Origin: Spartobacteria bacterium
GTDB taxonomy: Bacteria; Verrucomicrobiota; Verrucomicrobiia; Chthoniobacterales; UBA6821
DNA length: 64,000 nt
Assembly: GCA_947471565.1 (NCBI GenBank)
Contig: CANIVT010000007.1
Coordinates: 6,909 to 70,908 of the forward strand
Reading direction: 5' to 3'
The translations under genes and the position numbers were made by a program. The notes below the pieces were generated by a model. The model had not been told where the DNA came from and did not search any database. It saw only the letters and a list, made by a program, of their open reading frames with translations. Positions within the stretch are counted from its first letter, which is position 1. Every line of letters starts with the position of its first letter. Below are positions 1-64,000 of this stretch, in pieces.

Positions 1-11
1 CACGGCAGGGA

Positions 12-26
12 GGACACAGAGCGTCC
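12..26. promoter_or_regulatory. GGAC-N7-GTCC inverted repeat, candidate WYL operator (copy 1)
   Basis: GGAC-ACAGAGC-GTCC; a second copy lies at 65-79, just upstream of the WYL ATG. Confidence 0.45.
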
Positions 27-44
27 CACCCCTTTCGAACCTTC

Positions 45-79
45 TTGAGTACGCACCGGAAGCAGGACATAACGGGTCC
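45..79 (+). promoter_or_regulatory. sigma70-type leaderless promoter of the WYL gene, overlapped by a GGAC-N7-GTCC site (65-79)
   Basis: TTGAGT(45-50)-N17-CATAAC(68-73)-6 nt-ATG(80). Confidence 0.6.
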
Positions 80-1108
80 ATGCCTCGCGTTTCCTCCAAG
101 CGGTCCGTCCGCCCTTCCAAGTCCTCAAAAGGCGGCCACGGCCGCTCGGCACGACTCCCCATGTTCCGGATCATGCAGATCCACGAGCGCCTCAAGGAGG
201 GGGGATTCCCCAATTGTCAGGCCCTCTCCGACGATCTCGAGGTCTCCTACAAGACAGTCCAGCGCGACATCGACTTCATGCGCGACCAGCTCCAGCTGCC
301 GATCGAATACGACAGCGTCCGCCACGGGTTCCTCTACACACGCGAGGTGAAGAACCTCCCCGCCATGGCGCTTCAGGAGGGGGAAGTCATCGCCCTGCTG
401 GTCGCCCAGCGTGCCGCCGAGCAGTACCGCGGCACACCCTTTGAGAAATCGCTCCGCAACGCCTTCACCAGGCTCATCGAGAGTCTCCCCTCCAAGTCTG
501 AAATCTCCCTCAAGGACCTCAGCGAGGCCGTCTCCTTCCGCCCGCCAGGACCTCCCGCCGAGGATCTGGAGTGTTTCCAGACCCTCTCCAACGCCCTCCT
601 GAAGTCTCAGGAGATCGAGTTCCGCTACCGCAAGCCCGGTGACGGCACAGGAGCCATCCGCCGGGTTCAGCCCTACCACCTCGGCTGCATCGGCGGGATC
701 TGGTACCTCATCGGTCTCGATCTCGGACGCAATGCCCTGCGCACCTTCGCCCTCGCACGCATCGCAGCACCCGCCAACCTCAACCGCCGCTTCACCCGTC
801 CGAAGGACTTTTCACTCGACGACATGCTCAGCGACAGCTTCTCGGCCTTCGAGACAAGGAACGCCCAGCAGGTCCGCATCTTCCTGGACCCGCTCGCCGC
901 GTCACTGACCTCGGAGCGCAAATGGCACCCCTCCCAGAAGATCACCTTCCGGAAGGATGGCTCTGCTGAGTTGACCATGAAGGTCGGCCTCGCCCCCGAC
1001 CTGGAGGCTTGGATCATGGGATGGGGCCCCAGAGCCAAGGTGCTCGCGCCTGTCGCCCTACGCAACCGGATTGCAGCATCCCTTCAGAAGGCCGCGATGC
1101 AGTATTGA
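80..1108 (+). CDS. WYL-domain transcriptional regulator (wHTH-WYL-WCX, PafB/PafC-like)
   Basis: 342 aa; HTH LSDDLEVSYKTVQRDIDFMR; WYL core RRVQPYHL..WYLIG..RTFALARI; C-terminal WIMGWGPRAKVLAP. Confidence 0.93.
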   Translation: MPRVSSKRSVRPSKSSKGGHGRSARLPMFRIMQIHERLKEGGFPNCQALSDDLEVSYKTVQRDIDFMRDQLQLPIEYDSVRHGFLYTREVKNLPAMALQEGEVIALLVAQRAAEQYRGTPFEKSLRNAFTRLIESLPSKSEISLKDLSEAVSFRPPGPPAEDLECFQTLSNALLKSQEIEFRYRKPGDGTGAIRRVQPYHLGCIGGIWYLIGLDLGRNALRTFALARIAAPANLNRRFTRPKDFSLDDMLSDSFSAFETRNAQQVRIFLDPLAASLTSERKWHPSQKITFRKDGSAELTMKVGLAPDLEAWIMGWGPRAKVLAPVALRNRIAASLQKAAMQY

Positions 1109-1110
1109 GA
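953..1110 (+). repeat. 158-bp direct repeat, copy 1 (3' end of the WYL gene)
   Basis: matches 2199-2356 with 3 mismatches, all synonymous. Confidence 0.95.
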
Positions 1111-1117
1111 GGCGTCT

Positions 1118-1294
1118 TCAACGCCCAACAATTTTTGCAATCCTCGCTGAAATCTCGCTCCCCGGGATCCCCTCGACAGCATCCGATCGAATCTCGGCGA
1201 CACGCTCGGCAACCACGTCCTTCCAAGCGGATTCGATACCGAGCTCAATGAATTGCTGCAGGGAATGAGTCTGTCTGTCCATGAGTTCCTCCAT
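1118..1294 (-). pseudogene. remnant of an addiction-module antitoxin (TIGR02574-like), 58 aa, not in the ORF track
   Basis: hand translation ..IESAWKDVVAERVAEIRSDAVEGIPGSEISARIAKIVGR*; N-terminus degenerate; no toxin partner. Confidence 0.6.
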
Positions 1295-1327
1295 TTGCTG
1301 AACTTTAAGTCAAAGCTGGGAGCTTTC

Positions 1328-1954
1328 TCACCGTGAGGCGGCAATGATTTCCCTCCTCACATCGATGTCCCGTCCGAAAAGACGCTGCCACAGCAACCGG
1401 GTGTTCGTGATCGGATCACCGGGAGCCGACTCGTCATAAGCCGGCTTATAGAGATGCACTGCACGGATCAGCGAATCCACCAACTCGTCCTCGGTGGGAT
1501 GGCCAGTTCGTGAAATCACCTCCTCGAATGCCTCAAAGTCCTTCTCCTCACCACGGCTGATCTTGGAAACAAGGATATCGATCGGATGTGGGAAAAGTAC
1601 ATCCAGAGCCTCAAGACGCTCGACATGAGCGCGCATCCGCCAGTCGAGGGCTGTACGGAATGTCCCTAGCGGACAAACTTCCACATACGGCGAACTCAAG
1701 CCCTTGGTAAGACCAGCCTCCTTTAAAAATGCCTCGATGCTCTCATCGGACGCAATGTCCAAATCTCCGCTCATGATAGCGTTGGAAATACCCATCTGAA
1801 GTGGGGAAGAACCAAAGACGACAACCTGAAGATGTTTAAACCCAGGCTCCTTGGAGAGCACACCCGCAGCCTGCCTCAACAGTTGAGCACCCGGAGTGCT
1901 CCAGTCGAGTTCAGGAAACCACCTTGCCCTGTGCCACGGTTCGCTCACGCTCAT
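1328..1954 (-). CDS. DUF6036/AbiEii-like nucleotidyltransferase (putative TA toxin)
   Basis: FGSSPL..SGDLDI (GS..DxD) and HPIDILVSKISRGEEKD motifs; start MSVSEPW chosen. Confidence 0.7.
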   Translation of the reverse strand: MSVSEPWHRARWFPELDWSTPGAQLLRQAAGVLSKEPGFKHLQVVVFGSSPLQMGISNAIMSGDLDIASDESIEAFLKEAGLTKGLSSPYVEVCPLGTFRTALDWRMRAHVERLEALDVLFPHPIDILVSKISRGEEKDFEAFEEVISRTGHPTEDELVDSLIRAVHLYKPAYDESAPGDPITNTRLLWQRLFGRDIDVRREIIAASR

Positions 1955-2141
1955 AATCCAGCCCCTTGTAGGCACAAAGGCAGGCCAAAGCTTGATCCAG
2001 CAATCTCGGAGTCACCGAGGGATCCCTTTCCAGCTTTCCGACCAATGCCTCCCAGCGACTACCCAGACGCCTTCCTTTCGTCAGGACAACCGACTTCCTC
2101 CAGCTAGGGCTGGCTGAAATCTTGGACGGATTAATCTTCAT
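1911..2141 (-). CDS. small hypothetical protein, probable partner of the DUF6036 gene
   Basis: 76 aa; overlaps the downstream gene; TTGAAT exactly 35 nt upstream of the ATG. Confidence 0.55.
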   Translation of the reverse strand: MKINPSKISASPSWRKSVVLTKGRRLGSRWEALVGKLERDPSVTPRLLDQALACLCAYKGLDYERERTVAQGKVVS

Positions 2142-2198
2142 GCCTACCCAATCCTCCAAAACCATGCCACATTCAAGCTAATCCCGTCACATCAGGAC

Positions 2199-2356
2199 AA
2201 GGATGGCTCCGCTGAGTTGACCATGAAGGTCGGCCTCGCCCCCGACCTGGAGGCTTGGATCATGGGATGGGGCCCCAGAGCCAAGGTGCTCGCGCCTGTC
2301 GCCCTCCGCAACCGGATTGCAGCATCCCTTCAGAAGGCCGCGATGCAGTACTGAGA
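2199..2356 (+). repeat. 158-bp direct repeat, copy 2 (orphan WYL 3' end, KDGSAE...AAMQY*)
   Basis: 155/158 identical to 953-1110. Confidence 0.95.
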
Positions 2357-2368
2357 AAGTTCCTATCC

Positions 2369-2400
2369 CCCTCGACTCCCGTACAGCCGAATGTCTCGCG
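2369..2400 (+). repeat. 32-bp imperfect direct repeat, copy 1
   Basis: ccctcgactcccgtacagccgaatgtctcgcg; 29/32 identical to 3229-3260. Confidence 0.85.
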
Positions 2401-2465
2401 CGGAGGGGCAGAGATCGCTGAGGAATAAAAGACAGACCGGACCACATTGGCTTCGCCAACAAAGC

Positions 2466-2907
2466 TCAGGCAGGAGCTAAAGTAGCGCGGATTTTCAGAT
2501 CCGTTGCGACAATGAAGCCCTTGGTCCATGAGCGCGCCTCCTCCATGGCGAAGAGTGCAGATATCCTCTCCTCAAGGGCACGCCTTGAAGGGTCGCGCAT
2601 CCTGATCAGCAGGATCCCATGATGCGTTCCGGGAGCGAATTTACGGATATCGGAGAAATCCAGATCTTGGGTGATCAGGAAGCGTCCATCCATTTGGGCT
2701 CTTTCCCAGACGATCGCATCGGGTTTGCCATTGACCCCTTCATCCTCAACTGTGTCGGTTTCATGGCCAAGCCGCGACAGAATCCCCACCAGGGTGGCAG
2801 GCAAGTTTTGTATGCTGCTCTCCCCCGAGAGAAGCACCCTTCGGGTCTGGCTTCGCCAGCTACAACTCAGCCTACCTTGGCCTCGTTTCATCCAGCTTGA
2901 TCCTCAC
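2466..2907 (-). pseudogene. DUF5615 PIN-like toxin interrupted by a 79-bp insertion
   Basis: GTG at 2907 gives MRIKLDE, then the insert (2808-2886), then NLPATLVGILSRLGH..LITQDLDFSD; the original frame hits TAG inside the insert. Confidence 0.8.
2808..2886. mobile_element. 79-bp palindrome-rich insertion (REP/MITE-like), possible 3-bp TTT target duplication
   Basis: splits the conserved LDE/NL motif; hairpins CCC-TTC-GGG, CTGGC-TTC-GCCAG and TCTC-CCCC-GAGA. Confidence 0.6.
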
Positions 2908-3143
2908 GCCGCTACCGGGACGGGTGGCAAGGGAAGATCCTCCTCGGCTGAGGAAGCAGCATAGGCAATCACAGCCCGAATAGCCTCATAGGAAAGGGTC
3001 GGAAATGCCTTGAGGATCTCCTCGATGGAGTCTCCCTCTGCAAGCGATGCCAGAACGGTACGCAGAGTCACCCTGGTTCCCCGGATCACGGGTTGTCCCC
3101 CGCAGATCAACTTGTCGGAAACAATGTAATCCTTGAATGACAT
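2904..3143 (-). CDS. DUF433 family antitoxin
   Basis: ICGGQPVIRGTRVTLRTVLASLAEGDSIEEILKAFPTL; stop overlaps the toxin GTG. Confidence 0.92.
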   Translation of the reverse strand: MSFKDYIVSDKLICGGQPVIRGTRVTLRTVLASLAEGDSIEEILKAFPTLSYEAIRAVIAYAASSAEEDLPLPPVPVAA

Positions 3144-3228
3144 GGCTCACCAATACCCCCGGGACTACCGGCAGTCAACATGCACAAAACAAGGGAGATG
3201 CGCGCGAACTGCCCTCATTGACACTGGT

Positions 3229-3260
3229 CCCTCGACTCCCGTTCAGCCCAATGTCACGCG
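3229..3260 (+). repeat. 32-bp imperfect direct repeat, copy 2
   Basis: ccctcgactcccgttcagcccaatgtcacgcg. Confidence 0.85.
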
Positions 3261-3282
3261 TTGATCGAGGAGAGATTCAATC

Positions 3283-3336
3283 CATCTCCCATCTCCTAGC
3301 TCCCCCCTAACAGCCTTCAGTCTAAAAGCCTATTTT
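3283..3336 (+). repeat. heptamer-like intergenic repeat (CCTAACAGCCTTCAG family)
   Basis: reverse complement aaaataggcttttagactgaaggctgttagg matches 11930-12000 and 10441-10545. Confidence 0.75.
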
Positions 3337-3346
3337 GGTACCCATG

Positions 3347-3405
3347 GGACACTCAGCGACCTAGCCGGTCGGTATCATTGTGGGCAACGGGGACACCGAG
3401 TTTCC
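3347..3405. promoter_or_regulatory. two imperfect GGAC-N7-GTCC sites upstream of the vWA gene
   Basis: GGAC-ACTCAGC-GACC (3347-3361) and GGAC-ACCGAGT-TTCC (3391-3405). Confidence 0.35.
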
Positions 3406-3427
3406 GACACACCACCACCTCATCCCC

Positions 3428-4114
3428 ATGACCGAACACAATCCCGCCACAAACAAACTCACTGAAATCGCCTTCATCCTCGACCAGTCGGGTTCCATGG
3501 AATCCATCAAACAGGGTACCATTGAGGGTTTTAATGCGTTCCTCTCCCAGCAACAGGAGGAGAATGACAAGTATCCGGCCCTCTTTTCGCTTACCCTTTT
3601 CAATGCCGGCATCAACGAAGTCATCACTTCGGAACCGGTGGCGAAGGTCTCTACTCTGGACTCCCACAACTACAGACCTTCGGGTGGAACGGCCCTTCTC
3701 GATGCCATCGGACTCACCATCGACAGCCTCGGCAAGCGCCTGGCAGAGACACCTGAACCCGATCGCCCCGCGAAGGTCATTGTGGCCATCATGACCGATG
3801 GCGAGGAGAACTCCTCCAGACAGTTCACCTGGACTCAGGTCAGTGACAAGATCAAGCACCAGAGTGAGGTCTACAAGTGGGAGTTCCTCTTCATGGGAGC
3901 CAACCAGGATGCGATTGCGACGGCCTCGCGGATCAGCATTGATCGCGATAGTGGAGTGAACTACTTCCAACAGGACGGCAGCGCCAGGAAAGTACTCCGC
4001 GCCATGAGTGCCTCGGTCCAATACAGCAAGCGGGCACCCAGGCCACAATGGTCTAAACCATCGTTGCAGGAGATCATGGCCGAGGAAGAGGCCAAGGATC
4101 AGTCCAAGCAGTAA
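3428..4114 (+). CDS. vWA-domain (MIDAS) protein
   Basis: ILDQSGSM, GGTALLDAIG, IMTDGEENSS, FLFMGAN. Confidence 0.9.
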   Translation: MTEHNPATNKLTEIAFILDQSGSMESIKQGTIEGFNAFLSQQQEENDKYPALFSLTLFNAGINEVITSEPVAKVSTLDSHNYRPSGGTALLDAIGLTIDSLGKRLAETPEPDRPAKVIVAIMTDGEENSSRQFTWTQVSDKIKHQSEVYKWEFLFMGANQDAIATASRISIDRDSGVNYFQQDGSARKVLRAMSASVQYSKRAPRPQWSKPSLQEIMAEEEAKDQSKQ

Positions 4115-4129
4115 CCCCTGAAATCCATG

Positions 4130-4165
4130 CCGGGTGATTCCTTCGATGGGGTCACCCGGTTTTTT
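4130..4165 (+). terminator. intrinsic terminator
   Basis: CCGGGTGATTCC/GGGGTCACCCGG stem followed by a T run. Confidence 0.85.
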
Positions 4166-4288
4166 CTGCCCAACTTCAAAAAAAGCCCAAAAAAAACCCT
4201 TGAGGAGGCTCCGGATTGACCCTTGTCGGGAGAACGGCGTAGTAAGGCAGGACTTTTTCAACTCATTGGTATCGGATACCGTGATCTC

Positions 4289-4957
4289 ATGTGCGGCCGT
4301 TTTGTCCGGAAAGGTGAATCGAAGAAGGTTGCTGAGGCCTTAGGGGTCCAAGACGGCGAGGAGAACTGGACGGAAAGCTACAACGTGGCTCCCGGATCCA
4401 CTGTTCCGATCGTCAGGGATGACCCTACTGGCCGGCATATGGCCCCCGCCGTCTGGGGATTCACATCTTCGGGCAGGGGTCCTCTGTTCAATGCCAGAGC
4501 TGAGACCGTTGATAGCCTTCCCAGCTTCCGCGACCACCTACGAGTGAACCGATGCCTGGTCCCCGCCAGTGGCTTTTACGAGTGGAGACCCAGTGATCGT
4601 CAGCCCTTCTACTTCGAGAGGGTGGATGGGCTTCCTCTGGCCTTTGCCGGGATCTGGAAACGAGTCGGCGATCACCTCGAGGCCACGGTCATCACCACCA
4701 CTCCCAACCGCGACATGTCTGCCATCCACGACAGGATGCCGGTGATCCTCTCTTCGGACAGGTGGAGCAATTGGCTCAATCCGGATCCCCTGTCATCAGC
4801 TGAGTCACAGAGTCTCCTGTGCCCGTCACCGGATGGCACCCTGACTCGTTGGCCTGTGAGCAGAGCTGTGGGGAGCATCAGGAACGACACTCAGGGATTG
4901 ATTGAACGGGTGGAGCCACAACCGACGGCTCAGGAGTTGTTTCCCATGTCCTCCTAG
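4289..4957 (+). CDS. SOS response-associated peptidase (SRAP, YedK/HMCES family)
   Basis: N-terminal MCGRF, SYNVAPG, LFNARAET, CLVPASGFYEW, HDRMPVIL. Confidence 0.95.
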   Translation: MCGRFVRKGESKKVAEALGVQDGEENWTESYNVAPGSTVPIVRDDPTGRHMAPAVWGFTSSGRGPLFNARAETVDSLPSFRDHLRVNRCLVPASGFYEWRPSDRQPFYFERVDGLPLAFAGIWKRVGDHLEATVITTTPNRDMSAIHDRMPVILSSDRWSNWLNPDPLSSAESQSLLCPSPDGTLTRWPVSRAVGSIRNDTQGLIERVEPQPTAQELFPMSS

Positions 4958-5073
4958 TGGATCGGAGTTGTTTGGAAACTCTCTCCTCATTTGACTCCAT
5001 GAGCCACCTTCCAATCTCTTTCATAATTTACATTTCCTAGACATTTATAAATATTTGAATAGGTTTTGCAATC

Positions 5074-5664
5074 ATGCCCTTGGTCCTTTCCAAGCTACTC
5101 AAGAAATCGCCGATCCACCGAACGAGCGAACTGGAGTCCCTTGGGCTCTCGCGTCCCCGTCTCAAACTTCTGGTGAAGCAGGGACTCCTAGAGAAGGCGA
5201 GTCGGGGTCTCTACGTGCTCACGGATTCCGGTGCCAGCGAGCATCGGGCCCTTGCGGAGGTTTCCAAACGGATCCCCCACGGGATCATCTGCCTCCTCTC
5301 CGCCCTGCGCTTCCACGACCTTACCACCCAATCCCCCCACGAGGTCTGGGTGGCTCTGGAACGCTCTGCTTGGACTCCCAGGATGGATCATCTCGATCTG
5401 CGGATCGTCCGCTTTTCCGGAGCTTCACTCCACAAAGGCCATGACCGGCATCTCATCGAAGGAGTGCCGGTCCTTGTGACCAACCCCGCCAAGACCGTTG
5501 CCGACTGCTTCAAGTACCGCAACAAGATCGGGGTCGAGGTGGCACTGGAAGCCCTCCGGGAAGTCTGGAACAAACGCCTCTGCACCATGTCCGAGCTGAT
5601 GCACTATGCTCGGATCTGTCGGGTCTCCAACGTCATGAAGCCCTATCTGGAGAGCGTTGCATGA
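5074..5664 (+). CDS. abiEi: type IV TA AbiEi family antitoxin
   Basis: RGLY, GIICLLSALRFHDLTTQSPHEVW, PAKTVADCFKYRNKIG. Confidence 0.9.
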   Translation: MPLVLSKLLKKSPIHRTSELESLGLSRPRLKLLVKQGLLEKASRGLYVLTDSGASEHRALAEVSKRIPHGIICLLSALRFHDLTTQSPHEVWVALERSAWTPRMDHLDLRIVRFSGASLHKGHDRHLIEGVPVLVTNPAKTVADCFKYRNKIGVEVALEALREVWNKRLCTMSELMHYARICRVSNVMKPYLESVA

Positions 5665-6071
5665 GCGATCATTCCATCGCCAATCTTGCGGCCTCGGTAC
5701 GCCAACGACTCCTCAACCTCAGCCGCACCAAGAAAGAACCCTTTGACCGCATTCTCTCCCGCTATGCCGTTGAGCGGCTCCTCTACCGTCTCAGCCGTTC
5801 CAGCTATCGAGACCGGTTTTTTCTCAAGGGCGCGATGCTTTTCTCGCTTTGGTTTGAGGAGATGCACCGTCCTACCCGCGACGTTGACCTGCTCGGCCAC
5901 GGCGATGATGACGAACCCGCCCTTGAACGGATCTTTGGAGAACTTTGTGATCTGGATGTTGAGCCCGATGGATTGGTCTTTCACGATGACTCTGTCCAAG
6001 CGGAGCGCATCAGGGAAGCAGCCGCCTACACAGGCATCCGAGTCACCCTCCTTGCTCCATCCGGAATTTGA
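5661..6071 (+). pseudogene. abiEii: AbiEii nucleotidyltransferase toxin, C-terminally truncated
   Basis: ERLLYRLS, FFLKGAML, RPTRDVDLL; only 136 aa against about 300 expected; ends at a junction with an antisense HigA fragment. Confidence 0.85.
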
Positions 6072-6252
6072 TCGCCTCCACGGGATCAGGAATGTCCATG
6101 GGGAAGTTTTCCTCCTCATAGCGCTCCACGAGCAGCGCCCACAGCTCCAGCTCCTCCTCCTCTGGCGAACCGGGAGCGGCATCCACTAGCTTCTCGATAC
6201 GGGTGAGCGCACCGGCGAGTTCCTTCCTGTTCTTGATGATCTTGGGTTTCAT
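6043..6252 (-). pseudogene. HigA-like antitoxin, truncated before its HTH; no cognate toxin
   Basis: ELELWALLVERYEEENFPMDIPDPVEAIKFRMEQ then an immediate stop. Confidence 0.8.
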
Positions 6253-6260
6253 GGCTCTGA

Positions 6261-6755
6261 TCAGATTTCGCCAGCCTCCCTAAGAAATTCACGTTCAAGC
6301 AGAGGCGAGATGAAGAAGCCTGCTTTCGATCGCAAGGACATCACTTCCTCGCCTAAGTTGGCAATCACACCCTCTCTCCTTGCTTTTAAAAGAATGCCCA
6401 AAGTTCCCACAACGGGAACATTCAGATTTCTTGCGACTCTTCTTCCCTCGAGTTCATCTATGATTAGACGGCTTGGAGAACATTCGAGCGAGAGAGCAAT
6501 TGCCTCAGCCTCACCCACATCCAGAGTAAGCGATAAGGTGGCGGCCAAGCCTTTGTCTTTACACCGCACGATTCTAAGCCATCCATCCCGTGTTGCCTCA
6601 TCAATGGACTTTTTTGCGGCGGGGTCTTCGATCCGCTCAAGTTCCCCATGAACCCCCTCGGGGATCGACACATCCCCAAACTGTTGTTTTAGCAGATCCA
6701 GTCGCCCGATGATGGCGAGAGCCGATATCGGCGAGGTGTCACTGACCGCCGGCAT
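6261..6755 (-). CDS. DUF3368 PIN-like protein
   Basis: VSDTSPI..L, LDVGEAEAIAL, LIIDELEGRRVA, GTLGILLKA. Confidence 0.9.
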   Translation of the reverse strand: MPAVSDTSPISALAIIGRLDLLKQQFGDVSIPEGVHGELERIEDPAAKKSIDEATRDGWLRIVRCKDKGLAATLSLTLDVGEAEAIALSLECSPSRLIIDELEGRRVARNLNVPVVGTLGILLKARREGVIANLGEEVMSLRSKAGFFISPLLEREFLREAGEI

Positions 6756-6993
6756 AAGCGAGATCCTCATTCACCTCGGCAGAGCCGTAGTGACGGGGAA
6801 TCCCCCGCTCGGAGAGAGCCAAACCGAACCGATCCTGACTCATTCCGGCAAGTTCGGCGGCCTTGCCGAACGCAAGCAACTCCCTCTGATACAGCGTCGA
6901 GGCAAGCTCCAACATCACCCTGCCGCGAAGCTCGGGCTCCGGCAGCTTCAATGCCCTCTCAATCTCATCAGGCATCTCGATCATCACAGACAT
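6739..6993 (-). CDS. UPF0175 family protein (partner of DUF3368)
   Basis: LYQRELLAFGKAAELAGMSQDRF..LSERGIP; promoter TTGCGG-N17-TATGCT-6 nt-ATG. Confidence 0.88.
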   Translation of the reverse strand: MSVMIEMPDEIERALKLPEPELRGRVMLELASTLYQRELLAFGKAAELAGMSQDRFGLALSERGIPRHYGSAEVNEDLAYAGGQ

Positions 6994-7161
6994 AAGGTCA
7001 GCATACTGACGGCACCCTAATTCCGCAAGGGGGTTGATCTCAGGCGACCGTCACCTCAGTGGTTACTGCCCCTAGTGGTTACGCTGCATCCGAGTCGAGC
7101 TCGGACTACCTTCGGGAGGATGAAGCCTCGATCCGGAGTTGTTTTGAGAACCCGTCGGGGC

Positions 7162-8133
7162 CTACCGAAACAACTCCAGCTGGTTTCCTCCCCCCAGGGC
7201 GAGGGCATCGATTCCCAGGGCACGAAGGTCGCCGGCAAACTCCTCGGTGAAGCCGTGCACCGTGAAGACCTTCTTGGCACCTGTCTCCTCCACATGCTCG
7301 ATGAGTTCCCCGTGATCCGCATGATCTGACAGGGGGAAAGCCGCATCACACCGGTTGCGATAGATGGCGCTTGAGTCCATGGCCCAGCCACTGATCACGG
7401 CACTGCGGCTCTTCTCAACCTTCTGGCCAGAGAGCCGGGTGTTCGGCGGAATGATCAGCACCTTCCCTGTATGGTTCTTGCCGTCCCAGAGGGTGTACTT
7501 ACCGAGATCGACTCCGTGCTTCCCGTAGACAGCACTCATCACGCCCACGGAACGATGAACCGCCACCTCCATCGCTGATCCGGCGAGGATAGCGAGGAGT
7601 TCCTGGGATTTCCCCAGAGAATAGGCGAGCAGGATTGGTGTCACCCCCTCCGAGAGGGACTGCCTGCAAAAATTCAGGATCTCCTCCCTAACCCGCTCCA
7701 CGGGAGGAAAGGCGTAGCGAAGGTGGCCGAAGGTGCATTCCATCACGAGCGTCCCGGCCTTTGCCGAGGCTGCCTCCTCGCAGGTCAGGCTCTCCCGACG
7801 CTTGAAGTCCCCCGTGTAGAGCAGCCTCCCCTCCTCCGTTTCCACGAGCACCTGCGCCGAGCCGAGGATGTGACCCGCCGGAAGGAGGGTGATCCTCGCC
7901 CTATCCGTGCAGTAGGTTTCCCCGTAATCCAATTCGATCAGGGTGCATCCCGATGGAACAGGCTTCCTGGCCTTCATGAGATCAATCGTGGCAAAGCTCG
8001 CGATCGTGACCGTGTGCCACCCCGCATGATCACTGTGAGCATGGGAGACCACGGCAAGCGGCACCTTGCGCCTGGGATCCAGCCTCAGATCGCATCCGGG
8101 AAGGTGGATGCCGTTCCCCAGCCGTACGTCCAT
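7162..8133 (-). CDS. MBL-fold exonuclease (ligase-associated DNA damage response exonuclease-like)
   Basis: SHAHSDH, AGHILGSA, YTGDF, LVMECTFG, LSDHAD. Confidence 0.88.
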   Translation of the reverse strand: MDVRLGNGIHLPGCDLRLDPRRKVPLAVVSHAHSDHAGWHTVTIASFATIDLMKARKPVPSGCTLIELDYGETYCTDRARITLLPAGHILGSAQVLVETEEGRLLYTGDFKRRESLTCEEAASAKAGTLVMECTFGHLRYAFPPVERVREEILNFCRQSLSEGVTPILLAYSLGKSQELLAILAGSAMEVAVHRSVGVMSAVYGKHGVDLGKYTLWDGKNHTGKVLIIPPNTRLSGQKVEKSRSAVISGWAMDSSAIYRNRCDAAFPLSDHADHGELIEHVEETGAKKVFTVHGFTEEFAGDLRALGIDALALGGGNQLELFR

Positions 8134-8146
8134 GGCTAAAAAGCTA

Positions 8147-9064
8147 TTATCCACAGAAGACATTTCTTCTGTGCCATCCGAGATGTTCTTCGGACGGACG
8201 GAGCATCACCCCATCTAGAAAGTGTAATGGCGCACCGTTCCGAGACTTCAGCCAAGACGCCTCAGGACCCCACTCTGTGAAAACCGTAGGTGCGACACAG
8301 ACACGCTTACTCTCATCAACTGTCCATAGTCCTTCATCAAACATCCAATGCGCATCACGGGTTAGAGCAAGCCCGTTATCGGGATTGTCATTCCGGCTCT
8401 TTGAGAATGCGTGGACATGTGCAGCCTCCACAAGAGTCGCCCCTTTGGAGGTATGGCATCCATAACCAGTGAGAGCGCATGAAAATCTATATTGCGTGAC
8501 CACGACGATCCGGAACCGTGCATCTCTGCCTTTAGACTGATACTCTTGGGAATCTTCCCGCAATTTAAACGCAGCCTTCTGGGCCTCGGCCTTGCCAATG
8601 CCCATGGCTGCAAGTAATCCCTGCTGCTCATGATCAGGAAACCAGCTACGAATAAGTATAAACCTAGCAAGACGCCTAAACGAAGCATCTTGGAGGATCT
8701 CAAAGAAATCCCTGTTGAAACGAACTGATGTTGTAGTATCTGCGGAGTTACTCACTTTTCTATCCAGCCGGAGAGGATCCCAGAAGCCCTGACTTCCTAG
8801 ATGATGAAAAGGAAGATCTAAGCCAGGCCGTCCACCCCACCGCGATTGCACAAGGGACCAATACGAGTCAAACCTTAGACGAAGCTCAGGAGATTTTCCC
8901 AGATTTTGATTTGCTAACTCAGAACTATCTGCCAAATCCAGAATGCATAGCAAAAGGAGGGGTTTGTGAGGGGCAAATCGAGCATTCCCGTTGCCCCTGG
9001 AATTACTAACGTTAGGGCGAAGCTTTTGTAGACGCCCTAACCATAGCTGCTGATTTGCATTCAT
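8147..9064 (-). CDS. HNH endonuclease with an SBD-like N-terminus (putative type IV restriction enzyme)
   Basis: PHKPLLLL..LPFHHL N-domain; EAAHV..DNGLALTRDAHWMFDEG HNH; looks AT-richer than the flanks. Confidence 0.82.
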   Translation of the reverse strand: MNANQQLWLGRLQKLRPNVSNSRGNGNARFAPHKPLLLLCILDLADSSELANQNLGKSPELRLRFDSYWSLVQSRWGGRPGLDLPFHHLGSQGFWDPLRLDRKVSNSADTTTSVRFNRDFFEILQDASFRRLARFILIRSWFPDHEQQGLLAAMGIGKAEAQKAAFKLREDSQEYQSKGRDARFRIVVVTQYRFSCALTGYGCHTSKGATLVEAAHVHAFSKSRNDNPDNGLALTRDAHWMFDEGLWTVDESKRVCVAPTVFTEWGPEASWLKSRNGAPLHFLDGVMLRPSEEHLGWHRRNVFCG

Positions 9065-9129
9065 TAGTACATTCTTTGCAGTAATTTGGTTGTCCAAGAA
9101 CACTTATCTTGCATGTGTGTTTTTATTAC

Positions 9130-9216
9130 GAGACTCGGGAGATCGGATGGAGAGCAAGGCGTGAGAGCGAAGCTGTAGTGAACTACTGCGAGCGAACGAC
9201 AACACAGCTATCCGCC
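9130..9216 (+). repeat. ~87-bp structured dispersed repeat, copy 1
   Basis: 37/50 identity to 12105-12154; shared GGATGGAGAGC and GTAG-loop-CTAC stem. Confidence 0.8.
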
Positions 9217-9737
9217 GATATCCCGAGTCTAACTGATTTGGCCCATTGGAGGGAGCTTTTCACCACCTTCCCCTCTCTATTCACGGTCCCCCTGATCTCC
9301 TGAAGAAGCCCTCTGTATTCTCCAAGAATCCTCAGCGCATCCTCGCCCATCGCCCTTCCCTCAAAGAGCTCCCGGGGTCTTGACTGGAAATCCAATCCGG
9401 CCTGCACGTCCCGAGACATCAGGGGGACTCCCAGGTCAGCATTAGAGAGGAGTAATCTGCGATCCAGATCTACCTCCACAGAGCACCCCTCTATCAGGGA
9501 TAACTCCCCTCCCCCTAGGTCGAGATGGAGGATGGAAATCATCTTCCGCTCCAGATCCCAAAGATCACCGAGCTTCTCCTCAGAGACGCCGAGATTCCGT
9601 AGATCACGAATCTTCCTCAGGAAGGCCTCGTAGCACTCGGGGTACTGCTCAAGAACAGGGAGACCGAACCTTTTACGCATCCTGCTGATCCAGAGGACGG
9701 GGCGGCCGAGCTTTTCTGACAGTTCAGATAGGGTCAT
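9183..9737 (-). CDS. hypothetical protein (N-terminus possibly HTH-like)
   Basis: 184-aa ORF; its 5' end recurs as a diverged copy at 10390-10445. Confidence 0.7.
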   Translation of the reverse strand: MTLSELSEKLGRPVLWISRMRKRFGLPVLEQYPECYEAFLRKIRDLRNLGVSEEKLGDLWDLERKMISILHLDLGGGELSLIEGCSVEVDLDRRLLLSNADLGVPLMSRDVQAGLDFQSRPRELFEGRAMGEDALRILGEYRGLLQEIRGTVNREGKVVKSSLQWAKSVRLGISADSCVVVRSQ

Positions 9738-9747
9738 TGAGGGAGGC
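9692..9747 (-). repeat. 56-bp direct repeat, copy A (5' end of the 9183-9737 gene)
   Basis: 46/56 identical to 10390-10445. Confidence 0.88.
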
Positions 9748-9776
9748 GCTGGCAGCGCGGTTAAAAAGTGAAACGT

Positions 9777-9876
9777 TGGAAGGTTACAAGGTAAGAACCA
9801 GATCCGTGAGTTTGGAATCCTACAACCTCACCTGGGTCACCAAGTGTCCTAGGGAAGCGCTGGAAGGTTACAAGGT
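9777..9876 (+). repeat. two exact 16-mers TGGAAGGTTACAAGGT
   Basis: at 9777-9792 and 9861-9876. Confidence 0.8.
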
Positions 9877-9934
9877 GGGGCTGAAATACCCTGTTCACCT
9901 TGATTTCAGTGTCATCTAATCGTAATGTCGCACA

Positions 9935-10132
9935 ATGAGTATTCAGGAAATCGAAACCGCTGTGGCGAATCTCTCGCCTGAGGAGCTTTCCGTCTTCTCC
10001 GGATGGTTTGAGGAGTTCGTCGCGGACCAGTGGGACCGTCAGATCGAGCGTGATGCGGCGGCCGGGCGCCTGAATGAAGTACTGGAACAGGCCAAACAAC
10101 ATCGGGAAGCGGGTCGCTGTATCCAGCTTTGA
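9935..10132 (+). CDS. putative antitoxin
   Basis: MSIQEIETAVANLSPEEL..WDRQIERDAAAGRL; promoter TTGATT-N17-TAATGT-6 nt-ATG. Confidence 0.8.
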   Translation: MSIQEIETAVANLSPEELSVFSGWFEEFVADQWDRQIERDAAAGRLNEVLEQAKQHREAGRCIQL

Positions 10133-10389
10133 ACCACTACGCCGACCCGGATTTCTGGGAAGCCTATAACAGGCTTCCCGACGTTGTTCGCGAACTTGCT
10201 GATAAGAACTTTGCCCTACTGAAGTCCGATCCCTCGCATCCCTCCCTTCGACTGAAGAGGATCGGGCCGCTCCATTCGGTGCGGGTGGGACTTCACTACC
10301 GTGCACTGGCCTCGGATCACCCAGATGGTCTGCAATGGTTCTGGATCGGTCACCACGCCGACTACGACCGCCTAATCTCCGGGAAATAG
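10129..10389 (+). CDS. RelE/ParE/HigB-like toxin
   Basis: FWEAYNRLP..LLKSDPSHPSL..SVRVGLHYRALA..WFWIGHHADYDRL; TTG start overlaps the upstream stop. Confidence 0.82.
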   Translation: MNHYADPDFWEAYNRLPDVVRELADKNFALLKSDPSHPSLRLKRIGPLHSVRVGLHYRALASDHPDGLQWFWIGHHADYDRLISGK

Positions 10390-10445
10390 AGAGTACGGGG
10401 CGGCCTAGTCGTTCTGAGAGATCTGAAAGGATCATTGAGGGAGGC
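10390..10445 (-). repeat. 56-bp direct repeat, copy B (orphan gene start MILSDLSERLGRPVL)
   Basis: diverged copy of MTLSELSEKLGRPVL. Confidence 0.88.
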
Positions 10446-10545
10446 TGTTGGGGAAGGCTGTTGGGGAAGGCTGTTAGGCTGAAGGCTCTTTGGCTGAAGG
10501 CTGAAGGCTGAAGGCTGTTAGGAGAAACTGAAGGGGAGATGGCAA
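10441..10545 (+). repeat. tandem AGGCTGA/AGGCTGTT heptamer-type repeats
   Basis: gaggctgttggggaaggctgtt...ggctgaaggctgaaggctgaaggctgttagg. Confidence 0.9.
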
Positions 10546-10608
10546 CTAGGAGTTGAGGTCGAGCGTGCCGAAGTTGACGGGGGCTGGATGTAGTAGTAGG
10601 GGTGAAAG

Positions 10609-10824
10609 ATGACTGTCGCTGAGCTCCGCCTGCTGCCATCGGCTGAAAAGCTGAAGATCATTGAAGCCCTCTGGGGTGATCTGGCTGCGGATAGCGACTC
10701 CTTTGAAAGCCCCTCCTGGCATGGTGAGGAACTCCTCAAGACGGAGGTCGCACTGACGTCAGGCACAGTTGAGGTCTTGGATTGGCAGGCTGCCAAGAAG
10801 GAGCTTCGGGCCAGATTTGAATGA
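10609..10824 (+). CDS. addiction-module antitoxin (TIGR02574-like)
   Basis: LPSAEKLKIIEALWGDL..SPSWHGEEL..DWQAAKKELR. Confidence 0.88.
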   Translation: MTVAELRLLPSAEKLKIIEALWGDLAADSDSFESPSWHGEELLKTEVALTSGTVEVLDWQAAKKELRARFE

Positions 10825-11120
10825 GGATCAAGATTCTGAGGTCAGCCCTTGAGGATCTGGCCACAGCAAGGGAGTTCTACGACAGCCAATCCGATGGGAT
10901 TGGAGACTATTTTTTCGATTCTCTTTTCTCCGAGATTGATTCCCTGACTTTGTACGCAGGGATCCATCCGCTCAGATTCGGATACCACCGGATGGTGGTG
11001 CAGAGATTCCCCTACTGCATCTACTATCGCATCTCGGATGAGGTGGCGACGGTGTTCCGGGTGCTCGATGCCCGCAGGAATCCCTCCTGGATCAGAAGAA
11101 GTCTGAGTGAACAACGCTGA
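10821..11120 (+). CDS. RelE/ParE family toxin
   Basis: ALEDLATAREFY..FPYCIYYRI..VFRVLDARRNP. Confidence 0.9.
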   Translation: MRIKILRSALEDLATAREFYDSQSDGIGDYFFDSLFSEIDSLTLYAGIHPLRFGYHRMVVQRFPYCIYYRISDEVATVFRVLDARRNPSWIRRSLSEQR

Positions 11121-11140
11121 GCAGGTCGTCGACGCGCTCA

Positions 11141-11926
11141 TTACTCTCCCTTGGCGAGTCGCGCAGCGTTGTGCGCCGGAAGGCCGGCTTTCTTGAACCG
11201 GGCCCGGGCTTTGCCGATGTCGTAGCTCACACGGCGCATGAGCAGGAGCCGCTGCTCGTAATCGTAGAGTGCGTAGGAGGCGCGTGGGTCGCCATCGCGA
11301 GACTGTCCCACCGAGCCAACATTGACGGTGTAGCGTTTGGAGGGATCCAGGAGGATGGGCTTCTCTCCGGGGGTGAGGCATCGGACGCCGAAGGTCTCCG
11401 GGTTCTCCTCCCAGATGCCGGGAACATGAGTATGTCCGTTGAAGCTGATGAAAGTGCTCTGGGCGGCGAAGTGGGCCTCGGCCTCCGTGGTCTCATGGAT
11501 GTAGTGAAACTCCGGTGGCTCGTTCAGCGAAGCGTGGGACAGGGTGATGGGATCGAGATTCACGGTGATGGGGAGATCCCTGAGCCAGCCAAGCTCGGCT
11601 TTGCTGACCTGCTCCTTGGCGATCTGCAGCGGTTTGCGGACAGGCACATCCCAGTCCTCCTCGAGGATCTTGTCCGCCAGCAGCAGCATGGCCTCGTGGT
11701 TACCCAGAACGGTGACTGCACAGAGGTCCATTACTTTCCTCACGCATGCTCCGGGCTCCGGTCCGTATCCGACGATGTCGCCCAGACAGAGGATCCCCCT
11801 GACCGGAAAGTCACGGAGATCCGCCAGGACCGCCTCGAGGGCGTCGAGGTTGGCATGGATGTCACTGATGAGGGCGAAGAAGTTATGGGTTGGGGTGGTT
11901 GTTTTGGCTTTTTGGGGTATGGGCAT
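11141..11926 (-). CDS. calcineurin-like metallophosphoesterase
   Basis: ISDIHAN, LGDIVGYG, LGNHE, GHTH, NVGSVGQSRDGDPRA. Confidence 0.93.
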   Translation of the reverse strand: MPIPQKAKTTTPTHNFFALISDIHANLDALEAVLADLRDFPVRGILCLGDIVGYGPEPGACVRKVMDLCAVTVLGNHEAMLLLADKILEEDWDVPVRKPLQIAKEQVSKAELGWLRDLPITVNLDPITLSHASLNEPPEFHYIHETTEAEAHFAAQSTFISFNGHTHVPGIWEENPETFGVRCLTPGEKPILLDPSKRYTVNVGSVGQSRDGDPRASYALYDYEQRLLLMRRVSYDIGKARARFKKAGLPAHNAARLAKGE

Positions 11927-11929
11927 GGT

Positions 11930-12000
11930 GAAAATAGGCTCTTAGGCTGAAAGCTCTTAGACTGAAGACTGTTAGGAGGAGCTGAAGGGGAGCTGGGTAA
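11930..12000 (+). repeat. heptamer-like intergenic repeat
   Basis: aaaataggctcttaggctgaaagctcttagactgaagactgttagg. Confidence 0.8.
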
Positions 12001-12104
12001 TGGGGGCGCGTGAAAAACACACACCTCTACCCTTAGGGGAATGAGTCAGAAGTTCTCGCCCGGCTCTTGTGAGTGGAGGTTTTCATTATCGGGATCTGCA
12101 ATTT

Positions 12105-12192
12105 GAGGCTCGCAAGCTTGGATGGAGAGCTAGGCGGTCAAGTGAAGGCGTAGTAGTCCTACGCCGAACACAGACCAACGCGGCTATTCGCC
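12105..12192 (+). repeat. ~87-bp structured dispersed repeat, copy 2
   Basis: GGCGTAG-TAGTC-CTACGCC stem; similar to 9130-9216. Confidence 0.8.
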
Positions 12193-12215
12193 AAGATCGT
12201 GAGACTCACACCTCC

Positions 12216-12464
12216 TTAGTCCTCGTAGTGGACGGCCTCGCACAGGAGGCTATCCCTCAAGACCCGGGCAATGCCCGAGTCGCTGGTGTGGAGGCTGCGG
12301 CGCACCCGGCGCTTGGTGTGGTCGGGCAAGTGCTCGGTGTAGTGGACCCACCAAGTGCCATTATTATTCCAAAAATGGTGAAATGGGTTAGCTGTGGTCC
12401 TGATGGAGAGGACCGGCCTGTCGATGGTTGCTGTGCTCGGGTGGATTGTATTCGATGCGCTCAT
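12216..12464 (-). CDS. small hypothetical protein resembling an integrase arm-type DNA-binding domain
   Basis: 82 aa; HHFWNNNGTWWVHY..KRRVRRSLHTSDSGIARVLRD. Confidence 0.7.
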   Translation of the reverse strand: MSASNTIHPSTATIDRPVLSIRTTANPFHHFWNNNGTWWVHYTEHLPDHTKRRVRRSLHTSDSGIARVLRDSLLCEAVHYED

Positions 12465-12506
12465 GTCGGTGTTTCAGTTGGTTGAAACACCAGGAACCCG
12501 GGCAAC

Positions 12507-12548
12507 AAAAAAGCGCCTCCTTGATCGGATGATCAGGAAAGGCGCTTT
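12507..12548 (-). terminator. intrinsic terminator in the 5' leader of the 12216-12464 gene
   Basis: AAAGCGCCTTTCCTGATC/GATCAAGGAGGCGCTTT followed by a T run. Confidence 0.85.
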
Positions 12549-12684
12549 CGAGAAGCCTGGAGAGATTTTTGTTCGGAGGATTTCTCCCTCCGCACATCGA
12601 CCGGCTTTCACCGATCAGCCACCGTGGGATTTCTCCGTCCCCGGTTGGCATCCTTTGGTATCACCCAAAGGCATTCCTGATGCT
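12549..12684 (-). ncRNA. putative riboswitch/attenuator-like leader RNA (unassigned)
   Basis: four consecutive hairpins, three with GAAA loops, between a sigma70 promoter and a terminator. Confidence 0.55.
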
Positions 12685-12690
12685 GATACT

Positions 12691-12719
12691 TGTATAGCAG
12701 AGGGCGACCGGGCTTGCAA
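12691..12719 (-). promoter_or_regulatory. sigma70 promoter (extended -10)
   Basis: TTGCAA-N17-TATACA with TG upstream of the -10. Confidence 0.7.
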
Positions 12720-12751
12720 GTCGGCAAGCCATGCCCTGTGTGTCATAGAGG

Positions 12752-12916
12752 CTATGCCCCCACGATCGAGAAGAACCTTTTGAGGATGCCTCGGGCCATC
12801 CGTCGTGTGGCGCTCTCGGGGAGGGCCTCCTGCCGGATCCGTGTGGAGCGTTTCTCATCGGCCCATTGCCAAAGGTTTCCCTCGGGGAGGTGGATGCGTT
12901 TGGTGGCGGTTTTCAT
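12752..12916 (-). CDS. 54-aa basic small protein downstream of lexA (not in the ORF track)
   Basis: MKTATKRIHLPEGNLWQWADEKR...ILKRFFSIVGA; preceded by an A/C-rich leader (..ACACACC-ATG) like that of the 24523 gene. Confidence 0.5.
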   Translation of the reverse strand: MKTATKRIHLPEGNLWQWADEKRSTRIRQEALPESATRRMARGILKRFFSIVGA

Positions 12917-12944
12917 GGTGTGTCTTGGGTTGGAAAAATGAAGG

Positions 12945-13556
12945 TCACGGAGTGGCCGTGCGGATGAGTGCGCGGAAGACTCCCTGGATCACGAGTTCGT
13001 GCGCTGGGATCAGGTCTGGGTAATCGGGATTCTCGGCACGCAGGAAGGGCCGGCCGGCCTCGACGAGGTAGCGCTTGAGCGTGACGGCGCCGTCGATCAG
13101 CGCGGCGACGATGTCGCGGTGGCGTGGCTCCGCGATCTCGAGGATGACGGTGTCGCGGTTAAGGATGCCGGCCCCGATCATGGAGTCCCCCCTCACCTCG
13201 AGGGCGAAGGTCCGTGAGTTCCCGGGCAAGCGGACCATCGAGGGAACAACCTGGAGTGTTCTCTCGGAATCCTGCTCCTGTCCCTCGGGGATTCCGGCGG
13301 GGATCATGCCGTAGAGGGGGATCTCCAGAAATTCCGGTCTCGGCCTGAAATCGCGCAGCACGATGTTCCGGGAGCGGCCCGACTCGCGGCGGATGACCCC
13401 TTTTTTCTCCATCAGGTCGAGGTGGCTCGCGACGGTCGCCGGGGACCGGAATCCAAAGCGGGTCATGATCTCCCGGACCGAGGGAATGCTACCGCGATCC
13501 TCCGCGTGGGAGCGGATGAAAGAGAGGATTTCGTTCTGTCGGGCCGTGAGAGTCAT
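12945..13556 (-). CDS. lexA: LexA repressor
   Basis: LTARQNEIL, PSVREI, SPATVASHL, IPAG cleavage site, VRGDSM, TLKR. Confidence 0.96.
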   Translation of the reverse strand: MTLTARQNEILSFIRSHAEDRGSIPSVREIMTRFGFRSPATVASHLDLMEKKGVIRRESGRSRNIVLRDFRPRPEFLEIPLYGMIPAGIPEGQEQDSERTLQVVPSMVRLPGNSRTFALEVRGDSMIGAGILNRDTVILEIAEPRHRDIVAALIDGAVTLKRYLVEAGRPFLRAENPDYPDLIPAHELVIQGVFRALIRTATP

Positions 13557-13560
13557 ATGC

Positions 13561-13574
13561 CGTACATTTGTTCG
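13561..13574 (-). promoter_or_regulatory. candidate LexA box CGAAC-AAAT-GTACG
   Basis: near-palindrome 4 nt upstream of the lexA ATG. Confidence 0.55.
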
Positions 13575-13626
13575 GTATCTGAAAAACGAGTGCCCCGCAA
13601 GGGTTTTTTCAGCCATCCTCTCCCTC

Positions 13627-14700
13627 ATGAAACCGTACGAGTTCCTCAAGACACTCCTCAACACCCCCTCCCCCTCCGGCTTTGAGACCCGTGGTCAGAA
13701 GGTCTGGGTCGACTATGTCTCGCGCTTTGCCGATTCCGTGGAGACCGATTCGTACGGCAACGCCTTTGCGACGCTCCATCCAACCGAGGGAGAGGGCGAC
13801 CCGTGTGTGCTGATCAGCGGGCACGTGGACGAGCTCGGCTTCATGGTTTCCCACATCTCCGACGAGGGATATCTCTCGATCAAGGGAATCGGAGGCGTCG
13901 ACAACACCCTGGTGCGCGGTCAACGCGTCACCGTGCACGGTGAGAACGGTCCCGTTCCCGGGGTCACCGGTCTGCTGGCCATCCACCTGCAGGAGCCCGA
14001 CGACCGCAAGAAGGTGCCCGATCTCCACACGATGCACATCGACATCGGGGTCTCCTCGCGCAAGGAGGCCGAGAAGCTCGTGTCTGTCGGTGACGCCGTC
14101 ACCTACTCGGCGGAATTCCAGGAACTCGAGGGAGGTCGCTTCGCGGCCCGAGGATGCGACAACCGTATCGGCGCCTGGGCGGCGGCCGAGGGACTGCGTC
14201 TTGCCTCGCTCAAAAAAGGAAAACTCAAGGCACGTCTGGTCGCCGTCTCCACGATCCAGGAGGAGAACGGACTCTACGGGGCCTCGATGGCCGGATACCG
14301 GGTCCACCCCGACGTGGCGCTGGTGGTCGACGTCACTCACGCGACCGACATCCCCAACTGCTCCAAGATCAAGCACGGCGACGTGAAGATGGGCAAGGGC
14401 CCCGTCATCAGCATCGGGAGCGTGAACCATCCCGTCGTCAACGCGCGTCTGCGCAAGGTCGGCAAGAAGGCCGTCATCCCGCTCCAGGCGGAGGTCAATC
14501 CCCGCTGGTCGGGAACCGATGCAGACGCGATCTTCAAGACCAAGGGTGGCATCCCGACCACCTCGATCGGCGTGCCCAACCGCTACATGCACTCCCCCGT
14601 GGAGATGATCCAGTATTCCGATCTGGAGCAGACGGCGGAACTGCTCGCCGCCTTTGCCCTGGACTGCGGCAAGGGTGAGCGTTTCGGGGTCAGGGTCTGA
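13627..14700 (+). CDS. M42 family metallopeptidase
   Basis: PSPSGFE, GHVDELG, DNRIG, QEENGL, VVDVTH, RYMHSPVE. Confidence 0.95.
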   Translation: MKPYEFLKTLLNTPSPSGFETRGQKVWVDYVSRFADSVETDSYGNAFATLHPTEGEGDPCVLISGHVDELGFMVSHISDEGYLSIKGIGGVDNTLVRGQRVTVHGENGPVPGVTGLLAIHLQEPDDRKKVPDLHTMHIDIGVSSRKEAEKLVSVGDAVTYSAEFQELEGGRFAARGCDNRIGAWAAAEGLRLASLKKGKLKARLVAVSTIQEENGLYGASMAGYRVHPDVALVVDVTHATDIPNCSKIKHGDVKMGKGPVISIGSVNHPVVNARLRKVGKKAVIPLQAEVNPRWSGTDADAIFKTKGGIPTTSIGVPNRYMHSPVEMIQYSDLEQTAELLAAFALDCGKGERFGVRV

Positions 14701-14755
14701 TCGTTTCCCTCCCTTTTTGCTTTTCCTGCCCAGCCCGACACCCTAGGCAGGCGGG

Positions 14756-15976
14756 GTGACTTCCCCCTCACCCTCCCACTCGGGCTGGCGCGTCGCGCTG
14801 GCAGGACTCGGCATCAATCTCGCCCTGGGCGTCCTCTACACGTGGAGCCTCTTCAAGGGAGCCATCGAGAAGGACTTCGGATGGAAGGGTGACCAACTCA
14901 ACGATCCCTACGCGCTCTGCTGCCTGGTCTTTGCCTTTGCGATGATCCTGGCAGGACGACTGCAGGACATGATCGGCCCCAGGATCACCGCAACGATCGG
15001 AGGCGTGCTCGTAGCCGCCGGGATGCTGCTCATCTCCACGACCAACAACTACACCCTCTGGGTGGTGGGATTCGGCGTGCTGGTGGGCACCGGCATCGGA
15101 TTCGGCTACGCCTGCACCACGCCCGCGGCCCTGAAGTGGTTTCCCAAGGCCAAGACAGGGCTGATCGCCGGACTGGTCGTCGCGGGGTTCGGTCTCGCCC
15201 CGGTCTACCTGGCCCCGCTTTCCGAAACGCTGCTCAAAGAATTCGGACTGCTTAAGGCCATGCTCATCCTCGGGGTGCTCTTTGCGGTGATCGTGATCAG
15301 TCTCTCCCAACTGCTCAAAAATCCTCCCGAAGGCTACGTGGCGGAGGCCCCGACATCGGGAAGCATCATGGCGGCATCCCTGCCGGCCGCGATCGACCTC
15401 ACGCCCGCACAGATCCTCTCCAAGGGATCGTTCTGGCTGCTCTGGCTGCTCTACTTCATCGGGGCGGGCGCGGGACTCATGGTCATCGGCAGTATCAGCA
15501 GCATGGCCAAGAAATCGATGGGGACCTCGGCCTTCATCGCGGTGGCGGTCCTGGCGATCGGCAATGCCCTGGGACGCGTCGTGGCAGGATCCCTGTCGGA
15601 CCGGATCGGACGTAGGATGACCCTGCTCATCGTCTTTCTGGTCCAGGCGGTCCTGATGTTCGTGGCCATCCCTGTGACGGGCGGTGAATCCACACCGCTC
15701 CTCCTAGTCCTGGTCGCCGCTCTCATCGGGGCCAACTACGGAGCCAACCTCTCCCTCTTCCCCTCGATCACGAAGGACCTGTGGGGCATCCGGAATTTCG
15801 GAGTGAACTACGGGATCCTCTTCACGGCCTGGGGCGTGGGGGGATTCGTCCTTTCACGCGTCACCCAAATGCTCAAGGCCTCCAGCGGCTCCTACAACTC
15901 GAGCTTCACGGTGGCCGGCATCCTCCTGATCCTCGGGGCGCTGCTGACCCTCGGGATCAAGCGCGAGGCGAAATAA
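14756..15976 (+). CDS. OFA family MFS transporter (oxalate/formate antiporter-like)
   Basis: about 12 TM segments; AGRLQDMIGPR, KWFPKAKTGLIAG, GSLSDRIGR. Confidence 0.9.
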   Translation: MTSPSPSHSGWRVALAGLGINLALGVLYTWSLFKGAIEKDFGWKGDQLNDPYALCCLVFAFAMILAGRLQDMIGPRITATIGGVLVAAGMLLISTTNNYTLWVVGFGVLVGTGIGFGYACTTPAALKWFPKAKTGLIAGLVVAGFGLAPVYLAPLSETLLKEFGLLKAMLILGVLFAVIVISLSQLLKNPPEGYVAEAPTSGSIMAASLPAAIDLTPAQILSKGSFWLLWLLYFIGAGAGLMVIGSISSMAKKSMGTSAFIAVAVLAIGNALGRVVAGSLSDRIGRRMTLLIVFLVQAVLMFVAIPVTGGESTPLLLVLVAALIGANYGANLSLFPSITKDLWGIRNFGVNYGILFTAWGVGGFVLSRVTQMLKASSGSYNSSFTVAGILLILGALLTLGIKREAK

Positions 15977-15989
15977 CCACTCCTCCGGG

Positions 15990-17561
15990 TCAGTCCTTGC
16001 CCTCGGCCGGATTGTCAGACTTGCGGCGGCGGTAGGCCACGCGGGAGTGATGCATGCTGCCGAGCGAGGTGACCAGGCTTTCGGCGATCGTGTGGAGCTG
16101 GCAGAGGGTTACCGGAGCCTCGTCGTACTGACCGTCCTCGATGCGATACTGCAGGAGGTCGTGCACGAGGTCGTCGATGCGCTGGGGTGTGGGCCTCTCT
16201 AGGCTGCGTGAGGCGCTCTCGGCCGCGTCGGCGATGCCAAGGATCACGGCCTCGAGTGTCTGCGGCTTGGGGCCCGGATAGCGGAAGCTCTCCTCGTTGA
16301 CCTTGGGGATATCCTCAGGCCGTATCTGGAGAAGAGTCCCCCCGGCGCGAGCGTCCTCCTCCTGCTGGCAGGCACGGCGGTAGAAATATTCCACAAGGGT
16401 GGTGCCGTGGTGCTGCCGGATCAGGTCGATGACATGCCGGTTGATCCGGCTGCGGACCGCGAGATCCACTCCCTCCTTCACATGGGAGAGGATCACGAGG
16501 GCGCTCATGGTCGGGGTCAGCTCATCGTGAGGATTCTCATCAGGGGGGGCGTTCTCCGTGAAATACTCGGGCTTGGCGAGCTTGCCGATGTCGTGGAAGT
16601 AGGCACCGACACGGCAAAGTGTGGGATTGGCGCCGACCTTCTCGGCGCAGGCCTCGGCAAGGTTGGCGAGGGCGAGCGAGTGGTGATAGGTCCCGGGAGC
16701 CTCGAGGCTGAGGCGTCGGAGCAAGGGATGGTTGAGATCGGCCATCTCGAGCCACGAGATGTCGGTGGTGATCCGGAAGAGCTGCTCCAGGAGCGGCAGG
16801 GCACCACTGACGAGCACTCCGGTGAGCAGCCCGGTGCCGAGCGGGATTCCGCAACCAAGAAGGAGTCCACGCCAATCCTCGAGGGCGGTGACATCCCAAC
16901 TGACGGGACCGGTCTTCCCGACAAGGATCGCAAGCAGAAACACGGAGGTGCCGGAGTAGAATCCCGCACGCAAAAGCCTCGAGCGGCGACGCACACGCTG
17001 GGTGGCGAGCACGGCAGTCATTCCGCCGGTGAGAGCAAGAAGGAGGGGCGTGCCATCGGAGGGACCACGGAGGATGGTCCACCAGAGCGAGGCGGCGAGG
17101 GCTGACCAGAAACCGTTCTGGGATCCGAGCAACACGGAAATCGTCAGCGGGGCCAGGGCGTAGGGAACCGCGAGCGGCATCATCCCACGCCCGGAGGCGT
17201 CGGACTCGGTCACTCCCAGGAGGAGAGCACCGGCCCCGAGCTGGATGAAGATGACCGCAAGGAACAGGGCCAGCTTGGAATTCTCGGCAAGGGCACCTCC
17301 TCGGGCGATGAGCGGGTGCACCACGACCACCGCGAGGATTAGGAGGGCGTAGAGGAGATTTTTAAGGGGCTCCACGGGATTTCCCTCGAAGGAGAGCCAG
17401 GTGAGGAGACCCGCTGCGGCGAGGATGATCGCCGCACGGATCCAGGGACTCCCCTCCAACTCGAGGGCCAACTCCCGCTCACCGGCACTGCGGCGGGTCT
17501 TGCCGCAGCTGAGACCCTTGGCGGCGAGGCGTTGCTTTTTGAAGAAACCGAGAGGGGACAT
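15990..17561 (-). CDS. 7TM-HD (HDIG) phosphohydrolase, PgpH-like
   Basis: TM region, then APGTYHHS, YFHDIGK, HHGT, IADAAESASRSL. Confidence 0.92.
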   Translation of the reverse strand: MSPLGFFKKQRLAAKGLSCGKTRRSAGERELALELEGSPWIRAAIILAAAGLLTWLSFEGNPVEPLKNLLYALLILAVVVVHPLIARGGALAENSKLALFLAVIFIQLGAGALLLGVTESDASGRGMMPLAVPYALAPLTISVLLGSQNGFWSALAASLWWTILRGPSDGTPLLLALTGGMTAVLATQRVRRRSRLLRAGFYSGTSVFLLAILVGKTGPVSWDVTALEDWRGLLLGCGIPLGTGLLTGVLVSGALPLLEQLFRITTDISWLEMADLNHPLLRRLSLEAPGTYHHSLALANLAEACAEKVGANPTLCRVGAYFHDIGKLAKPEYFTENAPPDENPHDELTPTMSALVILSHVKEGVDLAVRSRINRHVIDLIRQHHGTTLVEYFYRRACQQEEDARAGGTLLQIRPEDIPKVNEESFRYPGPKPQTLEAVILGIADAAESASRSLERPTPQRIDDLVHDLLQYRIEDGQYDEAPVTLCQLHTIAESLVTSLGSMHHSRVAYRRRKSDNPAEGKD

Positions 17562-17567
17562 GGAGTG

Positions 17568-17612
17568 GAAAGGCTGAAGGAGTTTAGGCTGAAGTCTGTT
17601 AGGTCCTGAGGC
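17568..17612 (+). repeat. heptamer-like intergenic repeat
   Basis: aaaggctgaaggagtttaggctgaagtctgttagg. Confidence 0.75.
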
Positions 17613-17661
17613 TTAGATCCTTTGAAAAAGCATTTCTGAACCTCTTGAGAATAAACGTGGA

Positions 17662-18660
17662 TCAGAGGCGGGTTTCACCGGCGCCACGGTGTTCCTTGTA
17701 GGCGGCGACGATCGCCTGGATCAGCGGATGCCGGACAACATCCCGGTCGCCGAAGTAATGGAAGGCGATGCCGGGAGTCGCGAACAGGGCTGAGGAGGCC
17801 TCGATCAGACCGCTGAGTTTGTTTTTCGGGAGATCGATTTGGGTCCGGTCTCCGGTGATCACGCATTTAGAGCCCATCCCGATGCGGGTCAGGAACATGA
17901 ACATCTGCTCGGCCGTGGTGTTCTGAGCCTCGTCGAGGATGATGAAGGCCTTGTTGAGCGTCCGACCGCGCATGTAGGCCAAGGGTGCGATCTCGATGAC
18001 GCCTCGCTCGATGGCACGCTGGATTTCGTCGGGCTCGAGCATGTCGTGGAGCGCGTCGTAGAGGGGGCGCAGGTAGGGGAGGATCTTCTCCTCCAGCTCC
18101 CCGGGAAGAAAACCAAGAGCCTCTCCGGCCTCGACTGCGGGACGGGTCAGGATGATGCGGCTGACTTTCTCAAGCTTGAGCGCGGAGACGGCCTTGGCCA
18201 CGGCGAGGTAGGTCTTGCCGGTGCCGGCGGGTCCGATGCCGAAGGTGATGTCGTGGGCGTCGATCGCGCGCAGGTAGTCGCGCTGGGACGTGGTCTTGGG
18301 GACAACGGCGGGTTTGCGCGACGAGCACTGGACCTTCTCCCCGTAAAGTTCCTCCACAGGAGAGGCGGAGGATTCCTTGTGAGCCTCGGTCGGGTGTCCC
18401 AGGGCAAAGAGGAATCCGTCGCGACCTATCTCGGCGCCGGATGCGATGATGCGGCCGAGTTGGGTGAGGATACCGAGGGCGGCGGTGATCGAGGCGGGCT
18501 CGCCCTCGAGGCGCATCCAGCCGTCGCGGCTCGTGATCCGGATTCCAAGAGAGGTTTCCATCCGCCGCAGCAGGGTGTCATCACCGGCATGGATGGCCCT
18601 CAGCGATCGGGCGTCGGCAAACTCAAGCGTGGCGCTTCGTCCGTCCCGTGAGGGCGCCAT
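17662..18660 (-). CDS. phoH: PhoH family ATPase
   Basis: GPAGTGKT, RPAVEAGE, LAYMRGRTL, LDEAQN; alternative start at 18708. Confidence 0.95.
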   Translation of the reverse strand: MAPSRDGRSATLEFADARSLRAIHAGDDTLLRRMETSLGIRITSRDGWMRLEGEPASITAALGILTQLGRIIASGAEIGRDGFLFALGHPTEAHKESSASPVEELYGEKVQCSSRKPAVVPKTTSQRDYLRAIDAHDITFGIGPAGTGKTYLAVAKAVSALKLEKVSRIILTRPAVEAGEALGFLPGELEEKILPYLRPLYDALHDMLEPDEIQRAIERGVIEIAPLAYMRGRTLNKAFIILDEAQNTTAEQMFMFLTRIGMGSKCVITGDRTQIDLPKNKLSGLIEASSALFATPGIAFHYFGDRDVVRHPLIQAIVAAYKEHRGAGETRL

Positions 18661-18715
18661 CACGAACGGAAGAGGATCCGCTGCTTTCCTGTCGGTGGTC
18701 TTCAACAAGCAACGG

Positions 18716-19192
18716 CTACTTGTAGCCGTAAACCAACGCCCATGGGGTGCGCTCCTCGGGGGACTTGAGGATCTGGACGATGGCGAAATAGGTGCCGGTG
18801 GCCTTGGGGCTCACGCGGACTCCCGCGAAGCGGCCGCGCTGCCAGCTCTCGGCGTCGACGAGGTTGCCCTTGTCGTCGTAGATGTGCACGGAAAGCGAGG
18901 CCCCCTTGAGGTCCGAGCCCATGAGGAACCAGTAGTCGTTCCCCTTGAACAGCTGGGAGCTGACGGCCTTCTTCTGGTGCACGGCCAGATCGCCGCCCCA
19001 GGCATCCTTGCGGACGGAATAGCCCTGCTTGTAGTAGGGAAGGGCCGCCTCATAGGCAAAAGAAAGGGCGTCGTCGACGGTCGCGTGGAGGAGCGGGGAA
19101 AGGGCAACGACAGCTGCAAGGACCACAAAGGCCGTAAAGCCGGTAAGGCCGGTAAGGCCCCGGCGACAGGAATGGCTCGATGAGGCGATCAT
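18716..19192 (-). CDS. exported hypothetical protein
   Basis: hydrophobic signal-like N-terminus; operonic spacing with phoH. Confidence 0.75.
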   Translation of the reverse strand: MIASSSHSCRRGLTGLTGFTAFVVLAAVVALSPLLHATVDDALSFAYEAALPYYKQGYSVRKDAWGGDLAVHQKKAVSSQLFKGNDYWFLMGSDLKGASLSVHIYDDKGNLVDAESWQRGRFAGVRVSPKATGTYFAIVQILKSPEERTPWALVYGYK

Positions 19193-20043
19193 GTTCCGTC
19201 ACCCCCGCTGACGATGCGGCGGTCGACCGCCTTGGTGAGCTCATGGATCGTCGCGATCTTATCAGGGGTGATGTGGTCTCCACTATCGCTGACGATGGGT
19301 CCGATCTTGCGGAGCAGGTCGCGGATCTCGGTCACGAGCGGGTTGCGGCGGAGGCGGCTGGGCATCGACCCGATGCAGCGGTCAAAATAGTCGACGAGCT
19401 CTGGCTGGTGCAGCAGCTCCGCGCCGTCCTTGGAGAATCCCTTGCCAACGATGTCGGTGAGGACCTCGGTGCCGCGGAGCCAACCGCCCAAACTCACGAG
19501 CTGGGAAAGATCGTGGTCGTTCAGCTCGTCCATGGCGCCGCGCACGTCCTGGAGCGCCCCGTCGAATTCGGCCCGGACTCCGCGCCAGTCGCGCTGCTCG
19601 GCCTTGTCGGTGATGCTCTTGCTGCGGGCGATGACCGATTTGCGGACATTGATCGCCTCGGCAAGGGTGAGGACCTGACGCCCGAGTTCCTTCACGCGCT
19701 CGGCATCCTCGGCCTCGACGGCCACGAAGCCCTCGGCGATCACGTTGCCGAGAAGCAGGGCCGTGCGGACGCGATCTTCCGGGGTGCGGACCTTGCCCTC
19801 GCGAAGCTCGGTCTTCCAGTTGGGGTTCCCCAGCTTGTCGAGGACGGCGAAGATTTCACTGGGCACCGGGACGACCACTTCCTGAACGGCGGCCGCGGGA
19901 AAATCCGAGAGGGCTATTTTCTTCGGGGGGTTATCCGCACGAAGTGGCGCAAGGCCGGCCAGAAGGGCCAGAAGAACCGTAAAAAATCCCTTGGCTGGGA
20001 ATTGAAAATTCCCCTCGCAGGGAAGGGCCTTGCCGTGGAGCAT
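19189..20043 (-). CDS. exported hypothetical helical protein (start uncertain)
   Basis: signal-like FFTVLLALLAGLAPLRA; 4-nt overlap with the next gene. Confidence 0.72.
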   Translation of the reverse strand: MLHGKALPCEGNFQFPAKGFFTVLLALLAGLAPLRADNPPKKIALSDFPAAAVQEVVVPVPSEIFAVLDKLGNPNWKTELREGKVRTPEDRVRTALLLGNVIAEGFVAVEAEDAERVKELGRQVLTLAEAINVRKSVIARSKSITDKAEQRDWRGVRAEFDGALQDVRGAMDELNDHDLSQLVSLGGWLRGTEVLTDIVGKGFSKDGAELLHQPELVDYFDRCIGSMPSRLRRNPLVTEIRDLLRKIGPIVSDSGDHITPDKIATIHELTKAVDRRIVSGGDGT

Positions 20044-20084
20044 GGAGGTCACGTCGTTCACCGCTTTAGTCCCGTCAATCTGTA

Positions 20085-21092
20085 ATGGACCCACGAAGAT
20101 TACAACACATTCTTGATACGGCCTCCTCCAAGCGCCTCCTGGTGGTCGGCGACCTGATGCTGGACGAATTCGTCTGGGGCAATGTCGGCCGGATCTCTCC
20201 CGAGGCCCCGGTACCGGTCGTCGAGGTCCAGAGTGAATCGAGCTATCCCGGCGGTGCCGCCAACGTGGCGCGCAACCTGAGGGAGTTCACCCCGTCCGTC
20301 ACCATGCTCGGCATAATCGGGGAGGACGAGGCCGGGCGGAAACTCACCGGGCTCCTGGAAAGTGAAGGAATTTCCGTCGCGGGTCTCTTCACCGATTCCC
20401 GCCATCCCACCATCGTGAAGACCAGGATCATCGCCCAGCGCCAGCAGGTCGTGCGCGTCGACCGGGAACGGGGAGGCGCCGCCGGTTCCTCCCGGAAGGA
20501 CATCCTTGAAAAGGCAGCGCGTCTTGTTTCGGAATCCGATGCCGTGCTGATCGAGGATTACGGCAAGGGATTGCTGGACCAGCACTTCGTCGATGCGTTG
20601 CTCGAGACGGCCTCCAAGGCGGGGATTCTCGTCACCTGCGACCCCAACCCCAAGAATCCTCTGGAGTGGCCCGGGATCGCGACGATCAAACCGAACCGTA
20701 GCGAGGCCTTTGCCGCGGCAGGCGTTCCCCTCTCCGCTCCTGTCCATCCCGTGGAGAACGATACCGCCCTCATGAAAGTCGGCGAGATCCTACTCGACCG
20801 ATGGAAGGCCGGAGCCCTGCTCATCACCTTGAGCGAACAGGGCATGATGCTCTTCCGCAAGGGGGCCGCCCCCTATCACACGCCGACAAAGGCCCGCGAG
20901 ATCTACGACGTCTCCGGAGCCGGCGACACCTCCATCTCGCTCTACACGCTCGGCATCGCGGCGGGAGCCACCCCCGAGGAGGCGGCGGAACTGGCGAACC
21001 ACGCCGCCGGTGTGGTCGTCGGAAAACTCGGCACCGCGACCTGCACGAGGGAGGAACTCGAGCGCAGCTTTTCCGTTCACGCGCAGTCATGA
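20085..21092 (+). CDS. rfaE1: D-glycero-beta-D-manno-heptose-7-phosphate kinase (HldA/RfaE1)
   Basis: GDLMLDEF, RISPEAPVPV, GGAANVA, DVSGAGDT. Confidence 0.95.
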   Translation: MDPRRLQHILDTASSKRLLVVGDLMLDEFVWGNVGRISPEAPVPVVEVQSESSYPGGAANVARNLREFTPSVTMLGIIGEDEAGRKLTGLLESEGISVAGLFTDSRHPTIVKTRIIAQRQQVVRVDRERGGAAGSSRKDILEKAARLVSESDAVLIEDYGKGLLDQHFVDALLETASKAGILVTCDPNPKNPLEWPGIATIKPNRSEAFAAAGVPLSAPVHPVENDTALMKVGEILLDRWKAGALLITLSEQGMMLFRKGAAPYHTPTKAREIYDVSGAGDTSISLYTLGIAAGATPEEAAELANHAAGVVVGKLGTATCTREELERSFSVHAQS

Positions 21093-21634
21093 CAGACGGC
21101 AGAGCACGCCGTCCCGCCCTCTTCCTCGACCGGGACGGGACACTCATGGAGGAAGTCGATCATTGCCGTGACCCGAAGGACGTGCGCGCCATCGAGGGCG
21201 CCGTGACGGAACTGGCCAGGGCGCGAGCCCTCGGATGGGCCTCCATCATCGTGACCAACCAGAGCGGCATCGGCAGGGGCTACTTCACCGAGGAGCAGTT
21301 CGAGTCGGTGCAGCGGGAGTTGATCCGTCAACTCGACGGCCTCATCGACGCCTCCTACATGGCACCCGATCACCCCGACAATCCCTCCCCACGCAGGAAA
21401 CCGGCACCCGGCATGATCCTGGAAGCGGCCGCCGAGCATGGCCTCGACCTCTCCCGCTCCTGGATGATCGGAGACAAGGCCCTCGACATCGAGGCGGGCA
21501 AAAATGCCGGCGTGCGTACCATCCTCGTGGAGACCGGCTACGGCCGCAAAGTCATCGACTGCTCTCCGGACCACCGTGTGCCGACCGTCGTCGAGGCGAT
21601 CCGCCTCGTCCTGGACGACACACCCCGAGCCTAA
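21089..21634 (+). CDS. gmhB: D,D-heptose 1,7-bisphosphate phosphatase
   Basis: FLDRDGT, VTNQSGIGRG, RKPAPGM, MIGDK. Confidence 0.93.
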   Translation: MTDGRARRPALFLDRDGTLMEEVDHCRDPKDVRAIEGAVTELARARALGWASIIVTNQSGIGRGYFTEEQFESVQRELIRQLDGLIDASYMAPDHPDNPSPRRKPAPGMILEAAAEHGLDLSRSWMIGDKALDIEAGKNAGVRTILVETGYGRKVIDCSPDHRVPTVVEAIRLVLDDTPRA

Positions 21635-21639
21635 CTCCC

Positions 21640-22419
21640 ATGCCGAAAGCCGCTGCCTCCATTGCTCTGGTCATCCCCGCCCGCTGGGGATCGACCCGTT
21701 TCCCCGGAAAGATGCTTCATCCGATCGCCGGCAAGCCGCTCCTGCGCCATGTCTGGGACCGTTGCCTTCTTGCCAAAGGAATCACCCGCGTGCTCATCGC
21801 GACCGACGACCGCAGGATCGCGGAAGCAGCCGAGGGATTCGGGGCCGACGTGGTGATGACCTCTCCAAATCATCCGAGCGGCACCGACAGAATCGCCGAG
21901 GCCACCGCGAAACTCCGCGGCATCACCCACGTCATCAACGTCCAGGGGGACGAACCGCTCATCGATCCGAAGCTCATCGGATCGCTTGCCACCGCTCTGC
22001 GCCGTGATCCCTCGGTGGAGATGATCACTGCCGCGACCCCTTTTACCGACGCAAAGGAATCCGATGATCCCAACTGCGTGAAGGTCGTCGTCTCGGCCAA
22101 GGGTGACGCCCTTTACTTTTCGCGGAGCAGGATCCCGTTCCACCGCGATGCGGCTGATCGTAAAAGCGCCGTCACCCCTCTGCTCCATCTCGGCCTCTAC
22201 GGCTACCGACGCGACATTCTCAGGAAACTCGTCCGTCTCGCCCCCTCCCCCCTGGAGCAGTGCGAGAAACTGGAACAACTCCGCGCCCTCGAACACGGGA
22301 TCCCGATCCGCGTCGTGAAGACCCCTCACCGGGGAATCGGCGTCGACACCCCCGGGGATGTCGCCCGCGTGGAAAAACTCCTCAAACGCGCCGGTAATCG
22401 CGCCAATAATCGCGGCTAG
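21640..22419 (+). CDS. kdsB: CMP-KDO synthetase
   Basis: IPARWGSTRFPGK, SGTDRI, NVQGDEP, EKLEQLRALE, GVDT. Confidence 0.96.
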   Translation: MPKAAASIALVIPARWGSTRFPGKMLHPIAGKPLLRHVWDRCLLAKGITRVLIATDDRRIAEAAEGFGADVVMTSPNHPSGTDRIAEATAKLRGITHVINVQGDEPLIDPKLIGSLATALRRDPSVEMITAATPFTDAKESDDPNCVKVVVSAKGDALYFSRSRIPFHRDAADRKSAVTPLLHLGLYGYRRDILRKLVRLAPSPLEQCEKLEQLRALEHGIPIRVVKTPHRGIGVDTPGDVARVEKLLKRAGNRANNRG

Positions 22420-22453
22420 ACCTCTGGGTTGAACCCCTAGGCCGACCTATGAC

Positions 22454-23398
22454 TCACGGCCTCGAGAGGGCTTTCGGGTAGCGGGGGCGCAGCCTTGCCG
22501 AAACCAAGAAAAGGATACCGCTCACGATCATGAAGAGCGAAAGGAATTGTCCTCGCGTCATCCCAGCGGTGAGCGGCGCATCAGGCTCACGGAAGCACTC
22601 CCCGGCGATCCGCACCAAGGCGTAGGCTATCAGGAAGATTCCCGAGAGCACTCCGTCGGAGAGCCTGCACCTGGTCCTAAGAATCCAGAGTAACACAAAG
22701 AGAAACGCCCCCTCGAGGAGCGCCTCAACGATCTGGGAAGGGTAACGTGGGGTGAGATACGAGCCGAGTAATCCGTGGAGCGCGGGTGATGCAGCGACTC
22801 CTGAAATCAGCACATCGGGGGATGCAAAGGCGGAATCGATCGCGGAGGCCCTCGTGATCAACTCCTCCTGACGGCCGGGAGACCAGAAGAGGATTTCCTT
22901 GGGAAACTGCACCGCCCAGGGGACCGTTGCCGCGCGGCCGTAGAGTTCCCCGTTGATGAAGTTGGCGCAGCGTCCCAGAAATAGGCCGACCGGAGCCACG
23001 ACGACGAGATTGTCGCAGAGATTGCGCCAGGAGAGTCCATGCTTCCGGGCGTACCAAAAGGTGTAGAGAGCAAGCCCAAGGATGCCGCCATGACTGGCCA
23101 TCCCTCCCTCCCAGACCCGGATGATGAGAAGAGGATCGTGAAGAAATCCGACCGGATCGTAGAAGAGCATGTATCCGAGCCGCCCGCCAAGAAGCACTCC
23201 GAAGAGGGCTCCCATCGTGATGAAATCCGCCACCTGGTCGGGCCGCAGGTCCGAATATCCCCGCTGAGCCAGTCTCCGGTAGAGCAGGGTGCCGATCACG
23301 AATCCGGCCAGATAGGCCAACCCGTACCAGCGGAGGCCGAATCCACCGATTTTCAGGAGAAACGGGCTCAGGTCATGGACATAGTAGGCGAGAAGCAT
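22454..23398 (-). CDS. lgt: prolipoprotein diacylglyceryl transferase
   Basis: RWYG, GGRLGY, GGMASHGG, GRCANFINGELYGR, PSQIVEA. Confidence 0.96.
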   Translation of the reverse strand: MLLAYYVHDLSPFLLKIGGFGLRWYGLAYLAGFVIGTLLYRRLAQRGYSDLRPDQVADFITMGALFGVLLGGRLGYMLFYDPVGFLHDPLLIIRVWEGGMASHGGILGLALYTFWYARKHGLSWRNLCDNLVVVAPVGLFLGRCANFINGELYGRAATVPWAVQFPKEILFWSPGRQEELITRASAIDSAFASPDVLISGVAASPALHGLLGSYLTPRYPSQIVEALLEGAFLFVLLWILRTRCRLSDGVLSGIFLIAYALVRIAGECFREPDAPLTAGMTRGQFLSLFMIVSGILFLVSARLRPRYPKALSRP

Positions 23399-23480
23399 CG
23401 GCACGGATCGTCGCGGAGAAATTTACGCGGGGCAATTTCTTTGACAGTCCGAAGCTCTTGGAATGATCCTCTCACCAACG

Positions 23481-23708
23481 ATGAGACGTTTCCCCCACCT
23501 CCCTGCCGCCCTGTTTTGCTGCGTTGCGATGATCATCCTGAACGGATGCACCACGATCCAGAACCGGCGCGACCTCTACTTCCCCCAAACGGTTCAGGGT
23601 CCCTACACCCGGATGCTCCATCACCGTCTCTCAGCCCCTTCTCCGACACCCGCAAAGTTACCCAAAAGTTCGGGCAGCGGAAAAAATGTGATCAAGCCTC
23701 GGGGTTGA
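23481..23708 (+). CDS. small lipoprotein
   Basis: signal peptide with lipobox ILNGC; TTGACA at 23441. Confidence 0.65.
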   Translation: MRRFPHLPAALFCCVAMIILNGCTTIQNRRDLYFPQTVQGPYTRMLHHRLSAPSPTPAKLPKSSGSGKNVIKPRG

Positions 23709-23732
23709 TCTCACGGCTGAGTCGTTTTCAAA

Positions 23733-23776
23733 AAAGACCGCCCGAGGGATTCCGGGTTCTCCGGAACCCCTCGTGA
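23733..23776. terminator. terminator between convergent genes
   Basis: GAGGG..TTCCGG/CCGGAA..CCCTC stem; A run on the left flank. Confidence 0.65.
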
Positions 23777-23785
23777 ACGTTGCAA

Positions 23786-24523
23786 CTACTGAGCCGGAGC
23801 CATGGTCTCGTCCTTGGTGCTATTGGAGGAGGCAGCGGAGGAGGCCGACGGTGGTCCCGCCTGATGCAGCTTTTCCAGGATCGGGCCGAGCGTGGAATCG
23901 ACCTTGAGCAGCGCGGCATCGGCCGCCTGACGCAGCGTCTCATGAGCTGCATGACGTGCCTCGGGCGTCGTTGCTGATTTCAAGGCTTGGTGTGCCGCAA
24001 CAACCGAGGGGTCGCTCTTGATCTGCTCGTGAGCTGACTTGAGTTGGGTGCGTTCCGACTCGGTCAGGTTGGCCATACCCGGCGGCGGGGCATGACGCTG
24101 ACCGCCATATCCATCTCCTCCCTTGCCGGGACCTCCGCGCTGTCCCTTGCCTTGCCCACCCCATTTCGGGGGTTCGATTTTCGCCAGAATGGGCGCAACG
24201 GCAGGATCGATCGCGATCATGGCGTCGTGCATCTCCTTGCGGGCCTTTTCCATGCTCTGATGGGCGGTCTTCATCGCCTCTTCAAGTGCCGGATTCTGCT
24301 GGGTCGCCTTGTCATGAGCCGCCTTGAGTTGGGCGCGCTCCTGCTCTGTCAGGTTGGCCATCGGGCCTCGGGGCCCAGGTCCAGATGGCGATGGCGGAGG
24401 TGGTGGTGCCTCCTGATTGCTTGAGGCAGTATTTCCCTGAGGCATCTCCTGCGCCCGGAGCGCTAAGGGGAGAGAGAACGCCAGAACGGCTACGGAGAAG
24501 AGAGGGATGCGAATCGTTTTCAT
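23786..24523 (-). CDS. exported helical-repeat protein (Spy/CpxP-like, two repeats)
   Basis: signal peptide; ANLTEQERAQLKAAH and ANLTESERTQLKSAH. Confidence 0.75.
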   Translation of the reverse strand: MKTIRIPLFSVAVLAFSLPLALRAQEMPQGNTASSNQEAPPPPPSPSGPGPRGPMANLTEQERAQLKAAHDKATQQNPALEEAMKTAHQSMEKARKEMHDAMIAIDPAVAPILAKIEPPKWGGQGKGQRGGPGKGGDGYGGQRHAPPPGMANLTESERTQLKSAHEQIKSDPSVVAAHQALKSATTPEARHAAHETLRQAADAALLKVDSTLGPILEKLHQAGPPSASSAASSNSTKDETMAPAQ

Positions 24524-24547
24524 GGTGTGTGAATTTAGGTGGTGGCG

Positions 24548-24958
24548 TCAGGAGACAGCAGGATTGGCATGCTTTGCCTCCTTGATTTTTTCGAGCACGG
24601 GGGCGAGCGATGGATCGGCCTTCAGCAAGAGGTCATGACGGGTCTGTCGAAGCGACTGGTGCGCGGCCGTCTTGGCTTCCTTGGTCTGCGCTTCCTTCAC
24701 CGCCTCATGGGCCGCGACAAGCTGCGGGTCGTTCTTGACCTGTTTCATGGCCGCCTTGAGTTGGGCGCGTTCCTGATCATTCAGGACGAAGAGCATTTCC
24801 TTACCATGACCCTTCCCGTGTTTGGCTAAGGAAGCGGGCGATGCGGCCGAAGGCTGAGAACTCTGAGGAGTAGAATTTTGGGCCTTGAGAGGAATACCTC
24901 CAAACAAGGCAAGCGCCAGGAGTGAAACGATGGTGGGGGTGGTGATTTGTGTTTTCAT
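24548..24958 (-). CDS. exported helical protein, one-repeat paralog of the neighbour
   Basis: signal peptide; LNDQERAQLKAAM..LLKADPSLAPVLEKI. Confidence 0.75.
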   Translation of the reverse strand: MKTQITTPTIVSLLALALFGGIPLKAQNSTPQSSQPSAASPASLAKHGKGHGKEMLFVLNDQERAQLKAAMKQVKNDPQLVAAHEAVKEAQTKEAKTAAHQSLRQTRHDLLLKADPSLAPVLEKIKEAKHANPAVS

Positions 24959-25042
24959 CACCAGGAATAACACCTCAACACCGAAAAGGTTTCGGATTTT
25001 TTTCGATGATGATCACGATGACCATCCCAACAGGATCCAGGA

Positions 25043-26269
25043 CTACAGACTCTCGGGGTTGGAGAGCAACTCGGCCACACGCTGCAGAAGCCTTCCGGCA
25101 GCACCTCCATCGAGCACCCGGTGATCAAAGCTCAGCGTGAACTGGGCCTCCGTGACGGGGACAAAAGCTTTTTTCTCCGGATCCCACGAGGGGGTGATCC
25201 GACCGGCTCCCATGCCGAGTAGAAGCGTCTGCTCGGGAAGTGGAATCGGGGTGGCCATGGTGAGTCCGAAGACCCCGTAGTTGGTGATCGTGGCGATGGA
25301 TCCTCCGGTATCGGAACCAGGCAGACGGCGGGCGCGGGCGAGTTCCACAAGCCGGTTGTAGCGCTCCACCAGATCAACCAGCGGGAACTGCTCCGCATGA
25401 CGAATCACCGGGACCAACACCCCGTCCTCGGCCTCGACGGCAAAACCGATATCGACGGAGCGAGGATGGATGACCCGGTCTCCGATCAGACGTCCCGCAG
25501 TGGCGGGCATCTCGGACAGGGCAATGGCGAGGGCTCGCAGCGCATAGAGGGCGGGACCGGCCTTCACCGTCTGCTTCTTGCGGTGGGCAAGCAGGATGTC
25601 TAGGGTGACCGGAAGAACGACGGTAGCCAGAGGGCGAGTCCAACTACGACGCATGGCGTCGGCCACGGCAACACGCATCGAGGAGGCCGGGGAAATGGTA
25701 TTGCGCTCCAGATCCTGGAGGAAGCGTTCGAGATCGTCGATCGTGACGCGCCCACCCGCACCACTGCCTGCCACACCGGCGAGATCGGCGGCGTGGAGAC
25801 CGAGTTCGGCCATGCGGGCCTTCATGCGGGGAGAGAGGAAACTGGCTCCGCCCGCGTGGGCAGGAACGGGCAGACCACTCACGGTGGGAGCCACTTCTTT
25901 CTTTGCCGAAGTAGCCTCCTCCTTGCCGGAGGATTTTCCCTTCTTGGGCTTCTTCTCCGGAGGCGGGGGCGGCGCGTCATGGAGACCGAGTCGCTCGGCA
26001 TCCTCGTCGCTGACTTCCAGATAACCAAGCGTGGCACCGACAGCGTAACTCTCGCCGACGACGGCGGAGATTTCGCGGAGGATTCCGCCGCAGGGAACAG
26101 TGACTCCCATGACCGCCTTGTTGGTCTCGACCTCCAGCAGATCGGTGTCGGCCTCCACCCGGTCACCGACCGCGAAGGCCGCCCGGATGATGGTGGCTTC
26201 GGCGATCGACTCGCCGAGCTGGGGCATGATGATGGGAAGAAGGTTGGCCGATTCGGGTGACGGGAACAT
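25043..26269 (-). CDS. 2-oxoacid dehydrogenase E2 (dihydrolipoamide acyltransferase)
   Basis: lipoyl domain MPQLGES..VETNKA; catalytic FDHRVLDG. Confidence 0.93.
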   Translation of the reverse strand: MFPSPESANLLPIIMPQLGESIAEATIIRAAFAVGDRVEADTDLLEVETNKAVMGVTVPCGGILREISAVVGESYAVGATLGYLEVSDEDAERLGLHDAPPPPPEKKPKKGKSSGKEEATSAKKEVAPTVSGLPVPAHAGGASFLSPRMKARMAELGLHAADLAGVAGSGAGGRVTIDDLERFLQDLERNTISPASSMRVAVADAMRRSWTRPLATVVLPVTLDILLAHRKKQTVKAGPALYALRALAIALSEMPATAGRLIGDRVIHPRSVDIGFAVEAEDGVLVPVIRHAEQFPLVDLVERYNRLVELARARRLPGSDTGGSIATITNYGVFGLTMATPIPLPEQTLLLGMGAGRITPSWDPEKKAFVPVTEAQFTLSFDHRVLDGGAAGRLLQRVAELLSNPESL

Positions 26270-26286
26270 GGCGGTGGCTCGGTTGG

Positions 26287-27255
26287 TCAGAGTTCGAGAA
26301 GATGTCGCAGGGAGGAGGCGATCGTGCCGGCGGTGGGACGATGCGTTCCCCAGAGGGCGGGATGATAGGGGACGGGGGTCTCCTTGGCGTTGAGTCGCTG
26401 AGGCGGTGCATCAAGCAATCCGAATCCCTCGGACGCCACGCGTGCGACCACCTCGGCGGTCACGCCTCCCCAGGGCCATGCCTCGCCGACAGCCAGCAGT
26501 CGGCCGGTCCGGGCCACAGAGGCTAGGATTGTATCGGTGTCTAGCGGACGGACGGTGCGCAGATCGACCACCTCGATATCATAGCCGTCGGAGGAAAGTT
26601 CCTCGGCGGCAGCCAGCGACTCATGGAGCATGGCTCCGTGGGTCACGACGGTGACATCCCTGCCGGGACGCGCGATGCGCGCCTTGCCAAAAGGAAGGGC
26701 CTGATCGGGAAGTTGCTCCGCCTTGAGATGGTAGTAGAGGAACTTGTGCTCGCAGAAGATGACAGGATCATCGAGGGCCACCGCCTCAAGCAGCATCGAG
26801 TAGGCATCGTCGACCGTGGCGGGCGTCATCACCACAAGTCCGGGATAGTGGGCGTAGATCGCCTCCATGCTCTGGCTATGGAAGGGTCCGCTGCCCGGAG
26901 TTCCGCCGCTGGGAAGGCGCACCACGATGGGGCAGGCCGTGCCGGTACGGTAGTGAAGCGTCGCCGCCTGATTGACGATCTGGTTGAAGCCGCAGGTGGA
27001 GAAATCGGCGAATTGCATCTCCACGATCGGCCTCATTCCCTCGACGGCGGCTCCGATTGCCAACCCCACCATGGCATCCTCACTGATCGGGGAATCGAGG
27101 ACGCGTCCCGGGAATTCCTTGGCAAGACTCTTGGTCGCCTTGAAGGCACCGCCGAACGTGCCGATATCCTGACCGTAAAGGAAGACCCTGGGATCGTCGG
27201 CAAGCGCCTTGCGCTGGGCGAGACGGATCGCCTCCAGGTAGGTGATGCTGCTCAT
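26287..27255 (-). CDS. 2-oxoacid dehydrogenase E1 beta subunit
   Basis: DSPISEDAMVG, EMQFADF, FHSQS, FCEHK. Confidence 0.95.
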   Translation of the reverse strand: MSSITYLEAIRLAQRKALADDPRVFLYGQDIGTFGGAFKATKSLAKEFPGRVLDSPISEDAMVGLAIGAAVEGMRPIVEMQFADFSTCGFNQIVNQAATLHYRTGTACPIVVRLPSGGTPGSGPFHSQSMEAIYAHYPGLVVMTPATVDDAYSMLLEAVALDDPVIFCEHKFLYYHLKAEQLPDQALPFGKARIARPGRDVTVVTHGAMLHESLAAAEELSSDGYDIEVVDLRTVRPLDTDTILASVARTGRLLAVGEAWPWGGVTAEVVARVASEGFGLLDAPPQRLNAKETPVPYHPALWGTHRPTAGTIASSLRHLLEL

Positions 27256-28361
27256 TGCTCACCCTCCCTGCCGAGTGAGGCGAAGGCATTCCAATCCTCA
27301 TCCACGGGATCGGGAGCAGGTTCGCGAAGAACCTTTGAGGCGGTTTCCTCGACCTCGAGCGCCACGGCATCGCGCCAAGCCACGGCTTCTTCCTCGGTCA
27401 TCCATCCTTTTTCGATCAGAGACTCGCGGGCCAGCAGGAGACAATCCCGTCCGAGTTCGGATTTCTTAAGGCTCTCGGGGATGTAGGAGGCGTCGTCATG
27501 CTCCCCATGGCCGACAAGTCGGAGTAGATCCGCAACCACGAGCTGGGGCCCCTCCCCGGAGCGCGCCGCGGCCACGGCCTCGCCGATCACCCGGAGGCAG
27601 TCGATCAGGTCGTTGCCCACCGCGCGGCGTCCGACAATCCCGTATCCCGCGGCGCGTGCCGTGAGATCCGGGCAGGCGAACTGCCGGTCATTGGGGGTGG
27701 AGTAGGAAAACTGGTTGTTGGCGACCACGACGACCAACGGGAGTTTCTCCACGGCAGCCATGTTGAGGCCCTCGTGGAAACTCCCGGTCGAGGTTCCCCC
27801 CTCGCCGATGCAGGTGGCGCCAACCACACCGCTCTCACCGCGGAAACGCCTCGCCACAAGACCGCCGCAGACCGTGGAGACCATGGCCCCGAGATGGCTG
27901 ATCATCGCGTGATATCCCTCGGAGGGACGACCCCGGTGGATGTTCCCGTCGCGACCTCGCATCGACCCCAGAATGGAGCCGAGATAGGTGCGCAGCGTGT
28001 CGAGAATCGTGTCCCCAAACGCGAGGCGGCCAGCCTGATCACGGATCAGAGGCGCATAGATGTCACCCCGACGCAGGTGAAGGCCGAGCGCCACGCTGAG
28101 CGCCTCCTGACCACGACCGAGAAAGACGCCGCCGACGATTTTTCCGGAGCGGTAAAGCGCCGCGAGTTTCTCCTCCAGGAGGCGCGCCTCAAGCATCGTG
28201 CGGTATCCCTTGCGGGCAAGTTCGCGGGTCACGCCGGCGCCGGTGCCGGTGTCCCCGGTGCTTTTGGATGAGGACTTGCCGGGGGTCTTGGAGGCAGGGG
28301 AAATTCCTGTCTTGGGTGACTCCTTCGCCTTGCGCGGACTGGTGACACTACCCTTACTCAT
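27252..28361 (-). CDS. 2-oxoacid dehydrogenase E1 alpha subunit
   Basis: GRGQEA, ThDP motif GEGGTSTG..NNQ, RLVGHGEHD. Confidence 0.93.
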   Translation of the reverse strand: MSKGSVTSPRKAKESPKTGISPASKTPGKSSSKSTGDTGTGAGVTRELARKGYRTMLEARLLEEKLAALYRSGKIVGGVFLGRGQEALSVALGLHLRRGDIYAPLIRDQAGRLAFGDTILDTLRTYLGSILGSMRGRDGNIHRGRPSEGYHAMISHLGAMVSTVCGGLVARRFRGESGVVGATCIGEGGTSTGSFHEGLNMAAVEKLPLVVVVANNQFSYSTPNDRQFACPDLTARAAGYGIVGRRAVGNDLIDCLRVIGEAVAAARSGEGPQLVVADLLRLVGHGEHDDASYIPESLKKSELGRDCLLLARESLIEKGWMTEEEAVAWRDAVALEVEETASKVLREPAPDPVDEDWNAFASLGREGEQ

Positions 28362-28431
28362 GGCATGAGGATAGGAGAGGTGAAGCGTGCTTGCAAACCC
28401 CGTTCGGTGACCGGTCCTCGGAATCTTCTGC

Positions 28432-28854
28432 TCAGCGGATCGATTTCCAAAGAAGGATCAGGATGAAGGTCAGGACACCGCAAAGCAGCAAAAACTGAAC
28501 CCGCGCGGCACGCTGCTCGGGCAGGGTCATCCGGCGCCCGGCCACGCTGGCCTTGAGCGCCACATGACGCTTGTCGCGGCGTTTTCCGAACACATCGTCG
28601 GTGGCCGTGCTCAGTGCCCGCTCACGGATCATCTCGCGCTGCTTTTTCTCGCGTTCGGCGATCTTTCTGGGGAGTTCCGCCATCTCCTTTTTCTTGAGCT
28701 CCTCAAGCCTGCGGAGTTCGGCCTCCTTCCTGCGCAGTTCCTGAAGGTCCCTCTCGATCCGCAGACGATCCTCATTCAGGGAGGAGGAGACGCGCGTCTT
28801 GGGCGCGGAGGAGGGTTTCGAACCGCGCCGTCCGGAGGGGGAAGTGAACGCCAT
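28432..28854 (-). CDS. hypothetical coiled-coil protein with C-terminal TM segment
   Basis: E/K/R-rich helix; C-terminal FLLLCGVLTFILILLW. Confidence 0.75.
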   Translation of the reverse strand: MAFTSPSGRRGSKPSSAPKTRVSSSLNEDRLRIERDLQELRRKEAELRRLEELKKKEMAELPRKIAEREKKQREMIRERALSTATDDVFGKRRDKRHVALKASVAGRRMTLPEQRAARVQFLLLCGVLTFILILLWKSIR

Positions 28855-28867
28855 GACGGGACGAAGT

Positions 28868-29494
28868 TCAGCGCGCCGCGGTCATCAGGTGCCAGATCCA
28901 GGCGATGAGCGCGATCGTGCCGAGAATGAGAAGCGGAAGAGTGAACGCCACCCCGCTACGGAGCCAGTAAGCGAATCCCTGGTCGCCAAAATCGGGCGCA
29001 AAGGAGGAGGCGCTGTCGCCGGGGAATCCTCCCTCCGGGTCTGCCGTGGGAGCGATCTTCGCATGCGACCGGGCATAGGCACTGCGGGCCTCGTCGACCG
29101 TTCCGAGTGCACGCGTCAACTCGCGCGGCAGGTCGCGTCCGGGCCACGACTTGGGATCGATCTCCTCGAGATTGCGGAGATGCTCGGCAAAGGAATCCTG
29201 AATCCCGTTCAACTGCTCGAGACGGCGCTGCGACTCCTCGGTTTCGCGCTGCACTAGAATCAGGGCGCGGGAAAGTTTGTCGGCGATCTCATTGCGTCCG
29301 CGCTCCAGCTCTTCCTGGCGGCGGGTCAGATCCTCGAGCCGCTGCTTCTCCTTCTCGATCTGGTCCTGTTTCTGGCGCAGCTGCAGCAACTCGGCCTGGG
29401 CGCGCTTGACTTGGTCCTGAAGCTCCTCAGCAGAGGCGGCTTGCTCGAGATCGAGCAGTTCATCGTGGTCTTCTTGAAAGTCTGACATGAACAC
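28868..29494 (-). CDS. hypothetical coiled-coil protein with C-terminal TM segment
   Basis: heptad-rich; C-terminal hydrophobic segment. Confidence 0.78.
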   Translation of the reverse strand: MFMSDFQEDHDELLDLEQAASAEELQDQVKRAQAELLQLRQKQDQIEKEKQRLEDLTRRQEELERGRNEIADKLSRALILVQRETEESQRRLEQLNGIQDSFAEHLRNLEEIDPKSWPGRDLPRELTRALGTVDEARSAYARSHAKIAPTADPEGGFPGDSASSFAPDFGDQGFAYWLRSGVAFTLPLLILGTIALIAWIWHLMTAAR

Positions 29495-29610
29495 TACCCG
29501 TAGCGTAGTTAATGCCTTTTGACTTCAAAAATCTTCCATTAGCGGGATTTTTTTAGCCCATGGGGCTAACTAGGAGATGACTGGGGGTCCCGACCTGAAT
29601 TAGGCCCCTG

Positions 29611-30291
29611 TCAACGACTGCCAAAAATGGCTGAACCGACCCGGACCAGGGTGGCTCCCTCCTCGACTCCCACCGCGTAATCGCCGCTCATCCCCATGGA
29701 AAGGGTCGGGAAGGAAATTCCCGCCCGTTGGGCAAGGCGATCGCGCAATTCCCGGAGCGACCGGAAATGAGGCCTGGAGGCCTCTGCCTCAGGAGCCAGC
29801 GGAGCCATCGTCATGAAACCCTCGATCTGGAGTCGCGGCATGGCCAGCAACTCCTCCAGATGACGCTCCAACACCGCGGACTCAAACCCGTGCTTGCTCC
29901 CCTCCCCCGAAACATTCACCTCCAGAAGGATCCGGGGGAAGACCCCTTCCTCCGCGGCGATCCGGTCGATGTCGCGCGCCAGATCGAGTGAATCAACCCC
30001 GTGGATCAACTCGAAATGGGGCAGCGCCTTGCGGATCTTGTTGGACTGAAGGTGGCCGATCAAATGCCAGCGGAGCTTTCCGGGCAGCATCGGGATCTTC
30101 GCCAAAGCCTCCTGCACCCGGTTCTCCCCGAAGAGTTCCTGCCCGGCATCCACCGCTTCGCGGATGACCTCGGCAGGATGGGTCTTGGAAACGGCGACCA
30201 ACTCGATCTCAGAGACATTGCGGCCGGCCCGATCGGCAGCCGCGGCGATCTTTTCCCGCACCGATTCCAGGTTTTCCAGAAGTGAGGACAT
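29611..30291 (-). CDS. yggS: PLP homeostasis protein
   Basis: LVAVSKTH, FGENRVQE, WHLIGHLQSNK, LSMGMSGD, VRVGSAIFG. Confidence 0.96.
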   Translation of the reverse strand: MSSLLENLESVREKIAAAADRAGRNVSEIELVAVSKTHPAEVIREAVDAGQELFGENRVQEALAKIPMLPGKLRWHLIGHLQSNKIRKALPHFELIHGVDSLDLARDIDRIAAEEGVFPRILLEVNVSGEGSKHGFESAVLERHLEELLAMPRLQIEGFMTMAPLAPEAEASRPHFRSLRELRDRLAQRAGISFPTLSMGMSGDYAVGVEEGATLVRVGSAIFGSR

Positions 30292-30357
30292 GGCTGTGTG
30301 ACGGGGTGATGTTTTCGTGCTTGGGGTTTCGTGACGGGGCAAGACAGACTCTGCGTC

Positions 30358-31260
30358 ATGAACCTCGATGGCTTCAAGGTCTTCTGCGATCTCTGCGACA
30401 CGGGAAGTTTTTCCCGGGCAGCGGAAGCGAGCGGAATCACCCAGAGCGCGGTCAGTCAGCAGATCCGTGCTGTCGAGAGACGCTTCGGTGTCCCACTCCT
30501 GGACCGTAGTAGGAACGGATTCAGCCTCACCCCCGAGGGACGCGTCTACCTCGAGGTCTCGCGCGATATCCTGGCCCGGTGGGACAGCCTTGATTCCCGA
30601 TTCCGCATGGCCCGCGGAAAGCTCGGCGGGAAACTCCGTGTCGCCAGCGTCATCAGCATCGCGCTCCACGACCTCCCGCCGCTGCTTCGACAATTTCGCA
30701 AACAACACCCCGCCGTGGAGGTGACGGTCGACTACCGCAAGGCCGAGGAAATCTACGATGCCGTCGAGGACGGGCGCGCGGACCTGGGACTCGTCGCCTA
30801 TCCCAAGGCCAGGCCCGGCCTGCGGGCCATGACCTGCTGGCAGGAGCGGATGGTTCTCGTGATGCCTCCGGGTCATCCCCTCAAGGGGAAAAAACCCGTT
30901 GCTCTTTCCCAACTCGACGGGATGCGCTTTGTCGGGCTGAGCCCGGATATCCCGACACGCCAATATCTCGACAAAATCCTGCGCCAGGCCGGAGTAAAGG
31001 TCTCCCTCGTTGCGGAGGTGGAGAACATCGAGACCGTGAAGGCGGCCGTCGAGGCGGAGCAGGCCGTCTCGATCATTCCGGAAACGTCGGTCCGTCAGGA
31101 AACCCGCCAGGGAATCCTCGTGACACGACCGATCGATGCGGAACGACTCTGGCGCCCCATGGGTGCGGTGACGCGCCGCCCGATCCCGGCACAGGCTGCC
31201 CTGCTGGAGTTCCTTTCCCTGCTGACGCCACGCGCCAAGGCCCTCCTCTCCCGATCCTGA
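30358..31260 (+). CDS. LysR family transcriptional regulator
   Basis: GSFSRAA..ITQSAVSQQI; substrate-binding domain. Confidence 0.95.
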   Translation: MNLDGFKVFCDLCDTGSFSRAAEASGITQSAVSQQIRAVERRFGVPLLDRSRNGFSLTPEGRVYLEVSRDILARWDSLDSRFRMARGKLGGKLRVASVISIALHDLPPLLRQFRKQHPAVEVTVDYRKAEEIYDAVEDGRADLGLVAYPKARPGLRAMTCWQERMVLVMPPGHPLKGKKPVALSQLDGMRFVGLSPDIPTRQYLDKILRQAGVKVSLVAEVENIETVKAAVEAEQAVSIIPETSVRQETRQGILVTRPIDAERLWRPMGAVTRRPIPAQAALLEFLSLLTPRAKALLSRS

Positions 31261-31333
31261 AAAACGCCCCGGCGCTGTTTCAGGCGATCAGGGCGTGCAA
31301 CTTCCGCGTTTTGTGTCAGGTTCATGGTTCACC

Positions 31334-32146
31334 ATGACCAGCGTTTCCAGACTCCTCGCCCTGCCCGCGACGTTTCTCCTGACGATCGCCCCGCATCTCT
31401 CCTCGGCCGAAACGGCGCCTCCGGCGATGGCCATGCAGACCCCGGAACAACTGCCGGTGCAAACCGCCGAACGCACTTCGATCAACTCGCTGCATGTCGA
31501 CCAACCCGTGATCGCAATGACCTTCGACGACGGTCCGAGCGCGGTCCTCACGCCCCGTCTTCTCGACATCCTCAAGCAACGCAACATCAAGGTCACCTTC
31601 TTCGTCCTCGGGCAGCTTGCGCAGGAGCATCCCGAGATTCTCCAACGCGCCGTGGCCGAGGGTCATGAGATCGCCAACCACAGCTGGGACCACAAGGCCC
31701 TGAACAAGTTGGCAGAGGGTGGACTGCGTCATGAGTTGGCCGATACTTCCGCGGAAATCACCAAGGCCACCGGAAAGCCCGTCACGATGATGCGCCCGCC
31801 CTACGGGGCGACCAATCCACGACTGAATCGTGCCATCGAGAAGGAATACGGCATGAAGGTGATCCTCTGGTCGGTCGATCCCCTCGACTGGAAACGACCG
31901 GGGCCCCAGGTCGTCTCCCAGCGCATCCTCAAGGAAACCCAACCCGGCGCCATCATTCTCTCCCACGACATCCACCCTGGCACGATCGAGGCGATGCCAG
32001 CCACGTTCGATGCCCTTCTGGCGAAGGGATACAAATTCGTGACCGTTTCCGAACTTCTGGCCATGGAGAGCAAGCAGCCTGCACCCGCAGCCAAAGCGCC
32101 GGAGTCAAAGCCCGCCGCAGCACCGACTCCGCCGAAACACTCCTAG
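31334..32146 (+). CDS. polysaccharide deacetylase (CE4/NodB)
   Basis: TFDDGP, HEIANHSWDH, RPPYG, LWSVDPLDW, ILSHDIH. Confidence 0.95.
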   Translation: MTSVSRLLALPATFLLTIAPHLSSAETAPPAMAMQTPEQLPVQTAERTSINSLHVDQPVIAMTFDDGPSAVLTPRLLDILKQRNIKVTFFVLGQLAQEHPEILQRAVAEGHEIANHSWDHKALNKLAEGGLRHELADTSAEITKATGKPVTMMRPPYGATNPRLNRAIEKEYGMKVILWSVDPLDWKRPGPQVVSQRILKETQPGAIILSHDIHPGTIEAMPATFDALLAKGYKFVTVSELLAMESKQPAPAAKAPESKPAAAPTPPKHS

Positions 32147-32159
32147 GCAACTGATCGGG

Positions 32160-32552
32160 TCACGATTCCCCGACGGAGCATCGTCCCGTACTGCAGACTG
32201 CGGAGAGCTTAGCCCGGCGAGCAGCCACCCAGGCATAACCCCAGTCATTCAAGGCACGGAACCATCCCGAGCCGCAATAGAGGTTCCAGAGCAGTCCGCC
32301 ACCCAAGTCTCCACAGAGCGCCATCATTCGGAATACGGCGGCGGCCCCTTTGTGAATTACCCCATGATCATTCACCAGATGGATCGCCCCCATCGGCTTG
32401 TCAGGGGCCAGCGCGAACGGGATCCCAGCTCCCCCCTGCACCGGAAGAACTTCCACGGCTGACTGATTCTTCCATCGGGCCACACCTGCCGTGCAAAAAC
32501 GGCACTCCCCGTCGTAAAAAAGGATCGGCTTGGCAGGCGAAACGTTTGTCAT
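32160..32552 (-). CDS. DUF393/DCC thiol-disulfide oxidoreductase family protein
   Basis: FYDGECRFC. Confidence 0.85.
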   Translation of the reverse strand: MTNVSPAKPILFYDGECRFCTAGVARWKNQSAVEVLPVQGGAGIPFALAPDKPMGAIHLVNDHGVIHKGAAAVFRMMALCGDLGGGLLWNLYCGSGWFRALNDWGYAWVAARRAKLSAVCSTGRCSVGES

Positions 32553-32641
32553 TTCCCTCTAGGATAGCTTCTTTCCCAAAGACTTCCACGATGCACTCGA
32601 CCGTTGCCCGCCATCATTCGTGGGCATACCGTGCCTCGGTG

Positions 32642-33316
32642 ATGATTCGATCCGTTTTTCTCTCCGTGATGCTTCTCCTGTCAGGAGGCATGATCCTCCG
32701 TGCGCAGAACGCCGAGGAGATTCTTCAGGCCGCGCGACTCACGCCGACTCTCCGACCAGCCGTCTTGAACGCTCGGATCCGTTCGGAGGAGAAGAGCTCT
32801 CCGCTCAAACTCAGCCTGAAGGATCACGTGATCAGCTACGAGTTCTCCGACCCCGCGCAGCTCATTCTCCTGAAACTCAACTCTGAGAACACACGACTGA
32901 TGGAAAAGAAGGATGGAAAGACGCTGCCTGTCGCTCCGTCCCATCTCCATGACCAAGTCCGTGACACCGGCGTCTCCTATCAGGATCTCTCGCTCGGATT
33001 TCTCTACTGGCCCCGTCCTGTCCTCCAAGGAGAGGAAACCGTGAAGACCCGCTCCTGCTGGAAGATCGACCTGCAGGCTCCCTCCGATGAACCACTCTAC
33101 GGCGTGGCCCGCGTCTGGATCGACAAGGAGAGCGGCGCCATCCTCCGCATCGAGGGGTATGACAAAAAGGGAGTGCTCCTGCGCCGGTTCGAAATCGTCT
33201 CGGCCCAGAAACTCGACGGCCTTTGGATGCTGCGGCAGATGCGCATCGAGAGCTTCACTCCCGGAAACTCTTCCCCGATCTCAAGGGTCTACCTTGAGGT
33301 TTTAGGAAAAGAGTAA
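32642..33316 (+). CDS. outer-membrane lipoprotein-sorting (LolA-like) protein
   Basis: signal peptide; DTGVSYQDL, RVWIDKES, KLDGLW. Confidence 0.75.
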   Translation: MIRSVFLSVMLLLSGGMILRAQNAEEILQAARLTPTLRPAVLNARIRSEEKSSPLKLSLKDHVISYEFSDPAQLILLKLNSENTRLMEKKDGKTLPVAPSHLHDQVRDTGVSYQDLSLGFLYWPRPVLQGEETVKTRSCWKIDLQAPSDEPLYGVARVWIDKESGAILRIEGYDKKGVLLRRFEIVSAQKLDGLWMLRQMRIESFTPGNSSPISRVYLEVLGKE

Positions 33317-33370
33317 AATTTCCCGCGGAGACGCCGTGCCTCTGCGCCTCTGCGGGAAAACAATGGATCT

Positions 33371-34273
33371 CTAGACTTTTTCCGCCGCAGAACTTCCGAA
33401 GAGTCCCGAGGGACGCACCAGGAGAATCAGGATCAGAATGCCGAAAGCGATGGCATCACGGTAGGAGGAGAGATCCGATCCCCCCAGAAGGCATTCCGTG
33501 AGACCCAGCAGCAGGCCGCCCACGGCAGCACCGGGCATACTCCCGATCCCACCAAGGACTGCGGCCACAAAGGCCTTGATGCCCGGAAGCGTTCCCATCA
33601 AGGGCTCAATGGAGTGAATGTTCATTGCGTACAGGACGCCTGCTGCTCCGGCGAGCGCGGAGCCGACGGCAAAGGTCAGCGAAATCACGGCGTTGCTGTT
33701 GACCCCCATGAGTGCGGCGGCGTCGCGATTCTGAGAGAGAGCGCGAAGGGCCAGGCCGAAACGGGTCCGCTGGATGGTTTCCCTGAGGGCGACCAGAAGT
33801 AAAAGTGTCACCGCCATGACCAGCAAATGGTTGCCTGATATGGTCACGCTCGAGCCGAGCGAGACCCTGATCGGAGGCAGGAGATCGGGGAATGCCTTCT
33901 GGTTGACCCCAAAGAGGATCTGCCCCCCGTAGGAGAGCAGGAGCGAGACTCCGATCGAGGTGATGAGCACGGCCAGCTTTGGCTGGTTACGCAGCGGCCG
34001 GTAAGCCAGGCGCTCGATGACGACACCTAACACGGCACAGACGGCCATCGACCAGATCAGCACCGCGGCCGTTGTCGTCCAGGGATCGGGAAAGATTCCA
34101 TGGATCATAGGCACGGCGTAGAATCCGGCAAAGGCCCCGATCATCAGCACATCACCGTGGGCGAAGTTGATGAACTTCAGAACCCCGTAGACCATGCTAT
34201 AACCGAGCGCGATCAGGGCGTAGATCGCCCCGAGCGAAAGTCCGTTGATCACCTGCTGCAGGAACTCGTGCAT
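33371..34273 (-). CDS. livH: branched-chain amino acid ABC permease
   Basis: INGLSLGAIYALIALG, INFAHG, KAFVAAVLGGIGS. Confidence 0.94.
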   Translation of the reverse strand: MHEFLQQVINGLSLGAIYALIALGYSMVYGVLKFINFAHGDVLMIGAFAGFYAVPMIHGIFPDPWTTTAAVLIWSMAVCAVLGVVIERLAYRPLRNQPKLAVLITSIGVSLLLSYGGQILFGVNQKAFPDLLPPIRVSLGSSVTISGNHLLVMAVTLLLLVALRETIQRTRFGLALRALSQNRDAAALMGVNSNAVISLTFAVGSALAGAAGVLYAMNIHSIEPLMGTLPGIKAFVAAVLGGIGSMPGAAVGGLLLGLTECLLGGSDLSSYRDAIAFGILILILLVRPSGLFGSSAAEKV

Positions 34274-34286
34274 GGAGAGAAGGAAA

Positions 34287-34320
34287 GGGCGAAAGCTGAA
34301 AGCTGAAAAGCTGAAATCTC
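34287..34320 (+). repeat. short AAGCTGA heptamer repeat
   Basis: gcgaaagctgaaagctgaaaagctgaaa. Confidence 0.7.
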
Positions 34321-34389
34321 CTTCCGCAGAAGACTCCGGCAGTTGAACCCAGATTTCGCGATAGGACTTGTTTTTCAGGTTTTGACGCT

Positions 34390-34571
34390 TCACCCAGATG
34401 GTGAGTCCATGCGGAGTTAAAACGTGAAAGCGTTAGAGCCAAGCCGGTGGGTACCGGTGCGGCAGACTACGACGAAGTCGAAGCCCGGAGGGCGCCACGG
34501 CTTCCCTGGAGGGAAGTGGCGTCAAAGTTAAAATGGGGCTGAATCCAATCGGCGTGAAATTGGAATGCCCC
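34390..34571. ncRNA. unassigned multi-hairpin non-coding element
   Basis: five stems: 34390-34404, 34421-34434 (GAAA loop), 34444-34457, 34491-34523, 34535-34571. Confidence 0.4.
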
Positions 34572-34721
34572 TCTTGTGCCTTATGTGCATCTTGTGGCCA
34601 TCTGCATCCGCTGGCCTGTTCGATACCCATCTCCACGTTGTAACCTTGCATCGATTATAACCCTTTTAACCAATTTTTCCTGCTCGGATCCCAGTTCCTA
34701 ATGCAAATTTTGGGTTGAAGC

Positions 34722-34751
34722 AAAAAGCCCCGGGTTCGCACCCGGGGCTTT
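34722..34751 (-). terminator. pnp intrinsic terminator
   Basis: AAAGCCCCGGG/CCCGGGGCTTT stem with a U tract on the minus strand. Confidence 0.9.
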
Positions 34752-34773
34752 CCTTGATTGATGTGGCGAAAGA

Positions 34774-37215
34774 TTAAGCAGCGCCTTCGGAAGCGGCCCC
34801 ATCAGAAGCAGCCTTGTCGCGCTCCTTCATGGCGGCCTTGCGGCTGAGCTTCACCTTACCCTTGTCATCGATGCCGATGCACTTGACCGAGATGACATCG
34901 CCGACCCGGACGACATCCTCGACCCTGTTGACGCGGACATCGGCGAGTTCGGAAATGTGTACGAGACCATCCTTACCGGGCAGGATCTCGACAAAAGCGC
35001 CGAAGTCTTTAAGCGAAACAACGGTTCCTTCGTAGGTTTCGCCGACATTCACCTTCACATCAGGCGTAGGGGCAACCGTTCCACCGGAGGCAATGATGTC
35101 GCGGTCTTTCATCGCGGCCCTGCGGCTGAGCTTGACCTTGCCCTTGTCATCGACGCCGATGCACTTGACCCAGATGCGGTCACCGACCTTCACGACGTCC
35201 TCAACCTTGTTCACGCGGGTGTCCGCAAGCTCCGAGATGTGCACGAGGCCATCCTTGCCGGGCATCACCTCGACAAAGGCGCCGAAATCCTTGATGGAAA
35301 CGACGGTTCCCTCGTAGGCCTCGTCGACGACAATATCCTTGGTCATGCCCTGGACGATTTCCTTGGCACGTTGGAGGCTCTCGGCGTTGTTGGAGTAGAT
35401 GTGGACGAGGCCGTGGGCGCCCTCTTCCTCCACGTTGATCTCCGCACCGGTCTCCGCGACGATCCCCTTGATGGTCTTGCCACCGGGGCCGATGATGAGG
35501 CCGATCTTGTCCTTGGGGATGACGACGGTCTCGATGCGGGGAGCATACTTGCTCATCTCTCCGCGTGGTGCGGGGAGTGTCTGCGTCATGTGCGAGAGGA
35601 TGAGTCCGCGGTTCTTGCGGGCGTCGTCGATGGCGGCGGCCATGAGCTCGTGGCTGATGCCCTTGAGCTTGAGGTCGAGCTGGAAGCCGGTGACTCCCTG
35701 TTCGGTTCCGCAGAGCTTGAAGTCCATGTCGCCGAAGTGATCCTCGCTGCCGATGATGTCGGTCAGCAAGGTGTGGCGGGTGAGCTTACCCTGATCGTCA
35801 TTCTCGGTCACGAGGCCGACGGAGATACCGGCGACGGGGCGCTTGATGGGAACACCCGCATCCATGAGGGCGAGCACGCCTGCGCAGACGGAGGCCATCG
35901 AGGTGGAGCCGTTGGACTCCATCACCTCGCTGGTGACGCGGAGGGCGTAAGGGAAGTCTTTCTGGCTCGGGATGACCGGGAAGATGGAGCGCTCGGCGAG
36001 GGCTCCGTGACCGATCTCGCGGCGGTTCTGTCCTCCGAAACGGCCGGTCTCGCCGACACTGAAGGGAGGGAAGTTGTAGTGCAGCAGGAAGCTCTTGGTG
36101 GTCTCGCCGCCGCCGTACCCGTCGATCATCTGGGCCTCGTCGGTGGTGCCGAGCGTGGCCAAGGCCATCGCCTGGGTCTCGCCACGGGCAAACAGAGCCG
36201 ATCCGTGGGCGCGCGGGAGAACGGAGGTCTCGCTGGAAAGCTGACGGAGCTCGGCGAGGCCGCGTCCGTCGCAGCGCTTCTGCTTGTCGAGAATGCTGAC
36301 GCGGAAGGCCTTCTTCTGAAGGTAATCGAAAGCCTGGGAGATTTCGAACTTCGAAGCGGCGGGGAATTTCTCGAGGATCTTCGCGCTTACTTCCTCGCGC
36401 AAGGCTCCGACGGCCTTGCCACGGGCAACCTTGCTGGGGGTGTAGAGGGCCGCCTCGATGCGGTCGCCCGCAACCTGGTAGGCGATTTCAAGCATCGCCT
36501 CGTCGACGTTGAGGAGGGTGAACTCGCGCTTGGGCTTGCCGGCCTTGGCGATGAGCTCGTTCTGAGCGGCGATTAGCGGACGGGTCTGCTCGCGGGCAAA
36601 ATCAAGGGCCTTCTTGAAGTCCTCCTCGGGAAGCTCATTGGCGGCACCCTCGATCATGATCACCTGCTCGCCGTCTCCGACGTACACGAGATCGAGATCA
36701 CTCTCTTCGCGCTGGGCGTGGGTGGGGTTCACGACGAACTGGCCGTTGATGCGGCCGACACGGACTGCCGCGATCGGCTTTTCGAACGGAATGTCCGAGA
36801 CACAGAGGGCAGCGGAGGCGCCATTAATGGAGAGGATGTCGGGATCGATCTCTCCATCCGCGGAGAGCAGGATGCTGATGATCTGCGTGTCGTAGAAGTA
36901 GTTCTTGGGGAAGAGCGGTCGCAGGGGGCGATCGGTCATGCGTGCGGTAAGAATCTCCTTCTCGCTGGGACGGCCCTCGCGCTTGAAGTATCCTCCGGGG
37001 AACTTGCCGACAGCGGCGGCTTTCTCCTTGTAGTCAACGGTGAGGGGGAAGAAGTCCTGCCCCTCCTTGACGGTGGTGGCGGAGACGGCGGAAACGAGGA
37101 CGATGGTCTCGCCCGAGGTGACGACGACGGCGCCGTCGGCGAGTTTGGCGATCTTGCCGGTCTCGAAGGTGATGGGATTCTGGCCAACGTTGGCCGTGGT
37201 GATGGTATGGGACAT
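34774..37215 (-). CDS. pnp: polyribonucleotide nucleotidyltransferase with two S1 domains
   Basis: [34 protein letters not shown] domain, tandem S1. Confidence 0.98.
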
Positions 37216-37342
37216 GGGAATCAGTGGTGTTGGGGTGGGTGAGGCTCTCCAGATGCTCGCTCCTTGGAGATCAAGGGCGGGGTGGATGCGGAGGATGCTC
37301 CATGCGGGAGCACCGGCCTCGTGGTGGTTCTTGTGTGGGTCG

Positions 37343-37369
37343 ATCCTGCCTTCGACGGAAGGCAGGGAT
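37343..37369. other. strong hairpin in the rpsO-pnp spacer (processing site or terminator)
   Basis: ATCCTGCCTTC-GACG-GAAGGCAGGGAT. Confidence 0.5.
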
Positions 37370-37456
37370 TATGCGGTCGGGTCGTGGAATGTTCCAAAGC
37401 CCATACCCACCCTCATCGGGCAAGTCTCGTGGCTGCGGAAATTCCGAGGATCCGGA

Positions 37457-37711
37457 TTACTTGCGGAGATCGAGCTTCTCGATGAGCTTCTGATAGCGCT
37501 CGGAAGCAGTCTCCTTGAGATAATCAAGAAGACGGCGGCGCTGGGCGACCATCCTGAGAAGACCGCGACGCGAGGAATGATCCTTGGCGTTGGTCTTGAG
37601 ATGGTCGGTCAGGGAGCCGATCCTCTGGGTGAGGCTGGCGATCTGGACATCGGCGCTGCCGGTGTCGTTGTCATGCAGCCGGATTGCTGCGATTTCTGTG
37701 GTCTCTGTCAT
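37457..37711 (-). CDS. rpsO: 30S ribosomal protein S15
   Basis: [28 protein letters not shown]; upstream of pnp. Confidence 0.98.
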
Positions 37712-37788
37712 GTTTTTATTTAGCGAAAGGTGAGTGTAGGAGAAAATAGCTCCCCCGAACAAGGGTTTTATTGGAAAACCCGGCAGGA

Positions 37789-38682
37789 TCAGTTCCCTTT
37801 GGAGTCAACCAGCTTGGAAACGGCGATCTCGTTCAGGGTCACCGGATTGTCCTGCAGTAGCTTGGCCAAGTAGGCCTTGCCGAGCACCTGGGCCTTCTGG
37901 TTGCGCAATTCGTTGGTCAGCGAAGCCTTCACCTCGTCCAAGGAAGCCGTGTAGGGATCCTTGACCTCCGTGAGTCGCACGATATGCCATCCGTCATTCA
38001 GGCGGATCGGTTCGGTTGTGCCGTTCTTGGAGAGGGCGGCGACGGCCGAGCGGATCTCAGGCTGGATCTGTGATTCCGCAAGGAAGCCAAGATCCCCTCC
38101 CCGCTGGGCACTCGCGGCATCATCGCTCTGGGTCTTGGCCACCGAAGCAAAATCACCGGCCTTTGCCGCTTTCACGGCGACATCAAGCCGCGACTGGGCC
38201 TTTTCCTCAACGGCCTTATCAGCTCCCTTGGGGCAGGCGATGTAGATCTGGGAGAGATGATACTGTTTGGGAACCTGCAGGGCATTCGCCTTCTTCAACT
38301 GGTCATAGGCTTCCTGCAGTTCGGAGGCAGAGGGGAACTCCTGCGGTGGGGCTGCAACGGATTGCAAATAGGACTGGGTGATCGCTTGCTGGCGCATCTT
38401 CTCCAACGCCGCGACGACTTGGGCCTGCTGGTCCCATTTCCTGGAGAGCGCCTCTTTGTACACCAACTGCTGGATAATCAGTCCGCGAACATATTCGTTC
38501 AGGGCGGCGGGATTCTTGGAAAGGGCGAGCTGATCCCGCACCGAGAGTTTCTCGATAAACGGCTTGATGTCGTCGGAGCGCACCTCGCTCCCGCCGACCT
38601 TGGCAATGACGGTGGAATCAGCGGCCGTCACGGAGAGCGTGAGGGCGATGAAGGAAAGAAGGAGGGTTGCTTGGGTTTTCAT
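37789..38682 (-). CDS. PpiC/parvulin-type peptidyl-prolyl isomerase, exported
   Basis: signal peptide; [27 protein letters not shown]. Confidence 0.9.
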
Positions 38683-38730
38683 AAAGTGTTTTGCGGAGAT
38701 TTTTCGGGAATGTTGAGGGATAGGATCCTG

Positions 38731-39414
38731 TTAGTCGACTTTCTTTGCCTGAGCGCTTGAGCCCGCAGCAGGAGAGACCTCTTGCTTCTCCGGGCGGATG
38801 GTCTGGTCAGAGAGCTTGTTCTGATAATCCTGCACCAGGTTCTGGAATTTCACCTTGGTCACTCCGACGAAAGGCTCTCTGGCCGCAATGGCCGTTCCCA
38901 GACCGAACTGGGCGTAGCGGTCGAGCACCTCGTTGGCAAGGCGGTACATCTCGGCGTTGCGCACCTGCTGATCGGCAATGCGTCGCTCGAGCAGAATGCA
39001 CTTGGAGGCAAATTCGGCACGCTTTCCCTCGGTAGCCTTGGCGTAGTCGGCCAACTTGGCGTAGCCCTGCTTCCACTTGGAGAGCGACTCGGTGAGGTGA
39101 TTCCCGATCATCTCGCTGTTGGCCAACTTGGTGCGCAGATCATCGATCGTCTCGTTGGCTGTCTTCCGCTCGGCCGCAGACTTCTTGGTGAGTTCCTCAA
39201 GTTTACCCTGCAGCTCCTTGACCTTGTCCTCCGCCTCGGCCTGCACAGCCTGGGCGGTGGCAAGTTTTGCGTTTGCATCGCGGAGTTGGATCATGGAGTT
39301 CTTCACCGCCTCACGCATCTTCTGCATGGCGGGATCGGCCTTCTCGGCGGCCTTCAATGGAATGGAGGCAAGTAGAAGGGCCACCACGATCACGGGGTAT
39401 AATTTCATGCTCAT
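38731..39414 (-). CDS. exported coiled-coil protein (PA0697-like)
   Basis: signal peptide; long heptads; C-terminal REPFVG..NLVQDY. Confidence 0.72.
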   Translation of the reverse strand: MSMKLYPVIVVALLLASIPLKAAEKADPAMQKMREAVKNSMIQLRDANAKLATAQAVQAEAEDKVKELQGKLEELTKKSAAERKTANETIDDLRTKLANSEMIGNHLTESLSKWKQGYAKLADYAKATEGKRAEFASKCILLERRIADQQVRNAEMYRLANEVLDRYAQFGLGTAIAAREPFVGVTKVKFQNLVQDYQNKLSDQTIRPEKQEVSPAAGSSAQAKKVD

Positions 39415-39426
39415 GTTCGGGAATTG

Positions 39427-41844
39427 TTAGAATCTGGCATTGACGTCCAGTTGCAGAATATCGGACTTGTACGTGGGGCCGGCGATGCCGGTGGCACTAA
39501 GCCACCGTGCCCCGATAAAGACGTTTTTGCTCAAGGCAAGATTGCCTCCCACGGAGAATCCCTTGAGGTTGGTTCCACCTCCGCCAAAGTCCGAATCGCA
39601 GAAGCCGTCGATCACTGCATCGGACTCGACATAGCGGTAAGCGACGCCGAAATCCCAATCCCAGCGTTTCTGAAGGGCTCCGTGTCCAATCTTGGCCTGA
39701 ACAATCCAAGCTGTGTTTCCACCGTTGTAGGAAGTGTAGTTTCCATTTGCCAAGTTGTTCACCGGACCACGCGGAAGGGCCTGATTGTAGTTGTTGTCGG
39801 GGCCGGGTAGCGGGCCGTTATTAAGGATATTCTGAGAATTCCAAGCAACGTTACGATCCCATTCACCCGATAGAGAAACTAGGAAAGGTTCCCAGTGCTT
39901 GTATTCAAGACGGGCATTCGCAGAGAGGATATTGTACGGCGTCGCCAGTCCAAAGTATTGCCACTGGTTGATGTAGTAGGGGTCTACTCCCTGCGTAGGA
40001 TCATTGATGTAGTTGGCTTGGGGATTTCCCGTGGGGATTCCGTTGGCATCGTAAGCGTCGACTTTCTGGATATTTCTGAGCGCGACATATGTGTTGCCGC
40101 GCTGAGCAAAGGTAGGCCTCGTGTCGTCGGTATTCAACTGAGCCTCTTGATTAGGCGTAACCCCAGGGGCCGATACTTTACCCTGCACATTCTGAAAGTA
40201 ATAATAACCCGCAGCGCTCTTGAAGTTGAGGTCCCTTGTGATTTTCCAGTCGATACCCACTTGTCCGGCATAGAGGTACTTGTCGTTACTGGAAATCTTG
40301 GGTTGTTGGGTTGCAGGGAAATTCAAATCGGTATTGTAGACAGGAAAGATTCCACCACTGATGAAAGGAGTGAATCCTTTGAGGATTTTATATCGGGCTT
40401 GGGCTGCAACGCCGTCAAAGCCGATGTCATTCGCCCACATGATGGTGGTCGGTGTGAAGAAGGGATTGTCAAACCGGCCCAGGGAAATCGCCGCCATCCG
40501 GTCAGGGTCATCTCCGATCTCATACTTGAGGAAAGCACGGTCCAGCCAGATCGCGTAGGAACTGAAGTTGCCACCCTGGGCCATTCCTTGGTTGCCAACA
40601 AATCCGAAGGTCTGATTTTCAGAAACAGGGCTTCCGTTCTGACCCGTTCCGATCCGGAATCCGGAGGTGAAGTTTTCACCCAGATTCATATCCGCGCCGA
40701 ACCTGAACCTGACACGCGCCAGATCGCGTTGCTGGGTCGTGTTGTAGGTGGGCGGTCCCACGGGATTCTGGGCCTGATAATAACCAAAGTAATTATAATA
40801 TTGTGTCGCACCAGGAATCGCCATCAGGTTGACCGGCCACCCCGTGTTGATGGCGTTGTAGTTCATGGTCTCAAAGAGATCCGTGCTATTGCCGGAAGGA
40901 TACTCGTTGGCTTGGAAGCGTGTTCTCAAATCCATGAAAGGCCGGAACTTACTCAGCCACTCGGGAATATTGGGTTGGTTCCACCCCTCGGCTTGGGCAG
41001 CAGCCATGACATCTCGCTTGATCTCATCCTTCATCTCCGCCTTCACGATCTCTGGAACGTAGGAAACGCTGACCTGATCATCCGATTGAGGCGGAGCCGC
41101 GGCCTCGACCGCCATCTGCTGGGCGGCGGCAGCCTGAGTCGCGGCTTGTTGGGCTGTCTGCGCCTGTTGGGCGGCATTCTTTGCATCGTCCTGGGCCTGA
41201 CGGATCAGGTCACCTGCATCCTCTTTGGTCAGGATACCGCGCTGGACGAGTCGGTTGATCAAATTGAGCGTCACGTTCTCGGAAGGAGGAGCTGGCGCCG
41301 TGGCCGCCATCTTATCAGGCGGTTGATCCATATTGGGGGGCTGATCCACAGGAAGCGGCTTGATCGTGGGAGCAACCGTGGAAAGAGAAGAAGTGGTGTT
41401 AGTAGCCTCCAGAGGAGACGGCGTGGCAGAAGACTTTACTGCATCGGGTTTTGGCTCGGAGGTATCAACGGATAACGCTGTGTTCGTAGAAGGAGCAGCA
41501 GGAGTCGCGTTCGTGGAATCACTCGGCGATGCTGGAGCTGGCACTTGTTGCGAATCGGTTGAGGGCACCGGAAGGGTCGCTGAACCCGCTGTAAGTGCCG
41601 CATTCGATGCTCCAGGATCCGAGGAGGAAGTCGTAGGCGTGAGACTGATTGGGGGAGCACTGGAAACTGAGGCGGCGGCATCCGCCATGGCGGCAGTGTC
41701 CGAGGCCAACGAGGAGGCCGTCGATTGCTGCGAAGACTGCGTGCCAAACAGCGAGTCAGCCGCCTTGGTGAGGCCAACCGCCATCACCATCAGGAAAAGC
41801 CAAAGGAAACCCTTTGCCAGCTTTGAGATCGGATAAGATTTCAT
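39427..41844 (-). CDS. putative porin (outer-membrane beta-barrel, PA0696-like)
   Basis: NLINRLVQRGIL, IWLDRAF, DSDFGGGGTN, C-terminal LDVNARF beta-signal. Confidence 0.85.
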   Translation of the reverse strand: MKSYPISKLAKGFLWLFLMVMAVGLTKAADSLFGTQSSQQSTASSLASDTAAMADAAASVSSAPPISLTPTTSSSDPGASNAALTAGSATLPVPSTDSQQVPAPASPSDSTNATPAAPSTNTALSVDTSEPKPDAVKSSATPSPLEATNTTSSLSTVAPTIKPLPVDQPPNMDQPPDKMAATAPAPPSENVTLNLINRLVQRGILTKEDAGDLIRQAQDDAKNAAQQAQTAQQAATQAAAAQQMAVEAAAPPQSDDQVSVSYVPEIVKAEMKDEIKRDVMAAAQAEGWNQPNIPEWLSKFRPFMDLRTRFQANEYPSGNSTDLFETMNYNAINTGWPVNLMAIPGATQYYNYFGYYQAQNPVGPPTYNTTQQRDLARVRFRFGADMNLGENFTSGFRIGTGQNGSPVSENQTFGFVGNQGMAQGGNFSSYAIWLDRAFLKYEIGDDPDRMAAISLGRFDNPFFTPTTIMWANDIGFDGVAAQARYKILKGFTPFISGGIFPVYNTDLNFPATQQPKISSNDKYLYAGQVGIDWKITRDLNFKSAAGYYYFQNVQGKVSAPGVTPNQEAQLNTDDTRPTFAQRGNTYVALRNIQKVDAYDANGIPTGNPQANYINDPTQGVDPYYINQWQYFGLATPYNILSANARLEYKHWEPFLVSLSGEWDRNVAWNSQNILNNGPLPGPDNNYNQALPRGPVNNLANGNYTSYNGGNTAWIVQAKIGHGALQKRWDWDFGVAYRYVESDAVIDGFCDSDFGGGGTNLKGFSVGGNLALSKNVFIGARWLSATGIAGPTYKSDILQLDVNARF

Positions 41845-41881
41845 GCGTTGTTGAGAATTTATAGAAAGTGCTTGATGACCT

Positions 41882-42562
41882 TTAGTTAGGGCGCTTGGCG
41901 CTGAAGTGCATGACGATCGGCATTGGCATTCCCGCGGGCGGGGGCTCAGGCATCGAAAGTTCGGCGAAGGCCTCGCTGCGGATCGCGTTATCCACATCGG
42001 GATTGCCCGTCGACTTGGCTAGGCTGACCTTGGAGACGTGGCCGGTCTCATCCAGCCAGACCCTCACCTGCACATCCATGACGGCGCTGCGGGTCTTTTT
42101 ATTGCCCAGTAGGCAATTGACCATGCGGTTCTTCACCTGTCCGGCGTAGTAGCCGAACTTGGAACCGCGTCCCCCGCCCATGCCCCCGCCCCCGAATCCG
42201 CCACCCCCTCCGTTGCCGGCGGCAAGACCCGAGGCGTCGTTACCCTGGATACTGGTGGCAAGCGGTGCAGGCTCGGGAGCCTTGTCGGGCGGCTTTTCGT
42301 CCGTCGGAGCCTCTTCTTTCTGGAATTTGGGTGCATCCGGAGGCGGGGGTTCCTGCTTGGGGGGCGGCGGCGGAGGCGGCGGAGGCGGCGGAGGGGGAAG
42401 CGAGATCATCTTGATCTCACTCTTCGAAGCGGGTGCCCCGCCGTCATCGTCACCGTGGTGGAAGATGAAAAACGCCACGACACCACCCAACACCACAACG
42501 CCGCCGATGATCAGCGGCAGTGGCAGCTTTTTCTTCTCAGGTGATGTCTGCGTGACGGGCAT
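41882..42562 (-). CDS. TonB-like energy transducer (TM, Pro-rich linker, TonB_C)
   Basis: N-terminal TM, poly-Pro, C-terminal VRVWLDETG..STGNPDVD. Confidence 0.85.
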   Translation of the reverse strand: MPVTQTSPEKKKLPLPLIIGGVVVLGGVVAFFIFHHGDDDGGAPASKSEIKMISLPPPPPPPPPPPPPKQEPPPPDAPKFQKEEAPTDEKPPDKAPEPAPLATSIQGNDASGLAAGNGGGGGFGGGGMGGGRGSKFGYYAGQVKNRMVNCLLGNKKTRSAVMDVQVRVWLDETGHVSKVSLAKSTGNPDVDNAIRSEAFAELSMPEPPPAGMPMPIVMHFSAKRPN

Positions 42563-42589
42563 TGTCGGATTTGTTTTTTCGATGGCCGT

Positions 42590-42991
42590 TTACTGGCGCT
42601 TCTGCGTGGCAAGACCGACCTTCTCCATCCCGATCCGGCCGATCACATCCAGGACATCCATGACCCCCTGATACTGTGTGGCGCTGTCTCCTCGGACCAC
42701 GACCGGCGTGTCGGCATTGGCCGACTTGGCCTCGGTCAGTTTCTGCTCCAACTCGGGCAGGGTGACCGGGAGAGTATTCAGGAAGACAGCCCCCTCGCTA
42801 TTCACGGTGACGGCCTGCGTCTTGGGACCACCCATGCTGGGCGCGGAGCTTCCCTTCGGAAGATTGACCTTCACCCCCTGAATGCCGGCCGTCGTCATGA
42901 TGATGAAGATCAGCAAGAGCACGAGATACAGGTCAACCATCGGCGTGACATTGATGTCGGCGATGGCTTCTCCTCCGGAATCGGCTTGCAT
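42590..42991 (-). CDS. exbD: ExbD/TolR biopolymer transport protein
   Basis: INVTPMVD..LVLLLIFI, VRGDSATQY. Confidence 0.93.
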   Translation of the reverse strand: MQADSGGEAIADINVTPMVDLYLVLLLIFIIMTTAGIQGVKVNLPKGSSAPSMGGPKTQAVTVNSEGAVFLNTLPVTLPELEQKLTEAKSANADTPVVVRGDSATQYQGVMDVLDVIGRIGMEKVGLATQKRQ

Positions 42992-43026
42992 GGTCGTGGG
43001 TGGTTAGGTTGCAGGGATTTTGTAAC

Positions 43027-44856
43027 TCAATGCGCCGAGCCTTCCGATTTCTCAGGATAGCATTCGGCCATCTTGGTCAGAAACTCCTCAAGGAAGAGGT
43101 GGAGGTCCGTCGTGATGTCCTTAACCTGGACGCTCAGATAGTTGTAGCCGAAGAGCGCAGGGATCGCGACGACCAGACCGCAGACAGTCGCCAGAAGCGC
43201 GGCCGCGATACCTGGAGCGATGGCGTTGATGTCCACCTCTCCGAGCATGGCAATCTCGCCGAAAGTAATCATGACGCCGATGATGGTTCCCAGCAGGCCG
43301 ACATAGGGACCGCCGGCGATACAGATCGTGAGAAGGACCATCATGCTCTGGAGCCTTGCGTTCTCACGTGTGATCTGGGCACTCATGCTGGCCTCGATGG
43401 CCTTGACGGAACGGTGGGCAAGCCCCTTGCCTTCAGCAACCCTAAGGCGGATTTCCTGACAGCCAAGATGATAGACCCTGTAGATAGGGGTGGAGTGGAT
43501 GAACTTGATATGAGCCGCCTCGGCTTTTCCACCCAGGGTGGCCACGTGCTCGTCATCCTCGGTGTCGAGCGAAAGGAGCTCCCCCCGCAGGTGATGCCAC
43601 TGGTTCATGAACTCCTTGGACCCCTTGGCCATCGAGGAGATGTACTGGTTCTTGGCCACCATCACGATCCAGCTGATGGCCGACATGATGCCGAGGATCC
43701 CGATCACCACCCATGCGTCGAAGGTGACCGATTTGATCAGATAGCCAAAGAGTCCGAGGCTATCGAGGAAACTTACCTTGGCGGCCTCCGGCTTTCCTGG
43801 GACGAGAAGCTTCGCGTTCTGTTGGCCCTGACCGAGGGCGGCTAGCTTGATGAAACCCGCGGAGCGGGCGGACTTGGAAATTTCCATCTCGTCGACTTCC
43901 CCCTTGAAGGAGGCTTTCCCCTCCTCCCCTCCGATGAAGGCTGCACTATTCAGAGCCGGAATGGCAACCGGCAGATTGGCGACCGCATTGCCGTCGACAT
44001 AAAGCGTCGTGCGGGTGCCGTCCGAAACCAAGGCAAGATGCTTCCAGGAACCGGCCGCCAGCGGGGCTGCCGGGGTCGAGCGCTGGTTGCCGGCGGCATT
44101 CGTGATCTCGAAGAAGGGAGCGCCGCTATCGAGGCCGATTTTAAGCCCATTGGCCCCGTCCTTGCGGCTGTAGATGATCGCATTGGGATCGAGTGAGGTC
44201 GGCTTCACAAAGCTCATCCAGGTGTAGGGAGCCGACTCAAGAACGGCCGAGTTGGGGTTTGCCGGGATGCTGATCGGCTTCTTTCCATCGAGTTTGATGC
44301 CGCCCCCGATCATCGATCCCTCGACAGGGATGCCGGGCGTCTCGGCGCGGACACCGTTTCCGGAGGAATCGCCCGGAGGAGTGCCGTGCTCGTTGAAATG
44401 ATAGACCGAGACTGTGTCGGCATCATAGGCCGTCTTGGGGAGGTCGGTCTTCTCTCCCTTGGCTGGTTTTTTCTTCTCGTTACGGCCGTAGTAAAGGTAG
44501 ATGTCGCGGGACTGGCCGGGCTTGATGTCGGGGATCTTGACCCAGACGAAGCCCTCGTTCATGACCGGATCAAATTTCTCAATCTGGGAGGCAAGAAGCG
44601 TCTTGTCATCGGAGTCGACGAACCGGAGATCCGTACCGTCCTCCTTGCACTGGGAGAAATCGAGGACCCCGTCGTGAAGACGGACCAAGACGGTGGCCGT
44701 TCCGGCAGCATCAGGGAGAGGGACCCCGTTGTCGGTCGTATCAACAGTGAATTTCTCGCGGGCCGCCCAGGCCTCGTTCCACCAGGTGCGCGCGTGGAGC
44801 GAACCAGATGCCACAAGCATCAGGGAGAGCAGAGAGAGCAGGGATCGTAATTTCAT
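43027..44856 (-). CDS. DUF2341 + LamG-like + MotA/TolQ/ExbB fusion
   Basis: DGTDLRF..WVKIP; WKHLALV (LamG); GPYVGLLGTIIGVM..APGIAAALLATVCGLVVAIPA. Confidence 0.9.
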   Translation of the reverse strand: MKLRSLLSLLSLMLVASGSLHARTWWNEAWAAREKFTVDTTDNGVPLPDAAGTATVLVRLHDGVLDFSQCKEDGTDLRFVDSDDKTLLASQIEKFDPVMNEGFVWVKIPDIKPGQSRDIYLYYGRNEKKKPAKGEKTDLPKTAYDADTVSVYHFNEHGTPPGDSSGNGVRAETPGIPVEGSMIGGGIKLDGKKPISIPANPNSAVLESAPYTWMSFVKPTSLDPNAIIYSRKDGANGLKIGLDSGAPFFEITNAAGNQRSTPAAPLAAGSWKHLALVSDGTRTTLYVDGNAVANLPVAIPALNSAAFIGGEEGKASFKGEVDEMEISKSARSAGFIKLAALGQGQQNAKLLVPGKPEAAKVSFLDSLGLFGYLIKSVTFDAWVVIGILGIMSAISWIVMVAKNQYISSMAKGSKEFMNQWHHLRGELLSLDTEDDEHVATLGGKAEAAHIKFIHSTPIYRVYHLGCQEIRLRVAEGKGLAHRSVKAIEASMSAQITRENARLQSMMVLLTICIAGGPYVGLLGTIIGVMITFGEIAMLGEVDINAIAPGIAAALLATVCGLVVAIPALFGYNYLSVQVKDITTDLHLFLEEFLTKMAECYPEKSEGSAH

Positions 44857-44874
44857 GAGGAGATGAGCGGTTTG

Positions 44875-46659
44875 TTAAAATTCACCGAAGAGGCGGAAAG
44901 TGATGAGAAGCGAGTTGGCCATATTAAAGTAGCTTGACCTCGGATATCCCCAGGCACCTGCATTGGGATCCGGTGAGTTGACAGGATTCAGACTGATCAT
45001 CGGAATGCCAGCATCGATGGAGGCGTTGAGATAGTCTGTGATGCGGAGTCGCGTGCCCCCGCCATAGCTCGCCATAGTATATTGTGTGTCCGAAGTGAGG
45101 AGATTGCCGTCGTTGGAACTCGTGGTTCCCGGAGTGCCGTCCAGCAAGGTGCCGAAATCCAGGAATGCGTAGAACCTCCATCCCGTGATCCCACAGTGCC
45201 CCTTGAGAATCTCCGGTGAACGCAGTTCGATGCTTCCGAACGCGGCGCTGTCACCCAGTGCAGTCGCCTCAGTGTAGCCTCGGCAGCTGTCCAGACCTCC
45301 CGCCACGAACTGCTCCGTGAAGATGAGAGGGGTCGGCGACCACTGTCCCTGGAACTTACCGAAGATCTGGAACCCGCCGGGCAAATCGTGCGTATGCGAC
45401 AAATCACCCCGGACGGCAAAGAAACCTCCCCCAACAGTCTCATCGTCGAACTGGCCCTCGTTGGCATTGTAAGAACCGAGCCCATACACCGGGATGGTCT
45501 GTCCACGGATACCGAAGGAGAATCCTCCGTCAAAAATGGTGACCGAATTTGAAGGCGCCCAGACCGCGGTGTAGTTAAAACGCACCGGGGAATAATTGTA
45601 GTCGTTGAGGGGCACATTTGCTCCCGTCGTGACGTCGTTATTCACATTGAGAACCTGCTTGAAGTCCATCCCGGCGGAAATCGAGTGATTGAAATCCTTT
45701 TCCGATGGCAGGCTGAAAAGAAACCGGAAGCCTGCAGTGCTGCCATTGCCGGCAACAGACCCACCGCCGAGCGTTGAAAGACTGTTCTGTTTCCCGTAGG
45801 AAACATTCAGCTTCAGCCAGTCCACAGAAGGAATCCTGGCGGTATAGAAAGTATTCCAGTTCTGCACCGAGGAGGGATCCTGGGGGGACATCTGATAAGA
45901 TCCCCCGATCGAGTGACCTGCCTGCCATAGATTGTCGTAACTCCCCGCAAAGTTGAGTCGCAACGGGGGAGAACCATTGTTCCAGCGGTTGTTCAACTCA
46001 GTGCTGCCGTGCAATGGCAGGGTATCCTTGACCTTAAGATTCACGTCGACCGTTCCGGGTTCAAAACCAGGCGTCAGGGTCGGAATCACCTGTCGGTCAC
46101 TCCATTGATTGAGCGCCAGGATTTCCTTGGAGACCTTGTTAAAATCAGGAACTGACCCTGGCTGCAGTGAGGGCACCTGCTTCTTGATGGAGTTGATCGT
46201 GAAGTAACGGGAACCCTCCACGTTGAGGCGCCCTACTTTGGCCTCTTCGACCTGAAGGAAGACGATGCCCCTTTTGCCCGTCTGCTGGGGAATCTGAACA
46301 TTCACAGTCTGGAAACCCTTTTCCTGAAAGGCCTTTTCCAGTGCAGCACGGGCATGCTCGACATCATCGGGAGTCCTTTCAGGACCCATAAAGGGATAGA
46401 CAGCCTTCTCGACCTCGGTGCGGCTCAGTTGGTGATTGCCCAGCACGCGGAACTCCCGGATGTAGAGCATCTGGTTGCGGTCGACCGCATTGGTCGGCAT
46501 CCCGGTCGGGGAATCCGCCACCTTGGGAACAGCAGGAGGCTCATCGCCTAGGGTCTCCCACGTGGCGGCAAGCCCGCTGGACAGAATCAAGCATGCTGCA
46601 AGACCAACCCCTGCAAAGGAGATGGCTCGGCGCTGAACTCTGTATTTGAGGTGAGGCAT
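44875..46659 (-). CDS. ShlB/FhaC/HecB (TpsB) Omp85-family transporter
   Basis: POTRA_2 (FRVLGNHQL..FQEKGF..IPQQ), barrel GLDSCRGY, C-terminal LFGEF. Confidence 0.92.
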   Translation of the reverse strand: MPHLKYRVQRRAISFAGVGLAACLILSSGLAATWETLGDEPPAVPKVADSPTGMPTNAVDRNQMLYIREFRVLGNHQLSRTEVEKAVYPFMGPERTPDDVEHARAALEKAFQEKGFQTVNVQIPQQTGKRGIVFLQVEEAKVGRLNVEGSRYFTINSIKKQVPSLQPGSVPDFNKVSKEILALNQWSDRQVIPTLTPGFEPGTVDVNLKVKDTLPLHGSTELNNRWNNGSPPLRLNFAGSYDNLWQAGHSIGGSYQMSPQDPSSVQNWNTFYTARIPSVDWLKLNVSYGKQNSLSTLGGGSVAGNGSTAGFRFLFSLPSEKDFNHSISAGMDFKQVLNVNNDVTTGANVPLNDYNYSPVRFNYTAVWAPSNSVTIFDGGFSFGIRGQTIPVYGLGSYNANEGQFDDETVGGGFFAVRGDLSHTHDLPGGFQIFGKFQGQWSPTPLIFTEQFVAGGLDSCRGYTEATALGDSAAFGSIELRSPEILKGHCGITGWRFYAFLDFGTLLDGTPGTTSSNDGNLLTSDTQYTMASYGGGTRLRITDYLNASIDAGIPMISLNPVNSPDPNAGAWGYPRSSYFNMANSLLITFRLFGEF

Positions 46660-46739
46660 GGAATCTATCCGCTAGACGCTTAGCACGAACGAAGCGAGTT
46701 GATTATTTAAGCGTTTTCTCCTTCAGGAAGGGAACTTAA

Positions 46740-46761
46740 AATTGTGACAAAATCGTAACGC
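46740..46761 (-). promoter_or_regulatory. candidate Pho box upstream of the tpsB operon
   Basis: GCGTTAC-GATT-TTGTCAC-AATT, 11-bp period. Confidence 0.4.
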
Positions 46762-46797
46762 CCAAGCTCGTTTTTATGTGCAAGAAGTAGAGATCCT

Positions 46798-47031
46798 CTA
46801 TGAACTCTCACGATCCTTGCTCTCAAGACGAATTCTTGTACTCGTCTCAATCTGGACCACCAGGCCCTCATGCACGGTGATTCCGATGGTTCCGAATCGA
46901 AGCCTCTGCACGTGTTCCTCGACAATACCGATCCAACCAGGGGAGGAAAGCTTCACTTCGGCCGCTAGGGATGGTTGGCCGGAGAGCGTCTGTTGAGAGT
47001 GGGCAATTGCAGTCATGAATGGATCAAGCAT
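46798..47031 (-). CDS. DUF2292/YezD family small protein
   Basis: LRFGTIGITVHEGLVVQIETSTRIRL. Confidence 0.75.
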   Translation of the reverse strand: MLDPFMTAIAHSQQTLSGQPSLAAEVKLSSPGWIGIVEEHVQRLRFGTIGITVHEGLVVQIETSTRIRLESKDRESS

Positions 47032-47370
47032 CTTAAAGACGTCCTTTATGGTCGTGTATTAAAAGTTCAGCAAGATTTTTTCTGTATCCCCAAGTGATTT
47101 TTTTGATCGGTCCGTGATGCAGCAAAGAAAATTTCTCCAAAAACGCTTGACCGGAATTATTATGTCGACCATTGTGATCGCATATTGATGCGCGGCCACC
47201 CTATACTCCGGGAGCATTCATCAAGCACTATCGACCATCTTCGGATCAGCAACCTCATTCCAAGGAGCTCATCCAAAATCCAACCAAGACGACAACCAAC
47301 AACCCAACTCCTTGATCCAACCCGAAGGAAAAAAGACCCAACATATCAAACACTTGACCAACCAAAACCA

Positions 47371-48135
47371 ATGAAAACAATTTACACCAGATTACTGACT
47401 GCCCTTGCGGCCATAGCGGGAACGGCTTTGTCCCTCATGCCTGCAAGCGCAGCTCAGACTTACACGACTGGCGACGTCTTCGTCGGCTTCCGTTCCACGA
47501 CCAGTCCCAACAACGGCCTGATCATCGATATCGGAGATATCAGCCAGTTCACAAACGCGTCGAGCTTCTCCAATTTCAGTTTTGGAGGCGCCAGCACGAC
47601 GGGGGCCGACTTGGCATATCAGTTCGGCTCGGGGTGGTACACCGACCCGACGGTCACCTGGGGTGTCTTCTCCGCTGTTACGGGACAATATGCCTTGGCA
47701 TCAAAAGTGCAGCCGGTGAATGGAACCCTGTCCACGACCCCAACAGCCCTGAACAACACCAAGACAGGAGCCCTTATTACGGGCATCAATACGGTGCAGA
47801 GCGGTTTCGTCACATCGACCGCGGCCACCTACACTGCGAACTCAGCCTATCAGACCGGAACGGCCAACGGCACTTATTACGCCGCTGTGAATGCAAACCC
47901 TGACTTCACTTCTGCGGCGTGGGCGGCCGGATCGAGCATTGAAGGAGCCGTTGGAAAGCTGCTGGATCTCTACTATTTCACGCCAAATGCCGTTCAGTTG
48001 CTCAACCCCTCGGGACTTGCCCTCTCGATCAACAGCACCGGAACCATCACTGTCATTCCGGAGCCCTCTACCTACGCATTGATTGGCTTGGGATCCCTCC
48101 TGCTGATCACTGCTTACCGTCGGAAATCGGCATAA
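47371..48135 (+). CDS. PEP-CTERM exosortase-target protein
   Basis: signal peptide; C-terminal IPEPSTYALIGLGSLLLITAYRRKSA. Confidence 0.95.
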   Translation: MKTIYTRLLTALAAIAGTALSLMPASAAQTYTTGDVFVGFRSTTSPNNGLIIDIGDISQFTNASSFSNFSFGGASTTGADLAYQFGSGWYTDPTVTWGVFSAVTGQYALASKVQPVNGTLSTTPTALNNTKTGALITGINTVQSGFVTSTAATYTANSAYQTGTANGTYYAAVNANPDFTSAAWAAGSSIEGAVGKLLDLYYFTPNAVQLLNPSGLALSINSTGTITVIPEPSTYALIGLGSLLLITAYRRKSA

Positions 48136-48187
48136 AAACACCAACGCACCAACTGCAACTTTTCAAAACCAACAACGCTCAATACCC

Positions 48188-49525
48188 GTGAAAATCACAA
48201 AACTTCTCTTTAAGACGATCGCCATCGTTCTACTCGCTTTGGCAGGCGCTACCAATGCATCAGCCCAGCTCAATATCTATATTGTCGGTTCCAATGGAGA
48301 TCGCACACCAACCCAGAAGGCCATTCAGACCTTGCTTGAAGCAAGCGGAGGGTGGTCCTTCCAAGGAAACAGGGGAACTGCAACCAACTCATCTCCAAAC
48401 AATGCATTGAATTCGAATTTCGGTGCTTGGAACGGAAGATACAAGGGAACCAACGTCATCATCCGCACCTCCTTCATCGGGGCAGTCGGAGCAGTGCGTT
48501 CGCTGGCAGGGCTCCAACCGGAGCGTTATGTGGTGGCCAATGGCAGCGGTACGAATGCAACCTTTGATATCTACCTCAACACCAATGCAGTGCTGAATGG
48601 TAATAGCACCAACGGTTACACAACTAACCTTCCCAACATAGCCCTCTCCACCGTGTTCCAGGGAACGACACCCTACACCGGCGCAGGTTATGACACCTTG
48701 ACAGAGTCCTCGGTGGGCGTTTCTCCCATCGTTTTTGTTGCAAGCCCAGGATCAGGACTGACCAATATCACGACCCAGTTGGCCCAAAATCTCTACCAGA
48801 ACGGGTTTCTCACAGCAGCCCAATTTTCGGGAAATGCCGCCGACACCAACAAGATCATTTTCGCTTTGGGCCGCAACTACGACGCGGGACAGCGGTTTGC
48901 GGTTCTTGCCGAGACCGGCACCGGGACAGCGAGCAGTGTCAATCATTGGCAACCGTCCATCACGGGCACGACTACCAATGCCGCAAACATCGTGATCGGA
49001 GGCAGAGTAACCAACCAGATCCTCTGGCCCCGCGAGACGATCAGCGGAAACGACAGCGTCTCGGCTGGGAATAGCGGTTACTCCACCGGGGCATTGCTTG
49101 CCTCCGCCCTGACCGTGACAAACATCGCAACCAACGCGATCAAGGATACGTTCGGCTACGCAATTCCCGGGGCAACTGCCGCATATTATATCGGTTACAT
49201 CACCACGGGGGATTACAACACAACCATTGCCACGAACGGGCCCGGCGGAACTCCACTGGCCACCCTGCTGAGCTACAATGGCGTTCCATACTCCTCCAAC
49301 AACGTGATCAACGGCGCCTACACGTCATGGGTCTATAACCGGGTCCTGGAGCGTTCCGATGCGAGGCTGCCCGGAGGCACACTGGCCAACCCGACGATCG
49401 CATCCTTCAAGGATGATCTTGTGAACACCATCACCACGACGACCGGAGGCGTCAACGGAGGTATCCTCATCGGAGATCTCAAGGTGGGACGCACTGCTGA
49501 CGGAGGGGTGGTCACCCCCAACTGA
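48188..49525 (+). CDS. exported N/T/G-rich protein, possible PstS/DING-like PBP2 fold
   Basis: signal peptide; SPIVFV, GRNYDAGQR, LSYNGV, INGAYTSW follow the PstS-family motif order. Confidence 0.55.
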   Translation: MKITKLLFKTIAIVLLALAGATNASAQLNIYIVGSNGDRTPTQKAIQTLLEASGGWSFQGNRGTATNSSPNNALNSNFGAWNGRYKGTNVIIRTSFIGAVGAVRSLAGLQPERYVVANGSGTNATFDIYLNTNAVLNGNSTNGYTTNLPNIALSTVFQGTTPYTGAGYDTLTESSVGVSPIVFVASPGSGLTNITTQLAQNLYQNGFLTAAQFSGNAADTNKIIFALGRNYDAGQRFAVLAETGTGTASSVNHWQPSITGTTTNAANIVIGGRVTNQILWPRETISGNDSVSAGNSGYSTGALLASALTVTNIATNAIKDTFGYAIPGATAAYYIGYITTGDYNTTIATNGPGGTPLATLLSYNGVPYSSNNVINGAYTSWVYNRVLERSDARLPGGTLANPTIASFKDDLVNTITTTTGGVNGGILIGDLKVGRTADGGVVTPN

Positions 49526-49569
49526 CCGAAAAGACCGGGAAATTCCTGTTCCCGGCACACAGACTCAGG

Positions 49570-49601
49570 GAAGCCCGGGATAACCCCGGGCTTCTTCCTT
49601 T
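49570..49601 (+). terminator. terminator hairpin (a second stem at 49535-49555)
   Basis: GAAGCCCGGG/CCCGGGCTTC followed by TTCCTTT. Confidence 0.7.
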
Positions 49602-49625
49602 GGATGGGATCTTCCGAAAAAACGC

Positions 49626-50312
49626 ATGAGCAAAATTTCTGAAAAAACCATCGCGTTGGCAGCCTCCTTCCTTCTGCTTCTCATGGGAATGGCATGGTAT
49701 GTCATCCTTGCGGGTGATCCCTCCCCACCTGCAACTGATGACGAATCGGCAGTTGTAGCGCATTCCTCTTCAAGCACCGTCAGGTCTCAGGGACTGTTTG
49801 TTCATCATGATAAGCCGTCCATCACACCGCATCCGATGACTCCTTCGGAGATTGCTCACGCAACCTCCGAGGCTACCCCATCCTCAGGCCCAATCATGCC
49901 GGCCTCGTCGCAGGAATACCTCAACCCAGGGGTGAGCCGGTCAATTCCGAGCCCTAATGCTGAAGCGCCCGCCGCATCCGAATCATCCTCGCGACTAATT
50001 CGCGAAAATCCCACCGCGCCGGGAAATTGCCTTTTGGTGAAGGGTCACTCGGTGAGAATTGATTACCAACAAAAGACTCCCTTGTCCCAAGACCTTGCCA
50101 TCTCGGTGTCTTCCGAAATCCCGACACAGAAATCCTTGGTGCCGGGGTCCGAATCCATCCAAGCATTTTCAACACCCGGCAGTGCAAGCACCTCCGCTCC
50201 AAGGGTACGGGCCACACCGGATCCGGCGGAACTTTTCAAAGCAAAATGGGGATGGCGGGTATTTGAAGAGGCACAGCGTGCGGCCAATGGCACAACCTCC
50301 GGATCCCCCTAG
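49626..50312 (+). CDS. membrane-anchored low-complexity hypothetical protein
   Basis: N-terminal TM, S/P-rich body, C-terminal ELFKAKWGWRVF. Confidence 0.6.
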   Translation: MSKISEKTIALAASFLLLLMGMAWYVILAGDPSPPATDDESAVVAHSSSSTVRSQGLFVHHDKPSITPHPMTPSEIAHATSEATPSSGPIMPASSQEYLNPGVSRSIPSPNAEAPAASESSSRLIRENPTAPGNCLLVKGHSVRIDYQQKTPLSQDLAISVSSEIPTQKSLVPGSESIQAFSTPGSASTSAPRVRATPDPAELFKAKWGWRVFEEAQRAANGTTSGSP

Positions 50313-50652
50313 CGAATCGGACTGGAATGTTTGAGCGGGCAGATTTGATTGATCATAGATGCTACGTTCGTTCTCTGGGTTAACGAACCAAGGGGCCACC
50401 TCGGCGCCGTTTTCCGTCGACTTCTTCGGTTCCTTCCTTAAGGGATCGGTAAACGCATTCTCTGTAACTACGTGTTTCAGTCTTCCCGATATTTGGAGCG
50501 GGTTTCGGCAGATCCTCAGCACCGATTCCCGTCTCCCGAGAATGGGATAGGGACGGTGGTGTACCCATCAGGCATTGATGCAGATTCCTTGAGTGGATTG
50601 TATTCTCGGACTCCAACCTCTACCCGCTCAATGCCACTACGAGCCTCTTTTT

Positions 50653-53600
50653 CTAGAGGGAAGCCTGAACCGGAGGCTGGCTGGCATTAGCTGACTTCCT
50701 TTCCTCTTCCTCCTCATCTCCTCCATAACCAAGGATGTCGATCGAGAAGACGGAGGGAGGGGGATCGGCCTGGGCAGGAGATGTGTTCCGGGCAGTGTTT
50801 GCCGACGCGCTGTTGGCGGCCGCGGTGGCTGCCGTCGCACCCGCGGGCGGTGCGGCGGGTGGTGGCGCGGTGATCGGCCCTGCAGAAGGAGCCACAGGAG
50901 GCGCTCCGACCGTCACCCCTCCGACAAGGATGTTATCGGCATTGCGGATTTCGCGTGCAGAGAGGTTCAGATTGCCGGTCGACCTGATTCCTGCGTCGCC
51001 CGCATCGATGAAACCGCTCGGGGCGATGAGATCCACGTTGCCGGGGGGAATCCCTGCAACGGCCGCCAGCACGCCGATGCCGCCACCGGTGGCCAGACCC
51101 GCAAGATCGGTCCTCACGGCCGCGCTCTGGGGATCGAGCAGGACACGGGTCGGCGGTGCGGACTTGATCGTCTTGGACGACGAGCCGGCGGCGATGTCCC
51201 CCTTGTCGGACCAGATCATGATGTCCCCCCCCCGGAGCGTGAAGATACGGCCGATTCCCAGCGTCACGCTGTCACGGCTGAACATGTTCACGCTTCCTCC
51301 TCCTTCACTCACGATTCCCGGAGGAGCAAGGCTGCTTCCCACTGAATATTCAGCGAGCGCAACGCCCCCTCGGGGCGCCAAGACACTGATATCCCCGCCG
51401 CTCTTGGTCCGGATGTTCCTTGAGTTGAGAATGACACCCCCTCCCGATGCGACTCCGGGGAACAGGGATTCGATGGCAACTCTCCCCTGCCTGTATGTCC
51501 CGAAGTCCTTGGAGCGGGGATCACCGTGGTTTCTCCCAGAATCGCGCAGGATGACATAGAAAAGGGAGAGGGCGATCCTTGACTTCGCGTCCTCTTCGAT
51601 CGGCGAGGTGATGATCCCCGCGATCGATCCCGCCCTGTCGAGTTCCTCGGACAATGATTTGTCTCCCTGCGCCGACACAACCCTCATGAGTTCCGCGAAG
51701 TAAGCCTGCGCCGAATCCATCCCCGCCGCCCTGCGAAGCAGCCCCTCCGTATCCGATGCCCCGAGCCCAAGCTGCCGCGCCGACGCGAGTCCGGCCCCCA
51801 CGATGAGCGAGGCCCCTTCGAAGGGAAGTGACGGATTGCGCGCGTTGCCGATGCTGGTGATCCCGGCGCCGCTTCCGTCGGGTCGGGCGTCACCCGTCCC
51901 GAGATCAAGGTTTTCCCCCGCAAAAACCTGGAGGGTGCCCGGACCGCTGATCTGAACGTCGCCGGAGAGCGGTTCGGGCAGGAAGGCCACGTTGGCGCCA
52001 AGATCCTTTCTGGCCTCGTTGCGGGATGCCGTGTTGGCATCAAAAAGCGTCATCCCCCCCCCTGAGATCACCGAGCTGACATCAGATGATGACACATGTT
52101 GCAGGGCTAATGACACGTCCCTGATATTGCCGGTGGCCACAATACGGGCCAACTTGGGGGAGAACAGCCGGATTCCTGAAATGTCTCCACCGGGGGAATA
52201 AACCCTCACGGGATCGGAATCGCCCAGATGCAGCAGGGACTGGTCGTGCCTTAGGACTTTTCCCTGCAACGAGGCGTCATCGCCTTCCGTCGAGAGTGTC
52301 TCGTTCAGAGAGGTCGAGAAATTCTCGAGGTAGAACGGCAGTGTGGAGTAACTCGAATTCGCATTCAGATACGTGGTATCCAGTGCAGGCCAGAAATTAA
52401 GTTGAGACTGAGAGAGGGGGGAGAGAGGCGATGGGATTGTCCTCGGGTCGGCATCGGAGACATTCAGTGTCGAATAGGACCACCTGACCCCCTTTTGCTG
52501 TCGGTTCAAACCATTGATTCCATCCATCGCATAGATGGAAAGGTTTCCCCGTGCGGAGGGAGCGAGGGTTGCATCACCTTGGATCAGGACACTGCCGGCC
52601 AGGGCGGTGAGCGACACGTTGCCGGGCATCAACCGCGCCCCGGCTCCAAGGATCGGGTCAGCGGGTTGCAACTCGGCAAGCCTGAGCCATGGCTGATAAT
52701 ATCCGGCACTCTGCGGTGGGGCCTGATTCCCCATCACTGAGGACTGCAGCCATTTCTGAAATGCAGGAAGCCCCAGGATCTGGTTCCTGAGCGTTACGGA
52801 ACCTCCGAGGGAGATCGCGGAAAAAGCGCTCTCCGACCCGTACGTTGAGAAGTAGTTCTTGTACTGGACGCCGTTAATGAATCCTTGGGGGAGAAGAAAA
52901 ACATTTCCAACGGGTCCCAAAAGCATGTCGCCGCCCGCCTTCACCGAAATCGCCCCCCTTCCCAAGAGGAAAGAGGTGGGAAGCCATGTTTCCTCGGAGG
53001 GATTGGCGTATTCGGAGCGGCGGCTTACAAGGGAATAGAGATAGGCCCCGGCCACGTCGCGTGTTTTGTTGCTGACAATCGCTCCGCCGGCGCGGATCGA
53101 GGCGTTCCCCCGTTCCACGTAATAGATGCCCGCATCGATGTTGCCCCCGGCCTGGACCGTGACATCCCCTCCGCCCGTCTCGATCAGACTGCCCTGCTGG
53201 GGGACGAGTTGGATTCCCGCGGGATCACGAGCCGTGAGCCGCCCCTGCGTGGGGACAACCGCATCCACATTGCTGATATCCCCACCCGCCCGCATGGAGA
53301 CGTTGCCGCCACCGAGCGCGCCGACATTCTGGAAAAAATTGCTGAAATCGATCCACCAGCTCGTGGAGGTGATCTCTCCGTTGGGAAGGGTGAGCCACCC
53401 GCCCGTCGCATCGGTCTGACCACGGCGCATCAGCCAGTTTCCGGGAAGTTGCCTGGAGGAATCGGCGATGTACGACAAACCGTCGCTGGAAAGTTGCAGG
53501 TGACGGATGTTTCCGGCCGCACGGAGCTGTACGTCTCCTCCCCGAACGGAATATTGAGCGGGATAAAGGGCGGGTTGCTGTAGGGTTCCGAAATTCACAC

Positions 53601-56600
53601 GCTGCGAGTTTCTGAAAATGACCGGCATCGTGTGGGGATCAAAGGCTCCCCCGAGGGTCGGGTCCGCCACCTGCGCCCCCGCGGTGTAAATCGTCGCGAA
53701 CTGGTTGAGCAGACGGATGTCCTTCCCGGCGGCGATCGAGATATCGCCTGTTCCGGTCCGGATCACCTGATAGTTGCCGCTGATGATAGTGGCGGTCGAG
53801 GCATTCTGGCCCACGCTTGAAGCAAGCGCGCTGGAGGTTTTCGTAGGTTTGCCGAGGTTGATGGAACCCTCGGATGAGACCGCGAGTGGATCGGCGGATG
53901 AAAAATCCTTGCCGGCGGCGATGGAGTAGCTCCAGGAACTCTGGCCGAATGTCTTGGATGGATCGCCTAGATCGCTCGATACCACAGGAAGCAGGGGGGC
54001 GAAGTAGAGACCGTAGTTATTGCCACCGGCATTCGCGGCCCTGTTCACACTGTCTCCGAAGCCGTCGGAAAGACTGCCGTTGAACGTGAGGTCTCCGAGA
54101 GCCCTCAGTGATAGGAATCCCGAACTCCGCCCGATCGTCCTGCCGGTGACATTCCCGGATGCATCCAGGATGCTGACCTGCCTTCCGTACCGTGCGAGGG
54201 AGAGATCCCAGTCGTTGTTCAGGACCAGCGAGCCCCTTGAATTCACGATTTCCTCCCCCGGATTGATTTCCAGTATGCCGGCCAAGGCGGCTTTCGACGA
54301 GGGATCGGCGGGGAGAATCCGTGATCGAACGGCGTCCGCATAGGCCATGAAGGAGGTGGCGTTGTCGAGAGCCTTCTGCTTGAAGCTGGTGTCTGGCGTC
54401 GCGGTCCAGTATGTACCATTAGGCGGGGTGAAGTTTCTTCCCGTTCTCTTGGCGGTGTAGAGTTGGCCATTGTAGAGGACTTTGGTGCCGGTCGTGTAGC
54501 TTGTGGTGCTGTCCCAAACTGCCGCCTGGGTATCGATCGAGGCGGTGCCGGTCGTTGCCGCGTCCTGGCGGAAGACCCCCTCGACCACGATAGCCGAAGC
54601 CCCCTCAATCGTTGTTGCGATTGGGTTCACCTGAACATCTTTGTTATCAGCAGTCTGAGGCGCTCTGAGGTGCAGACGGCCTGAGGACTGACCCAGACCT
54701 GAAACCTCATCCACGGAGAGGTCGATCACCCCTCCCCCGAGATCAATGACCCATGCATCAGAGGCAAAGGATCCGGAAACACCCATTGCGGCAACTCCCG
54801 CTGAACCGAGCGATGGGTTGTTTCCCGCTTCCAGTGTGACATATCCCCCCTTCCCGGCTGAGTCGAATTCATCCCCGCTGGCATCCAATGTCGCACCTGA
54901 CTTGAACAAGACGCTCTTCCCAGCATAGAGGCTGATATTTCCACCCGTCACTCCAGAGGCATCGATGGAACCTGTTACGGTGATGCTGCCCGAATCTGCA
55001 GAGAGCGAATAGGAATGGGCCTTGGCACCGGCGAGCGTGACATCCCCGTTGCGGATGCGAATGCCCTGCGACTCCGTGAAGCCCGACTGTGTCAGGAGGG
55101 ATTCGAGTTCGCTGAGATCACCTGTCCCGTATGTTCCAAGATCCAGAACCAGATTCCCGCTCAGACCAGAGCTTCCCGAGTGCGCAGAAATAACTCCCAA
55201 ACCGATATCTAGCGTGCCGTTGACGGCATTTACTGCAAGTGTTCCGGCCGATCCGCCATTCGCAAGGGCATCCAATCGTAGAATGGCACCATCCCCTAGG
55301 CGGACATCTCGTCCGGAGGAAAGGGTTATATTCCCGGCATCAACGTATTTGGCTAGGTCATCGAAGCGCTGGACCGTTCCGCCGACATCGACACGCGAGG
55401 AAATCACCAGATCACGGTCACTTCCCGTGGACTCGGCAACAAAGGATCCCCCGGGCAAAAGAACCGGTGCATTCAACGCGACTGCGTTGCCTCGGAGTGT
55501 CAACGAGGCCCCGAGGCCCGGATCCAATATTGTGGGCATTGTGCCTAAAAGACTCGTCGTCAGATTCCCTTGGGCGGAAAACACTGACGAGGATGCACCT
55601 TCTCCGGTGAGAGACGGAGCGTTCAGGAAAAGACTTCCGGCAACACTGAGGGCGCCCGTGCCCCTGCCCACAATACCGGCAAAGGCGTTGAGCGTGACGT
55701 TCTGGAAACCCGATAGCTTGATCTCGCCACGACCCCGGATCAACGTTCCCGTGTTGATGATCAGGCTTCCCCCGTTTGCGGCTAACGAACCCGAGGCTGT
55801 GTAGGGATTGTCCATAAGAACGCTTCCCGAGTCGATCGTGACCGATGACACATCATCACCCCGCAGCATGCTCGTATGAAGAGCAAGCGAACGTAGTGAC
55901 GACGAACCGATCGTGCCCGAACCCTTAAAGAATATTCCATCGCGCCCGTTCAGGGAAATCGATGCCACACGGGTGAGAGTCCGTAGAAAATCGCCGCCGA
56001 TCTGCATGGTATCAGCGGCCTTAGATGCATCGCCGAAGGAGAGGACAATTTTTCCGGCGTTGAGATTCAATCCCTGTGCATCAAACCTCACACTCTCAGC
56101 AACGTCACCTCCTCCGGAGGAATCAAGGGTCACGGAACCCCCGGAAACCGAGACTTGCTCGCCGAGGTCGTAGCCGCGCACAGGCGCCGTGCCAGTCCCC
56201 GAGCGGGTCACGATGGCCAGTGGATCGGAACTCACGCGAATCAGCGCGCCGTTTCCCGAAACCTCGAGATCCTCGGCTTTCATGGTGCCGCGGGATTCAA
56301 TCGCAGAACCATCCTCAAGGACGACCCCTCCACCCGAAGCAAGGATCAGATCGGATGCCGCCAGAGGTGACACCGAGTTCTCCACGGTGACCAAGGAGGT
56401 CATGGGAGCGACACTAAAACCAGAGCCGGTGACTTGGCGCACTCCCCCGATAAGCAGACTGCCCGCATTCCAGGAACTCAGGACCGAATGATCAAGCAGG
56501 ATCGCGGCGGGATCCGGTGTTCGTCCGATCCTGAAATTCGCGGTGCTGGCGAGATCGATCATCGCACCCCTTCCGCCGTTTGAACCGGCGCCCTCCACCT

Positions 56601-59600
56601 TGCCGCGCAGGTTCATGGAGTCCGTAGCCCGGATGATCAATCGGGCGGCATCCTCAACCGGTGCCGTGTCGGAGGTTCGCGGAAGAAAGGTCGAAGCTAA
56701 GGAAATCTGATACTCGGCACGGCGGGAAACAAGGGATGGAGACGCCACTTCATAGAGAGAGGAAAGCTGTTCTCCTTTGCCGTCCAGCGAACTGGATCTG
56801 CTCCCGGCGACCATCGCCGAACCATCGGGTCGCTGAAGACTGTCGGGGGCAAGATCCTGCATGAGACCCATGGGAGTGATCAGGTAGGCACCGGGCATGA
56901 TGGCGTAACGTGACGGGAGCAGGGTATAGATCCCGGCAGCGAGACCACCGCCGGCAGCGAGCGTAATCCGATCTCCAACGCCAAGCGATCTGGAGACATA
57001 TCCCGGATCACCCGCCGTCTTGTTGACATCACCGAAGGGGGCAAATGGCTGCGCCAAGGGGTTAAAGCCGGGAATGACCGCGTAACTCTCCCGAACCCGG
57101 CTCCAGTAAGAACCCACAGCAGGTGTTTCCCCACTGTTGTCCTGCCTCGCCGAGTAAATATCCCCGTCGAAAACCACACGGTCTCCCTTAAAGTAGGCCG
57201 TGGAACTGCTCCAATCACCTCTGGACTGTCCGGCAGGGTCGATTGTGCCGCGAAGACCACCAATCCAATCGTATGCCATCAGGTCCCCTCCACCGGAAAG
57301 AAGGACCCTTGATGTTGTCCCCGTGATGACCTGCCCGGCAGAAAGCGTGACTCCCCTGGCAGGGAGCCCTGAAACGCTGATGTCATTGCCAGCAGGATCG
57401 ATCCACTGGGAACCGTTGAGGATCACTCCGTAGGGCATCGTGACTCCCCTGCCTGTCACGACATCGATTCCCGAGACCGATGTCGTTCCGCCGTCCTCAA
57501 GACGCACTACGGATGACACCGGGACGGTGGTCTCCACAGGAATTGGATCGGTGTCATAAAGGCGTACAATACCTGCACCCGTTAGCGGATCCTCGGGCGA
57601 TGATCCCGAACCATCCCATCCCAGCTTGATCATACCGAAGGGGGCGACCATCGTTCCACCCTGACTGATCGAGTGGGCGTAAACCGAGATGTTCCCTCCC
57701 GCCGTAAGAGGCAAGGATCCGGGAACACCGGCCTGCTCCACGAGGACCGATCCTTTGGTCTCCCCGCGGTCATAGGAAACCAGGTTGAAGGAGGCTTTGG
57801 TCATGGGATAAATCATACCGGCAATAAGCTTGAGCTGACCGGCCATGGAAAAGGTCCCGTTACCGCGAATTTCACCCGGACCCGCATCAACGGTCACGCT
57901 ACCCATTCCCTTGACCAGCGTGTTGCCAAGATCCGCAACACGAGCCCGGATCACGAGGGATCCGGTACCGCCTGAGGGGGAGTCATATCCCCCCAGGGCA
58001 AGTCTGGACCGGCCGTCCCCGGGGGCAAGCGGAGCCTCAAAGAAATTTCCCACGGAGACATAGGGAGACAAAAGTTGCACCGCGGCATCCCCCGAGATCA
58101 CTCCTCCCGAGGCAACCGAGATGCTCTTGTCAGCGGCAAGCGAAACTGGTCCTAGAAAACCGAGATTTCCTGAAAGAACAAGGCGGTCAAATTGCCCCCG
58201 GTCAACGATGTCAGCCGACAGGTACCCTCGGCTGATCCGTCCTGTCAAATCACTGGCCATGACTCCAGCAAGCCCCTCTTGGTTTTGCGAGATGAAAAGA
58301 CTTGTCCCAAAGATCACGGAAGGGGGAGAGGCAAAATCCAACGGGTAGAACGTACCGGAGGATACCGTTAGCTGGCCACCGGAGGCGGATGACCCTCCGG
58401 CTAGGGCAAGAAGATCACCCTTGGCAACAAGGTACTGATTCCCCAAAAGTGTGATCGCTCCTCCATCTGAGGCGATGTTTCTGGTTTGGTAGGGGAACGC
58501 CCCCCCGGATCGAACGGACACGCTTCCGGAGGAACCCGACACATCGACGACCGATCCTTGAGAAAGGCGGATGTTACCTGTCATGGAAACTTCGCCGCCG
58601 CGAAGCACCGAGGCCACCGAGGCCACCGCGCGCCCGATCATCCCGGGATCGCCGATCGAAAAAGTGGCTCCGGCGGCGGAGACCCTTGCGGTCGCGCCCA
58701 GTTCTAGGGTCGGCTTGGCAAACGGCGCACCGCGCACCGGATCATAGTTGTCGGGATAGGAACTCGCTGCAGATAGGGTGATGCTGCCGCCTGGCACATC
58801 GAGCATTCCATCAACACTCGTGATCTTTCCTGTGACGGCAAGTCTTGAGGTCTTTACCAAAGGGGTGACGGAACCCATTTCTGTGAGCGAAAGTTGAGGA
58901 TCAAGCCTGATTGATGCTCCGCTTTGGATGAGGGTCCTACCCCTCACCGAAATCAATCCACCGCTTGAAATACCCAGCGCACCTAATGATACGCTGACTG
59001 CCGGTCGCATTCCTTCAGGCAGCAGAACCATTGAGTAGTCTCCGTTCGGTTTCAGGATGCGGTTAATCACGGCCGGGTGAATCATAGTTCCTGCCGTGAC
59101 AAGCATGCCCGGCATCTCATCGTCCGACGATCCTTCCGCAACTGCGACACCGATGCCCGAGAGGCTGAATTCCGCAAAACCTCCGTTGTTAAAAAATTCG
59201 GGACGGAGGCCAAGAATACCCGCTACATAACCTTCATTTCCGATACGTATGGATGGAGCAGTCAGTGACAAGGAGCCGGCATTCGCGTTCAGGCCAGCAT
59301 ATCCCTGCAGCGTGGAGTTGAGATTGAGTACCCCTCCACCGAGGGTTCCGTATTGTGCATCGACTCCTCCCGATATCTTTATCTTACCGGCATCCCCGTA
59401 AACGACTTGTCCTGCTGTCGTGAGCAGATAGGCGCCGGAAACATCGACAAGACTTCCCTCATCCAGCGATACACGGAAGCCCTCCACGGACACTCTACCT
59501 CCATCCGATGCAACAGGAGAGGAATAGGGGTCGCCCCAGTTGCTGGACGGTATTCCTGCCGTGGACAAGACAGCGGAAGGTCCGATTAGAACCCCTCCTC

Positions 59601-62600
59601 TCGATGCGTTGCCCAGCGATGGGAAGGAACCCGCATCCTCGTACGAACGGATCTCGTCGTAGCCAAAACTATTCGCCGACAGCGATATCGTACCGCCTGG
59701 CACCGACACCCTTCCAAAGATGTCAATGTTGCCGGCAGAGAGTTCAAAGCGACCTCCCGGTGCCATGGAGAGATCCGTCCCCACAGGCAGCAGGATCGAG
59801 CCGTCATGGTTGTCGATGTTGAGCGAACCGATCCCTCCTTTCGAAAAATACGAGGTGGAAAGAATGATCCTGCCGTTGTCGGAAGCGGCCCCGGGATCCT
59901 TGGAAAAGACCAACTGCTGTGGCTGCGGCGACTCGAAACCACCGTCAGGCCTTAGGCTGAAAACACGTAGCGTCAGGCTCGATTGTCCCGGCAAAGCACT
60001 GGTTTCGGGTGTGGAGCGTGTCTGCCTTGCCCCCGAAACAACGAGGCCCGTCATCGTTCCAGCAAGCTCCATGGAGGGGGACCTGAGCAATACCGATCCC
60101 CCGGCGCCCCCGCTGATATAGGGGGACTCGCGTACAGGCTTGGGATTTTGCACGAATCCGGCATAAAAGCGGTCGGGCGTCGCCTTGGAGATATCCACGA
60201 CCGTTCCCTGGCTTGTGAGTAGTTTTGTTGTGGTGAATTCCCCGCCCGAGTACTGGATCCATCCGCCCGAGACGTTCAGCAGGGAATCCCGGGCCAGACT
60301 GAGCCTGTCGCCGGATCCCAAGGAGATATTCCCACCCTCAACGGTCAACTCGCCGACCGTCCTCTGGATCAGCGATGCGTAACCCGTGGCATCGCCCAAG
60401 GGTGTGCCGATCCAATACTGCCCGTCATACACGCCGCTGATCCGCGCATCGACCGTGATGTTCTTTGCCCGGACAATGCTCTCGCGCTGAAGGGGCGAGT
60501 TGGCCAACTCCGGTCCGCGCAACTGGAGTGTGATGAAGTTTTTTGAACTTTCAACGCGCACCGAGGTCGAGCCTGAGACATCAATCACGCTACCCTCGCC
60601 CAGGGTGATGCTTCCCCCGTTACCTCCTCCGTAAGAACCAGATAAAAATTGGCTTTTGTCAACGGAAGACGAATCACGGTACCAGTTGCCGCTCAGGATG
60701 CTGACCCCCGCCTGAATCGTTGCCGCGGCGGACCCGCGGGCAACCGATGTCATGTCGAGAAAAGCGGTGCCAGAACCGACCTTCGCTCCCGGCGCGACCA
60801 ACACGGAACCTGCGTCGAGGCTCACCCGGTTTCCCAGAATGCTGATCAGCGAGGGCAGTGCCAGCGAAGTTCCGGGTGCTGTTTCCAGGCTGTCCCATTC
60901 CGGCAACAGCCTGATGACTCCGGTTCCCATCATCCTAAACGATCCGGAAGTGCCGTCCGAAACGGAGTGGTCGTAGTAATAGGGGCTCCCCAAGGAATTT
61001 GCCGAAACCGCCGCGTTATAGGATGAGACGATATCCACCCTCCCGTTGAGGGAGACCGAGGTCGTTCCGTCGATCACACCGGAATGAGTAATGGATGACC
61101 CGGCAAGAGCGGTGTGTCCCCTGGGAATCTCGATCAATCCGGCATTGAAGACGGTGCCGGCATTGTTTCCTCGGGGCGCATTGAAATCGATCAGTCCGTC
61201 AGCGCCCAGTTTCGGACCATTGTCGATGCTTCCCCCGGAAGAATCGGAGATCCTCCCGATGTAGACATCCAGACCGCGCAGACTCGGATCATCGGATGGG
61301 TGCGCGGCCAATCCCACCTGGAGTCCTGCTGCGAGGATCGTCTGCCCGTCGGGCGTCGCAATCGTTCCTGAATTGGCAACGCTGGCCCCTACGAGCGCCA
61401 CACGACCTCCGATCTTTGAAGACGAGGATGGGGAGTAAATCAATGCCCCCCGCTCCGCAATTACTGCTCCGACATTGGCAGCTGCAATCGATCCGGAGAT
61501 ATCGGATCCAGAAGACATATCTGCAGAGAGCGGCTTCGAGAGGTTGATCATTACGGAGCCGTCATTGTTTGCGGATACGGAAACCACTTTGGTTCCGGTT
61601 TCGATTCCGGATCCCGTGACGGAATCCCCAGGCCTGTAAGAACTGGCCGGAGCAACCGTGATCGATCTGTCCCCTGTTACCGCGCGGGAAGCGAGCGTCG
61701 TCGAAAGGGGATCGAATGAGTCGGAACCCGCCCGCGAGGCACCCGATGGCAAGGCACTGAAAAGGAACTGGTATCCCGGATTGTTCAATAATCCGACCCC
61801 CTCGATCCCCTTCATGGGATCACCTGCGAAGTAGGGGTTGATGGGGAGGGTGGAGGCAACCAAAGAGTGGACATTCACCTCGGAGCCGTTGTGGAACATG
61901 ATCCCGTCCTGGTTGAGAATATAGACCTGCCCCCTCATGTTCTCGGTTCCCGGAGTTCTGCCCCCTGAGGTTATCCTTCCGTAGATGCTCGAGGGGGAAG
62001 CCGTGCCCGTGATCTTGTTGAAGGCAATCCACTTGCCGGCATCCGCACCGCCCCTGCTCTGGTCGAAATTCACCGTGGTTCTCGGACCCACATTGAAATT
62101 CTTCCAGTAGAGATAGGCATTCTGCTCCGTCTGGGTGATCTCGACGTTGTGGTCTCCCGAGGACTGAAGACCGGTCTTGTCCGCATTGATGGATGCGCCC
62201 TTCCATGAGGTGGTCAGGGGCTTTCCGGCACCATCAAAACCATCGTGCGGGTGAAGCCAGTTGACCGCGAGGCCATTGGGGATTGGTTGCCCATTTGGGA
62301 GTAGAGGGGTACCTGAGCGCGCCGCTGCCTTGGCTGCGGCGGCGGCGTTCTGCTGCATGGCCCTCATGGCACCGACAGCCGTATCCGACCGCTCGATCGA
62401 CTTGCGGGCGAGGGCCGCTGTCATCGCGGCAGAGGCCGCACCGGCATTCTGAAGATTGGAGGCCGCGCCGCGACCGGCAGTTCCTGTGGCCGATCCACCT
62501 GTCGTTCCCAGCGTGATGGCCAGGAGAGGCTTTCCTGCCCAGGGCAATAGCACAAGCACCCAAAAAGCAAAGACGATCGATGTGGTCGTCTTTGCTTTTT

Positions 62601-62622
62601 GAGTTATCCTTTTTGGGTGCAT
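50653..62622 (-). CDS. giant filamentous hemagglutinin-like TpsA (TPS domain + DUF3739 C-terminus), ~3,990 aa
   Basis: signal peptide; AYLYWKNFNVG..VYILNQDGIMF; beta-helix repeats; GGDIMIWSDKGDIAAG..GNVDLIAPSGFIDAGDAGIR; alternative start at 62637. Confidence 0.93.
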   Translation of the reverse strand: MHPKRITQKAKTTTSIVFAFWVLVLLPWAGKPLLAITLGTTGGSATGTAGRGAASNLQNAGAASAAMTAALARKSIERSDTAVGAMRAMQQNAAAAAKAAARSGTPLLPNGQPIPNGLAVNWLHPHDGFDGAGKPLTTSWKGASINADKTGLQSSGDHNVEITQTEQNAYLYWKNFNVGPRTTVNFDQSRGGADAGKWIAFNKITGTASPSSIYGRITSGGRTPGTENMRGQVYILNQDGIMFHNGSEVNVHSLVASTLPINPYFAGDPMKGIEGVGLLNNPGYQFLFSALPSGASRAGSDSFDPLSTTLASRAVTGDRSITVAPASSYRPGDSVTGSGIETGTKVVSVSANNDGSVMINLSKPLSADMSSGSDISGSIAAANVGAVIAERGALIYSPSSSSKIGGRVALVGASVANSGTIATPDGQTILAAGLQVGLAAHPSDDPSLRGLDVYIGRISDSSGGSIDNGPKLGADGLIDFNAPRGNNAGTVFNAGLIEIPRGHTALAGSSITHSGVIDGTTSVSLNGRVDIVSSYNAAVSANSLGSPYYYDHSVSDGTSGSFRMMGTGVIRLLPEWDSLETAPGTSLALPSLISILGNRVSLDAGSVLVAPGAKVGSGTAFLDMTSVARGSAAATIQAGVSILSGNWYRDSSSVDKSQFLSGSYGGGNGGSITLGEGSVIDVSGSTSVRVESSKNFITLQLRGPELANSPLQRESIVRAKNITVDARISGVYDGQYWIGTPLGDATGYASLIQRTVGELTVEGGNISLGSGDRLSLARDSLLNVSGGWIQYSGGEFTTTKLLTSQGTVVDISKATPDRFYAGFVQNPKPVRESPYISGGAGGSVLLRSPSMELAGTMTGLVVSGARQTRSTPETSALPGQSSLTLRVFSLRPDGGFESPQPQQLVFSKDPGAASDNGRIILSTSYFSKGGIGSLNIDNHDGSILLPVGTDLSMAPGGRFELSAGNIDIFGRVSVPGGTISLSANSFGYDEIRSYEDAGSFPSLGNASRGGVLIGPSAVLSTAGIPSSNWGDPYSSPVASDGGRVSVEGFRVSLDEGSLVDVSGAYLLTTAGQVVYGDAGKIKISGGVDAQYGTLGGGVLNLNSTLQGYAGLNANAGSLSLTAPSIRIGNEGYVAGILGLRPEFFNNGGFAEFSLSGIGVAVAEGSSDDEMPGMLVTAGTMIHPAVINRILKPNGDYSMVLLPEGMRPAVSVSLGALGISSGGLISVRGRTLIQSGASIRLDPQLSLTEMGSVTPLVKTSRLAVTGKITSVDGMLDVPGGSITLSAASSYPDNYDPVRGAPFAKPTLELGATARVSAAGATFSIGDPGMIGRAVASVASVLRGGEVSMTGNIRLSQGSVVDVSGSSGSVSVRSGGAFPYQTRNIASDGGAITLLGNQYLVAKGDLLALAGGSSASGGQLTVSSGTFYPLDFASPPSVIFGTSLFISQNQEGLAGVMASDLTGRISRGYLSADIVDRGQFDRLVLSGNLGFLGPVSLAADKSISVASGGVISGDAAVQLLSPYVSVGNFFEAPLAPGDGRSRLALGGYDSPSGGTGSLVIRARVADLGNTLVKGMGSVTVDAGPGEIRGNGTFSMAGQLKLIAGMIYPMTKASFNLVSYDRGETKGSVLVEQAGVPGSLPLTAGGNISVYAHSISQGGTMVAPFGMIKLGWDGSGSSPEDPLTGAGIVRLYDTDPIPVETTVPVSSVVRLEDGGTTSVSGIDVVTGRGVTMPYGVILNGSQWIDPAGNDISVSGLPARGVTLSAGQVITGTTSRVLLSGGGDLMAYDWIGGLRGTIDPAGQSRGDWSSSTAYFKGDRVVFDGDIYSARQDNSGETPAVGSYWSRVRESYAVIPGFNPLAQPFAPFGDVNKTAGDPGYVSRSLGVGDRITLAAGGGLAAGIYTLLPSRYAIMPGAYLITPMGLMQDLAPDSLQRPDGSAMVAGSRSSSLDGKGEQLSSLYEVASPSLVSRRAEYQISLASTFLPRTSDTAPVEDAARLIIRATDSMNLRGKVEGAGSNGGRGAMIDLASTANFRIGRTPDPAAILLDHSVLSSWNAGSLLIGGVRQVTGSGFSVAPMTSLVTVENSVSPLAASDLILASGGGVVLEDGSAIESRGTMKAEDLEVSGNGALIRVSSDPLAIVTRSGTGTAPVRGYDLGEQVSVSGGSVTLDSSGGGDVAESVRFDAQGLNLNAGKIVLSFGDASKAADTMQIGGDFLRTLTRVASISLNGRDGIFFKGSGTIGSSSLRSLALHTSMLRGDDVSSVTIDSGSVLMDNPYTASGSLAANGGSLIINTGTLIRGRGEIKLSGFQNVTLNAFAGIVGRGTGALSVAGSLFLNAPSLTGEGASSSVFSAQGNLTTSLLGTMPTILDPGLGASLTLRGNAVALNAPVLLPGGSFVAESTGSDRDLVISSRVDVGGTVQRFDDLAKYVDAGNITLSSGRDVRLGDGAILRLDALANGGSAGTLAVNAVNGTLDIGLGVISAHSGSSGLSGNLVLDLGTYGTGDLSELESLLTQSGFTESQGIRIRNGDVTLAGAKAHSYSLSADSGSITVTGSIDASGVTGGNISLYAGKSVLFKSGATLDASGDEFDSAGKGGYVTLEAGNNPSLGSAGVAAMGVSGSFASDAWVIDLGGGVIDLSVDEVSGLGQSSGRLHLRAPQTADNKDVQVNPIATTIEGASAIVVEGVFRQDAATTGTASIDTQAAVWDSTTSYTTGTKVLYNGQLYTAKRTGRNFTPPNGTYWTATPDTSFKQKALDNATSFMAYADAVRSRILPADPSSKAALAGILEINPGEEIVNSRGSLVLNNDWDLSLARYGRQVSILDASGNVTGRTIGRSSGFLSLRALGDLTFNGSLSDGFGDSVNRAANAGGNNYGLYFAPLLPVVSSDLGDPSKTFGQSSWSYSIAAGKDFSSADPLAVSSEGSINLGKPTKTSSALASSVGQNASTATIISGNYQVIRTGTGDISIAAGKDIRLLNQFATIYTAGAQVADPTLGGAFDPHTMPVIFRNSQRVNFGTLQQPALYPAQYSVRGGDVQLRAAGNIRHLQLSSDGLSYIADSSRQLPGNWLMRRGQTDATGGWLTLPNGEITSTSWWIDFSNFFQNVGALGGGNVSMRAGGDISNVDAVVPTQGRLTARDPAGIQLVPQQGSLIETGGGDVTVQAGGNIDAGIYYVERGNASIRAGGAIVSNKTRDVAGAYLYSLVSRRSEYANPSEETWLPTSFLLGRGAISVKAGGDMLLGPVGNVFLLPQGFINGVQYKNYFSTYGSESAFSAISLGGSVTLRNQILGLPAFQKWLQSSVMGNQAPPQSAGYYQPWLRLAELQPADPILGAGARLMPGNVSLTALAGSVLIQGDATLAPSARGNLSIYAMDGINGLNRQQKGVRWSYSTLNVSDADPRTIPSPLSPLSQSQLNFWPALDTTYLNANSSYSTLPFYLENFSTSLNETLSTEGDDASLQGKVLRHDQSLLHLGDSDPVRVYSPGGDISGIRLFSPKLARIVATGNIRDVSLALQHVSSSDVSSVISGGGMTLFDANTASRNEARKDLGANVAFLPEPLSGDVQISGPGTLQVFAGENLDLGTGDARPDGSGAGITSIGNARNPSLPFEGASLIVGAGLASARQLGLGASDTEGLLRRAAGMDSAQAYFAELMRVVSAQGDKSLSEELDRAGSIAGIITSPIEEDAKSRIALSLFYVILRDSGRNHGDPRSKDFGTYRQGRVAIESLFPGVASGGGVILNSRNIRTKSGGDISVLAPRGGVALAEYSVGSSLAPPGIVSEGGGSVNMFSRDSVTLGIGRIFTLRGGDIMIWSDKGDIAAGSSSKTIKSAPPTRVLLDPQSAAVRTDLAGLATGGGIGVLAAVAGIPPGNVDLIAPSGFIDAGDAGIRSTGNLNLSAREIRNADNILVGGVTVGAPPVAPSAGPITAPPPAAPPAGATAATAAANSASANTARNTSPAQADPPPSVFSIDILGYGGDEEEEERKSANASQPPVQASL

Positions 62623-62740
62623 ATTGGCCACTAACAATTATGCGAGAACCCATGATAAATCAACTATATAATCAGTCGTTTATTCAGGGGTTCATTCTCA
62701 CCACAAAATCATAAACTCAGGCATGATCACGGGAGTCTCC

Positions 62741-64000
62741 TCAGCGCACTTTGAGAGCATTCACGCTGGTCAGGATGCCCGAGATCATCGAGTAGGCCAC
62801 GATGCCGACGAAGAGCGCCACGATCAGGATCACCGCGGGTTGGATCAGGGATGTCATGACCTGGATCCGGGTTGAGAGTTCCCGGTCATAGCGCTTTGCG
62901 GCGCGCTGCAGGGAACCGGACAGATCCCCGGTCTGCTCCCCCACTCCCAGGATATCGAGAAGGACGGGAGGGAAGAATCCCGTTCTTCTCATCGCCCCTG
63001 AAAGAGAGGCTCCCTCACTGATCAGGAGAGTGATTTTTTCCAGCAATCCCCCGAGGTAGACATTGGTCGTCGATCCACGGAGTAATCCCATGGAAGCCAT
63101 CATGGAAACGCCGTTGGAGACAAGCGTGGAGAGATTCTGCGTCGTCTCGGCCAGGAAGCGCGCGCGGAGCACGGGGCCGACCACGGGCAGGTCGAGTTGA
63201 GCCTGATCCCACCAGGCTCTTCCTCCCGGCGTCTGCAACCCCGCCTTCACCCCGGCTGCGACCAGCAGGGCTCCGAGGAGCAGGGCCCACCAGTAATGGC
63301 CGCAGAAGAGGCTCACATCGATCAGGATCCGCGTCATGAGCGGCAGCTTCTGGCCTGACTTCCCAAGCAGCACCGAGAGCTGGGGAACTAGGAATGTCAG
63401 AAAGATGAACATCAGCAGGATCGCCGAGGAGAAGACAATCGAGGGATAGACCAGGGCTGAGGAGACCTTCTTGGCCAGTTCCCCGACCATCTCGAGGTGC
63501 TCGCACTGACGCTTGAGGATTTTCGGCAAGACACCGGCCGCCTCCCCAGCAGCGACCAGATTGCAGTAGAGCGGATCAAAGGTCCCCCCGCAGCCCCTGA
63601 GGGCGGCCGAGAAGGAGACACCCTCGCGCACCTGCGAGCGGAGACGGGCCGAGACCGGACCGATCGGGGACTTCTCCTGTCGCTCGGCAAGCACCCGCAG
63701 GGCCGCCTCCAGCTGGAGGCCCGCCTCCAGAAGCTCCGAAAGCTCCTCGGTGAAGAAAAGAAGCTGCTGCCTGCTGAACCGGGGAAGAGGGCCAGCGGCG
63801 TTGCTCTCCTGATGGGTGGTGGTTTTCTCCCCTTGACGCGCCCTGGCGACCTTGGTTTCAGATCCCGAAATGATCAGCGAGACCGGCTGCAACCCTTGCT
63901 CCCGAAGCTTGCGGTAAGCGTCGGCCTCGGAGAGCGCCTCGATCGTCCCGCGCTGGGTTTTCCCCGCATGATCGTTGGCTTGGTAGGAATAAGAGGTCAT
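62741..64000 (-). CDS. gspF: type II secretion system F (GspF/PilC) protein
   Basis: QLSELL-like EELSELLEAG, GEAAGVL, ALVYP, GEQTGDL; ATG at the window edge. Confidence 0.93.
   Translation of the reverse strand: MTSYSYQANDHAGKTQRGTIEALSEADAYRKLREQGLQPVSLIISGSETKVARARQGEKTTTHQESNAAGPLPRFSRQQLLFFTEELSELLEAGLQLEAALRVLAERQEKSPIGPVSARLRSQVREGVSFSAALRGCGGTFDPLYCNLVAAGEAAGVLPKILKRQCEHLEMVGELAKKVSSALVYPSIVFSSAILLMFIFLTFLVPQLSVLLGKSGQKLPLMTRILIDVSLFCGHYWWALLLGALLVAAGVKAGLQTPGGRAWWDQAQLDLPVVGPVLRARFLAETTQNLSTLVSNGVSMMASMGLLRGSTTNVYLGGLLEKITLLISEGASLSGAMRRTGFFPPVLLDILGVGEQTGDLSGSLQRAAKRYDRELSTRIQVMTSLIQPAVILIVALFVGIVAYSMISGILTSVNALKVR

What the first reader, a model, noticed from the sequence alone, without database searches (positions are those of the whole stretch)
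1..12200. Integrase-free TA cassette array threaded through a DNA-damage gene cluster (candidate novel cassette system)
At least six TA modules or remnants sit between genes for ssDNA/abasic-site sensing and repair (WYL, SRAP, MBL exonuclease), an SBD-HNH nuclease and a phosphoesterase, just before lexA. Three cassettes are bounded by direct repeats, five carry a compact self-contained promoter, and no attC, integrase or IS is present. Several toxins are disabled (DUF5615 by insertion, AbiEii by deletion; HigA and one addiction antitoxin are orphaned). Inference: a high-turnover hotspot where ~1-kb promoter-plus-TA units are acquired by homology-anchored recombination, perhaps favoured by DNA damage, and then detoxified.
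Basis: partly seen in the sequence, partly recalled or inferred. Interest (0 to 1): 0.72.

Follow-up and report, generated by a model that had tools for sequence, protein, structure and literature searches.

The report
Recombinase-free toxin-antitoxin insertion hotspot
A 12-kb stretch of a freshwater Verrucomicrobium is a fast-changing hotspot where small toxin-antitoxin genes have been inserted one by one among DNA-repair genes, each leaving a duplicated piece of the target. This insertion mode is already known for restriction-modification genes, so it is not a new cassette system.

Summary
Window 1-12,200 carries eight toxin-antitoxin (TA) modules or remnants. They sit among a PafBC/DriD-type WYL regulator, VWA, SRAP, an MBL exonuclease, an SBD-HNH nuclease and a metallophosphatase, next to lexA.

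- **Mobility genes:** there is no integrase, serine recombinase, IS or attC-like site in the interval.
- **Promoters:** four antitoxin genes start exactly at a leaderless promoter pattern (TTGNNN-17-TANNNN-6-ATG). Shuffled sequence gives 0.24 such hits.
- **Direct repeats:** three single cassettes and one 2.2-kb TA block are bracketed by direct repeats of about 22 to 158 nt. These repeats are copies of the local target: the WYL 3' end, an intergenic stretch, the SRAP-MBL spacer and the first 15 codons of a neighbouring gene.
- **Turnover:** conspecific lake-metagenome strains show an empty site, a replaced middle, and an intact toxin where this strain has a 77-nt insertion.

The best explanation is a hotspot free of mobile-element genes, built by additive recombination. 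This is "insertion with long target duplication", described for restriction-modification genes, followed by toxin decay. The same footprint brackets other TA cassettes elsewhere in this genome.

The link to DNA damage is weak. The lexA adjacency is lineage-specific, and I found no LexA boxes inside the island.

It is a new member of a known kind and of moderate interest.

The parts
80..1108 (+). WYL/HTH/WCX regulator of the PafBC/DriD type. It is a backbone gene and the left edge of the variable island.
   Evidence: Pfam WYL, WCX and HTH_11. PDB phmmer finds PafBC 6sj9 and WYL proteins 7tzv and 8tp8.
953..1110 (.). R1, the last 158 nt of the WYL gene. It is the left copy of the long target duplication around cassette 1.
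   Evidence: the repeat finder family D1, 98% identical to 2199-2356. It is the only other copy in the genome.
1118..1294 (-). Orphan, partial Unstab_antitox antitoxin with no toxin.
   Evidence: Pfam PF09720, profile positions 16-54 of 54, E 9.6e-7.
1328..1975 (-). DUF6036 nucleotidyltransferase, a putative toxin-like gene of cassette 1.
   Evidence: Pfam PF19502. The gene pair is 75-94% identical in six other genomes, always in different flanks.
1911..2165 (-). Small upstream partner ORF of the nucleotidyltransferase. The conserved start is probably near 2141, preceded by GGAGGA.
   Evidence: Conserved together with the nucleotidyltransferase. Homology to relatives ends at about 2192-2196 in all of them.
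2199..2356 (.). R2, a non-coding stub copy of the WYL 3' end. It is the right copy of the duplication around cassette 1.
   Evidence: In strains X14/X15 this stretch has about twice the depth of its neighbours, as expected for two collapsed copies.
2369..2400 (.). D6a, a 32-nt direct repeat to the left of the DUF433/DUF5615 cassette.
   Evidence: 91% identical to 3229-3260. Unique in the genome and in the fetched loci.
2466..2891 (-). DUF5615 (PIN-like) toxin, disrupted.
   Evidence: Pfam PF18480. The alignment with three relatives shows the native start GTG-R-I-K-L-D-E interrupted after codon 6.
2810..2886 (.). 77-nt structured mini-element inserted in DUF5615, specific to this strain lineage.
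   Evidence: Absent in relatives and in conspecific strains X9, X11, X14, X15 and X16. Look-alike copies lie at C14:66.5 kb and C28:10.5 kb, with three hairpins and compensatory changes.
2904..3143 (-). DUF433 antitoxin with a leaderless promoter.
   Evidence: Pfam PF04255. TTGACT-17-TATTGG-6-ATG.
3229..3260 (.). D6b, the right copy of the 32-nt repeat.
3380..4114 (+). VWA-domain protein, a backbone partner of the WYL gene.
   Evidence: Pfam VWA, just under its cut-off. It lies next to WYL in G003, G005 and G006.
4223..4957 (+). SRAP (abasic-site sensor), a backbone gene.
   Evidence: Pfam PF02586, E 1e-56.
4960..4981 (.). Left copy of an imperfect repeat of about 22 nt (core GGAGTTGTTT). It marks the left end of the 2.2-kb TA block.
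   Evidence: Sequence and alignment with 7130-7152. Strain X16 has a single copy and no block.
5074..5664 (+). AbiEi antitoxin/regulator, intact.
   Evidence: Pfam AbiEi_4. Promoter-like site at 5027-5055.
5661..6071 (+). AbiEii toxin, N-terminal third only.
   Evidence: Pfam PF08843, profile positions 1-90 of 238. Homology to relatives ends at 6050.
6043..6252 (-). HigA antitoxin fragment (69 aa). HigB is missing.
   Evidence: The full-length 120-aa HigA with HigB is seen in G001, and full-length HigA in G014, at 91-94% nt identity.
6261..6770 (-). DUF3368 (PIN-like) toxin, intact.
   Evidence: Pfam PF11848.
6739..6993 (-). UPF0175 antitoxin with a leaderless promoter.
   Evidence: Pfam PF03683. 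TTGCGG-17-TATGCT-6-ATG.
7130..7152 (.). Right copy of the ~22-nt repeat. It marks the right end of the 2.2-kb TA block.
7162..8163 (-). MBL/beta-CASP exonuclease, similar to the ligase-associated damage-response exonuclease. A backbone gene.
   Evidence: TIGR04122 at 214 bits, below the 325-bit cut-off. It abuts SRAP in strain X16.
8147..9103 (-). SBD-HNH nuclease, similar to phosphorothioate-dependent restriction enzymes. Accessory and strain-specific.
   Evidence: HNH_2. NF045808 at 100.8 bits, below its 180-bit cut-off. The N-terminus matches SBDHga1, 8h0l. No coverage in X9, X11, X14, X15 or X16.
9183..9737 (-). 184-aa gene of unknown function. Its first 15 codons are one copy of repeat D3.
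   Evidence: No family or PDB match.
9692..9747 (.). D3a: the ribosome-binding site and first 15 codons of the 184-aa gene. Left copy of the repeat.
   Evidence: 82% identical to 10390-10445.
9935..10389 (+). Antitoxin (9935-10132) and ParE-like toxin (10129-10389), intact, with a leaderless promoter.
   Evidence: Pfam ParE_like. TTGATT-17-TAATGT-6-ATG. The same cassette occurs in G005, G006 and G001 in other flanks.
10390..10445 (.). D3b, a stub of a displaced allele of the 184-aa gene (M-I-L-S-D-L-S-E-R-L-G-R-P-V-L). Its own heptamer leader lies at 10446-10522.
   Evidence: Heptamer arrays are genome-wide 5' leaders.
10609..11120 (+). Unstab_antitox antitoxin and ParE toxin, intact, with a leaderless promoter.
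   Evidence: Pfam. TTGACG-17-TAGGGG-6-ATG.
11141..11926 (-). Calcineurin-like metallophosphatase. Absent at this place in the closest relative, G004.
   Evidence: Pfam Metallophos_2. G004 comparison.
12945..13664 (-). LexA, the right flank. Its own LexA box, CGAACAAATGTACG, lies at 13561-13574.
   Evidence: Pfam. The box is conserved upstream of lexA in relatives.

Best explanation
The interval downstream of the WYL regulator gene is a gene-flux hotspot free of mobile-element genes, in a freshwater Chthoniobacterales ("Spartobacteria") genome.

**Backbone and guests**
- A backbone of DNA-metabolism genes is present: an AddAB-like helicase-nuclease just upstream, then WYL, VWA, SRAP and the MBL exonuclease.
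- The 184-aa gene and the metallophosphatase may also belong to the backbone, but both vary among relatives.
- This backbone has been invaded repeatedly by ~0.7-2-kb units. Most are type II/IV TA pairs that carry their own leaderless promoter. One is an SBD-HNH restriction-like gene.

**How each unit got in (inferred)**
- DNA came from a related strain or species in which the unit already lay next to the same backbone gene.
- One end of the incoming DNA paired by homology with the backbone gene.
- The other end was joined illegitimately a little upstream of where the homology ends. Alternatively, a circular copy recombined once with the target.
- Either route leaves a complete donor-type backbone gene, then the cassette, then a stub of the resident sequence.

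**What is shown**
- Each insert is flanked by a direct duplication of unique local sequence, about 22-158 nt long.
- One empty site exists.
- Cassettes are present in some strains and absent in others.
- No recombinase, IS or attC lies in the interval.

**What is further inferred**
- The recombination route itself.
- Uptake by natural transformation.
- Addictive TA units are kept even though the flanking repeats could delete them.
- After insertion, toxins are knocked out first: by a 77-nt mini-element in DUF5615, by a deletion across the AbiEii and HigA ends, and by loss of HigB and of one ParE-type toxin. This leaves orphan antitoxins.
For: 1. **Target duplications.** The repeats are R1/R2 (158 nt, 98%), D6 (32 nt, 91%), D3 (56 nt, 82%) and the ~22-nt SRAP-MBL spacer repeat. 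Each is unique local sequence, and each brackets one cassette or block.
2. **Stub nature.** R2 is the WYL 3' end. D3b is a second start (ribosome-binding site plus 15 codons) of the neighbouring gene, still preceded by its own leader array.
3. **Empty site.** In conspecific strain X16, SRAP joins the MBL 3' end with 14 nt between them (4919 to 7136, skipping 2216 nt). There is one copy of GGAGTTGTTT.
4. **Turnover within the species.**
   - X14/X15 have nothing at 90% identity or more between about 3306 and 12767.
   - The HNH gene and the DUF3368/UPF0175 pair are absent in X9, X11, X14, X15 and X16.
   - The 77-nt insert is absent in all five.
5. **Turnover within the genus.**
   - G004 lacks the metallophosphatase at this place and has two extra intact DUF433/DUF5615 cassettes.
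   - G006 has a collinear 18-kb version with UmuDC.
   - Contigs of many MAGs break right at the island edges.
6. **Minimal units.** The same cassettes recur in unrelated flanks with the same minimal boundaries.
7. **No mobility genes.** No integrase on the contig, only two Xer-like and one weak tyrosine recombinase in the genome, no serine recombinase, no IS-like repeats and no attC cores. The WYL islands of G005, G006 and G001 also lack tyrosine recombinases.
8. **Genome-wide pattern.** Of 29 such repeat pairs in the genome, four lie in the island. Others bracket HTH_3/AbiEii (C1:248 kb), DUF433/DUF5615 (C1:309 kb and C7:101 kb), ORF6N and an AAA_14 ATPase (C12).
9. **Uptake genes.** ComEC and DprA are present.
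10. **Published precedent.** Furuta et al. 2010 (PMC2853133) and Oliveira et al. 2017 (PMC5635113).
11. **Assembly is sound.** Contigs from runs of two studies (X1 and X2) match the window with 0 differences and even depth.
Against: - No donor molecule or junction microhomology could be reconstructed, so the recombination route (one-ended homology plus illegitimate join, or single crossover of a circle) is not resolved.
- Only one of the four duplications has an observed empty site, and its repeat (~22 nt, 10 nt exact) is below the 30-bp threshold used by Furuta et al.
- R1/R2 are shared by all conspecific strains yet remain 98-100% alike. This needs gene conversion or recent spread.
- Homology boundaries coincide to within a few bases in several independent contexts. 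Random illegitimate joins do not predict this unless selection and deletion trim the flanks.
- A tRNA-Gly gene lies at the island edge in G004. In this genome the same tRNA lies at the far side of the AddAB-like genes, with a 117-nt repeat on another contig. Site-specific integration may therefore have shaped the locus at a larger scale.
- ComEC and DprA occur in most bacteria and do not show competence.
- The metagenome evidence comes from assembled contigs, which drop rare variants.
Confidence: 0.62

Rival explanations
1. The region is a degenerate, tRNA-Gly-associated integrative island, or a pile-up of integrase-dependent elements that have lost their integrase. The flanking repeats would be old att-type sites used by a recombinase acting in trans.
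For: - In the closest relative, G004, a tRNA-Gly(GCC) gene sits between lexA/orf12690 and the island, with its 3' end facing the island.
- In this genome the identical tRNA lies at C7:67-142, beyond the AddAB-like genes.
- Its 3' half plus 66 nt is repeated on C14:66560-66676, which is a classical att-like repeat.
- R1/R2 look like an attL/attR pair that restores a gene's 3' end.
- Relatives carry 5-9 tyrosine recombinases each.
Against: - The four repeat pairs inside the interval are four unrelated local sequences of very different length. None is tRNA-derived, so no single att site is reused.
- There is no integrase in the interval, on the contig, or in the WYL islands of G005, G006 and G001.
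- The genome assembly holds only two Xer-like recombinases and one weak hit, and no serine recombinase.
- The tRNA-linked repeat lies outside the WYL-lexA interval.
Confidence: 0.12
2. The repeats and remnants are purely internal rearrangements, with no horizontal input. Tandem duplications were followed by partial deletions and gene conversion in a region of relaxed selection.
For: - Joints that go back by 693 and 634 nt in X9 and X20 suggest tandem copies of the ParE-like unit.
- R1/R2 stay 98-100% alike, which points to ongoing gene conversion.
- Truncations at 6046-6055 look like a single deletion across two convergent gene ends.
Against: - A tandem duplication would copy the cassette itself, not only the target.
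- The cassettes have no second copy in the genome.
- The same cassettes occur at 75-94% identity in other species in different flanks, sometimes more similar than the flanking core genes. The nucleotidyltransferase is 94% identical to G004 against 85% for WYL. HigA' is 94% identical to G001, whose WYL gene is about 71-75% identical.
- G+C of the interval is 0.54-0.58 against 0.63-0.65 in the flanks.
Confidence: 0.1
3. This is a dedicated, undescribed cassette-mobility system. An unknown enzyme or a cis element moves promoter-plus-TA units with defined ends. Candidates for the cis element are the leader repeat arrays, the 100-nt inverted-repeat element and the 77-nt hairpin element.
For: - Cassette boundaries coincide to within a few bases in up to six unrelated contexts.
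- Short-period repeat arrays and small dispersed elements often lie at cassette borders.
- The pattern recurs genome-wide.
- A 77-nt mini-element has clearly moved recently.
Against: - No motif is shared by cassette ends.
- The heptamer and octamer arrays are ordinary 5' leaders of backbone genes throughout the genome.
- No candidate enzyme travels with the cassettes.
- Sharp boundaries are expected anyway. Any junction inside a promoter or an antitoxin gene of a live TA pair is lethal, and small genomes trim useless flanks.
Confidence: 0.07
4. The arrangement is an assembly or binning artefact: a chimeric MAG contig that joins pieces from several strains.
For: - The genome is a 46-contig MAG.
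- Contig C24 carries paralogous versions of VWA, the metallophosphatase and the riboswitch-ORF module.
- Contigs of relatives break at the island edges.
Against: - Independent contigs from runs of two studies (2019 and 2023) reproduce the window with 0 differences and even depth. They break only at the repeats themselves.
- C24 is only 72-80% identical, so it is a paralogue or another species, not an allele.
Confidence: 0.03

Closest known systems
Insertion with long target duplication of restriction-modification units (Nobusato et al. 2000, Gene 259:99, as cited in PMC2853133; Furuta, Abe and Kobayashi 2010, PMC2853133)
   Same: - An addictive gene unit without mobility genes is flanked by direct repeats much longer than transposon target duplications.
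- The repeats vary in length from case to case.
- The repeat sequence is unique local target, often overlapping the 3' end of a neighbouring gene.
- A related genome has a single copy and no insert.
- The insert has lower G+C.
- Tandem amplification through the repeats has been proposed for those units.
   Different: - The cargo here is type II/IV TA pairs rather than R-M systems, plus one HNH restriction-like gene.
- Several events are stacked within 12 kb.
- The host is a freshwater Verrucomicrobium.
- One of the four repeats is shorter than their 30-bp criterion.
- An empty site was seen for only one event.
[quoted passage not shown] 2017, PMC5635113)
   Same: - Rapid gene turnover is confined to one interval between conserved genes.
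- No integrase or transposase is present.
- Recombination with DNA from relatives is the proposed driver.
   Different: - That model uses double crossover in both flanks, which replaces content and leaves no scar.
- Here the events are additive and leave partial duplicates inside the interval.
- The flanks themselves (lexA, tRNA-Gly, AddAB-like genes) are rearranged among close relatives.
Integron cassette arrays, including TA cassettes of Vibrio superintegrons
   Same: An array of ~1-kb units, many of them TA pairs with their own promoters, stabilising a variable region.
   Different: - There is no IntI.
- There are no attC sites: 0 core pairs against 2.2 expected by chance.
- Genes lie on both strands.
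- Backbone genes are interleaved with the cassettes.
- The repeats are copies of the target, not of a common recombination site.
TA systems as stand-alone genomic islets, such as ccdO157 (Van Melderen and Saavedra De Bast 2009, PMC2654758)
   Same: - A TA pair alone makes up the whole inserted segment between conserved genes.
- Its distribution among strains is patchy.
- It decays to remnants.
   Different: Here many islets are stacked, and their insertion scars (long target duplications) are visible.

Membership tests
Integron / chromosomal cassette array | IntI-type tyrosine recombinase next to the array | tested here: not met
   PF00589 search of the whole assembly gives two Xer-like genes (on C1 and C2) and one weak hit on C10. 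None is on C7.
Integron / chromosomal cassette array | attC site (RYYYAAC ... GTTRRRY imperfect palindrome) after each cassette | tested here: not met
   0 core pairs in 1-13000 on both strands. Shuffled sequence gives a mean of 2.2. No repeat family is shared between cassette ends. IntegronFinder itself was not available.
Insertion with long target duplication (Furuta et al. 2010 criteria) | Insert flanked by direct repeats longer than 30 bp | tested here: met
   158, 56 and 32 nt. The fourth repeat is only about 22 nt, with 10 nt exact, and fails this criterion.
Insertion with long target duplication (Furuta et al. 2010 criteria) | The repeat sequence is a unique target, not a dispersed element | tested here: met
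   R, D3 and D6 occur only at their two places in the genome. The heptamer-array pair was excluded as a dispersed feature.
Insertion with long target duplication (Furuta et al. 2010 criteria) | A related genome has one copy of the repeat and no insert (empty site) | tested here: inconclusive
   - Met for the 2.2-kb block, in strain X16.
- For R, relatives have a single WYL 3' end but different downstream DNA.
- No empty site was seen for D6 or D3.
Insertion with long target duplication (Furuta et al. 2010 criteria) | No mobility genes in the insert; insert shorter than 20 kb | tested here: met
   The inserts are 0.64-2.2 kb and hold only TA genes or remnants.
tRNA-targeted integrative island | Island bounded by a tRNA gene and a direct repeat of its 3' part, with an integrase | tested here: not met
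   - There is no tRNA in window 1-20000.
- tRNA-Gly and its 117-nt repeat lie outside the interval, at C7:67-142 and C14:66560-66676.
- No integrase was found.
- In G004 a tRNA-Gly does border the island, so the larger locus may have such a history.
Type II/IV toxin-antitoxin modules | Adjacent small antitoxin and toxin genes of known paired families | tested here: met
   The pairs are DUF433/DUF5615, UPF0175/DUF3368, Unstab_antitox/ParE, antitoxin/ParE_like and AbiEi/AbiEii. Toxicity and neutralisation were not tested.
SOS (LexA) regulon cluster | LexA boxes upstream of the clustered genes | tested here: not met
   The box CGAACAAATGTACG occurs only upstream of lexA (13561-13574). Neither the strict nor the looser box pattern occurs in the rest of the interval. 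There are six strict boxes in the whole genome.

The most novel reading that the evidence does not exclude
TA cassettes in this lineage may have a recombinase-free life cycle.
- Once a cassette is inserted with a long target duplication, host RecA could loop it out between the two repeat copies, as a circle or as a tandem amplification.
- After cell lysis and DNA uptake, the circle could re-enter any relative that carries the same backbone gene, by a single crossover.
- Backbone gene ends would then serve as portable docking sites, and addiction would protect the insert from loss.
- The "goes back 693/634" joints of the ParE-like unit in two independent metagenomes would be such tandem or circular forms.
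- The many repeat-bracketed TA cassettes elsewhere in the genome would be products of the same cycle.
Probability: 0.12. Interest if true: 0.7.

Novelty: new member of a known kind. Interest (0 to 1): 0.42.

Why it matters
How small TA and defence genes spread to new chromosomal sites without transposases or integrases is poorly documented.

This locus offers an unusually legible record. Four stacked insertions each keep their scar. There is a matching empty site in a wild sister strain, and toxin decay is caught at several stages, including a toxin gene knocked out by a 77-nt mini-element in one strain lineage only.

It extends the "long target duplication" mode from restriction-modification genes to TA pairs, and to an abundant, uncultured freshwater phylum. 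It also shows that the mode operates genome-wide in this organism.

For annotation, short "mini-genes" and duplicated gene ends next to TA pairs should be read as recombination scars.

Tried and rejected
- **Integron reading.** Rejected: no attC core pairs and no IntI.
- **IS or transposon reading.** Rejected: no multicopy repeats of IS size and no transposase family among the ORFs scanned.
- **AGGCTGA and GGTTACAA repeat arrays as cassette-specific recombination sites.** Rejected. There are 29 arrays of the heptamer type genome-wide. In the island they sit as 5' leaders of VWA, the metallophosphatase and the stub gene.
- **The ~100-nt inverted-repeat element (9131-9230, 12104-12212) as a cassette border.** Rejected: about 27 copies are dispersed over the genome and it is present in all relatives.
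- **The 82-aa ORF at 12216-12464 as a truncated integrase** (weak DUF6538 hit). Rejected: its paralogue on C24 is also short, at 96 aa.
- **LexA boxes inside the island.** None found.
- **Known defence systems.** PADLOC models gave only HNH and WYL hits.
- **PDB sequence search of the 184-aa gene and the DUF6036 protein.** Nothing useful.
- **Exact-protein look-up of SRAP.** Returned one 1.4-kb contig, with no context.
- **Pfam tally of 150 ORFs from relatives' islands.** It shows only the top 25 of 87 families, so it cannot exclude rare transposase hits there.

Full report
**Source and setting**

The window is contig C7:6909-70908 of a 2.28-Mb, 46-contig genome. Titles of related records identify it as a freshwater Verrucomicrobiota "Spartobacteria"/Chthoniobacterales MAG. 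G+C is 0.54-0.58 between about 1000 and 13000, against 0.63-0.65 on both sides.

The assembly is sound here. Contigs from public lake-metagenome runs of two studies (X1 from 2019, X2 from 2023) match the window with no differences and even depth. They break only at the repeats described below.

**Gene content**

Backbone-type genes:
- A WYL/HTH/WCX regulator (80-1108). Its nearest solved relatives are PafBC and DriD-type WYL proteins.
- A VWA protein (3380-4114).
- SRAP (4223-4957).
- An MBL/beta-CASP exonuclease (7162-8163). It resembles the ligase-associated damage-response exonuclease but scores below the curated cut-off.
- A 184-aa gene of unknown function (9183-9737).
- A calcineurin-like phosphatase (11141-11926).
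- LexA (12945-13664).
- Just upstream of the window, an AddA/AddB-like helicase-nuclease pair.

The protein at 8147-9103 is an SBD-HNH nuclease.

Eight TA modules or remnants lie between these genes.
- Intact pairs:
  - UPF0175/DUF3368.
  - A small antitoxin with a ParE-like toxin.
  - Unstab_antitox/ParE.
  - Probably the DUF6036 nucleotidyltransferase with its small upstream partner.
- Damaged or orphaned:
  - DUF5615, next to an intact DUF433.
  - AbiEii, next to an intact AbiEi.
  - A 69-aa HigA fragment without HigB.
  - A partial Unstab_antitox without a toxin.

**Promoters**

The generic sigma-70 scan gave nothing above chance.

Alignments with relatives suggested a fixed layout, so I scanned for TTGNNN-N17-TANNNN-N6-ATG.
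- It occurs four times in 13 kb, each time exactly at an antitoxin start codon (3143, 6993, 9935, 10609).
- Shuffled sequence gives 0.235 hits on average.
- The whole genome has 21 hits. Several are at other antitoxins and several at housekeeping genes.

The cassettes therefore carry a compact promoter of leaderless type, which is an ordinary promoter style of this organism.

**Repeats**

Three cassettes are bracketed by direct repeats:

| Repeat | Length, identity | Coordinates | Brackets |
|---|---|---|---|
| R1/R2 | 158 nt, 98% | 953-1110 and 2199-2356 | Orphan antitoxin plus nucleotidyltransferase pair |
| D6 | 32 nt, 91% | 2369-2400 and 3229-3260 | DUF433/DUF5615 |
| D3 | 56 nt, 82% | 9692-9747 and 10390-10445 | ParE-like pair |

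Each repeat is unique local sequence.
- R1 is the 3' end of the WYL gene, and R2 is a non-coding stub of it.
- D3a is the ribosome-binding site plus the first 15 codons of the 184-aa gene.
- D3b is a second, diverged copy of that start. It is still preceded by its own leader array and cut off by the end of the ParE-like cassette.

A fourth, shorter repeat brackets the 2.2-kb block AbiEi-AbiEii'-HigA'-DUF3368-UPF0175. It is GATC(C)GGAGTTGTTT..., at 4960-4981 and 7130-7152.

Repeat pairs of this kind (at least 30 nt, at least 80% identity, 300-3000 nt apart) number 29 in the genome. Four of them are in this 13-kb stretch, a 24-fold excess.

One of those four (10483-10542 and 11936-11996) is only the AGGCTGA heptamer array. 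Such arrays are a genome-wide feature that sits as a 5' leader of genes. Earlier notes of this scan described the same arrays, and I checked that here. It is not a cassette boundary element.

**No conventional mobility machinery**

- No tyrosine recombinase lies on the contig. The assembly has only two Xer-like genes and one weak hit elsewhere.
- There is no serine recombinase.
- There are no IS-like multicopy repeats.
- There are no attC-like core pairs.
- There is no tRNA gene in the first 20 kb of the window.
- The WYL-adjacent islands of G005, G006 and G001 also lack tyrosine recombinases.

**Comparison within the genus**

WYL and lexA are never on one contig in 22 same-genus MAGs. Many contigs end within 0.3-1.7 kb of the island side of either gene.

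*G004, the closest relative (92-93% protein identity)*
- It lacks the metallophosphatase between ParE and the riboswitch-ORF module.
- It has 2.2 kb of extra DNA with an intact DUF433/DUF5615 pair and a tRNA-Gly next to lexA.
- It has another intact DUF433/DUF5615 pair between WYL and the nucleotidyltransferase, where this genome has the orphan antitoxin.

*G006*
- It has a collinear but 18-kb island: WYL, AddAB-like genes, nucleotidyltransferase pair, UmuDC, VWA, the 184-aa gene, the ParE-like pair and the metallophosphatase.

*G005*
- It has WYL-VWA-DUF433-ParE-like pair, followed by more than 20 kb of other genes, including UmuDC.

*Patterns across relatives*
- The same cassettes recur at 75-94% identity in unrelated flanks. 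Homology stops about 30-50 nt upstream of the first ATG and at the stop codon.
- Some cassette pieces are more similar between species than the flanking core genes. The nucleotidyltransferase is 94% identical to G004 against 85% for WYL. HigA' is 94% identical to G001, whose WYL gene is about 71-75% identical.
- In G005 the ParE-like cassette is again bracketed by a direct repeat. That repeat is a different, adjoining part of the same ancestral region upstream of the 184-aa gene.

**Comparison within the species**

Contigs of other lake metagenomes are 95-98% identical to the flanks and give cassette-level polymorphism.
- Strains in X9, X11, X14, X15 and X16 lack the 77-nt insertion in DUF5615. 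The toxin is therefore intact in sister strains and was knocked out recently in this lineage.
- In X16, SRAP is joined to the 3' end of the MBL gene with 14 nt between them (4919 to 7136). This is an empty site for the 2.2-kb TA block, with one copy of the repeat core.
- In X14/X15, nothing at 90% identity or more lies between about 3306 and 12767, although both flanks and the first two cassettes are present. The middle of the island is replaced.
- The HNH gene has no coverage in any of these five runs.
- In X9 and X20, contigs join 10462 or 10487 back to 9770 or 9854 with about 25 nt between them. This indicates two ParE-like units in tandem, or a circular form. These joints come from short contigs and should be treated with caution.

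**Mechanism**

The footprint is a gene unit without mobility genes, flanked by a direct duplication of unique target sequence. The duplication is long and its length differs from case to case. A relative has one copy and no insert.

This is what Kobayashi's group called "insertion with long target duplication". They described it for restriction-modification units, mostly in naturally competent species, and proposed amplification through the repeats (PMC2853133).

The setting fits the hotspots free of mobile-element genes described by Oliveira et al. (PMC5635113).

I infer additive recombination with DNA from relatives. Homology at a backbone gene anchors one end. The other end joins illegitimately just upstream of where the homology ends. 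Alternatively, a circular copy integrates by one crossover. Either route leaves donor gene - cassette - resident stub.

The divergence between the two copies (2-18%) would then reflect donor-recipient divergence and age. Gene conversion would keep R1 and R2 alike. ComEC and DprA are present, but this is weak support for transformation.

The sharp, coincident cassette boundaries can be explained by selection, because any junction inside a live TA promoter or antitoxin gene is lethal, together with deletion bias. However, they are also the main argument for a dedicated mechanism, which I cannot exclude.

**The pattern is genome-wide**

Other repeat pairs bracket the following:

| Location | Repeat | Bracketed genes |
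|---|---|---|
| C1:248 kb | 110 nt, 89% | HTH_3/AbiEii pair |
| C1:309 kb | 80 nt, 81% | DUF433/DUF5615 pair |
| C7:101 kb | 91 nt, 97% | DUF433/DUF5615 pair |
| C12 | 58 nt, 97% | ORF6N gene |
| C12 | 164 nt, 93% | AAA_14/DUF4143 ATPase |

The two C12 genes lie next to a HEPN/MNT pair and three PIN genes. An earlier follow-up of this scan reached a similar reading for a duplicated hsdR start in a type I R-M locus of the same genome. I did not re-examine that locus.

**DNA-damage theme**

The backbone is plausibly a DNA-damage and repair neighbourhood.
- It holds AddAB-like genes, a PafBC/DriD-type WYL regulator, SRAP and the MBL exonuclease.
- UmuDC lies in the islands of relatives and on the paralogous contig C24.
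- In strain X16, SRAP and MBL are direct neighbours.

But lexA is adjacent only in this lineage and G004. The LexA box I derived from conserved lexA upstream regions (CGAACAAATGTACG) occurs only in front of lexA itself. I found no evidence that DNA damage drives cassette uptake.

**Larger-scale caveat**

The identical tRNA-Gly(GCC) lies at C7:67-142, beyond the AddAB-like genes. Its 3' half plus 66 nt is repeated on C14:66560-66676. In G004 the orthologous tRNA sits at the other end of the block, between lexA and the island.

The whole block may therefore have a history of tRNA-linked integration or rearrangement. This does not explain the internal cassette boundaries.

**Limits**

- Metagenome evidence is from assembled contigs, not reads.
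- Only one empty site was seen.
- Donors were not identified.
Empty sites for the other repeat-bracketed cassettes could therefore not be sought.

**Verdict**

It is a hotspot with compact cassettes, homology-anchored acquisition and detoxification. It is not a new system, and no link to DNA damage was shown.
- Novelty: a new member of a known kind.

Noticed in passing
window 12558-12688 (-), with 12216-12464 (-) and 11141-11926 (-); also L116 (C24) 16254-16383, L103 12087-12217, L112 2099-2229: A SAM-I/IV riboswitch match above Rfam's gathering score (42.6-47.8 bits against 41.1) precedes an 82-aa ORF of unknown function and then a metallophosphatase. This module is present in several diverged copies per genome across the genus. 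Contig C24 also carries a divergent MetK-like SAM synthetase near one copy. This is an unusual regulon for a SAM riboswitch.
   Followed up: partly
window 2810-2886; genome C14:~66480-66560 and C28:~10440-10520: A 77-nt element with three hairpins interrupts the DUF5615 toxin gene in this strain lineage only. The first hairpin has a CGAAG loop, and the three copies show compensatory changes. No Rfam family matches. It looks like a very small mobile or structured element.
   Followed up: partly
window 9131-9230 and 12104-12212: A ~100-nt dispersed element with 16-nt terminal inverted repeats (AGACTCGGGAGATCGG ... CCGATATCCCGAGTCT). It has about 27 copies in this genome and copies at up to 94% identity in every same-genus MAG. 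It is MITE-like, and no Rfam family matches.
   Followed up: partly
genome C7:67-142 (just left of the window), C14:66560-66676; L002 6665-6740: tRNA-Gly(GCC) lies beyond the AddAB-like genes. Its 3' half plus 66 nt is repeated on contig C14, which is an att-like repeat and also the reason the contig ends there. In relative G004 the orthologous tRNA with the same promoter lies instead between lexA and the island.
   Followed up: partly
window 13561-13574: The probable LexA box of this genus is CGAACAAATGTACG, within a larger palindrome (ATATACCGAACAAATGTACGGTATAT) that is conserved upstream of lexA in relatives. Only six strict matches exist in the whole genome, one of them on C24 about 700 nt from umuD.
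   Followed up: partly
genome contig C24 (L116): A 17.7-kb contig carries diverged paralogues (72-80% nt) of the island's VWA, metallophosphatase and riboswitch-ORF module. It also carries UmuD, UmuC, a second metallophosphatase, MoxR-AAA with a CoxE-type VWA, LysR and a MetK-like gene. It is either a second island of the same kind or a piece from another species in the bin.
   Followed up: partly
genome C12:28000-38000 (L118): A second TA/defence array holds ORF6N, an AAA_14/DUF4143 ATPase, a HEPN/MNT pair and three PIN genes. The first two are each bracketed by direct repeats of 58 and 164 nt. The whole contig has low G+C (0.52).
   Followed up: partly
window 3143, 6993, 9935, 10609, and 17 other genome sites: The layout TTGNNN-17-TANNNN-6-ATG also precedes housekeeping genes, including adenylate kinase, dnaE, an IscA-like gene and rpiB. 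Leaderless transcription therefore seems to be common in this organism.
   Followed up: partly
genome C7:100300-103700 (outside the window): A 2-kb intergenic region is built almost entirely of short-period repeat arrays. It holds a repeat-bracketed DUF433/DUF5615 pair and is followed by a HicA/HicB-like pair.
   Followed up: no

What the first reader, a model, noticed from the sequence alone, without database searches (positions are those of the whole stretch)
45..10611. Six genes share an exact leaderless promoter geometry
A TTG-initiated hexamer begins exactly 35 nt before the ATG in six cases: WYL (TTGAGT 45 / ATG 80), DUF6036 partner (TTGAAT 2176 / 2141), DUF433 (TTGACT 3178 / 3143), UPF0175 (TTGCGG 7028 / 6993), the 9935 antitoxin (TTGATT 9900) and the 10609 antitoxin (TTGACG 10574). 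With a 17-nt spacer the -10 boxes are CATAAC, GATTGG, TATTGG, TATGCT, TAATGT and TAGGGG, each 6 nt from the ATG, so the start site falls on or next to the A of ATG. The layout was not seen at lexA, the M42 peptidase, vWA, SRAP or the phosphoesterase. Leaderless design makes each cassette a self-contained portable unit and may keep antitoxins translated under stress.
Basis: partly seen in the sequence, partly recalled or inferred. Interest (0 to 1): 0.62.

Follow-up and report, generated by a model that had tools for sequence, protein, structure and literature searches.

The report
Leaderless promoters on toxin-antitoxin genes
In this lake verrucomicrobium the promoters of most toxin-antitoxin gene pairs sit directly against the start codon, so the mRNA probably has no leader; this layout is known from Mycobacterium tuberculosis and is here a genome-wide habit that is strongly concentrated on antitoxin genes.

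Summary
Individually they are weak. Only three score as decent sigma70-type promoters: 9935, UPF0175 and DUF433. WYL and 10609 are marginal. The DUF6036 partner is doubtful, because it has a GGAGG upstream and an alternative start.

Genome-wide, full -35/-10 promoters peak sharply with the -10 box starting 12 nt before the start codon (62-66 genes against about 6 at other distances). Shine-Dalgarno signal is almost absent. About 7% of genes show the layout, including adk, dnaE, ruvC, pyrG and hisF.

It is about eight-fold enriched on antitoxin genes: 22 of 28 against 96 of 1020 other operon-leading genes (p = 4.5e-17). TTG at exactly -35 occurs in 13 of 28 against 3.2% of all genes.

The same habit appears in relatives of the same family, order and class. 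It is only a small peak in an SD-using class of the phylum.

One VapBC family is leaderless in Verrucomicrobiota, Acidobacteriota and Alphaproteobacteria (43 of 48 loci). In Betaproteobacteria (0 of 22) it carries a roughly 20-nt leader, with a Shine-Dalgarno core in 15 of 22.

This matches published findings: 32 of 37 M. tuberculosis TA pairs are leaderless, and 10% of Akkermansia start sites are.

The parts
45..1108 (+). WYL/WCX/HTH regulator gene (ATG 80) with TTGAGT 45-50 and CATAAC 68-73; possible leaderless promoter, weak
   Evidence: Pfam. Promoter score 5.5 bits. About 10 of 28 homologues in the phylum score 5.5 bits or more at their apparent start, one with the same CATAAC box, but the closest same-order homologues are weak.
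1118..1331 (-).
   Evidence: PF09720 hit at C7:8059-8193. Score 8.9 bits.
1328..2176 (-). DUF6036 nucleotidyltransferase (1328-1975) and its upstream partner ORF (start 2141 or 2165) with TTGAAT 2176-2171 and GATTGG 2153-2148; doubtful case
   Evidence: Pfam. Start 2141 scores 1.8 bits and has GGAGG 12 nt upstream. Start 2165 scores 6.5 bits, with TTGAAT then serving as the -10 box. No usable homologues were found to fix the start.
2466..3178 (-). DUF433 antitoxin-like gene (2904-3143) plus DUF5615 partner (2466-2891); TTGACT 3178-3173, 17 nt, TATTGG 3155-3150, 6 nt, ATG 3143
   Evidence: Pfam. Score 7.2 bits with no SD. Four of the five DUF433 genes in the genome score 7.2-8.8 bits at offset 12.
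4255..4957 (+).
   Evidence: Score 6.4 bits. The start is set by the Cys2 that follows the ATG (read directly from the sequence).
5038..5664 (+). 196-aa gene that I read as AbiEi-like (not scanned against Pfam here) (ATG 5074) with TAGACA 5038-5043, 16 nt, TAGGTT 5060-5065, 8 nt, ATG
   Evidence: Score 8.4 bits. An alternative TTTACA-17-AATATT site at 5027-5055 would give a leader of about 12 nt.
6261..7028 (-). UPF0175 antitoxin (6739-6993) plus DUF3368 PIN-like toxin (6261-6770); TTGCGG 7028-7023, 17 nt, TATGCT 7005-7000, 6 nt, ATG 6993; inverted repeat GTCAG-N4-CTGAC (7010-6997) lies over the -10 box
   Evidence: Pfam. Score 8.0 bits. Inverted repeat.
9881..10389 (+). 65-aa antitoxin (9935-10132) plus ParE-like toxin (10129-10389, 4-nt overlap); TTGATT 9900-9905, 17 nt, TAATGT 9923-9928, 6 nt, ATG 9935; inverted repeat CTGAAAT-N15-ATTTCAG overlaps the -35 box
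   Evidence: Pfam. Score 11.2 bits, the best of the six. Inverted repeat.
10574..11120 (+). Unstab_antitox antitoxin (10609-10824) plus 99-aa toxin-like gene (10821-11120, ATGA overlap); TTGACG 10574-10579, 17 nt, TAGGGG 10597-10602, 6 nt, ATG 10609
   Evidence: Pfam. Own score is only 4.3 bits. However, 18 of 29 homologues in the phylum, and 10 of 12 in the same class, score 6 bits or more at the aligned Met1.

Best explanation
The six sites are instances of the organism's ordinary housekeeping (sigma70/RpoD-type) promoter: TTGACA-like box, 16-18 nt spacer (17 the mode), then a TANNNT-like box. The promoter is placed so that six or seven bases separate the -10 box from the start codon. Transcription would then begin on, or one base before, the A of ATG. 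The mRNA would have no 5' leader and no Shine-Dalgarno site, and would be translated by direct recognition of its 5'-terminal AUG.

This is a lineage-wide habit of SD-poor Verrucomicrobiae, affecting about 7% of genes here. Type II toxin-antitoxin operons use it almost by default, at about 80%. In those operons:
- the antitoxin is the leaderless first gene;
- operator inverted repeats overlap the -35 or -10 box, which would allow autorepression;
- the toxin gene follows by overlap or coupling.

Shown here: the motif positions, their genome-wide and TA-specific enrichment, and their conservation in relatives and across phyla. Inferred: the actual start sites, leaderless translation, and autoregulation.
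For: Genome-wide position signal.
- TANNNT peaks at offset 12 (61 against about 12) and TTG at 34-38. The SD signal is barely above background.
- The logo of starts with TANNNT at -12 shows T at 53% and 57% at -35/-34, against a 20% background.
- Full promoters of 6 bits or more peak at -10 offset 12 (62-66 against about 6), with an excess of about 130 genes.
- Housekeeping genes are included.

TA enrichment.
- 22 of 28 against 96 of 1020, Fisher p = 4.5e-17.
- In 24 of 28 TA operons the best promoter within 90 nt lies at offsets 11-15. Shuffles give 2.6%.

Comparative evidence.
- Homologues of the VapB antitoxins found elsewhere in this genome (80 loci; none of the six window genes is a VapB) keep a TTGACA-like -35 box, about 17 nt, a TAGCAT-like -10 box and 6-7 nt before the ATG in 26 of 29 Verrucomicrobiota, 14 of 16 Acidobacteriota and 3 of 3 Alphaproteobacteria. 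Their conserved MRTTL N-termini fix the start codon.
- Relatives of the same family, order and class show the same peak.

Published start-site mapping.
- 10% of Akkermansia muciniphila start sites are leaderless, against 0.4% in E. coli (PMC4782308).
- 32 of 37 M. tuberculosis TA pairs are leaderless (PMC3898074).
- GeneMarkS-2 'group C' genomes have the Pribnow box 6-8 nt from the start (PMC6028130).
Against: - No transcription start site was measured for this organism.
- Individually the six promoters are weak. None passes a strict 9-of-12 consensus scan.
- CATAAC, GATTGG and TAGGGG lack the conserved final T.
- The partner gene has a GGAGG upstream and an ambiguous start.
- Gene starts genome-wide come from my own crude gene finder, and taking the best of several candidate starts inflates scores somewhat. 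The same procedure was applied to both classes.
- Promoter and operator signals cannot be separated by sequence alone.
Confidence: 0.78

Rival explanations
1. The layout is a special design feature of mobile TA cassettes: a self-contained unit that carries its own leaderless expression signal wherever it goes, independent of the host.
For: - TA genes are eight-fold enriched.
- In the VapBC tree the leaderless state needs only 3 changes while the host group changes 15 times.
- Within the leaderless clade, Verrucomicrobiota, Acidobacteriota, Alphaproteobacteria and a spirochaete are intermixed.
Against: - About 100 non-TA genes, including core housekeeping genes, have the same layout.
- Relatives show it genome-wide.
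- 0 of 22 Betaproteobacterial VapB homologues are leaderless. Among the 26 Betaproteobacterial and unclassified proteobacterial loci, 17 have a good promoter with its -10 box starting 29-42 nt upstream, and 15 of the 22 Betaproteobacterial loci carry a 4-6-nt Shine-Dalgarno core (GGAG/GAGG/AGGA up to AGGAGG) within 20 nt of the start.
- SD-led Unstab_antitox homologues occur in other classes of the phylum.
Confidence: 0.25
2. The six cases are coincidence plus selective choice of start codons. The real promoters lie upstream and the mRNAs have ordinary leaders.
For: - Three of the six -10 boxes are poor.
- The strict scan finds 3 sites against 3.6 expected, and none of them is one of the six.
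- The start is ambiguous for the partner gene, and the N-terminus of WYL is variable.
Against: - TTG at exactly -35 occurs in 13 of 28 against 3.2%.
- TA operons have no promoter of 8 bits or more outside offsets 10-15.
- The geometry is conserved in 43 of 48 non-Betaproteobacterial VapB loci with a fixed MRTTL start.
Confidence: 0.07
3. The conserved boxes are mainly antitoxin operators, not promoter elements, and their fixed distance to the ATG reflects operator architecture.
For: - GATGC repeats and a GATGC..GCATC palindrome embrace the TAGCAT box in the VapB family.
- Inverted repeats overlap the -10 box of UPF0175 and the -35 box of 9935.
Against: - The same offset-12 peak is seen at about 100 unrelated non-TA genes with unrelated flanking sequence.
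- In Betaproteobacteria the same TAGCATCA box moves about 20 nt upstream together with its -35 partner while the ATG keeps an SD. That is the behaviour of a promoter.
- Operator and promoter overlap is the norm in type II TA systems, so the two readings are not exclusive.
Confidence: 0.1

Closest known systems
Leaderless toxin-antitoxin operons of Mycobacterium tuberculosis (Cortes et al. 2013, PMC3898074)
   Same: TA modules are overwhelmingly leaderless (32 of 37 mapped pairs there; 22-24 of 28 predicted here) in a genome where a sizeable minority of all genes is leaderless. The -10 box lies 6-7 nt from the start codon.
   Different: The phylum differs (Verrucomicrobiota against Actinobacteria). 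Here a clear -35 TTGACA box with a 17-nt spacer accompanies the -10 box. The evidence here is sequence statistics only, with no start-site mapping.
Leaderless transcripts of Akkermansia muciniphila seen by Cappable-seq (Ettwiller et al. 2016, PMC4782308)
   Same: A verrucomicrobium (I take it to be in the same class, which the coded taxonomy handles did not let me check) with an SD-scarce genome (PMC10783764). About 10% of its start sites fall on annotated start codons, similar to my estimate of about 7% of genes here.
   Different: That study did not look at TA genes or at promoter geometry by gene class. It concerns a gut species, not a lake one.
GeneMarkS-2 'group C' genomes (Lomsadze et al. 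2018, PMC6028130)
   Same: A Pribnow box at a fixed 6-8 nt from the start of first-in-operon genes, used as a gene-start signal.
   Different: The paper's text names mainly Actinobacteria and Deinococcus-Thermus in group C. The words Verrucomicrobia and Acidobacteria do not occur in its main text.
Autoregulated type II TA promoters (for example VapBC and Phd/YefM operators)
   Same: The antitoxin gene comes first, the toxin overlaps or is coupled, and palindromic operators overlap the -35 or -10 box.
   Different: From my own recollection, not checked here, the classical E. coli examples (relBE, mazEF, yefM-yoeB) have leaders with SD sites. Here the leader is absent.

Membership tests
Bacterial leaderless genes (promoter abutting the start codon) | -10 (Pribnow) box ending 6-8 nt before the start codon, far more often than at other distances | tested here: met
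   Genome-wide peak at -10 offset 12 (62-66 against about 6). All six sites have 6 nt between the box and the ATG.
Bacterial leaderless genes (promoter abutting the start codon) | No Shine-Dalgarno sequence before the start codon | tested here: met
   No 4-mer SD core within 20 nt for DUF433, UPF0175, 9935 and 10609. There is a chance AGGA at WYL. GGAGG is present before ATG 2141, so the feature is not met for that one.
Bacterial leaderless genes (promoter abutting the start codon) | 5'-terminal AUG start codon | tested here: met
   All six, and 27 of 28 TA first genes, start with ATG.
Bacterial leaderless genes (promoter abutting the start codon) | Mapped transcription start site at position 0-5 relative to the start codon | not testable with these tools
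The only experimental support is from Akkermansia (PMC4782308).
Type II toxin-antitoxin operons | Small antitoxin gene followed by an overlapping or closely coupled toxin gene of a known family | tested here: met
   DUF433/DUF5615, UPF0175/DUF3368, 65-aa ORF/ParE_like, Unstab_antitox/99-aa ORF, and partner/DUF6036. WYL is a lone regulator, not a TA pair.
Type II toxin-antitoxin operons | Operator repeats overlapping the promoter (autoregulation) | tested here: inconclusive
   Inverted repeats of 5 nt or more, with arms up to 15 nt apart, were found at UPF0175 and 9935 only. There is a clear GATGC operator in the VapB family. No binding data exist.
TA-enriched leaderless transcriptome (M. tuberculosis type) | Leaderless architecture significantly over-represented among TA modules relative to other operon-leading genes | tested here: met
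   79% against 9.4%, p = 4.5e-17. This is in silico only.

The most novel reading that the evidence does not exclude
The way a TA cassette starts translation acts as a compatibility filter for its horizontal spread. One and the same VapBC (and Unstab_antitox) family exists in two forms: a leaderless form and a form with a roughly 20-nt Shine-Dalgarno leader. The leaderless form circulates with its promoter intact among SD-poor or leaderless-tolerant phyla (Verrucomicrobiota, Acidobacteriota, some Alphaproteobacteria, a spirochaete). The SD-led form is confined to Betaproteobacteria. Switching between the forms is rare: 2-3 events on a 73-locus tree.
Probability: 0.3. Interest if true: 0.55.

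Novelty: new member of a known kind. Interest (0 to 1): 0.4.

Why it matters
- It gives a practical rule for finding true start codons and promoters in SD-poor Verrucomicrobiae: look for a -10 box starting 12-13 nt before an ATG.
- It extends the association between leaderless mRNAs and toxin-antitoxin modules from Actinobacteria to at least one more phylum. That suggests the association is a general property of TA biology in leaderless-tolerant hosts and not a mycobacterial peculiarity.
- The leaderless and SD-led forms of one VapBC family offer a clean natural experiment on how mobile genes adapt, or fail to adapt, to the host's way of starting translation.

Tried and rejected
- The strict consensus scan of 1-11400 found none of the six sites, and no more sites than shuffles give. 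The signal is positional, not a matter of consensus strength.
- A nine-sequence VapB alignment was too diverse for the search for related loci. A three-sequence alignment worked.
- The partner ORF 1911-2165 has no useful homologues in 300 genomes of the phylum, so the choice between starts 2141 and 2165 stays open.
- Fixing the WYL start by homology failed. Homologues align only from residue 7-28, so the N-terminus is variable. ATG 161 as an alternative start has no promoter (-9.7 bits).
- The 16S rRNA 3' end (anti-SD) was not found with one conserved-motif search of the 46 contigs, so I could not check whether CCUCC is retained.
- I rejected the idea that AT-rich TA islands inflate promoter scores. 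Composition-matched shuffles give 2.6% against 79% observed, and no TA promoter of 8 bits or more lies outside offsets 10-15.
- I rejected the reading that host adaptation is proven. The tree shows the leaderless state is essentially one clade, so the contrast with Betaproteobacteria may rest on one or two ancient events.


Full report
**1. The observation**

Reading the window confirms every coordinate. In all six cases a hexamer beginning with TTG starts 35 nt before an ATG.

Pfam confirms the gene identities:
- WYL/WCX/HTH regulator, 80-1108.
- DUF6036 nucleotidyltransferase, 1328-1975, with an unassigned upstream ORF.
- DUF433, 2904-3143, with DUF5615, 2466-2891.
- UPF0175, 6739-6993, with the DUF3368 PIN-like protein, 6261-6770.
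- An unassigned 65-aa ORF, 9935-10132, with a ParE-like toxin.
- Unstab_antitox, 10609-10824, with a 99-aa partner.

The quality of the boxes is uneven. I scored them with a log-odds model: E. coli-type TTGACA/TATAAT frequencies, spacer 16-18, and -10 box starting 11-15 nt before the start codon. The sites score:

| Site | Score (bits) |
|---|---|
| 9935 | 11.2 |
| UPF0175 | 8.0 |
| DUF433 | 7.2 |
| WYL | 5.5 |
| 10609 | 4.3 |
| ATG 2141 | 1.8 |

ATG 2141 also has a GGAGG 12 nt upstream, and there is an alternative in-frame ATG at 2165 that scores 6.5 bits. A strict consensus scanner finds none of the six, and finds no more sites in 1-11400 than in shuffles. The case therefore rests on position, not on consensus strength.

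**2. Is it more than chance?**

The window lies in a 2.28-Mb, 46-contig genome of 58.7% GC. Earlier notes call it a lake verrucomicrobium. I made a simple codon-usage gene set of about 1870 genes.
- Relative to the first ATG of each gene, TANNNT peaks at offset 12 (61 genes against about 12 elsewhere). TTG peaks at 34-38. The Shine-Dalgarno 4-mers barely rise above background.
- Among starts with TANNNT at -12, T reaches 53% and 57% at -35/-34 against 20% expected.
- Complete -35/-10 promoters of 6 bits or more show one sharp peak, with the -10 box starting 12 nt before the start codon (62-66 genes against about 6 at any other distance up to 120 nt). There are shoulders at 13-15. The excess is about 130 genes, or about 7%.
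- The list includes adk, dnaE, rpiB, proC, ruvC, hisF, gpmA, pyrG, rpmI, lpxA, aroK and mdh, recognised from their N-termini.

The geometry is therefore real, but it is the genome's commonest promoter position and not a peculiarity of six genes.

**3. Association with toxin-antitoxin genes**

I located TA loci independently of promoter information, by searching the whole genome with Pfam models:
- PIN, 14 hits.
- ParE, 3 hits.
- DUF433, 5 hits.
- PhdYeFM, 3 hits.
- Unstab_antitox, 4 hits.
- UPF0175, 1 hit.

Results for the 28 first genes of these operons:
- 22 score 8 bits or more and 24 score 6 bits or more.
- The comparison groups are 96 of 1020 other operon-leading genes (9.4%) and 28 of 819 internal genes (3.4%). 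Fisher p = 4.5e-17.
- The -35 box starts at 34-37 (mode 35), and the -10 box at 12 (13 cases) or 13 (9 cases).
- In TA operons no promoter of 8 bits or more lies outside -10 offsets 10-15. The best promoter within 90 nt is at 11-15 in 24 of 28. Composition-matched shuffles reach 8 bits in 2.6%.
- The chosen starts give the expected protein N-termini, for example MRTTL for the VapB type. This is independent support for the start codons.

- AbiEi, ATG 5074, 8.4 bits.
- The Unstab_antitox remnant, ATG 1294 on the minus strand, 8.9 bits.
- SRAP, ATG 4289, TTTTCA-16-TACCGT-6-ATG, 6.4 bits.

**4. Relatives and other phyla**

I sampled stretches of relatives' genomes and analysed them:

| Genome | Relation | Sample | Promoters at leaderless offset | Background | SD signal |
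|---|---|---|---|---|---|
| G216 (43% GC) | same family | 200 kb | TANNNT at offset 12: 15 | 3.7 | almost none |
| G005 | same order | 200 kb | offset 12: 4 | 0.4 | weak |
| G060 | same class | 400 kb | offsets 11-12: 18 | 1 per offset | almost none |
| G023 | another class of the phylum | 400 kb | small peak | - | strong (47 against 4) |

For the VapB antitoxin family, a scan of one genome per species returned 80 loci whose matches all begin at Met1.
- The layout is a TTGACA-like -35 box, about 17 nt, a TAGCAT-like -10 box, then 6-7 nt before the ATG, with GATGC operator repeats.
- It is present in 26 of 29 Verrucomicrobiota, 14 of 16 Acidobacteriota, 3 of 3 Alphaproteobacteria and 1 spirochaete.
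- It is present in 0 of 22 Betaproteobacteria.
- Among the 26 Betaproteobacterial and unclassified proteobacterial loci, 17 have a promoter of 7.8 bits or more, with its -10 box starting 29-42 nt upstream of the ATG. The TAGCATCA box is recognisable in many of them. This predicts a leader of 17-30 nt.
- A Shine-Dalgarno core of 4-6 nt (GGAG/GAGG/AGGA up to AGGAGG) lies within 20 nt of the start in 15 of the 22 Betaproteobacterial loci.

A VapB+VapC tree of 73 loci needs only 3 changes of the leaderless state but 15 changes of host group. Inside the leaderless clade the phyla are intermixed.

Homologues of the 10609 antitoxin behave alike. Ten of 12 in the same class score 6 bits or more at the aligned Met1, while several in other classes have AGGAG or GGAGG instead. 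This lends support to site 10609 despite its poor TAGGGG box.

For WYL, about 10 of 28 homologues have a plausible leaderless promoter, one of them TTGACA-18-CATAAC. The three closest do not, so WYL is only 'possible'. The partner ORF has no useful homologues.

**5. How it most likely works**

In standard numbering the -10 hexamer occupies -12 to -7, so six bases between it and the ATG put +1 on the A (established knowledge of sigma70 promoters). The transcript would begin with AUG, lack an SD, and be translated by the leaderless route.

In TA operons, inverted repeats overlap the -10 box of UPF0175 (GTCAG-N4-CTGAC) and the -35 box of 9935 (CTGAAAT-N15-ATTTCAG). GATGC repeats overlap the VapB promoters. 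This fits the usual autorepression by antitoxin. The toxin genes overlap the antitoxin stop (10129/10132, 10821/10824, 6770/6739) or follow closely (2891/2904).

Shown: positions, statistics and conservation. Inferred: the start sites, leaderless translation and repression.

**6. Comparison with what is known**

- In M. tuberculosis a quarter of genes are leaderless, and 32 of 37 TA pairs with a mapped primary start site are leaderless (PMC3898074; also PMC8485053).
- Cappable-seq of a mouse gut microbiome found 10% of Akkermansia muciniphila start sites on start codons, against 0.4% in E. coli (PMC4782308).
- Akkermansia and another verrucomicrobium are listed as SD-scarce (PMC10783764).
- GeneMarkS-2 defines 'group C' genomes by a Pribnow box 6-8 nt from the gene start (PMC6028130).

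Both halves of the finding are therefore known kinds: leaderless promoters in Verrucomicrobia, and TA modules being leaderless. What is new here:
- their combination in this phylum;
- the clear -35 component;
- the observation that one TA family exists in a leaderless and an SD-led form that sort by host lineage.

**7. Verdict**

- Novelty: a new member of a known kind.
- Interest is moderate, at 0.4.

Noticed in passing
genome-wide (G000); profile: Besides the main peak at -10 offset 12, there is a second distinct peak at offset 15 (38-43 genes against about 6), exactly one codon further away. It could be a 3-nt leader, or a start codon called one codon too late. Unexplained.
   Followed up: no
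window 10442-10522; also G000 C13 about 3070-3110: An array of GAAGGCT heptamers (also read as 13-15-nt units, 5-7 copies) lies directly upstream of the 10609 antitoxin promoter. A similar 'gctgaaggctgaaggg' run lies upstream of the VapB promoter at C13:3033.
   Followed up: partly
window 953-1110 and 2199-2356: A 158-bp direct duplication (98% identical) of the 3' end of the WYL gene brackets the DUF6036 cassette and the small Unstab_antitox-like ORF. It looks like a target-end duplication made by insertion of the cassette. Another first-reader note already flags it.
   Followed up: partly
L001-L080, 40 nt upstream of the VapB ATG: The VapB promoters carry a conserved operator-like pattern, GATGC-N3-GATGC-N2-TAGCATC-A-GATGC, that embraces the -10 box. 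It is recognisable in loci from Verrucomicrobiota, Acidobacteriota, Betaproteobacteria and a spirochaete.
   Followed up: partly
window 5661-6252: The nucleotidyltransferase gene that follows the AbiEi-like gene (which I read as AbiEii-like; neither gene was scanned against Pfam) is only 136 aa (5661-6071). It ends where a convergent small gene (6043-6252, minus strand), the last gene of the UPF0175-DUF3368 operon, begins. The toxin gene may have been truncated by insertion of that operon.
   Followed up: no
G216:C1:1-200000 (L111-L120): The genome labelled 'same family' as the window's genome has 42.6% GC against 58.7% here, an unusually large difference within one family. It still shows the same leaderless peak and lack of SD.
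   Followed up: no
L011 and L043 (VapB loci): Two loci keep the 'tcagatgcATG' junction but have lost the -35 box, or carry TAGCCT in place of TAGCAT. They may be decaying or differently driven copies.
   Followed up: no

Follow-up and report, generated by a model that had tools for sequence, protein, structure and literature searches.

Phage 21 and prophage e14 integrate at icd, and genomic islands integrate at tRNA genes, with the incoming element supplying a substitute 3' end for the gene it enters. In these systems the gene that is entered is not disrupted; its displaced end persists as a vestige, and most differences between the two copies are silent. Another process, homology-facilitated illegitimate recombination, was reportedly described by de Vries and Wackernagel in 2002. 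Single-crossover and homology-facilitated events have been shown experimentally to duplicate the homologous segment over 109-950 bp (PMC3240628). Finally, restriction-modification gene complexes are known to enter genomes by what is called insertion with long target duplication (Nobusato et al. 2000, Gene 259:99; Furuta, Abe & Kobayashi 2010, PMC2853133). Insertions of this type are found mostly in competent bacteria; their mechanism is unknown, and the route has been an open question since 2000 (Nobusato 2000; PMC2853133). The locus described here invites comparison with all of these, being a small cargo set between two copies of the end of a regulatory gene.

The window analysed, a stretch of 64,000 nucleotides from a freshwater Chthoniobacterales (Verrucomicrobiota) metagenome-assembled genome, carries near its start an intact gene for a WYL-domain transcription regulator of 342 amino acids (80-1108, + strand; HTH, WYL and WCX regions, with Pfam matches to WYL at 2e-17, WCX at 1.4e-14, and HTH_11). 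Full-length orthologues are present in 15 of the 22 other genomes of the same genus. A repeat search of the window revealed that the last 52 codons of this gene constitute one copy of a 158-nt direct repeat (copy A, 953-1110, comprising codons 292-342, the stop codon and 2 nt), the second copy of which (copy B, 2199-2356) is 98% identical and lies at a spacing of 1246 nt. Copy A belongs to the working gene; copy B is a displaced WYL 3' end that is continuous with the downstream region and has no gene body upstream. These are the only two copies found by searching the whole 2.28-Mb genome, which rules out further genomic ones. They differ at three positions, 962/2208 (TCT/TCC), 1058/2304 (CTA/CTC) and 1105/2351 (TAT/TAC), all of them synonymous in the WYL frame, just as the original prediction of a 158-bp duplication of the WYL 3' end had it. 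Alignments with relatives identify the 34 nt that follow the WYL stop (1109-1142, + strand) as the native 3' flank of the gene, a small hairpin (GGCGT-CTTCA-ACGCC) followed by a T run, which the window shares with genome G004 (locus L023) and with L042, a locus from a related species. A consensus terminator scan did not call this hairpin, and consensus scanning of the locus for promoters and terminators was uninformative.

The sequence enclosed by the repeats (1111-2198) amounts to 1088 nt and holds three small ORFs, all on the minus strand. The first (1118-1294, 58 aa) is an orphan Unstab_antitox-like ORF (Pfam PF09720, E 1e-6) with no toxin partner. It is 79% identical in amino-acid sequence to its L042 counterpart, with a pS of 0.256, a pN of 0.094 and hence a pN/pS of about 0.37, values that make the constraint on it look relaxed; in G004 another cassette replaces this segment. 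The second ORF (1328-1975) encodes a DUF6036 nucleotidyltransferase, the toxin-like member of a pair, recognized by Pfam PF19502 at 23.7 bits against a cut-off of 23.6 and giving no significant match in NCBIfam, PADLOC or PDB sequence searches; translation probably starts from the ATG at 1954. The third (1911-2165, 84 aa) is a small partner gene that belongs to no recognized family, Pfam, NCBIfam, PADLOC and PDB sequence searches all having returned no match. Because L042 has an in-frame stop upstream of the ATG at 2141, that ATG is the probable start of the partner gene, which would then encode 76 amino acids. The partner always lies directly upstream of the DUF6036 gene and is presumed to be an antitoxin or regulator. 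The two genes are conserved together in L042 (92% amino-acid identity for DUF6036, 94% for the partner) and in genome G006 (79% and 77%); DUF6036 was also noted at 80% in G001, where the comparison covered this gene alone, and truncated or decayed copies occur in G004, G015, G006 and G009. Being adjacent, co-oriented, small and conserved as a unit, they resemble AbiE-like nucleotidyltransferase toxin-antitoxin pairs and form a putative pair known from its sequence. The anatomy that had been proposed for the locus, i.e. a duplicated gene end around a minimal toxin-antitoxin-like cargo devoid of recombinase, is thereby borne out on all three points.

The right edge of the cargo (2166-2198) is the upstream region of the partner/DUF6036 pair and ends in an illegitimate junction at 2198|2199. 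Homology to the cassette of G006, the nearest free-standing one, stops at 2193, 5 nt before this joint, while the identical cargo|repeat junction, ...CATCAGGAC|AAGGA..., is found in L042 and in run X11. Beyond copy B lies a second cassette (2369-3260), composed of DUF5615 (2466-2891, - strand) and DUF433 (2904-3143, - strand) genes and bracketed by 32-nt direct repeats (2369-2400 and 3229-3260); the sequences of other strains leave that of the window at 2418, 3180 and 3238-3306. Next come VWA and SRAP genes identified with Pfam (3380-4957, + strand). In the cassette-free relatives L030 and L062, in which VWA alone was checked, this gene starts 73 nt after the WYL stop.

The structure was recovered from independent metagenome assemblies, using Logan contigs for both depth and junctions; these being assemblies, rare excised or empty forms would not show. 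In the two deep runs, X1 and X2, a single contig (1075-2240) covers both junctions at a depth of 152 and 969, respectively, the flanks being at 160 and 941 and the collapsed repeat contig at 308 and 1619, about twice the flanks. Both junctions are on one contig in X9, X14, X15 and X16 and on two separate contigs in X11, and the independent contigs that carry them come from several lake studies. The cassette structure is genuine and has become fixed in several lake populations; it is not the product of merged strains, whose exclusion the original prediction had called for: independent contigs span the junctions, with the cargo as deep as the flanks and the repeat at about twice that depth.

Comparison with L042 bears on the history of the two copies. 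The related species shows 77% nucleotide identity in the upstream flank and 69% in VWA, yet the gene order is the same and the cargo|B junction identical, which indicates that the insertion event common to both happened once. Copies A and B of L042 differ at 21 of 156 positions, with 17 synonymous and 2 non-synonymous changes (P = 3e-9 under neutrality). Copy B of L042 is closest to the working WYL allele of another lineage, that of G004, and differs from the working allele of L041 at 16 positions, none of them non-synonymous. These values support the earlier suggestion that the copies are alleles which evolved as coding DNA. When the repeats were divided into three parts, neither a clean crossover point nor a clear pattern emerged.

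The cargo has a different history. Between the window and L042, pS is 0.41 for WYL, 0.55 for copy A and 0.45 for copy B, compared with 0.14 for DUF6036 and 0.12 for the partner, indicating that the cassette core is much younger than the WYL gene and the repeats. In X14 and X15, the WYL gene is 4-6% diverged and the cargo 1%. Similarity to L042 ends at the end of copy B, identity dropping to 40% past that point. Taken together, the low pS of the cargo, its low divergence in X14 and X15 and the stop at copy B indicate that the cargo moved between lineages after their split, in a shared block bounded by B.

A second insertion was found at the same gene end. In L043, a perfect 56-nt duplication of the WYL end surrounds a 1225-nt SoFic defence gene (PADLOC 1e-121). 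Comparison of the two loci indicates that this insertion is independent of the 158-nt event: both duplications stop at the WYL stop codon but their inner ends differ, being at codon 292 in the window and 56 nt before the stop in L043. The insert of L043 brings a TAC-TAG end and a hairpin, which is what a WYL end from a donor would supply. The closest relatives of the SoFic cargo are only 75-76% identical in amino-acid sequence and reside on contigs without a match in the WYL search; among the loci examined, no WYL allele bears the 5' flank of the SoFic cargo, and SNPs do not cluster around the insert. A staggered-cut target duplication was ruled out, since each duplication runs up to the stop codon, the point at which strains cease to be homologous.

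The search for an empty site, which the original prediction had proposed as a check, succeeded in part. L044 and L046, at 98.5-99.4% identity, are exact empty-site alleles of the L043 insertion, and L030 and L062 provide a cassette-free WYL-VWA arrangement. For the 158-nt event, an empty allele is only hinted at by run X9, in which a contig about half as deep as WYL continues from the WYL stop into different sequence; this alternative allele, with the stop followed by TCCTCGACTACCCC..., is absent from all fetched loci. In 122 more distant loci, no duplicated WYL end was found besides the window's own.

The reading that I favour, and hold to be somewhat better than an even bet, is that the locus is an insertion with long target duplication that needed no recombinase, and that recombination between strains both created and spread it. 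Its main competitor is a site-specific one. Direct repeats that rebuild the end of a target gene are the classic signature of integrative elements, and the same gene end has been used by two different cargos; the cassette could be a non-autonomous, CIME-like element whose attP includes a replacement WYL 3' end and whose integrase acts in trans. This would accommodate the attL/attR resemblance that was originally pointed out, but several observations make it unlikely. A genome scan for tyrosine and serine recombinases (Pfam PF00589 and PF00239) detected none on contig C7 and none near the locus, the genome as a whole having two Xer-like tyrosine recombinases, one weak tyrosine match and no serine recombinase. 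Neither the cargo of the window nor that of L043 contains a recombinase gene. A tblastn search of low sensitivity, run with the genome's own recombinases on about 200 fetched loci, yielded no integrase downstream of WYL, its sole match being an Xer-like housekeeping gene that some relatives have 4-5 kb upstream. When 130 ORFs downstream of WYL were tallied by Pfam family, helicases, toxin-antitoxin parts, Fic and two IS66 transposases came up, with no integrase among the 25 families listed. Neither the element nor its sister elements would thus have a dedicated recombinase, as far as a survey of relatives of limited sensitivity can tell. Furthermore, the boundaries are not those of shared att sites: the repeats measure 158 nt in one case and 56 nt in the other, their inner ends differ, and the divergence between copies A and B of L042 is spread over the whole 156 nt with no identical core. 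By contrast, e14, phage 21 and tRNA-associated islands encode their own integrase and have a fixed core.

A still less probable origin is a local tandem duplication of 953-2198 in an ancestor that already had WYL and cargo, the second cargo copy having later been deleted or replaced. Such a duplication yields exactly this type of junction, in which the end of a segment is joined to its start. However, copy B of L042 leads directly into an operator-like motif and VWA, as the WYL end does in cassette-free relatives, which fits a simple insertion; L043 has true empty-site alleles and a foreign cargo; and several extra steps would be needed.

It is harder still to credit that copy B is itself functional, for instance as a 43-45-aa peptide corresponding to the WCX C-terminus and modulating the WYL regulator, with purifying selection accounting for its synonymous-only divergence. 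The pN/pS of B copies is indeed about 0.07 across species, and B has an open frame that runs to 2354 from possible starts at TTG 2217 or ATG 2223. Yet no ribosome-binding or promoter signal was noted, and in X14 and X15 the majority repeat contig has a G>A change at 2270 that turns TGG into TGA (W315*), most simply in copy B. Moreover, copy B of L042 is nearly identical to the working allele of another lineage, as recombination predicts. As for an assembly chimera of two strains, a metagenome-assembled source and repeats that differ by SNPs are typical of strain mixtures, but this explanation is refuted by the contig that bridges both junctions, by the even cargo and flank depths with the repeat at about twice that level, and by the recurrence of the structure in contig L042, which was assembled independently, and in no fewer than five further runs.

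Inter-strain recombination could have produced the locus as follows. A piece of DNA from another strain, consisting of a WYL 3' end, its terminator, the orphan antitoxin and the partner/DUF6036 pair, would have replaced part of a recipient locus in which the operator and VWA directly followed WYL. The left end of the piece would have joined inside the conserved WYL end by homologous or short-homology recombination, and its right end, located just upstream of the promoter of the pair, would have been attached by an illegitimate joint 156 nt short of the stop codon of the recipient's WYL. With the joints so placed, the donor gene end (copy A) would complete WYL and the recipient's own end (copy B) would stay behind the cargo. 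Consistent with this, the left end of the insert runs in frame out of WYL in both the window and L043 and brings an alternative stop and terminator, the donor arrangement not being among the recovered loci. In homology-facilitated illegitimate recombination, the illegitimate joint would be expected to fall at 3-10 bp of microhomology. Single-crossover (Campbell-type) integration of a circle with one repeat copy would be an equivalent route. Once formed, the WYL-A-cargo-B block could enter any strain with an intact WYL by RecA-dependent recombination, with WYL and copy B as arms. Copy B would be repeatedly overwritten from functional WYL ends, whether alleles of other strains or copy A of the same locus, and this would be why its divergence is synonymous only. 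Addiction to the toxin-antitoxin pair would be the reason that a cargo flanked by repeats persists. That A and B are almost identical in the window would take an extra step, either a donor that was a close relative or gene conversion. The genome has ComEC and DprA, which is weak evidence of competence, the control genomes including E. coli.

A bolder version, which I put forward tentatively as something less than an even chance, is that copy B serves as a built-in homology arm. The gene end-cargo-gene end unit would then target itself, homing to WYL through RecA with no recombinase of its own; it might also pop out through recombination of one repeat with the other, and the toxin-antitoxin pair would prevent its loss. 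If this is true, the natural filled, empty and transferred alleles would be the first way into the mechanism of insertion with long target duplication, and would account for the spread of toxin-antitoxin systems and single-gene defences among bacteria poor in mobile elements.

Little is understood of the way in which toxin-antitoxin genes and small defence genes get into chromosomes with no transposase or integrase at hand. The present locus unites a junction shared by two species, with repeats that resemble alleles, a cargo younger than its flanks, and a recent second event with exact empty sites; together these three features point to homologous recombination between strains as the engine. 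On this view the process should depend on recA, an excised circle should exist, and loss through the repeats should be counteracted by the toxin. If these predictions hold, mosaic hotspots of toxin-antitoxin and defence genes beside WYL regulators, in freshwater Verrucomicrobiota and elsewhere, may have the same explanation.

Among known systems, the toxin-antitoxin cassettes of chromosomal integrons are similar in that small promoter-to-stop units gather in an array within a variable region. Here, however, the units are bounded by copies of a neighbouring gene end, none of the genome's three tyrosine recombinases is intI-like or located on C7, and comparison with attC, made without a formal model, revealed neither an attC-type site nor a common motif at the known cassette boundaries. 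The resemblance to homology-facilitated or Campbell-type integration is closer, as these proceed with one homologous and one illegitimate end, or with one crossover of a circle, and need no site-specific enzyme; but the described cases are laboratory events with engineered donors, whereas here the process is a proposal drawn from natural alleles. Closest are the restriction-modification insertions (PMC2853133), which likewise involve a short selfish or defence unit without a mobility gene, flanked by direct repeats of variable length above 30 bp, with the repeat present as a single copy in a related genome that lacks the insert and, in some cases, overlapping the 3' end of a gene. By the measures of Furuta et al. 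2010, the repeats exceed 30 bp (158 nt at 98% identity, and 56 nt at 100% in L043), the 1088-nt cargo of the window is below 20 kb and contains no mobile-element gene, and exact empty sites exist for L043 (L044 and L046), the nearest candidates for the 158-nt event being the more distant cassette-free loci L030 and L062 and the X9 branch. The cargo is not a restriction-modification complex, a requirement of the original screen rather than of the mechanism, but a toxin-antitoxin-like pair and, in the second case, SoFic; the host also differs, being a freshwater member of the Chthoniobacterales. Unlike in the restriction-modification cases, the repeat copies are demonstrably distinct alleles and the flanks are older than the cargo, which points to recombination between strains and not to a double-strand break made by an enzyme of the cargo. 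The locus is best read as another case of insertion with long target duplication, the restriction-modification insertions being its closest known counterpart.

A repeat search of the window returned a direct repeat of 158 nt with 3 mismatches, at 953-1110 (copy A) and 2199-2356 (copy B), the only two copies in the whole 2.28-Mb genome. Copy A takes in codons 292-342 and the stop of the WYL regulator gene (80-1108; HTH, WYL and WCX domains, Pfam), plus the next 2 nt; the gene itself is intact, and all three mismatches are synonymous. The 1088 nt between the copies (the cargo, 1111-2198) hold three minus-strand ORFs: a 58-aa Unstab_antitox-like ORF that lacks a toxin (1118-1294), a DUF6036 nucleotidyltransferase slightly above the Pfam cut-off (1328-1975), and a partner ORF of 84 aa (1911-2165) that gave no family match in Pfam, NCBIfam, PADLOC and PDB searches. 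The partner gene probably starts at the ATG at 2141, since L042, the locus of a second species, has a stop codon upstream of that ATG. Repeat search and domain matches thus confirm the original prediction of a duplicated WYL end around a small toxin-antitoxin-like cargo.

L042, a JGI metagenome contig, and the window are collinear over a stretch that reaches from 5.6 kb upstream as far as copy B and includes it. L042 has the same order of WYL, terminator, orphan antitoxin, DUF6036, partner and WYL 3' copy. The WYL proteins are 91% identical; nucleotide identity is 77-79% in the upstream flank and 69% in VWA, the gene directly after WYL in cassette-free relatives. The junction between cargo and copy B (...CATCAGGAC/AAGGA..., slash at the joint) is identical in both, and the joint was therefore made once. 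Past copy B the two sequences show no similarity, and one boundary of their common block is at copy B. Directly after copy B, L042 carries an operator-like palindrome and then VWA, the arrangement found behind the stop of WYL in relatives that lack the cassette, L030 and L062 among them. Measured against this arrangement, the insert is best read as copy A, terminator and cargo, and copy B as the original gene end.

Compared with L042, the window has a pS of 0.41 in the 5' part of WYL, 0.55 in copy A and 0.45 in copy B, against 0.14 in DUF6036 and 0.12 in the partner; nucleotide identity is 93-95% for the DUF6036/partner pair and 82-89% for WYL, A and B. In the sequencing runs X14 and X15, WYL is 4-6% diverged from the window and the cargo 1%; in G004, a genome of the same genus, DUF6036 is 94% identical at the nucleotide level and WYL 85%. 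By these figures the cargo is younger than its surroundings; the cassette has therefore moved from lineage to lineage since their split, landing with the same junction. G004 has another cassette (DUF5615/DUF433 plus a 65-aa ORF) in place of the orphan antitoxin, and a truncated DUF6036. Several genomes of the genus have DUF6036 copies that are truncated or frameshifted (98-667 in L023, from contig C69 of G004; G015, contig C92; G006, C55; G009, C256), and the module therefore decays as well as spreads.

A second insertion, independent of the 158-nt event, is found in L043, a relative's locus whose WYL protein is 82% identical (aa). Here a perfect 56-nt duplication of the WYL end surrounds 1225 nt, and the cargo is a single gene for a Fic_N-Fic-wHTH protein (PADLOC SoFic model, 1e-121). 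L044 and L046 are 98.5-99.4% identical to L043 on both sides, have neither insert nor second repeat copy, and are true empty sites. An exact empty site thus exists for the L043 insertion; for the 158-nt site there is only a depth branch at the WYL stop in run X9. At 1108, a 272-nt X9 contig with a depth of 23.6 continues from the stop of WYL into TCCTCGACTACCCCATCGTCG...; the cargo branch has depth 21.6 and the shared WYL contig 39.1. A co-occurring strain with the same WYL gene thus apparently has no cassette of this kind at that site. The L043 insert starts within the last WYL codon, supplies C-TAG and then a hairpin, and the protein ends ...MQY(stop) versus ...MQYK(stop) without the insert; this start looks as a donor WYL end plus terminator would. 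The window and L043 share the last 18 nt of WYL (GAAGGCCGCGATGCAGTA) exactly, against about 81% identity over the whole gene; this stretch could be a short-homology crossover substrate. Both duplications end at the WYL stop codon, where inter-strain homology ends, and differ in their inner ends; no further duplication of a locus's own WYL end was found among roughly 180 fetched loci. The L043 cargo (5393-6673) has a perfect palindrome, TCTTATTAAAGA...TCTTTAATAAGA, upstream of the SoFic-type gene and ends just 13 nt past its stop.

The origin I favour, with fair but limited confidence, is inter-strain recombination. The donor, a fragment or circle with a WYL end and cargo, would be joined on its left by homologous or short-homology pairing within the WYL end and on its right by an illegitimate joint inside the recipient WYL gene, whose own end would remain as copy B. 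The block would then spread through ordinary homologous recombination in which WYL and copy B serve as arms. Cargo loss through recombination between the repeats should also be possible, and a functional toxin-antitoxin pair would be the selective force against it. The experimental precedents for this are homology-facilitated illegitimate recombination and single-crossover integration, with duplications of 109-950 bp (PMC3240628). ComEC and DprA are present in the genome, which is compatible with natural transformation, though no demonstration of it.

The att-type integration first proposed does not hold, given the differing inner ends and the absence of a recombinase gene from both the 158-nt-event and L043 cargos. 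Three proteins of the genome match PF00589, two of them Xer-like (309 and 319 aa, contigs C2 and C1) and one at the cut-off (C10), and none matches PF00239; in a low-sensitivity tblastn with the three proteins against all fetched loci, the only find was a housekeeping Xer-like gene, which some relatives have upstream of WYL. Downstream of WYL, 130 representative ORFs of the genus form a mosaic of UvrD/PD-(D/E)XK helicase-nucleases, toxin-antitoxin parts, Fic, HNH, others and two IS66 transposases, with no integrase among the 25 families listed. An att element mobilised in trans is an unlikely source, and a tandem duplication followed by replacement a still less likely one.

The view of the two copies as alleles of different strains that evolved as coding sequence stands, by the divergence and nearest alleles of L042. 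Its copies are 87.7% identical, with 21 differences, 17 synonymous and 2 non-synonymous (P = 3e-9 for at most 2 non-synonymous among 19 changes under neutrality). Nearest to its copy A is the WYL allele of L041 and to its copy B the working allele of G004 (11 differences); from the working allele of L041, copy B has 16 differences and zero amino-acid changes. Between the window and L042, copy B varies at 20 positions (pN/pS about 0.07). Copy B therefore behaves as coding sequence despite having no gene body, and on the simplest reading has been repeatedly overwritten through recombination with functional WYL ends, with copy A as the source in the window (98% identity) and alleles of other strains as the source in L042. 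That copy B is itself functional, as a needed peptide, is highly improbable: the majority repeat contig of X14 and X15, collapsed so that A and B are not separable, has 2270 G>A, turning TGG (W315) into TGA, which is most simply explained by a nonsense mutation that those strains have in copy B.

The genome that contains the window was assembled from a lake metagenome. A single 1166-nt Logan contig (1075-2240) in runs X1 and X2 extends from within copy A across the cargo into copy B at depth 152/969, with flanks at 160/941 and 159/935 and the collapsed repeat contig at 308/1619, about twice the flanks. Both junctions lie on one Logan contig in X9, X14, X15 and X16, and on two separate ones in X11. 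With these independent contigs an assembly chimera is excluded, and the chance of an artefact is negligible.

Elsewhere in the island, 32-nt direct repeats (29/32 identical; 2369-2400 and 3229-3260) surround a DUF5615/DUF433 pair. Right around these repeats, contigs depart from the window: beyond 2418 in X14/X15, beyond 3180 in X16, and in X9 at 3238-3306, where a different sequence of 1069 nt takes its place. This suggests further cassette turnover at the repeats. About 79 nt of 2797-2896, inside the DUF5615 gene (2466-2891), are missing from contigs of X9, X14 and X15 (98 nt skipped, 19 other letters in place) and of X16 and X11 (83 nt skipped, 4 letters in place); the window strain alone thus seems to have a small insertion element here, which disrupts the PIN-like toxin at its N-terminus. 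The palindromic motif (T)AGGAC(A/G)C-N4-GTG(A/T)C(C) is conserved upstream of WYL (about 12-32) and of VWA (3343-3360), after copy B in L042, and 20-60 nt past the WYL stop in most cassette-free relatives, and probably serves as operator or promoter for a VWA-SRAP unit under WYL control. A 56-nt repeat (82% identity; 9692-9747 and 10390-10445) duplicates the start of the 9183-9737 gene around a small gene pair, seemingly once more a cassette placed between duplicated ends of a neighbouring gene. At least five toxin-antitoxin-like modules (DUF6036, DUF5615/DUF433, AbiEi/AbiEii, DUF3368/UPF0175, Unstab_antitox ORFs) are interleaved at 1-12000 with DNA-damage-type genes (SRAP, MBL-fold nuclease, HNH).

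Among phenomena already described, the nearest is insertion with long target duplication, known for restriction-modification gene complexes (Nobusato et al. 2000; Furuta et al. 2010, PMC2853133). Those insertions have variable repeats of >30 bp, single in a related genome, and carry no mobility genes; some repeats overlap gene 3' ends (PMC2853133). The WYL locus shares the long repeats at a gene 3' end and the lack of mobility genes, and for the L043 insertion also the single repeat in close relatives; its cargo, however, is a toxin-antitoxin-like pair, or SoFic in L043, instead of a restriction-modification system. For the mechanism, the authors suggest double-strand breakage, common to restriction-modification systems (PMC2853133). 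The WYL locus contributes population evidence on two points: its repeat copies are different alleles, and the cargo is younger than the flanks. This speaks for recombination rather than for a break that the cargo itself makes.
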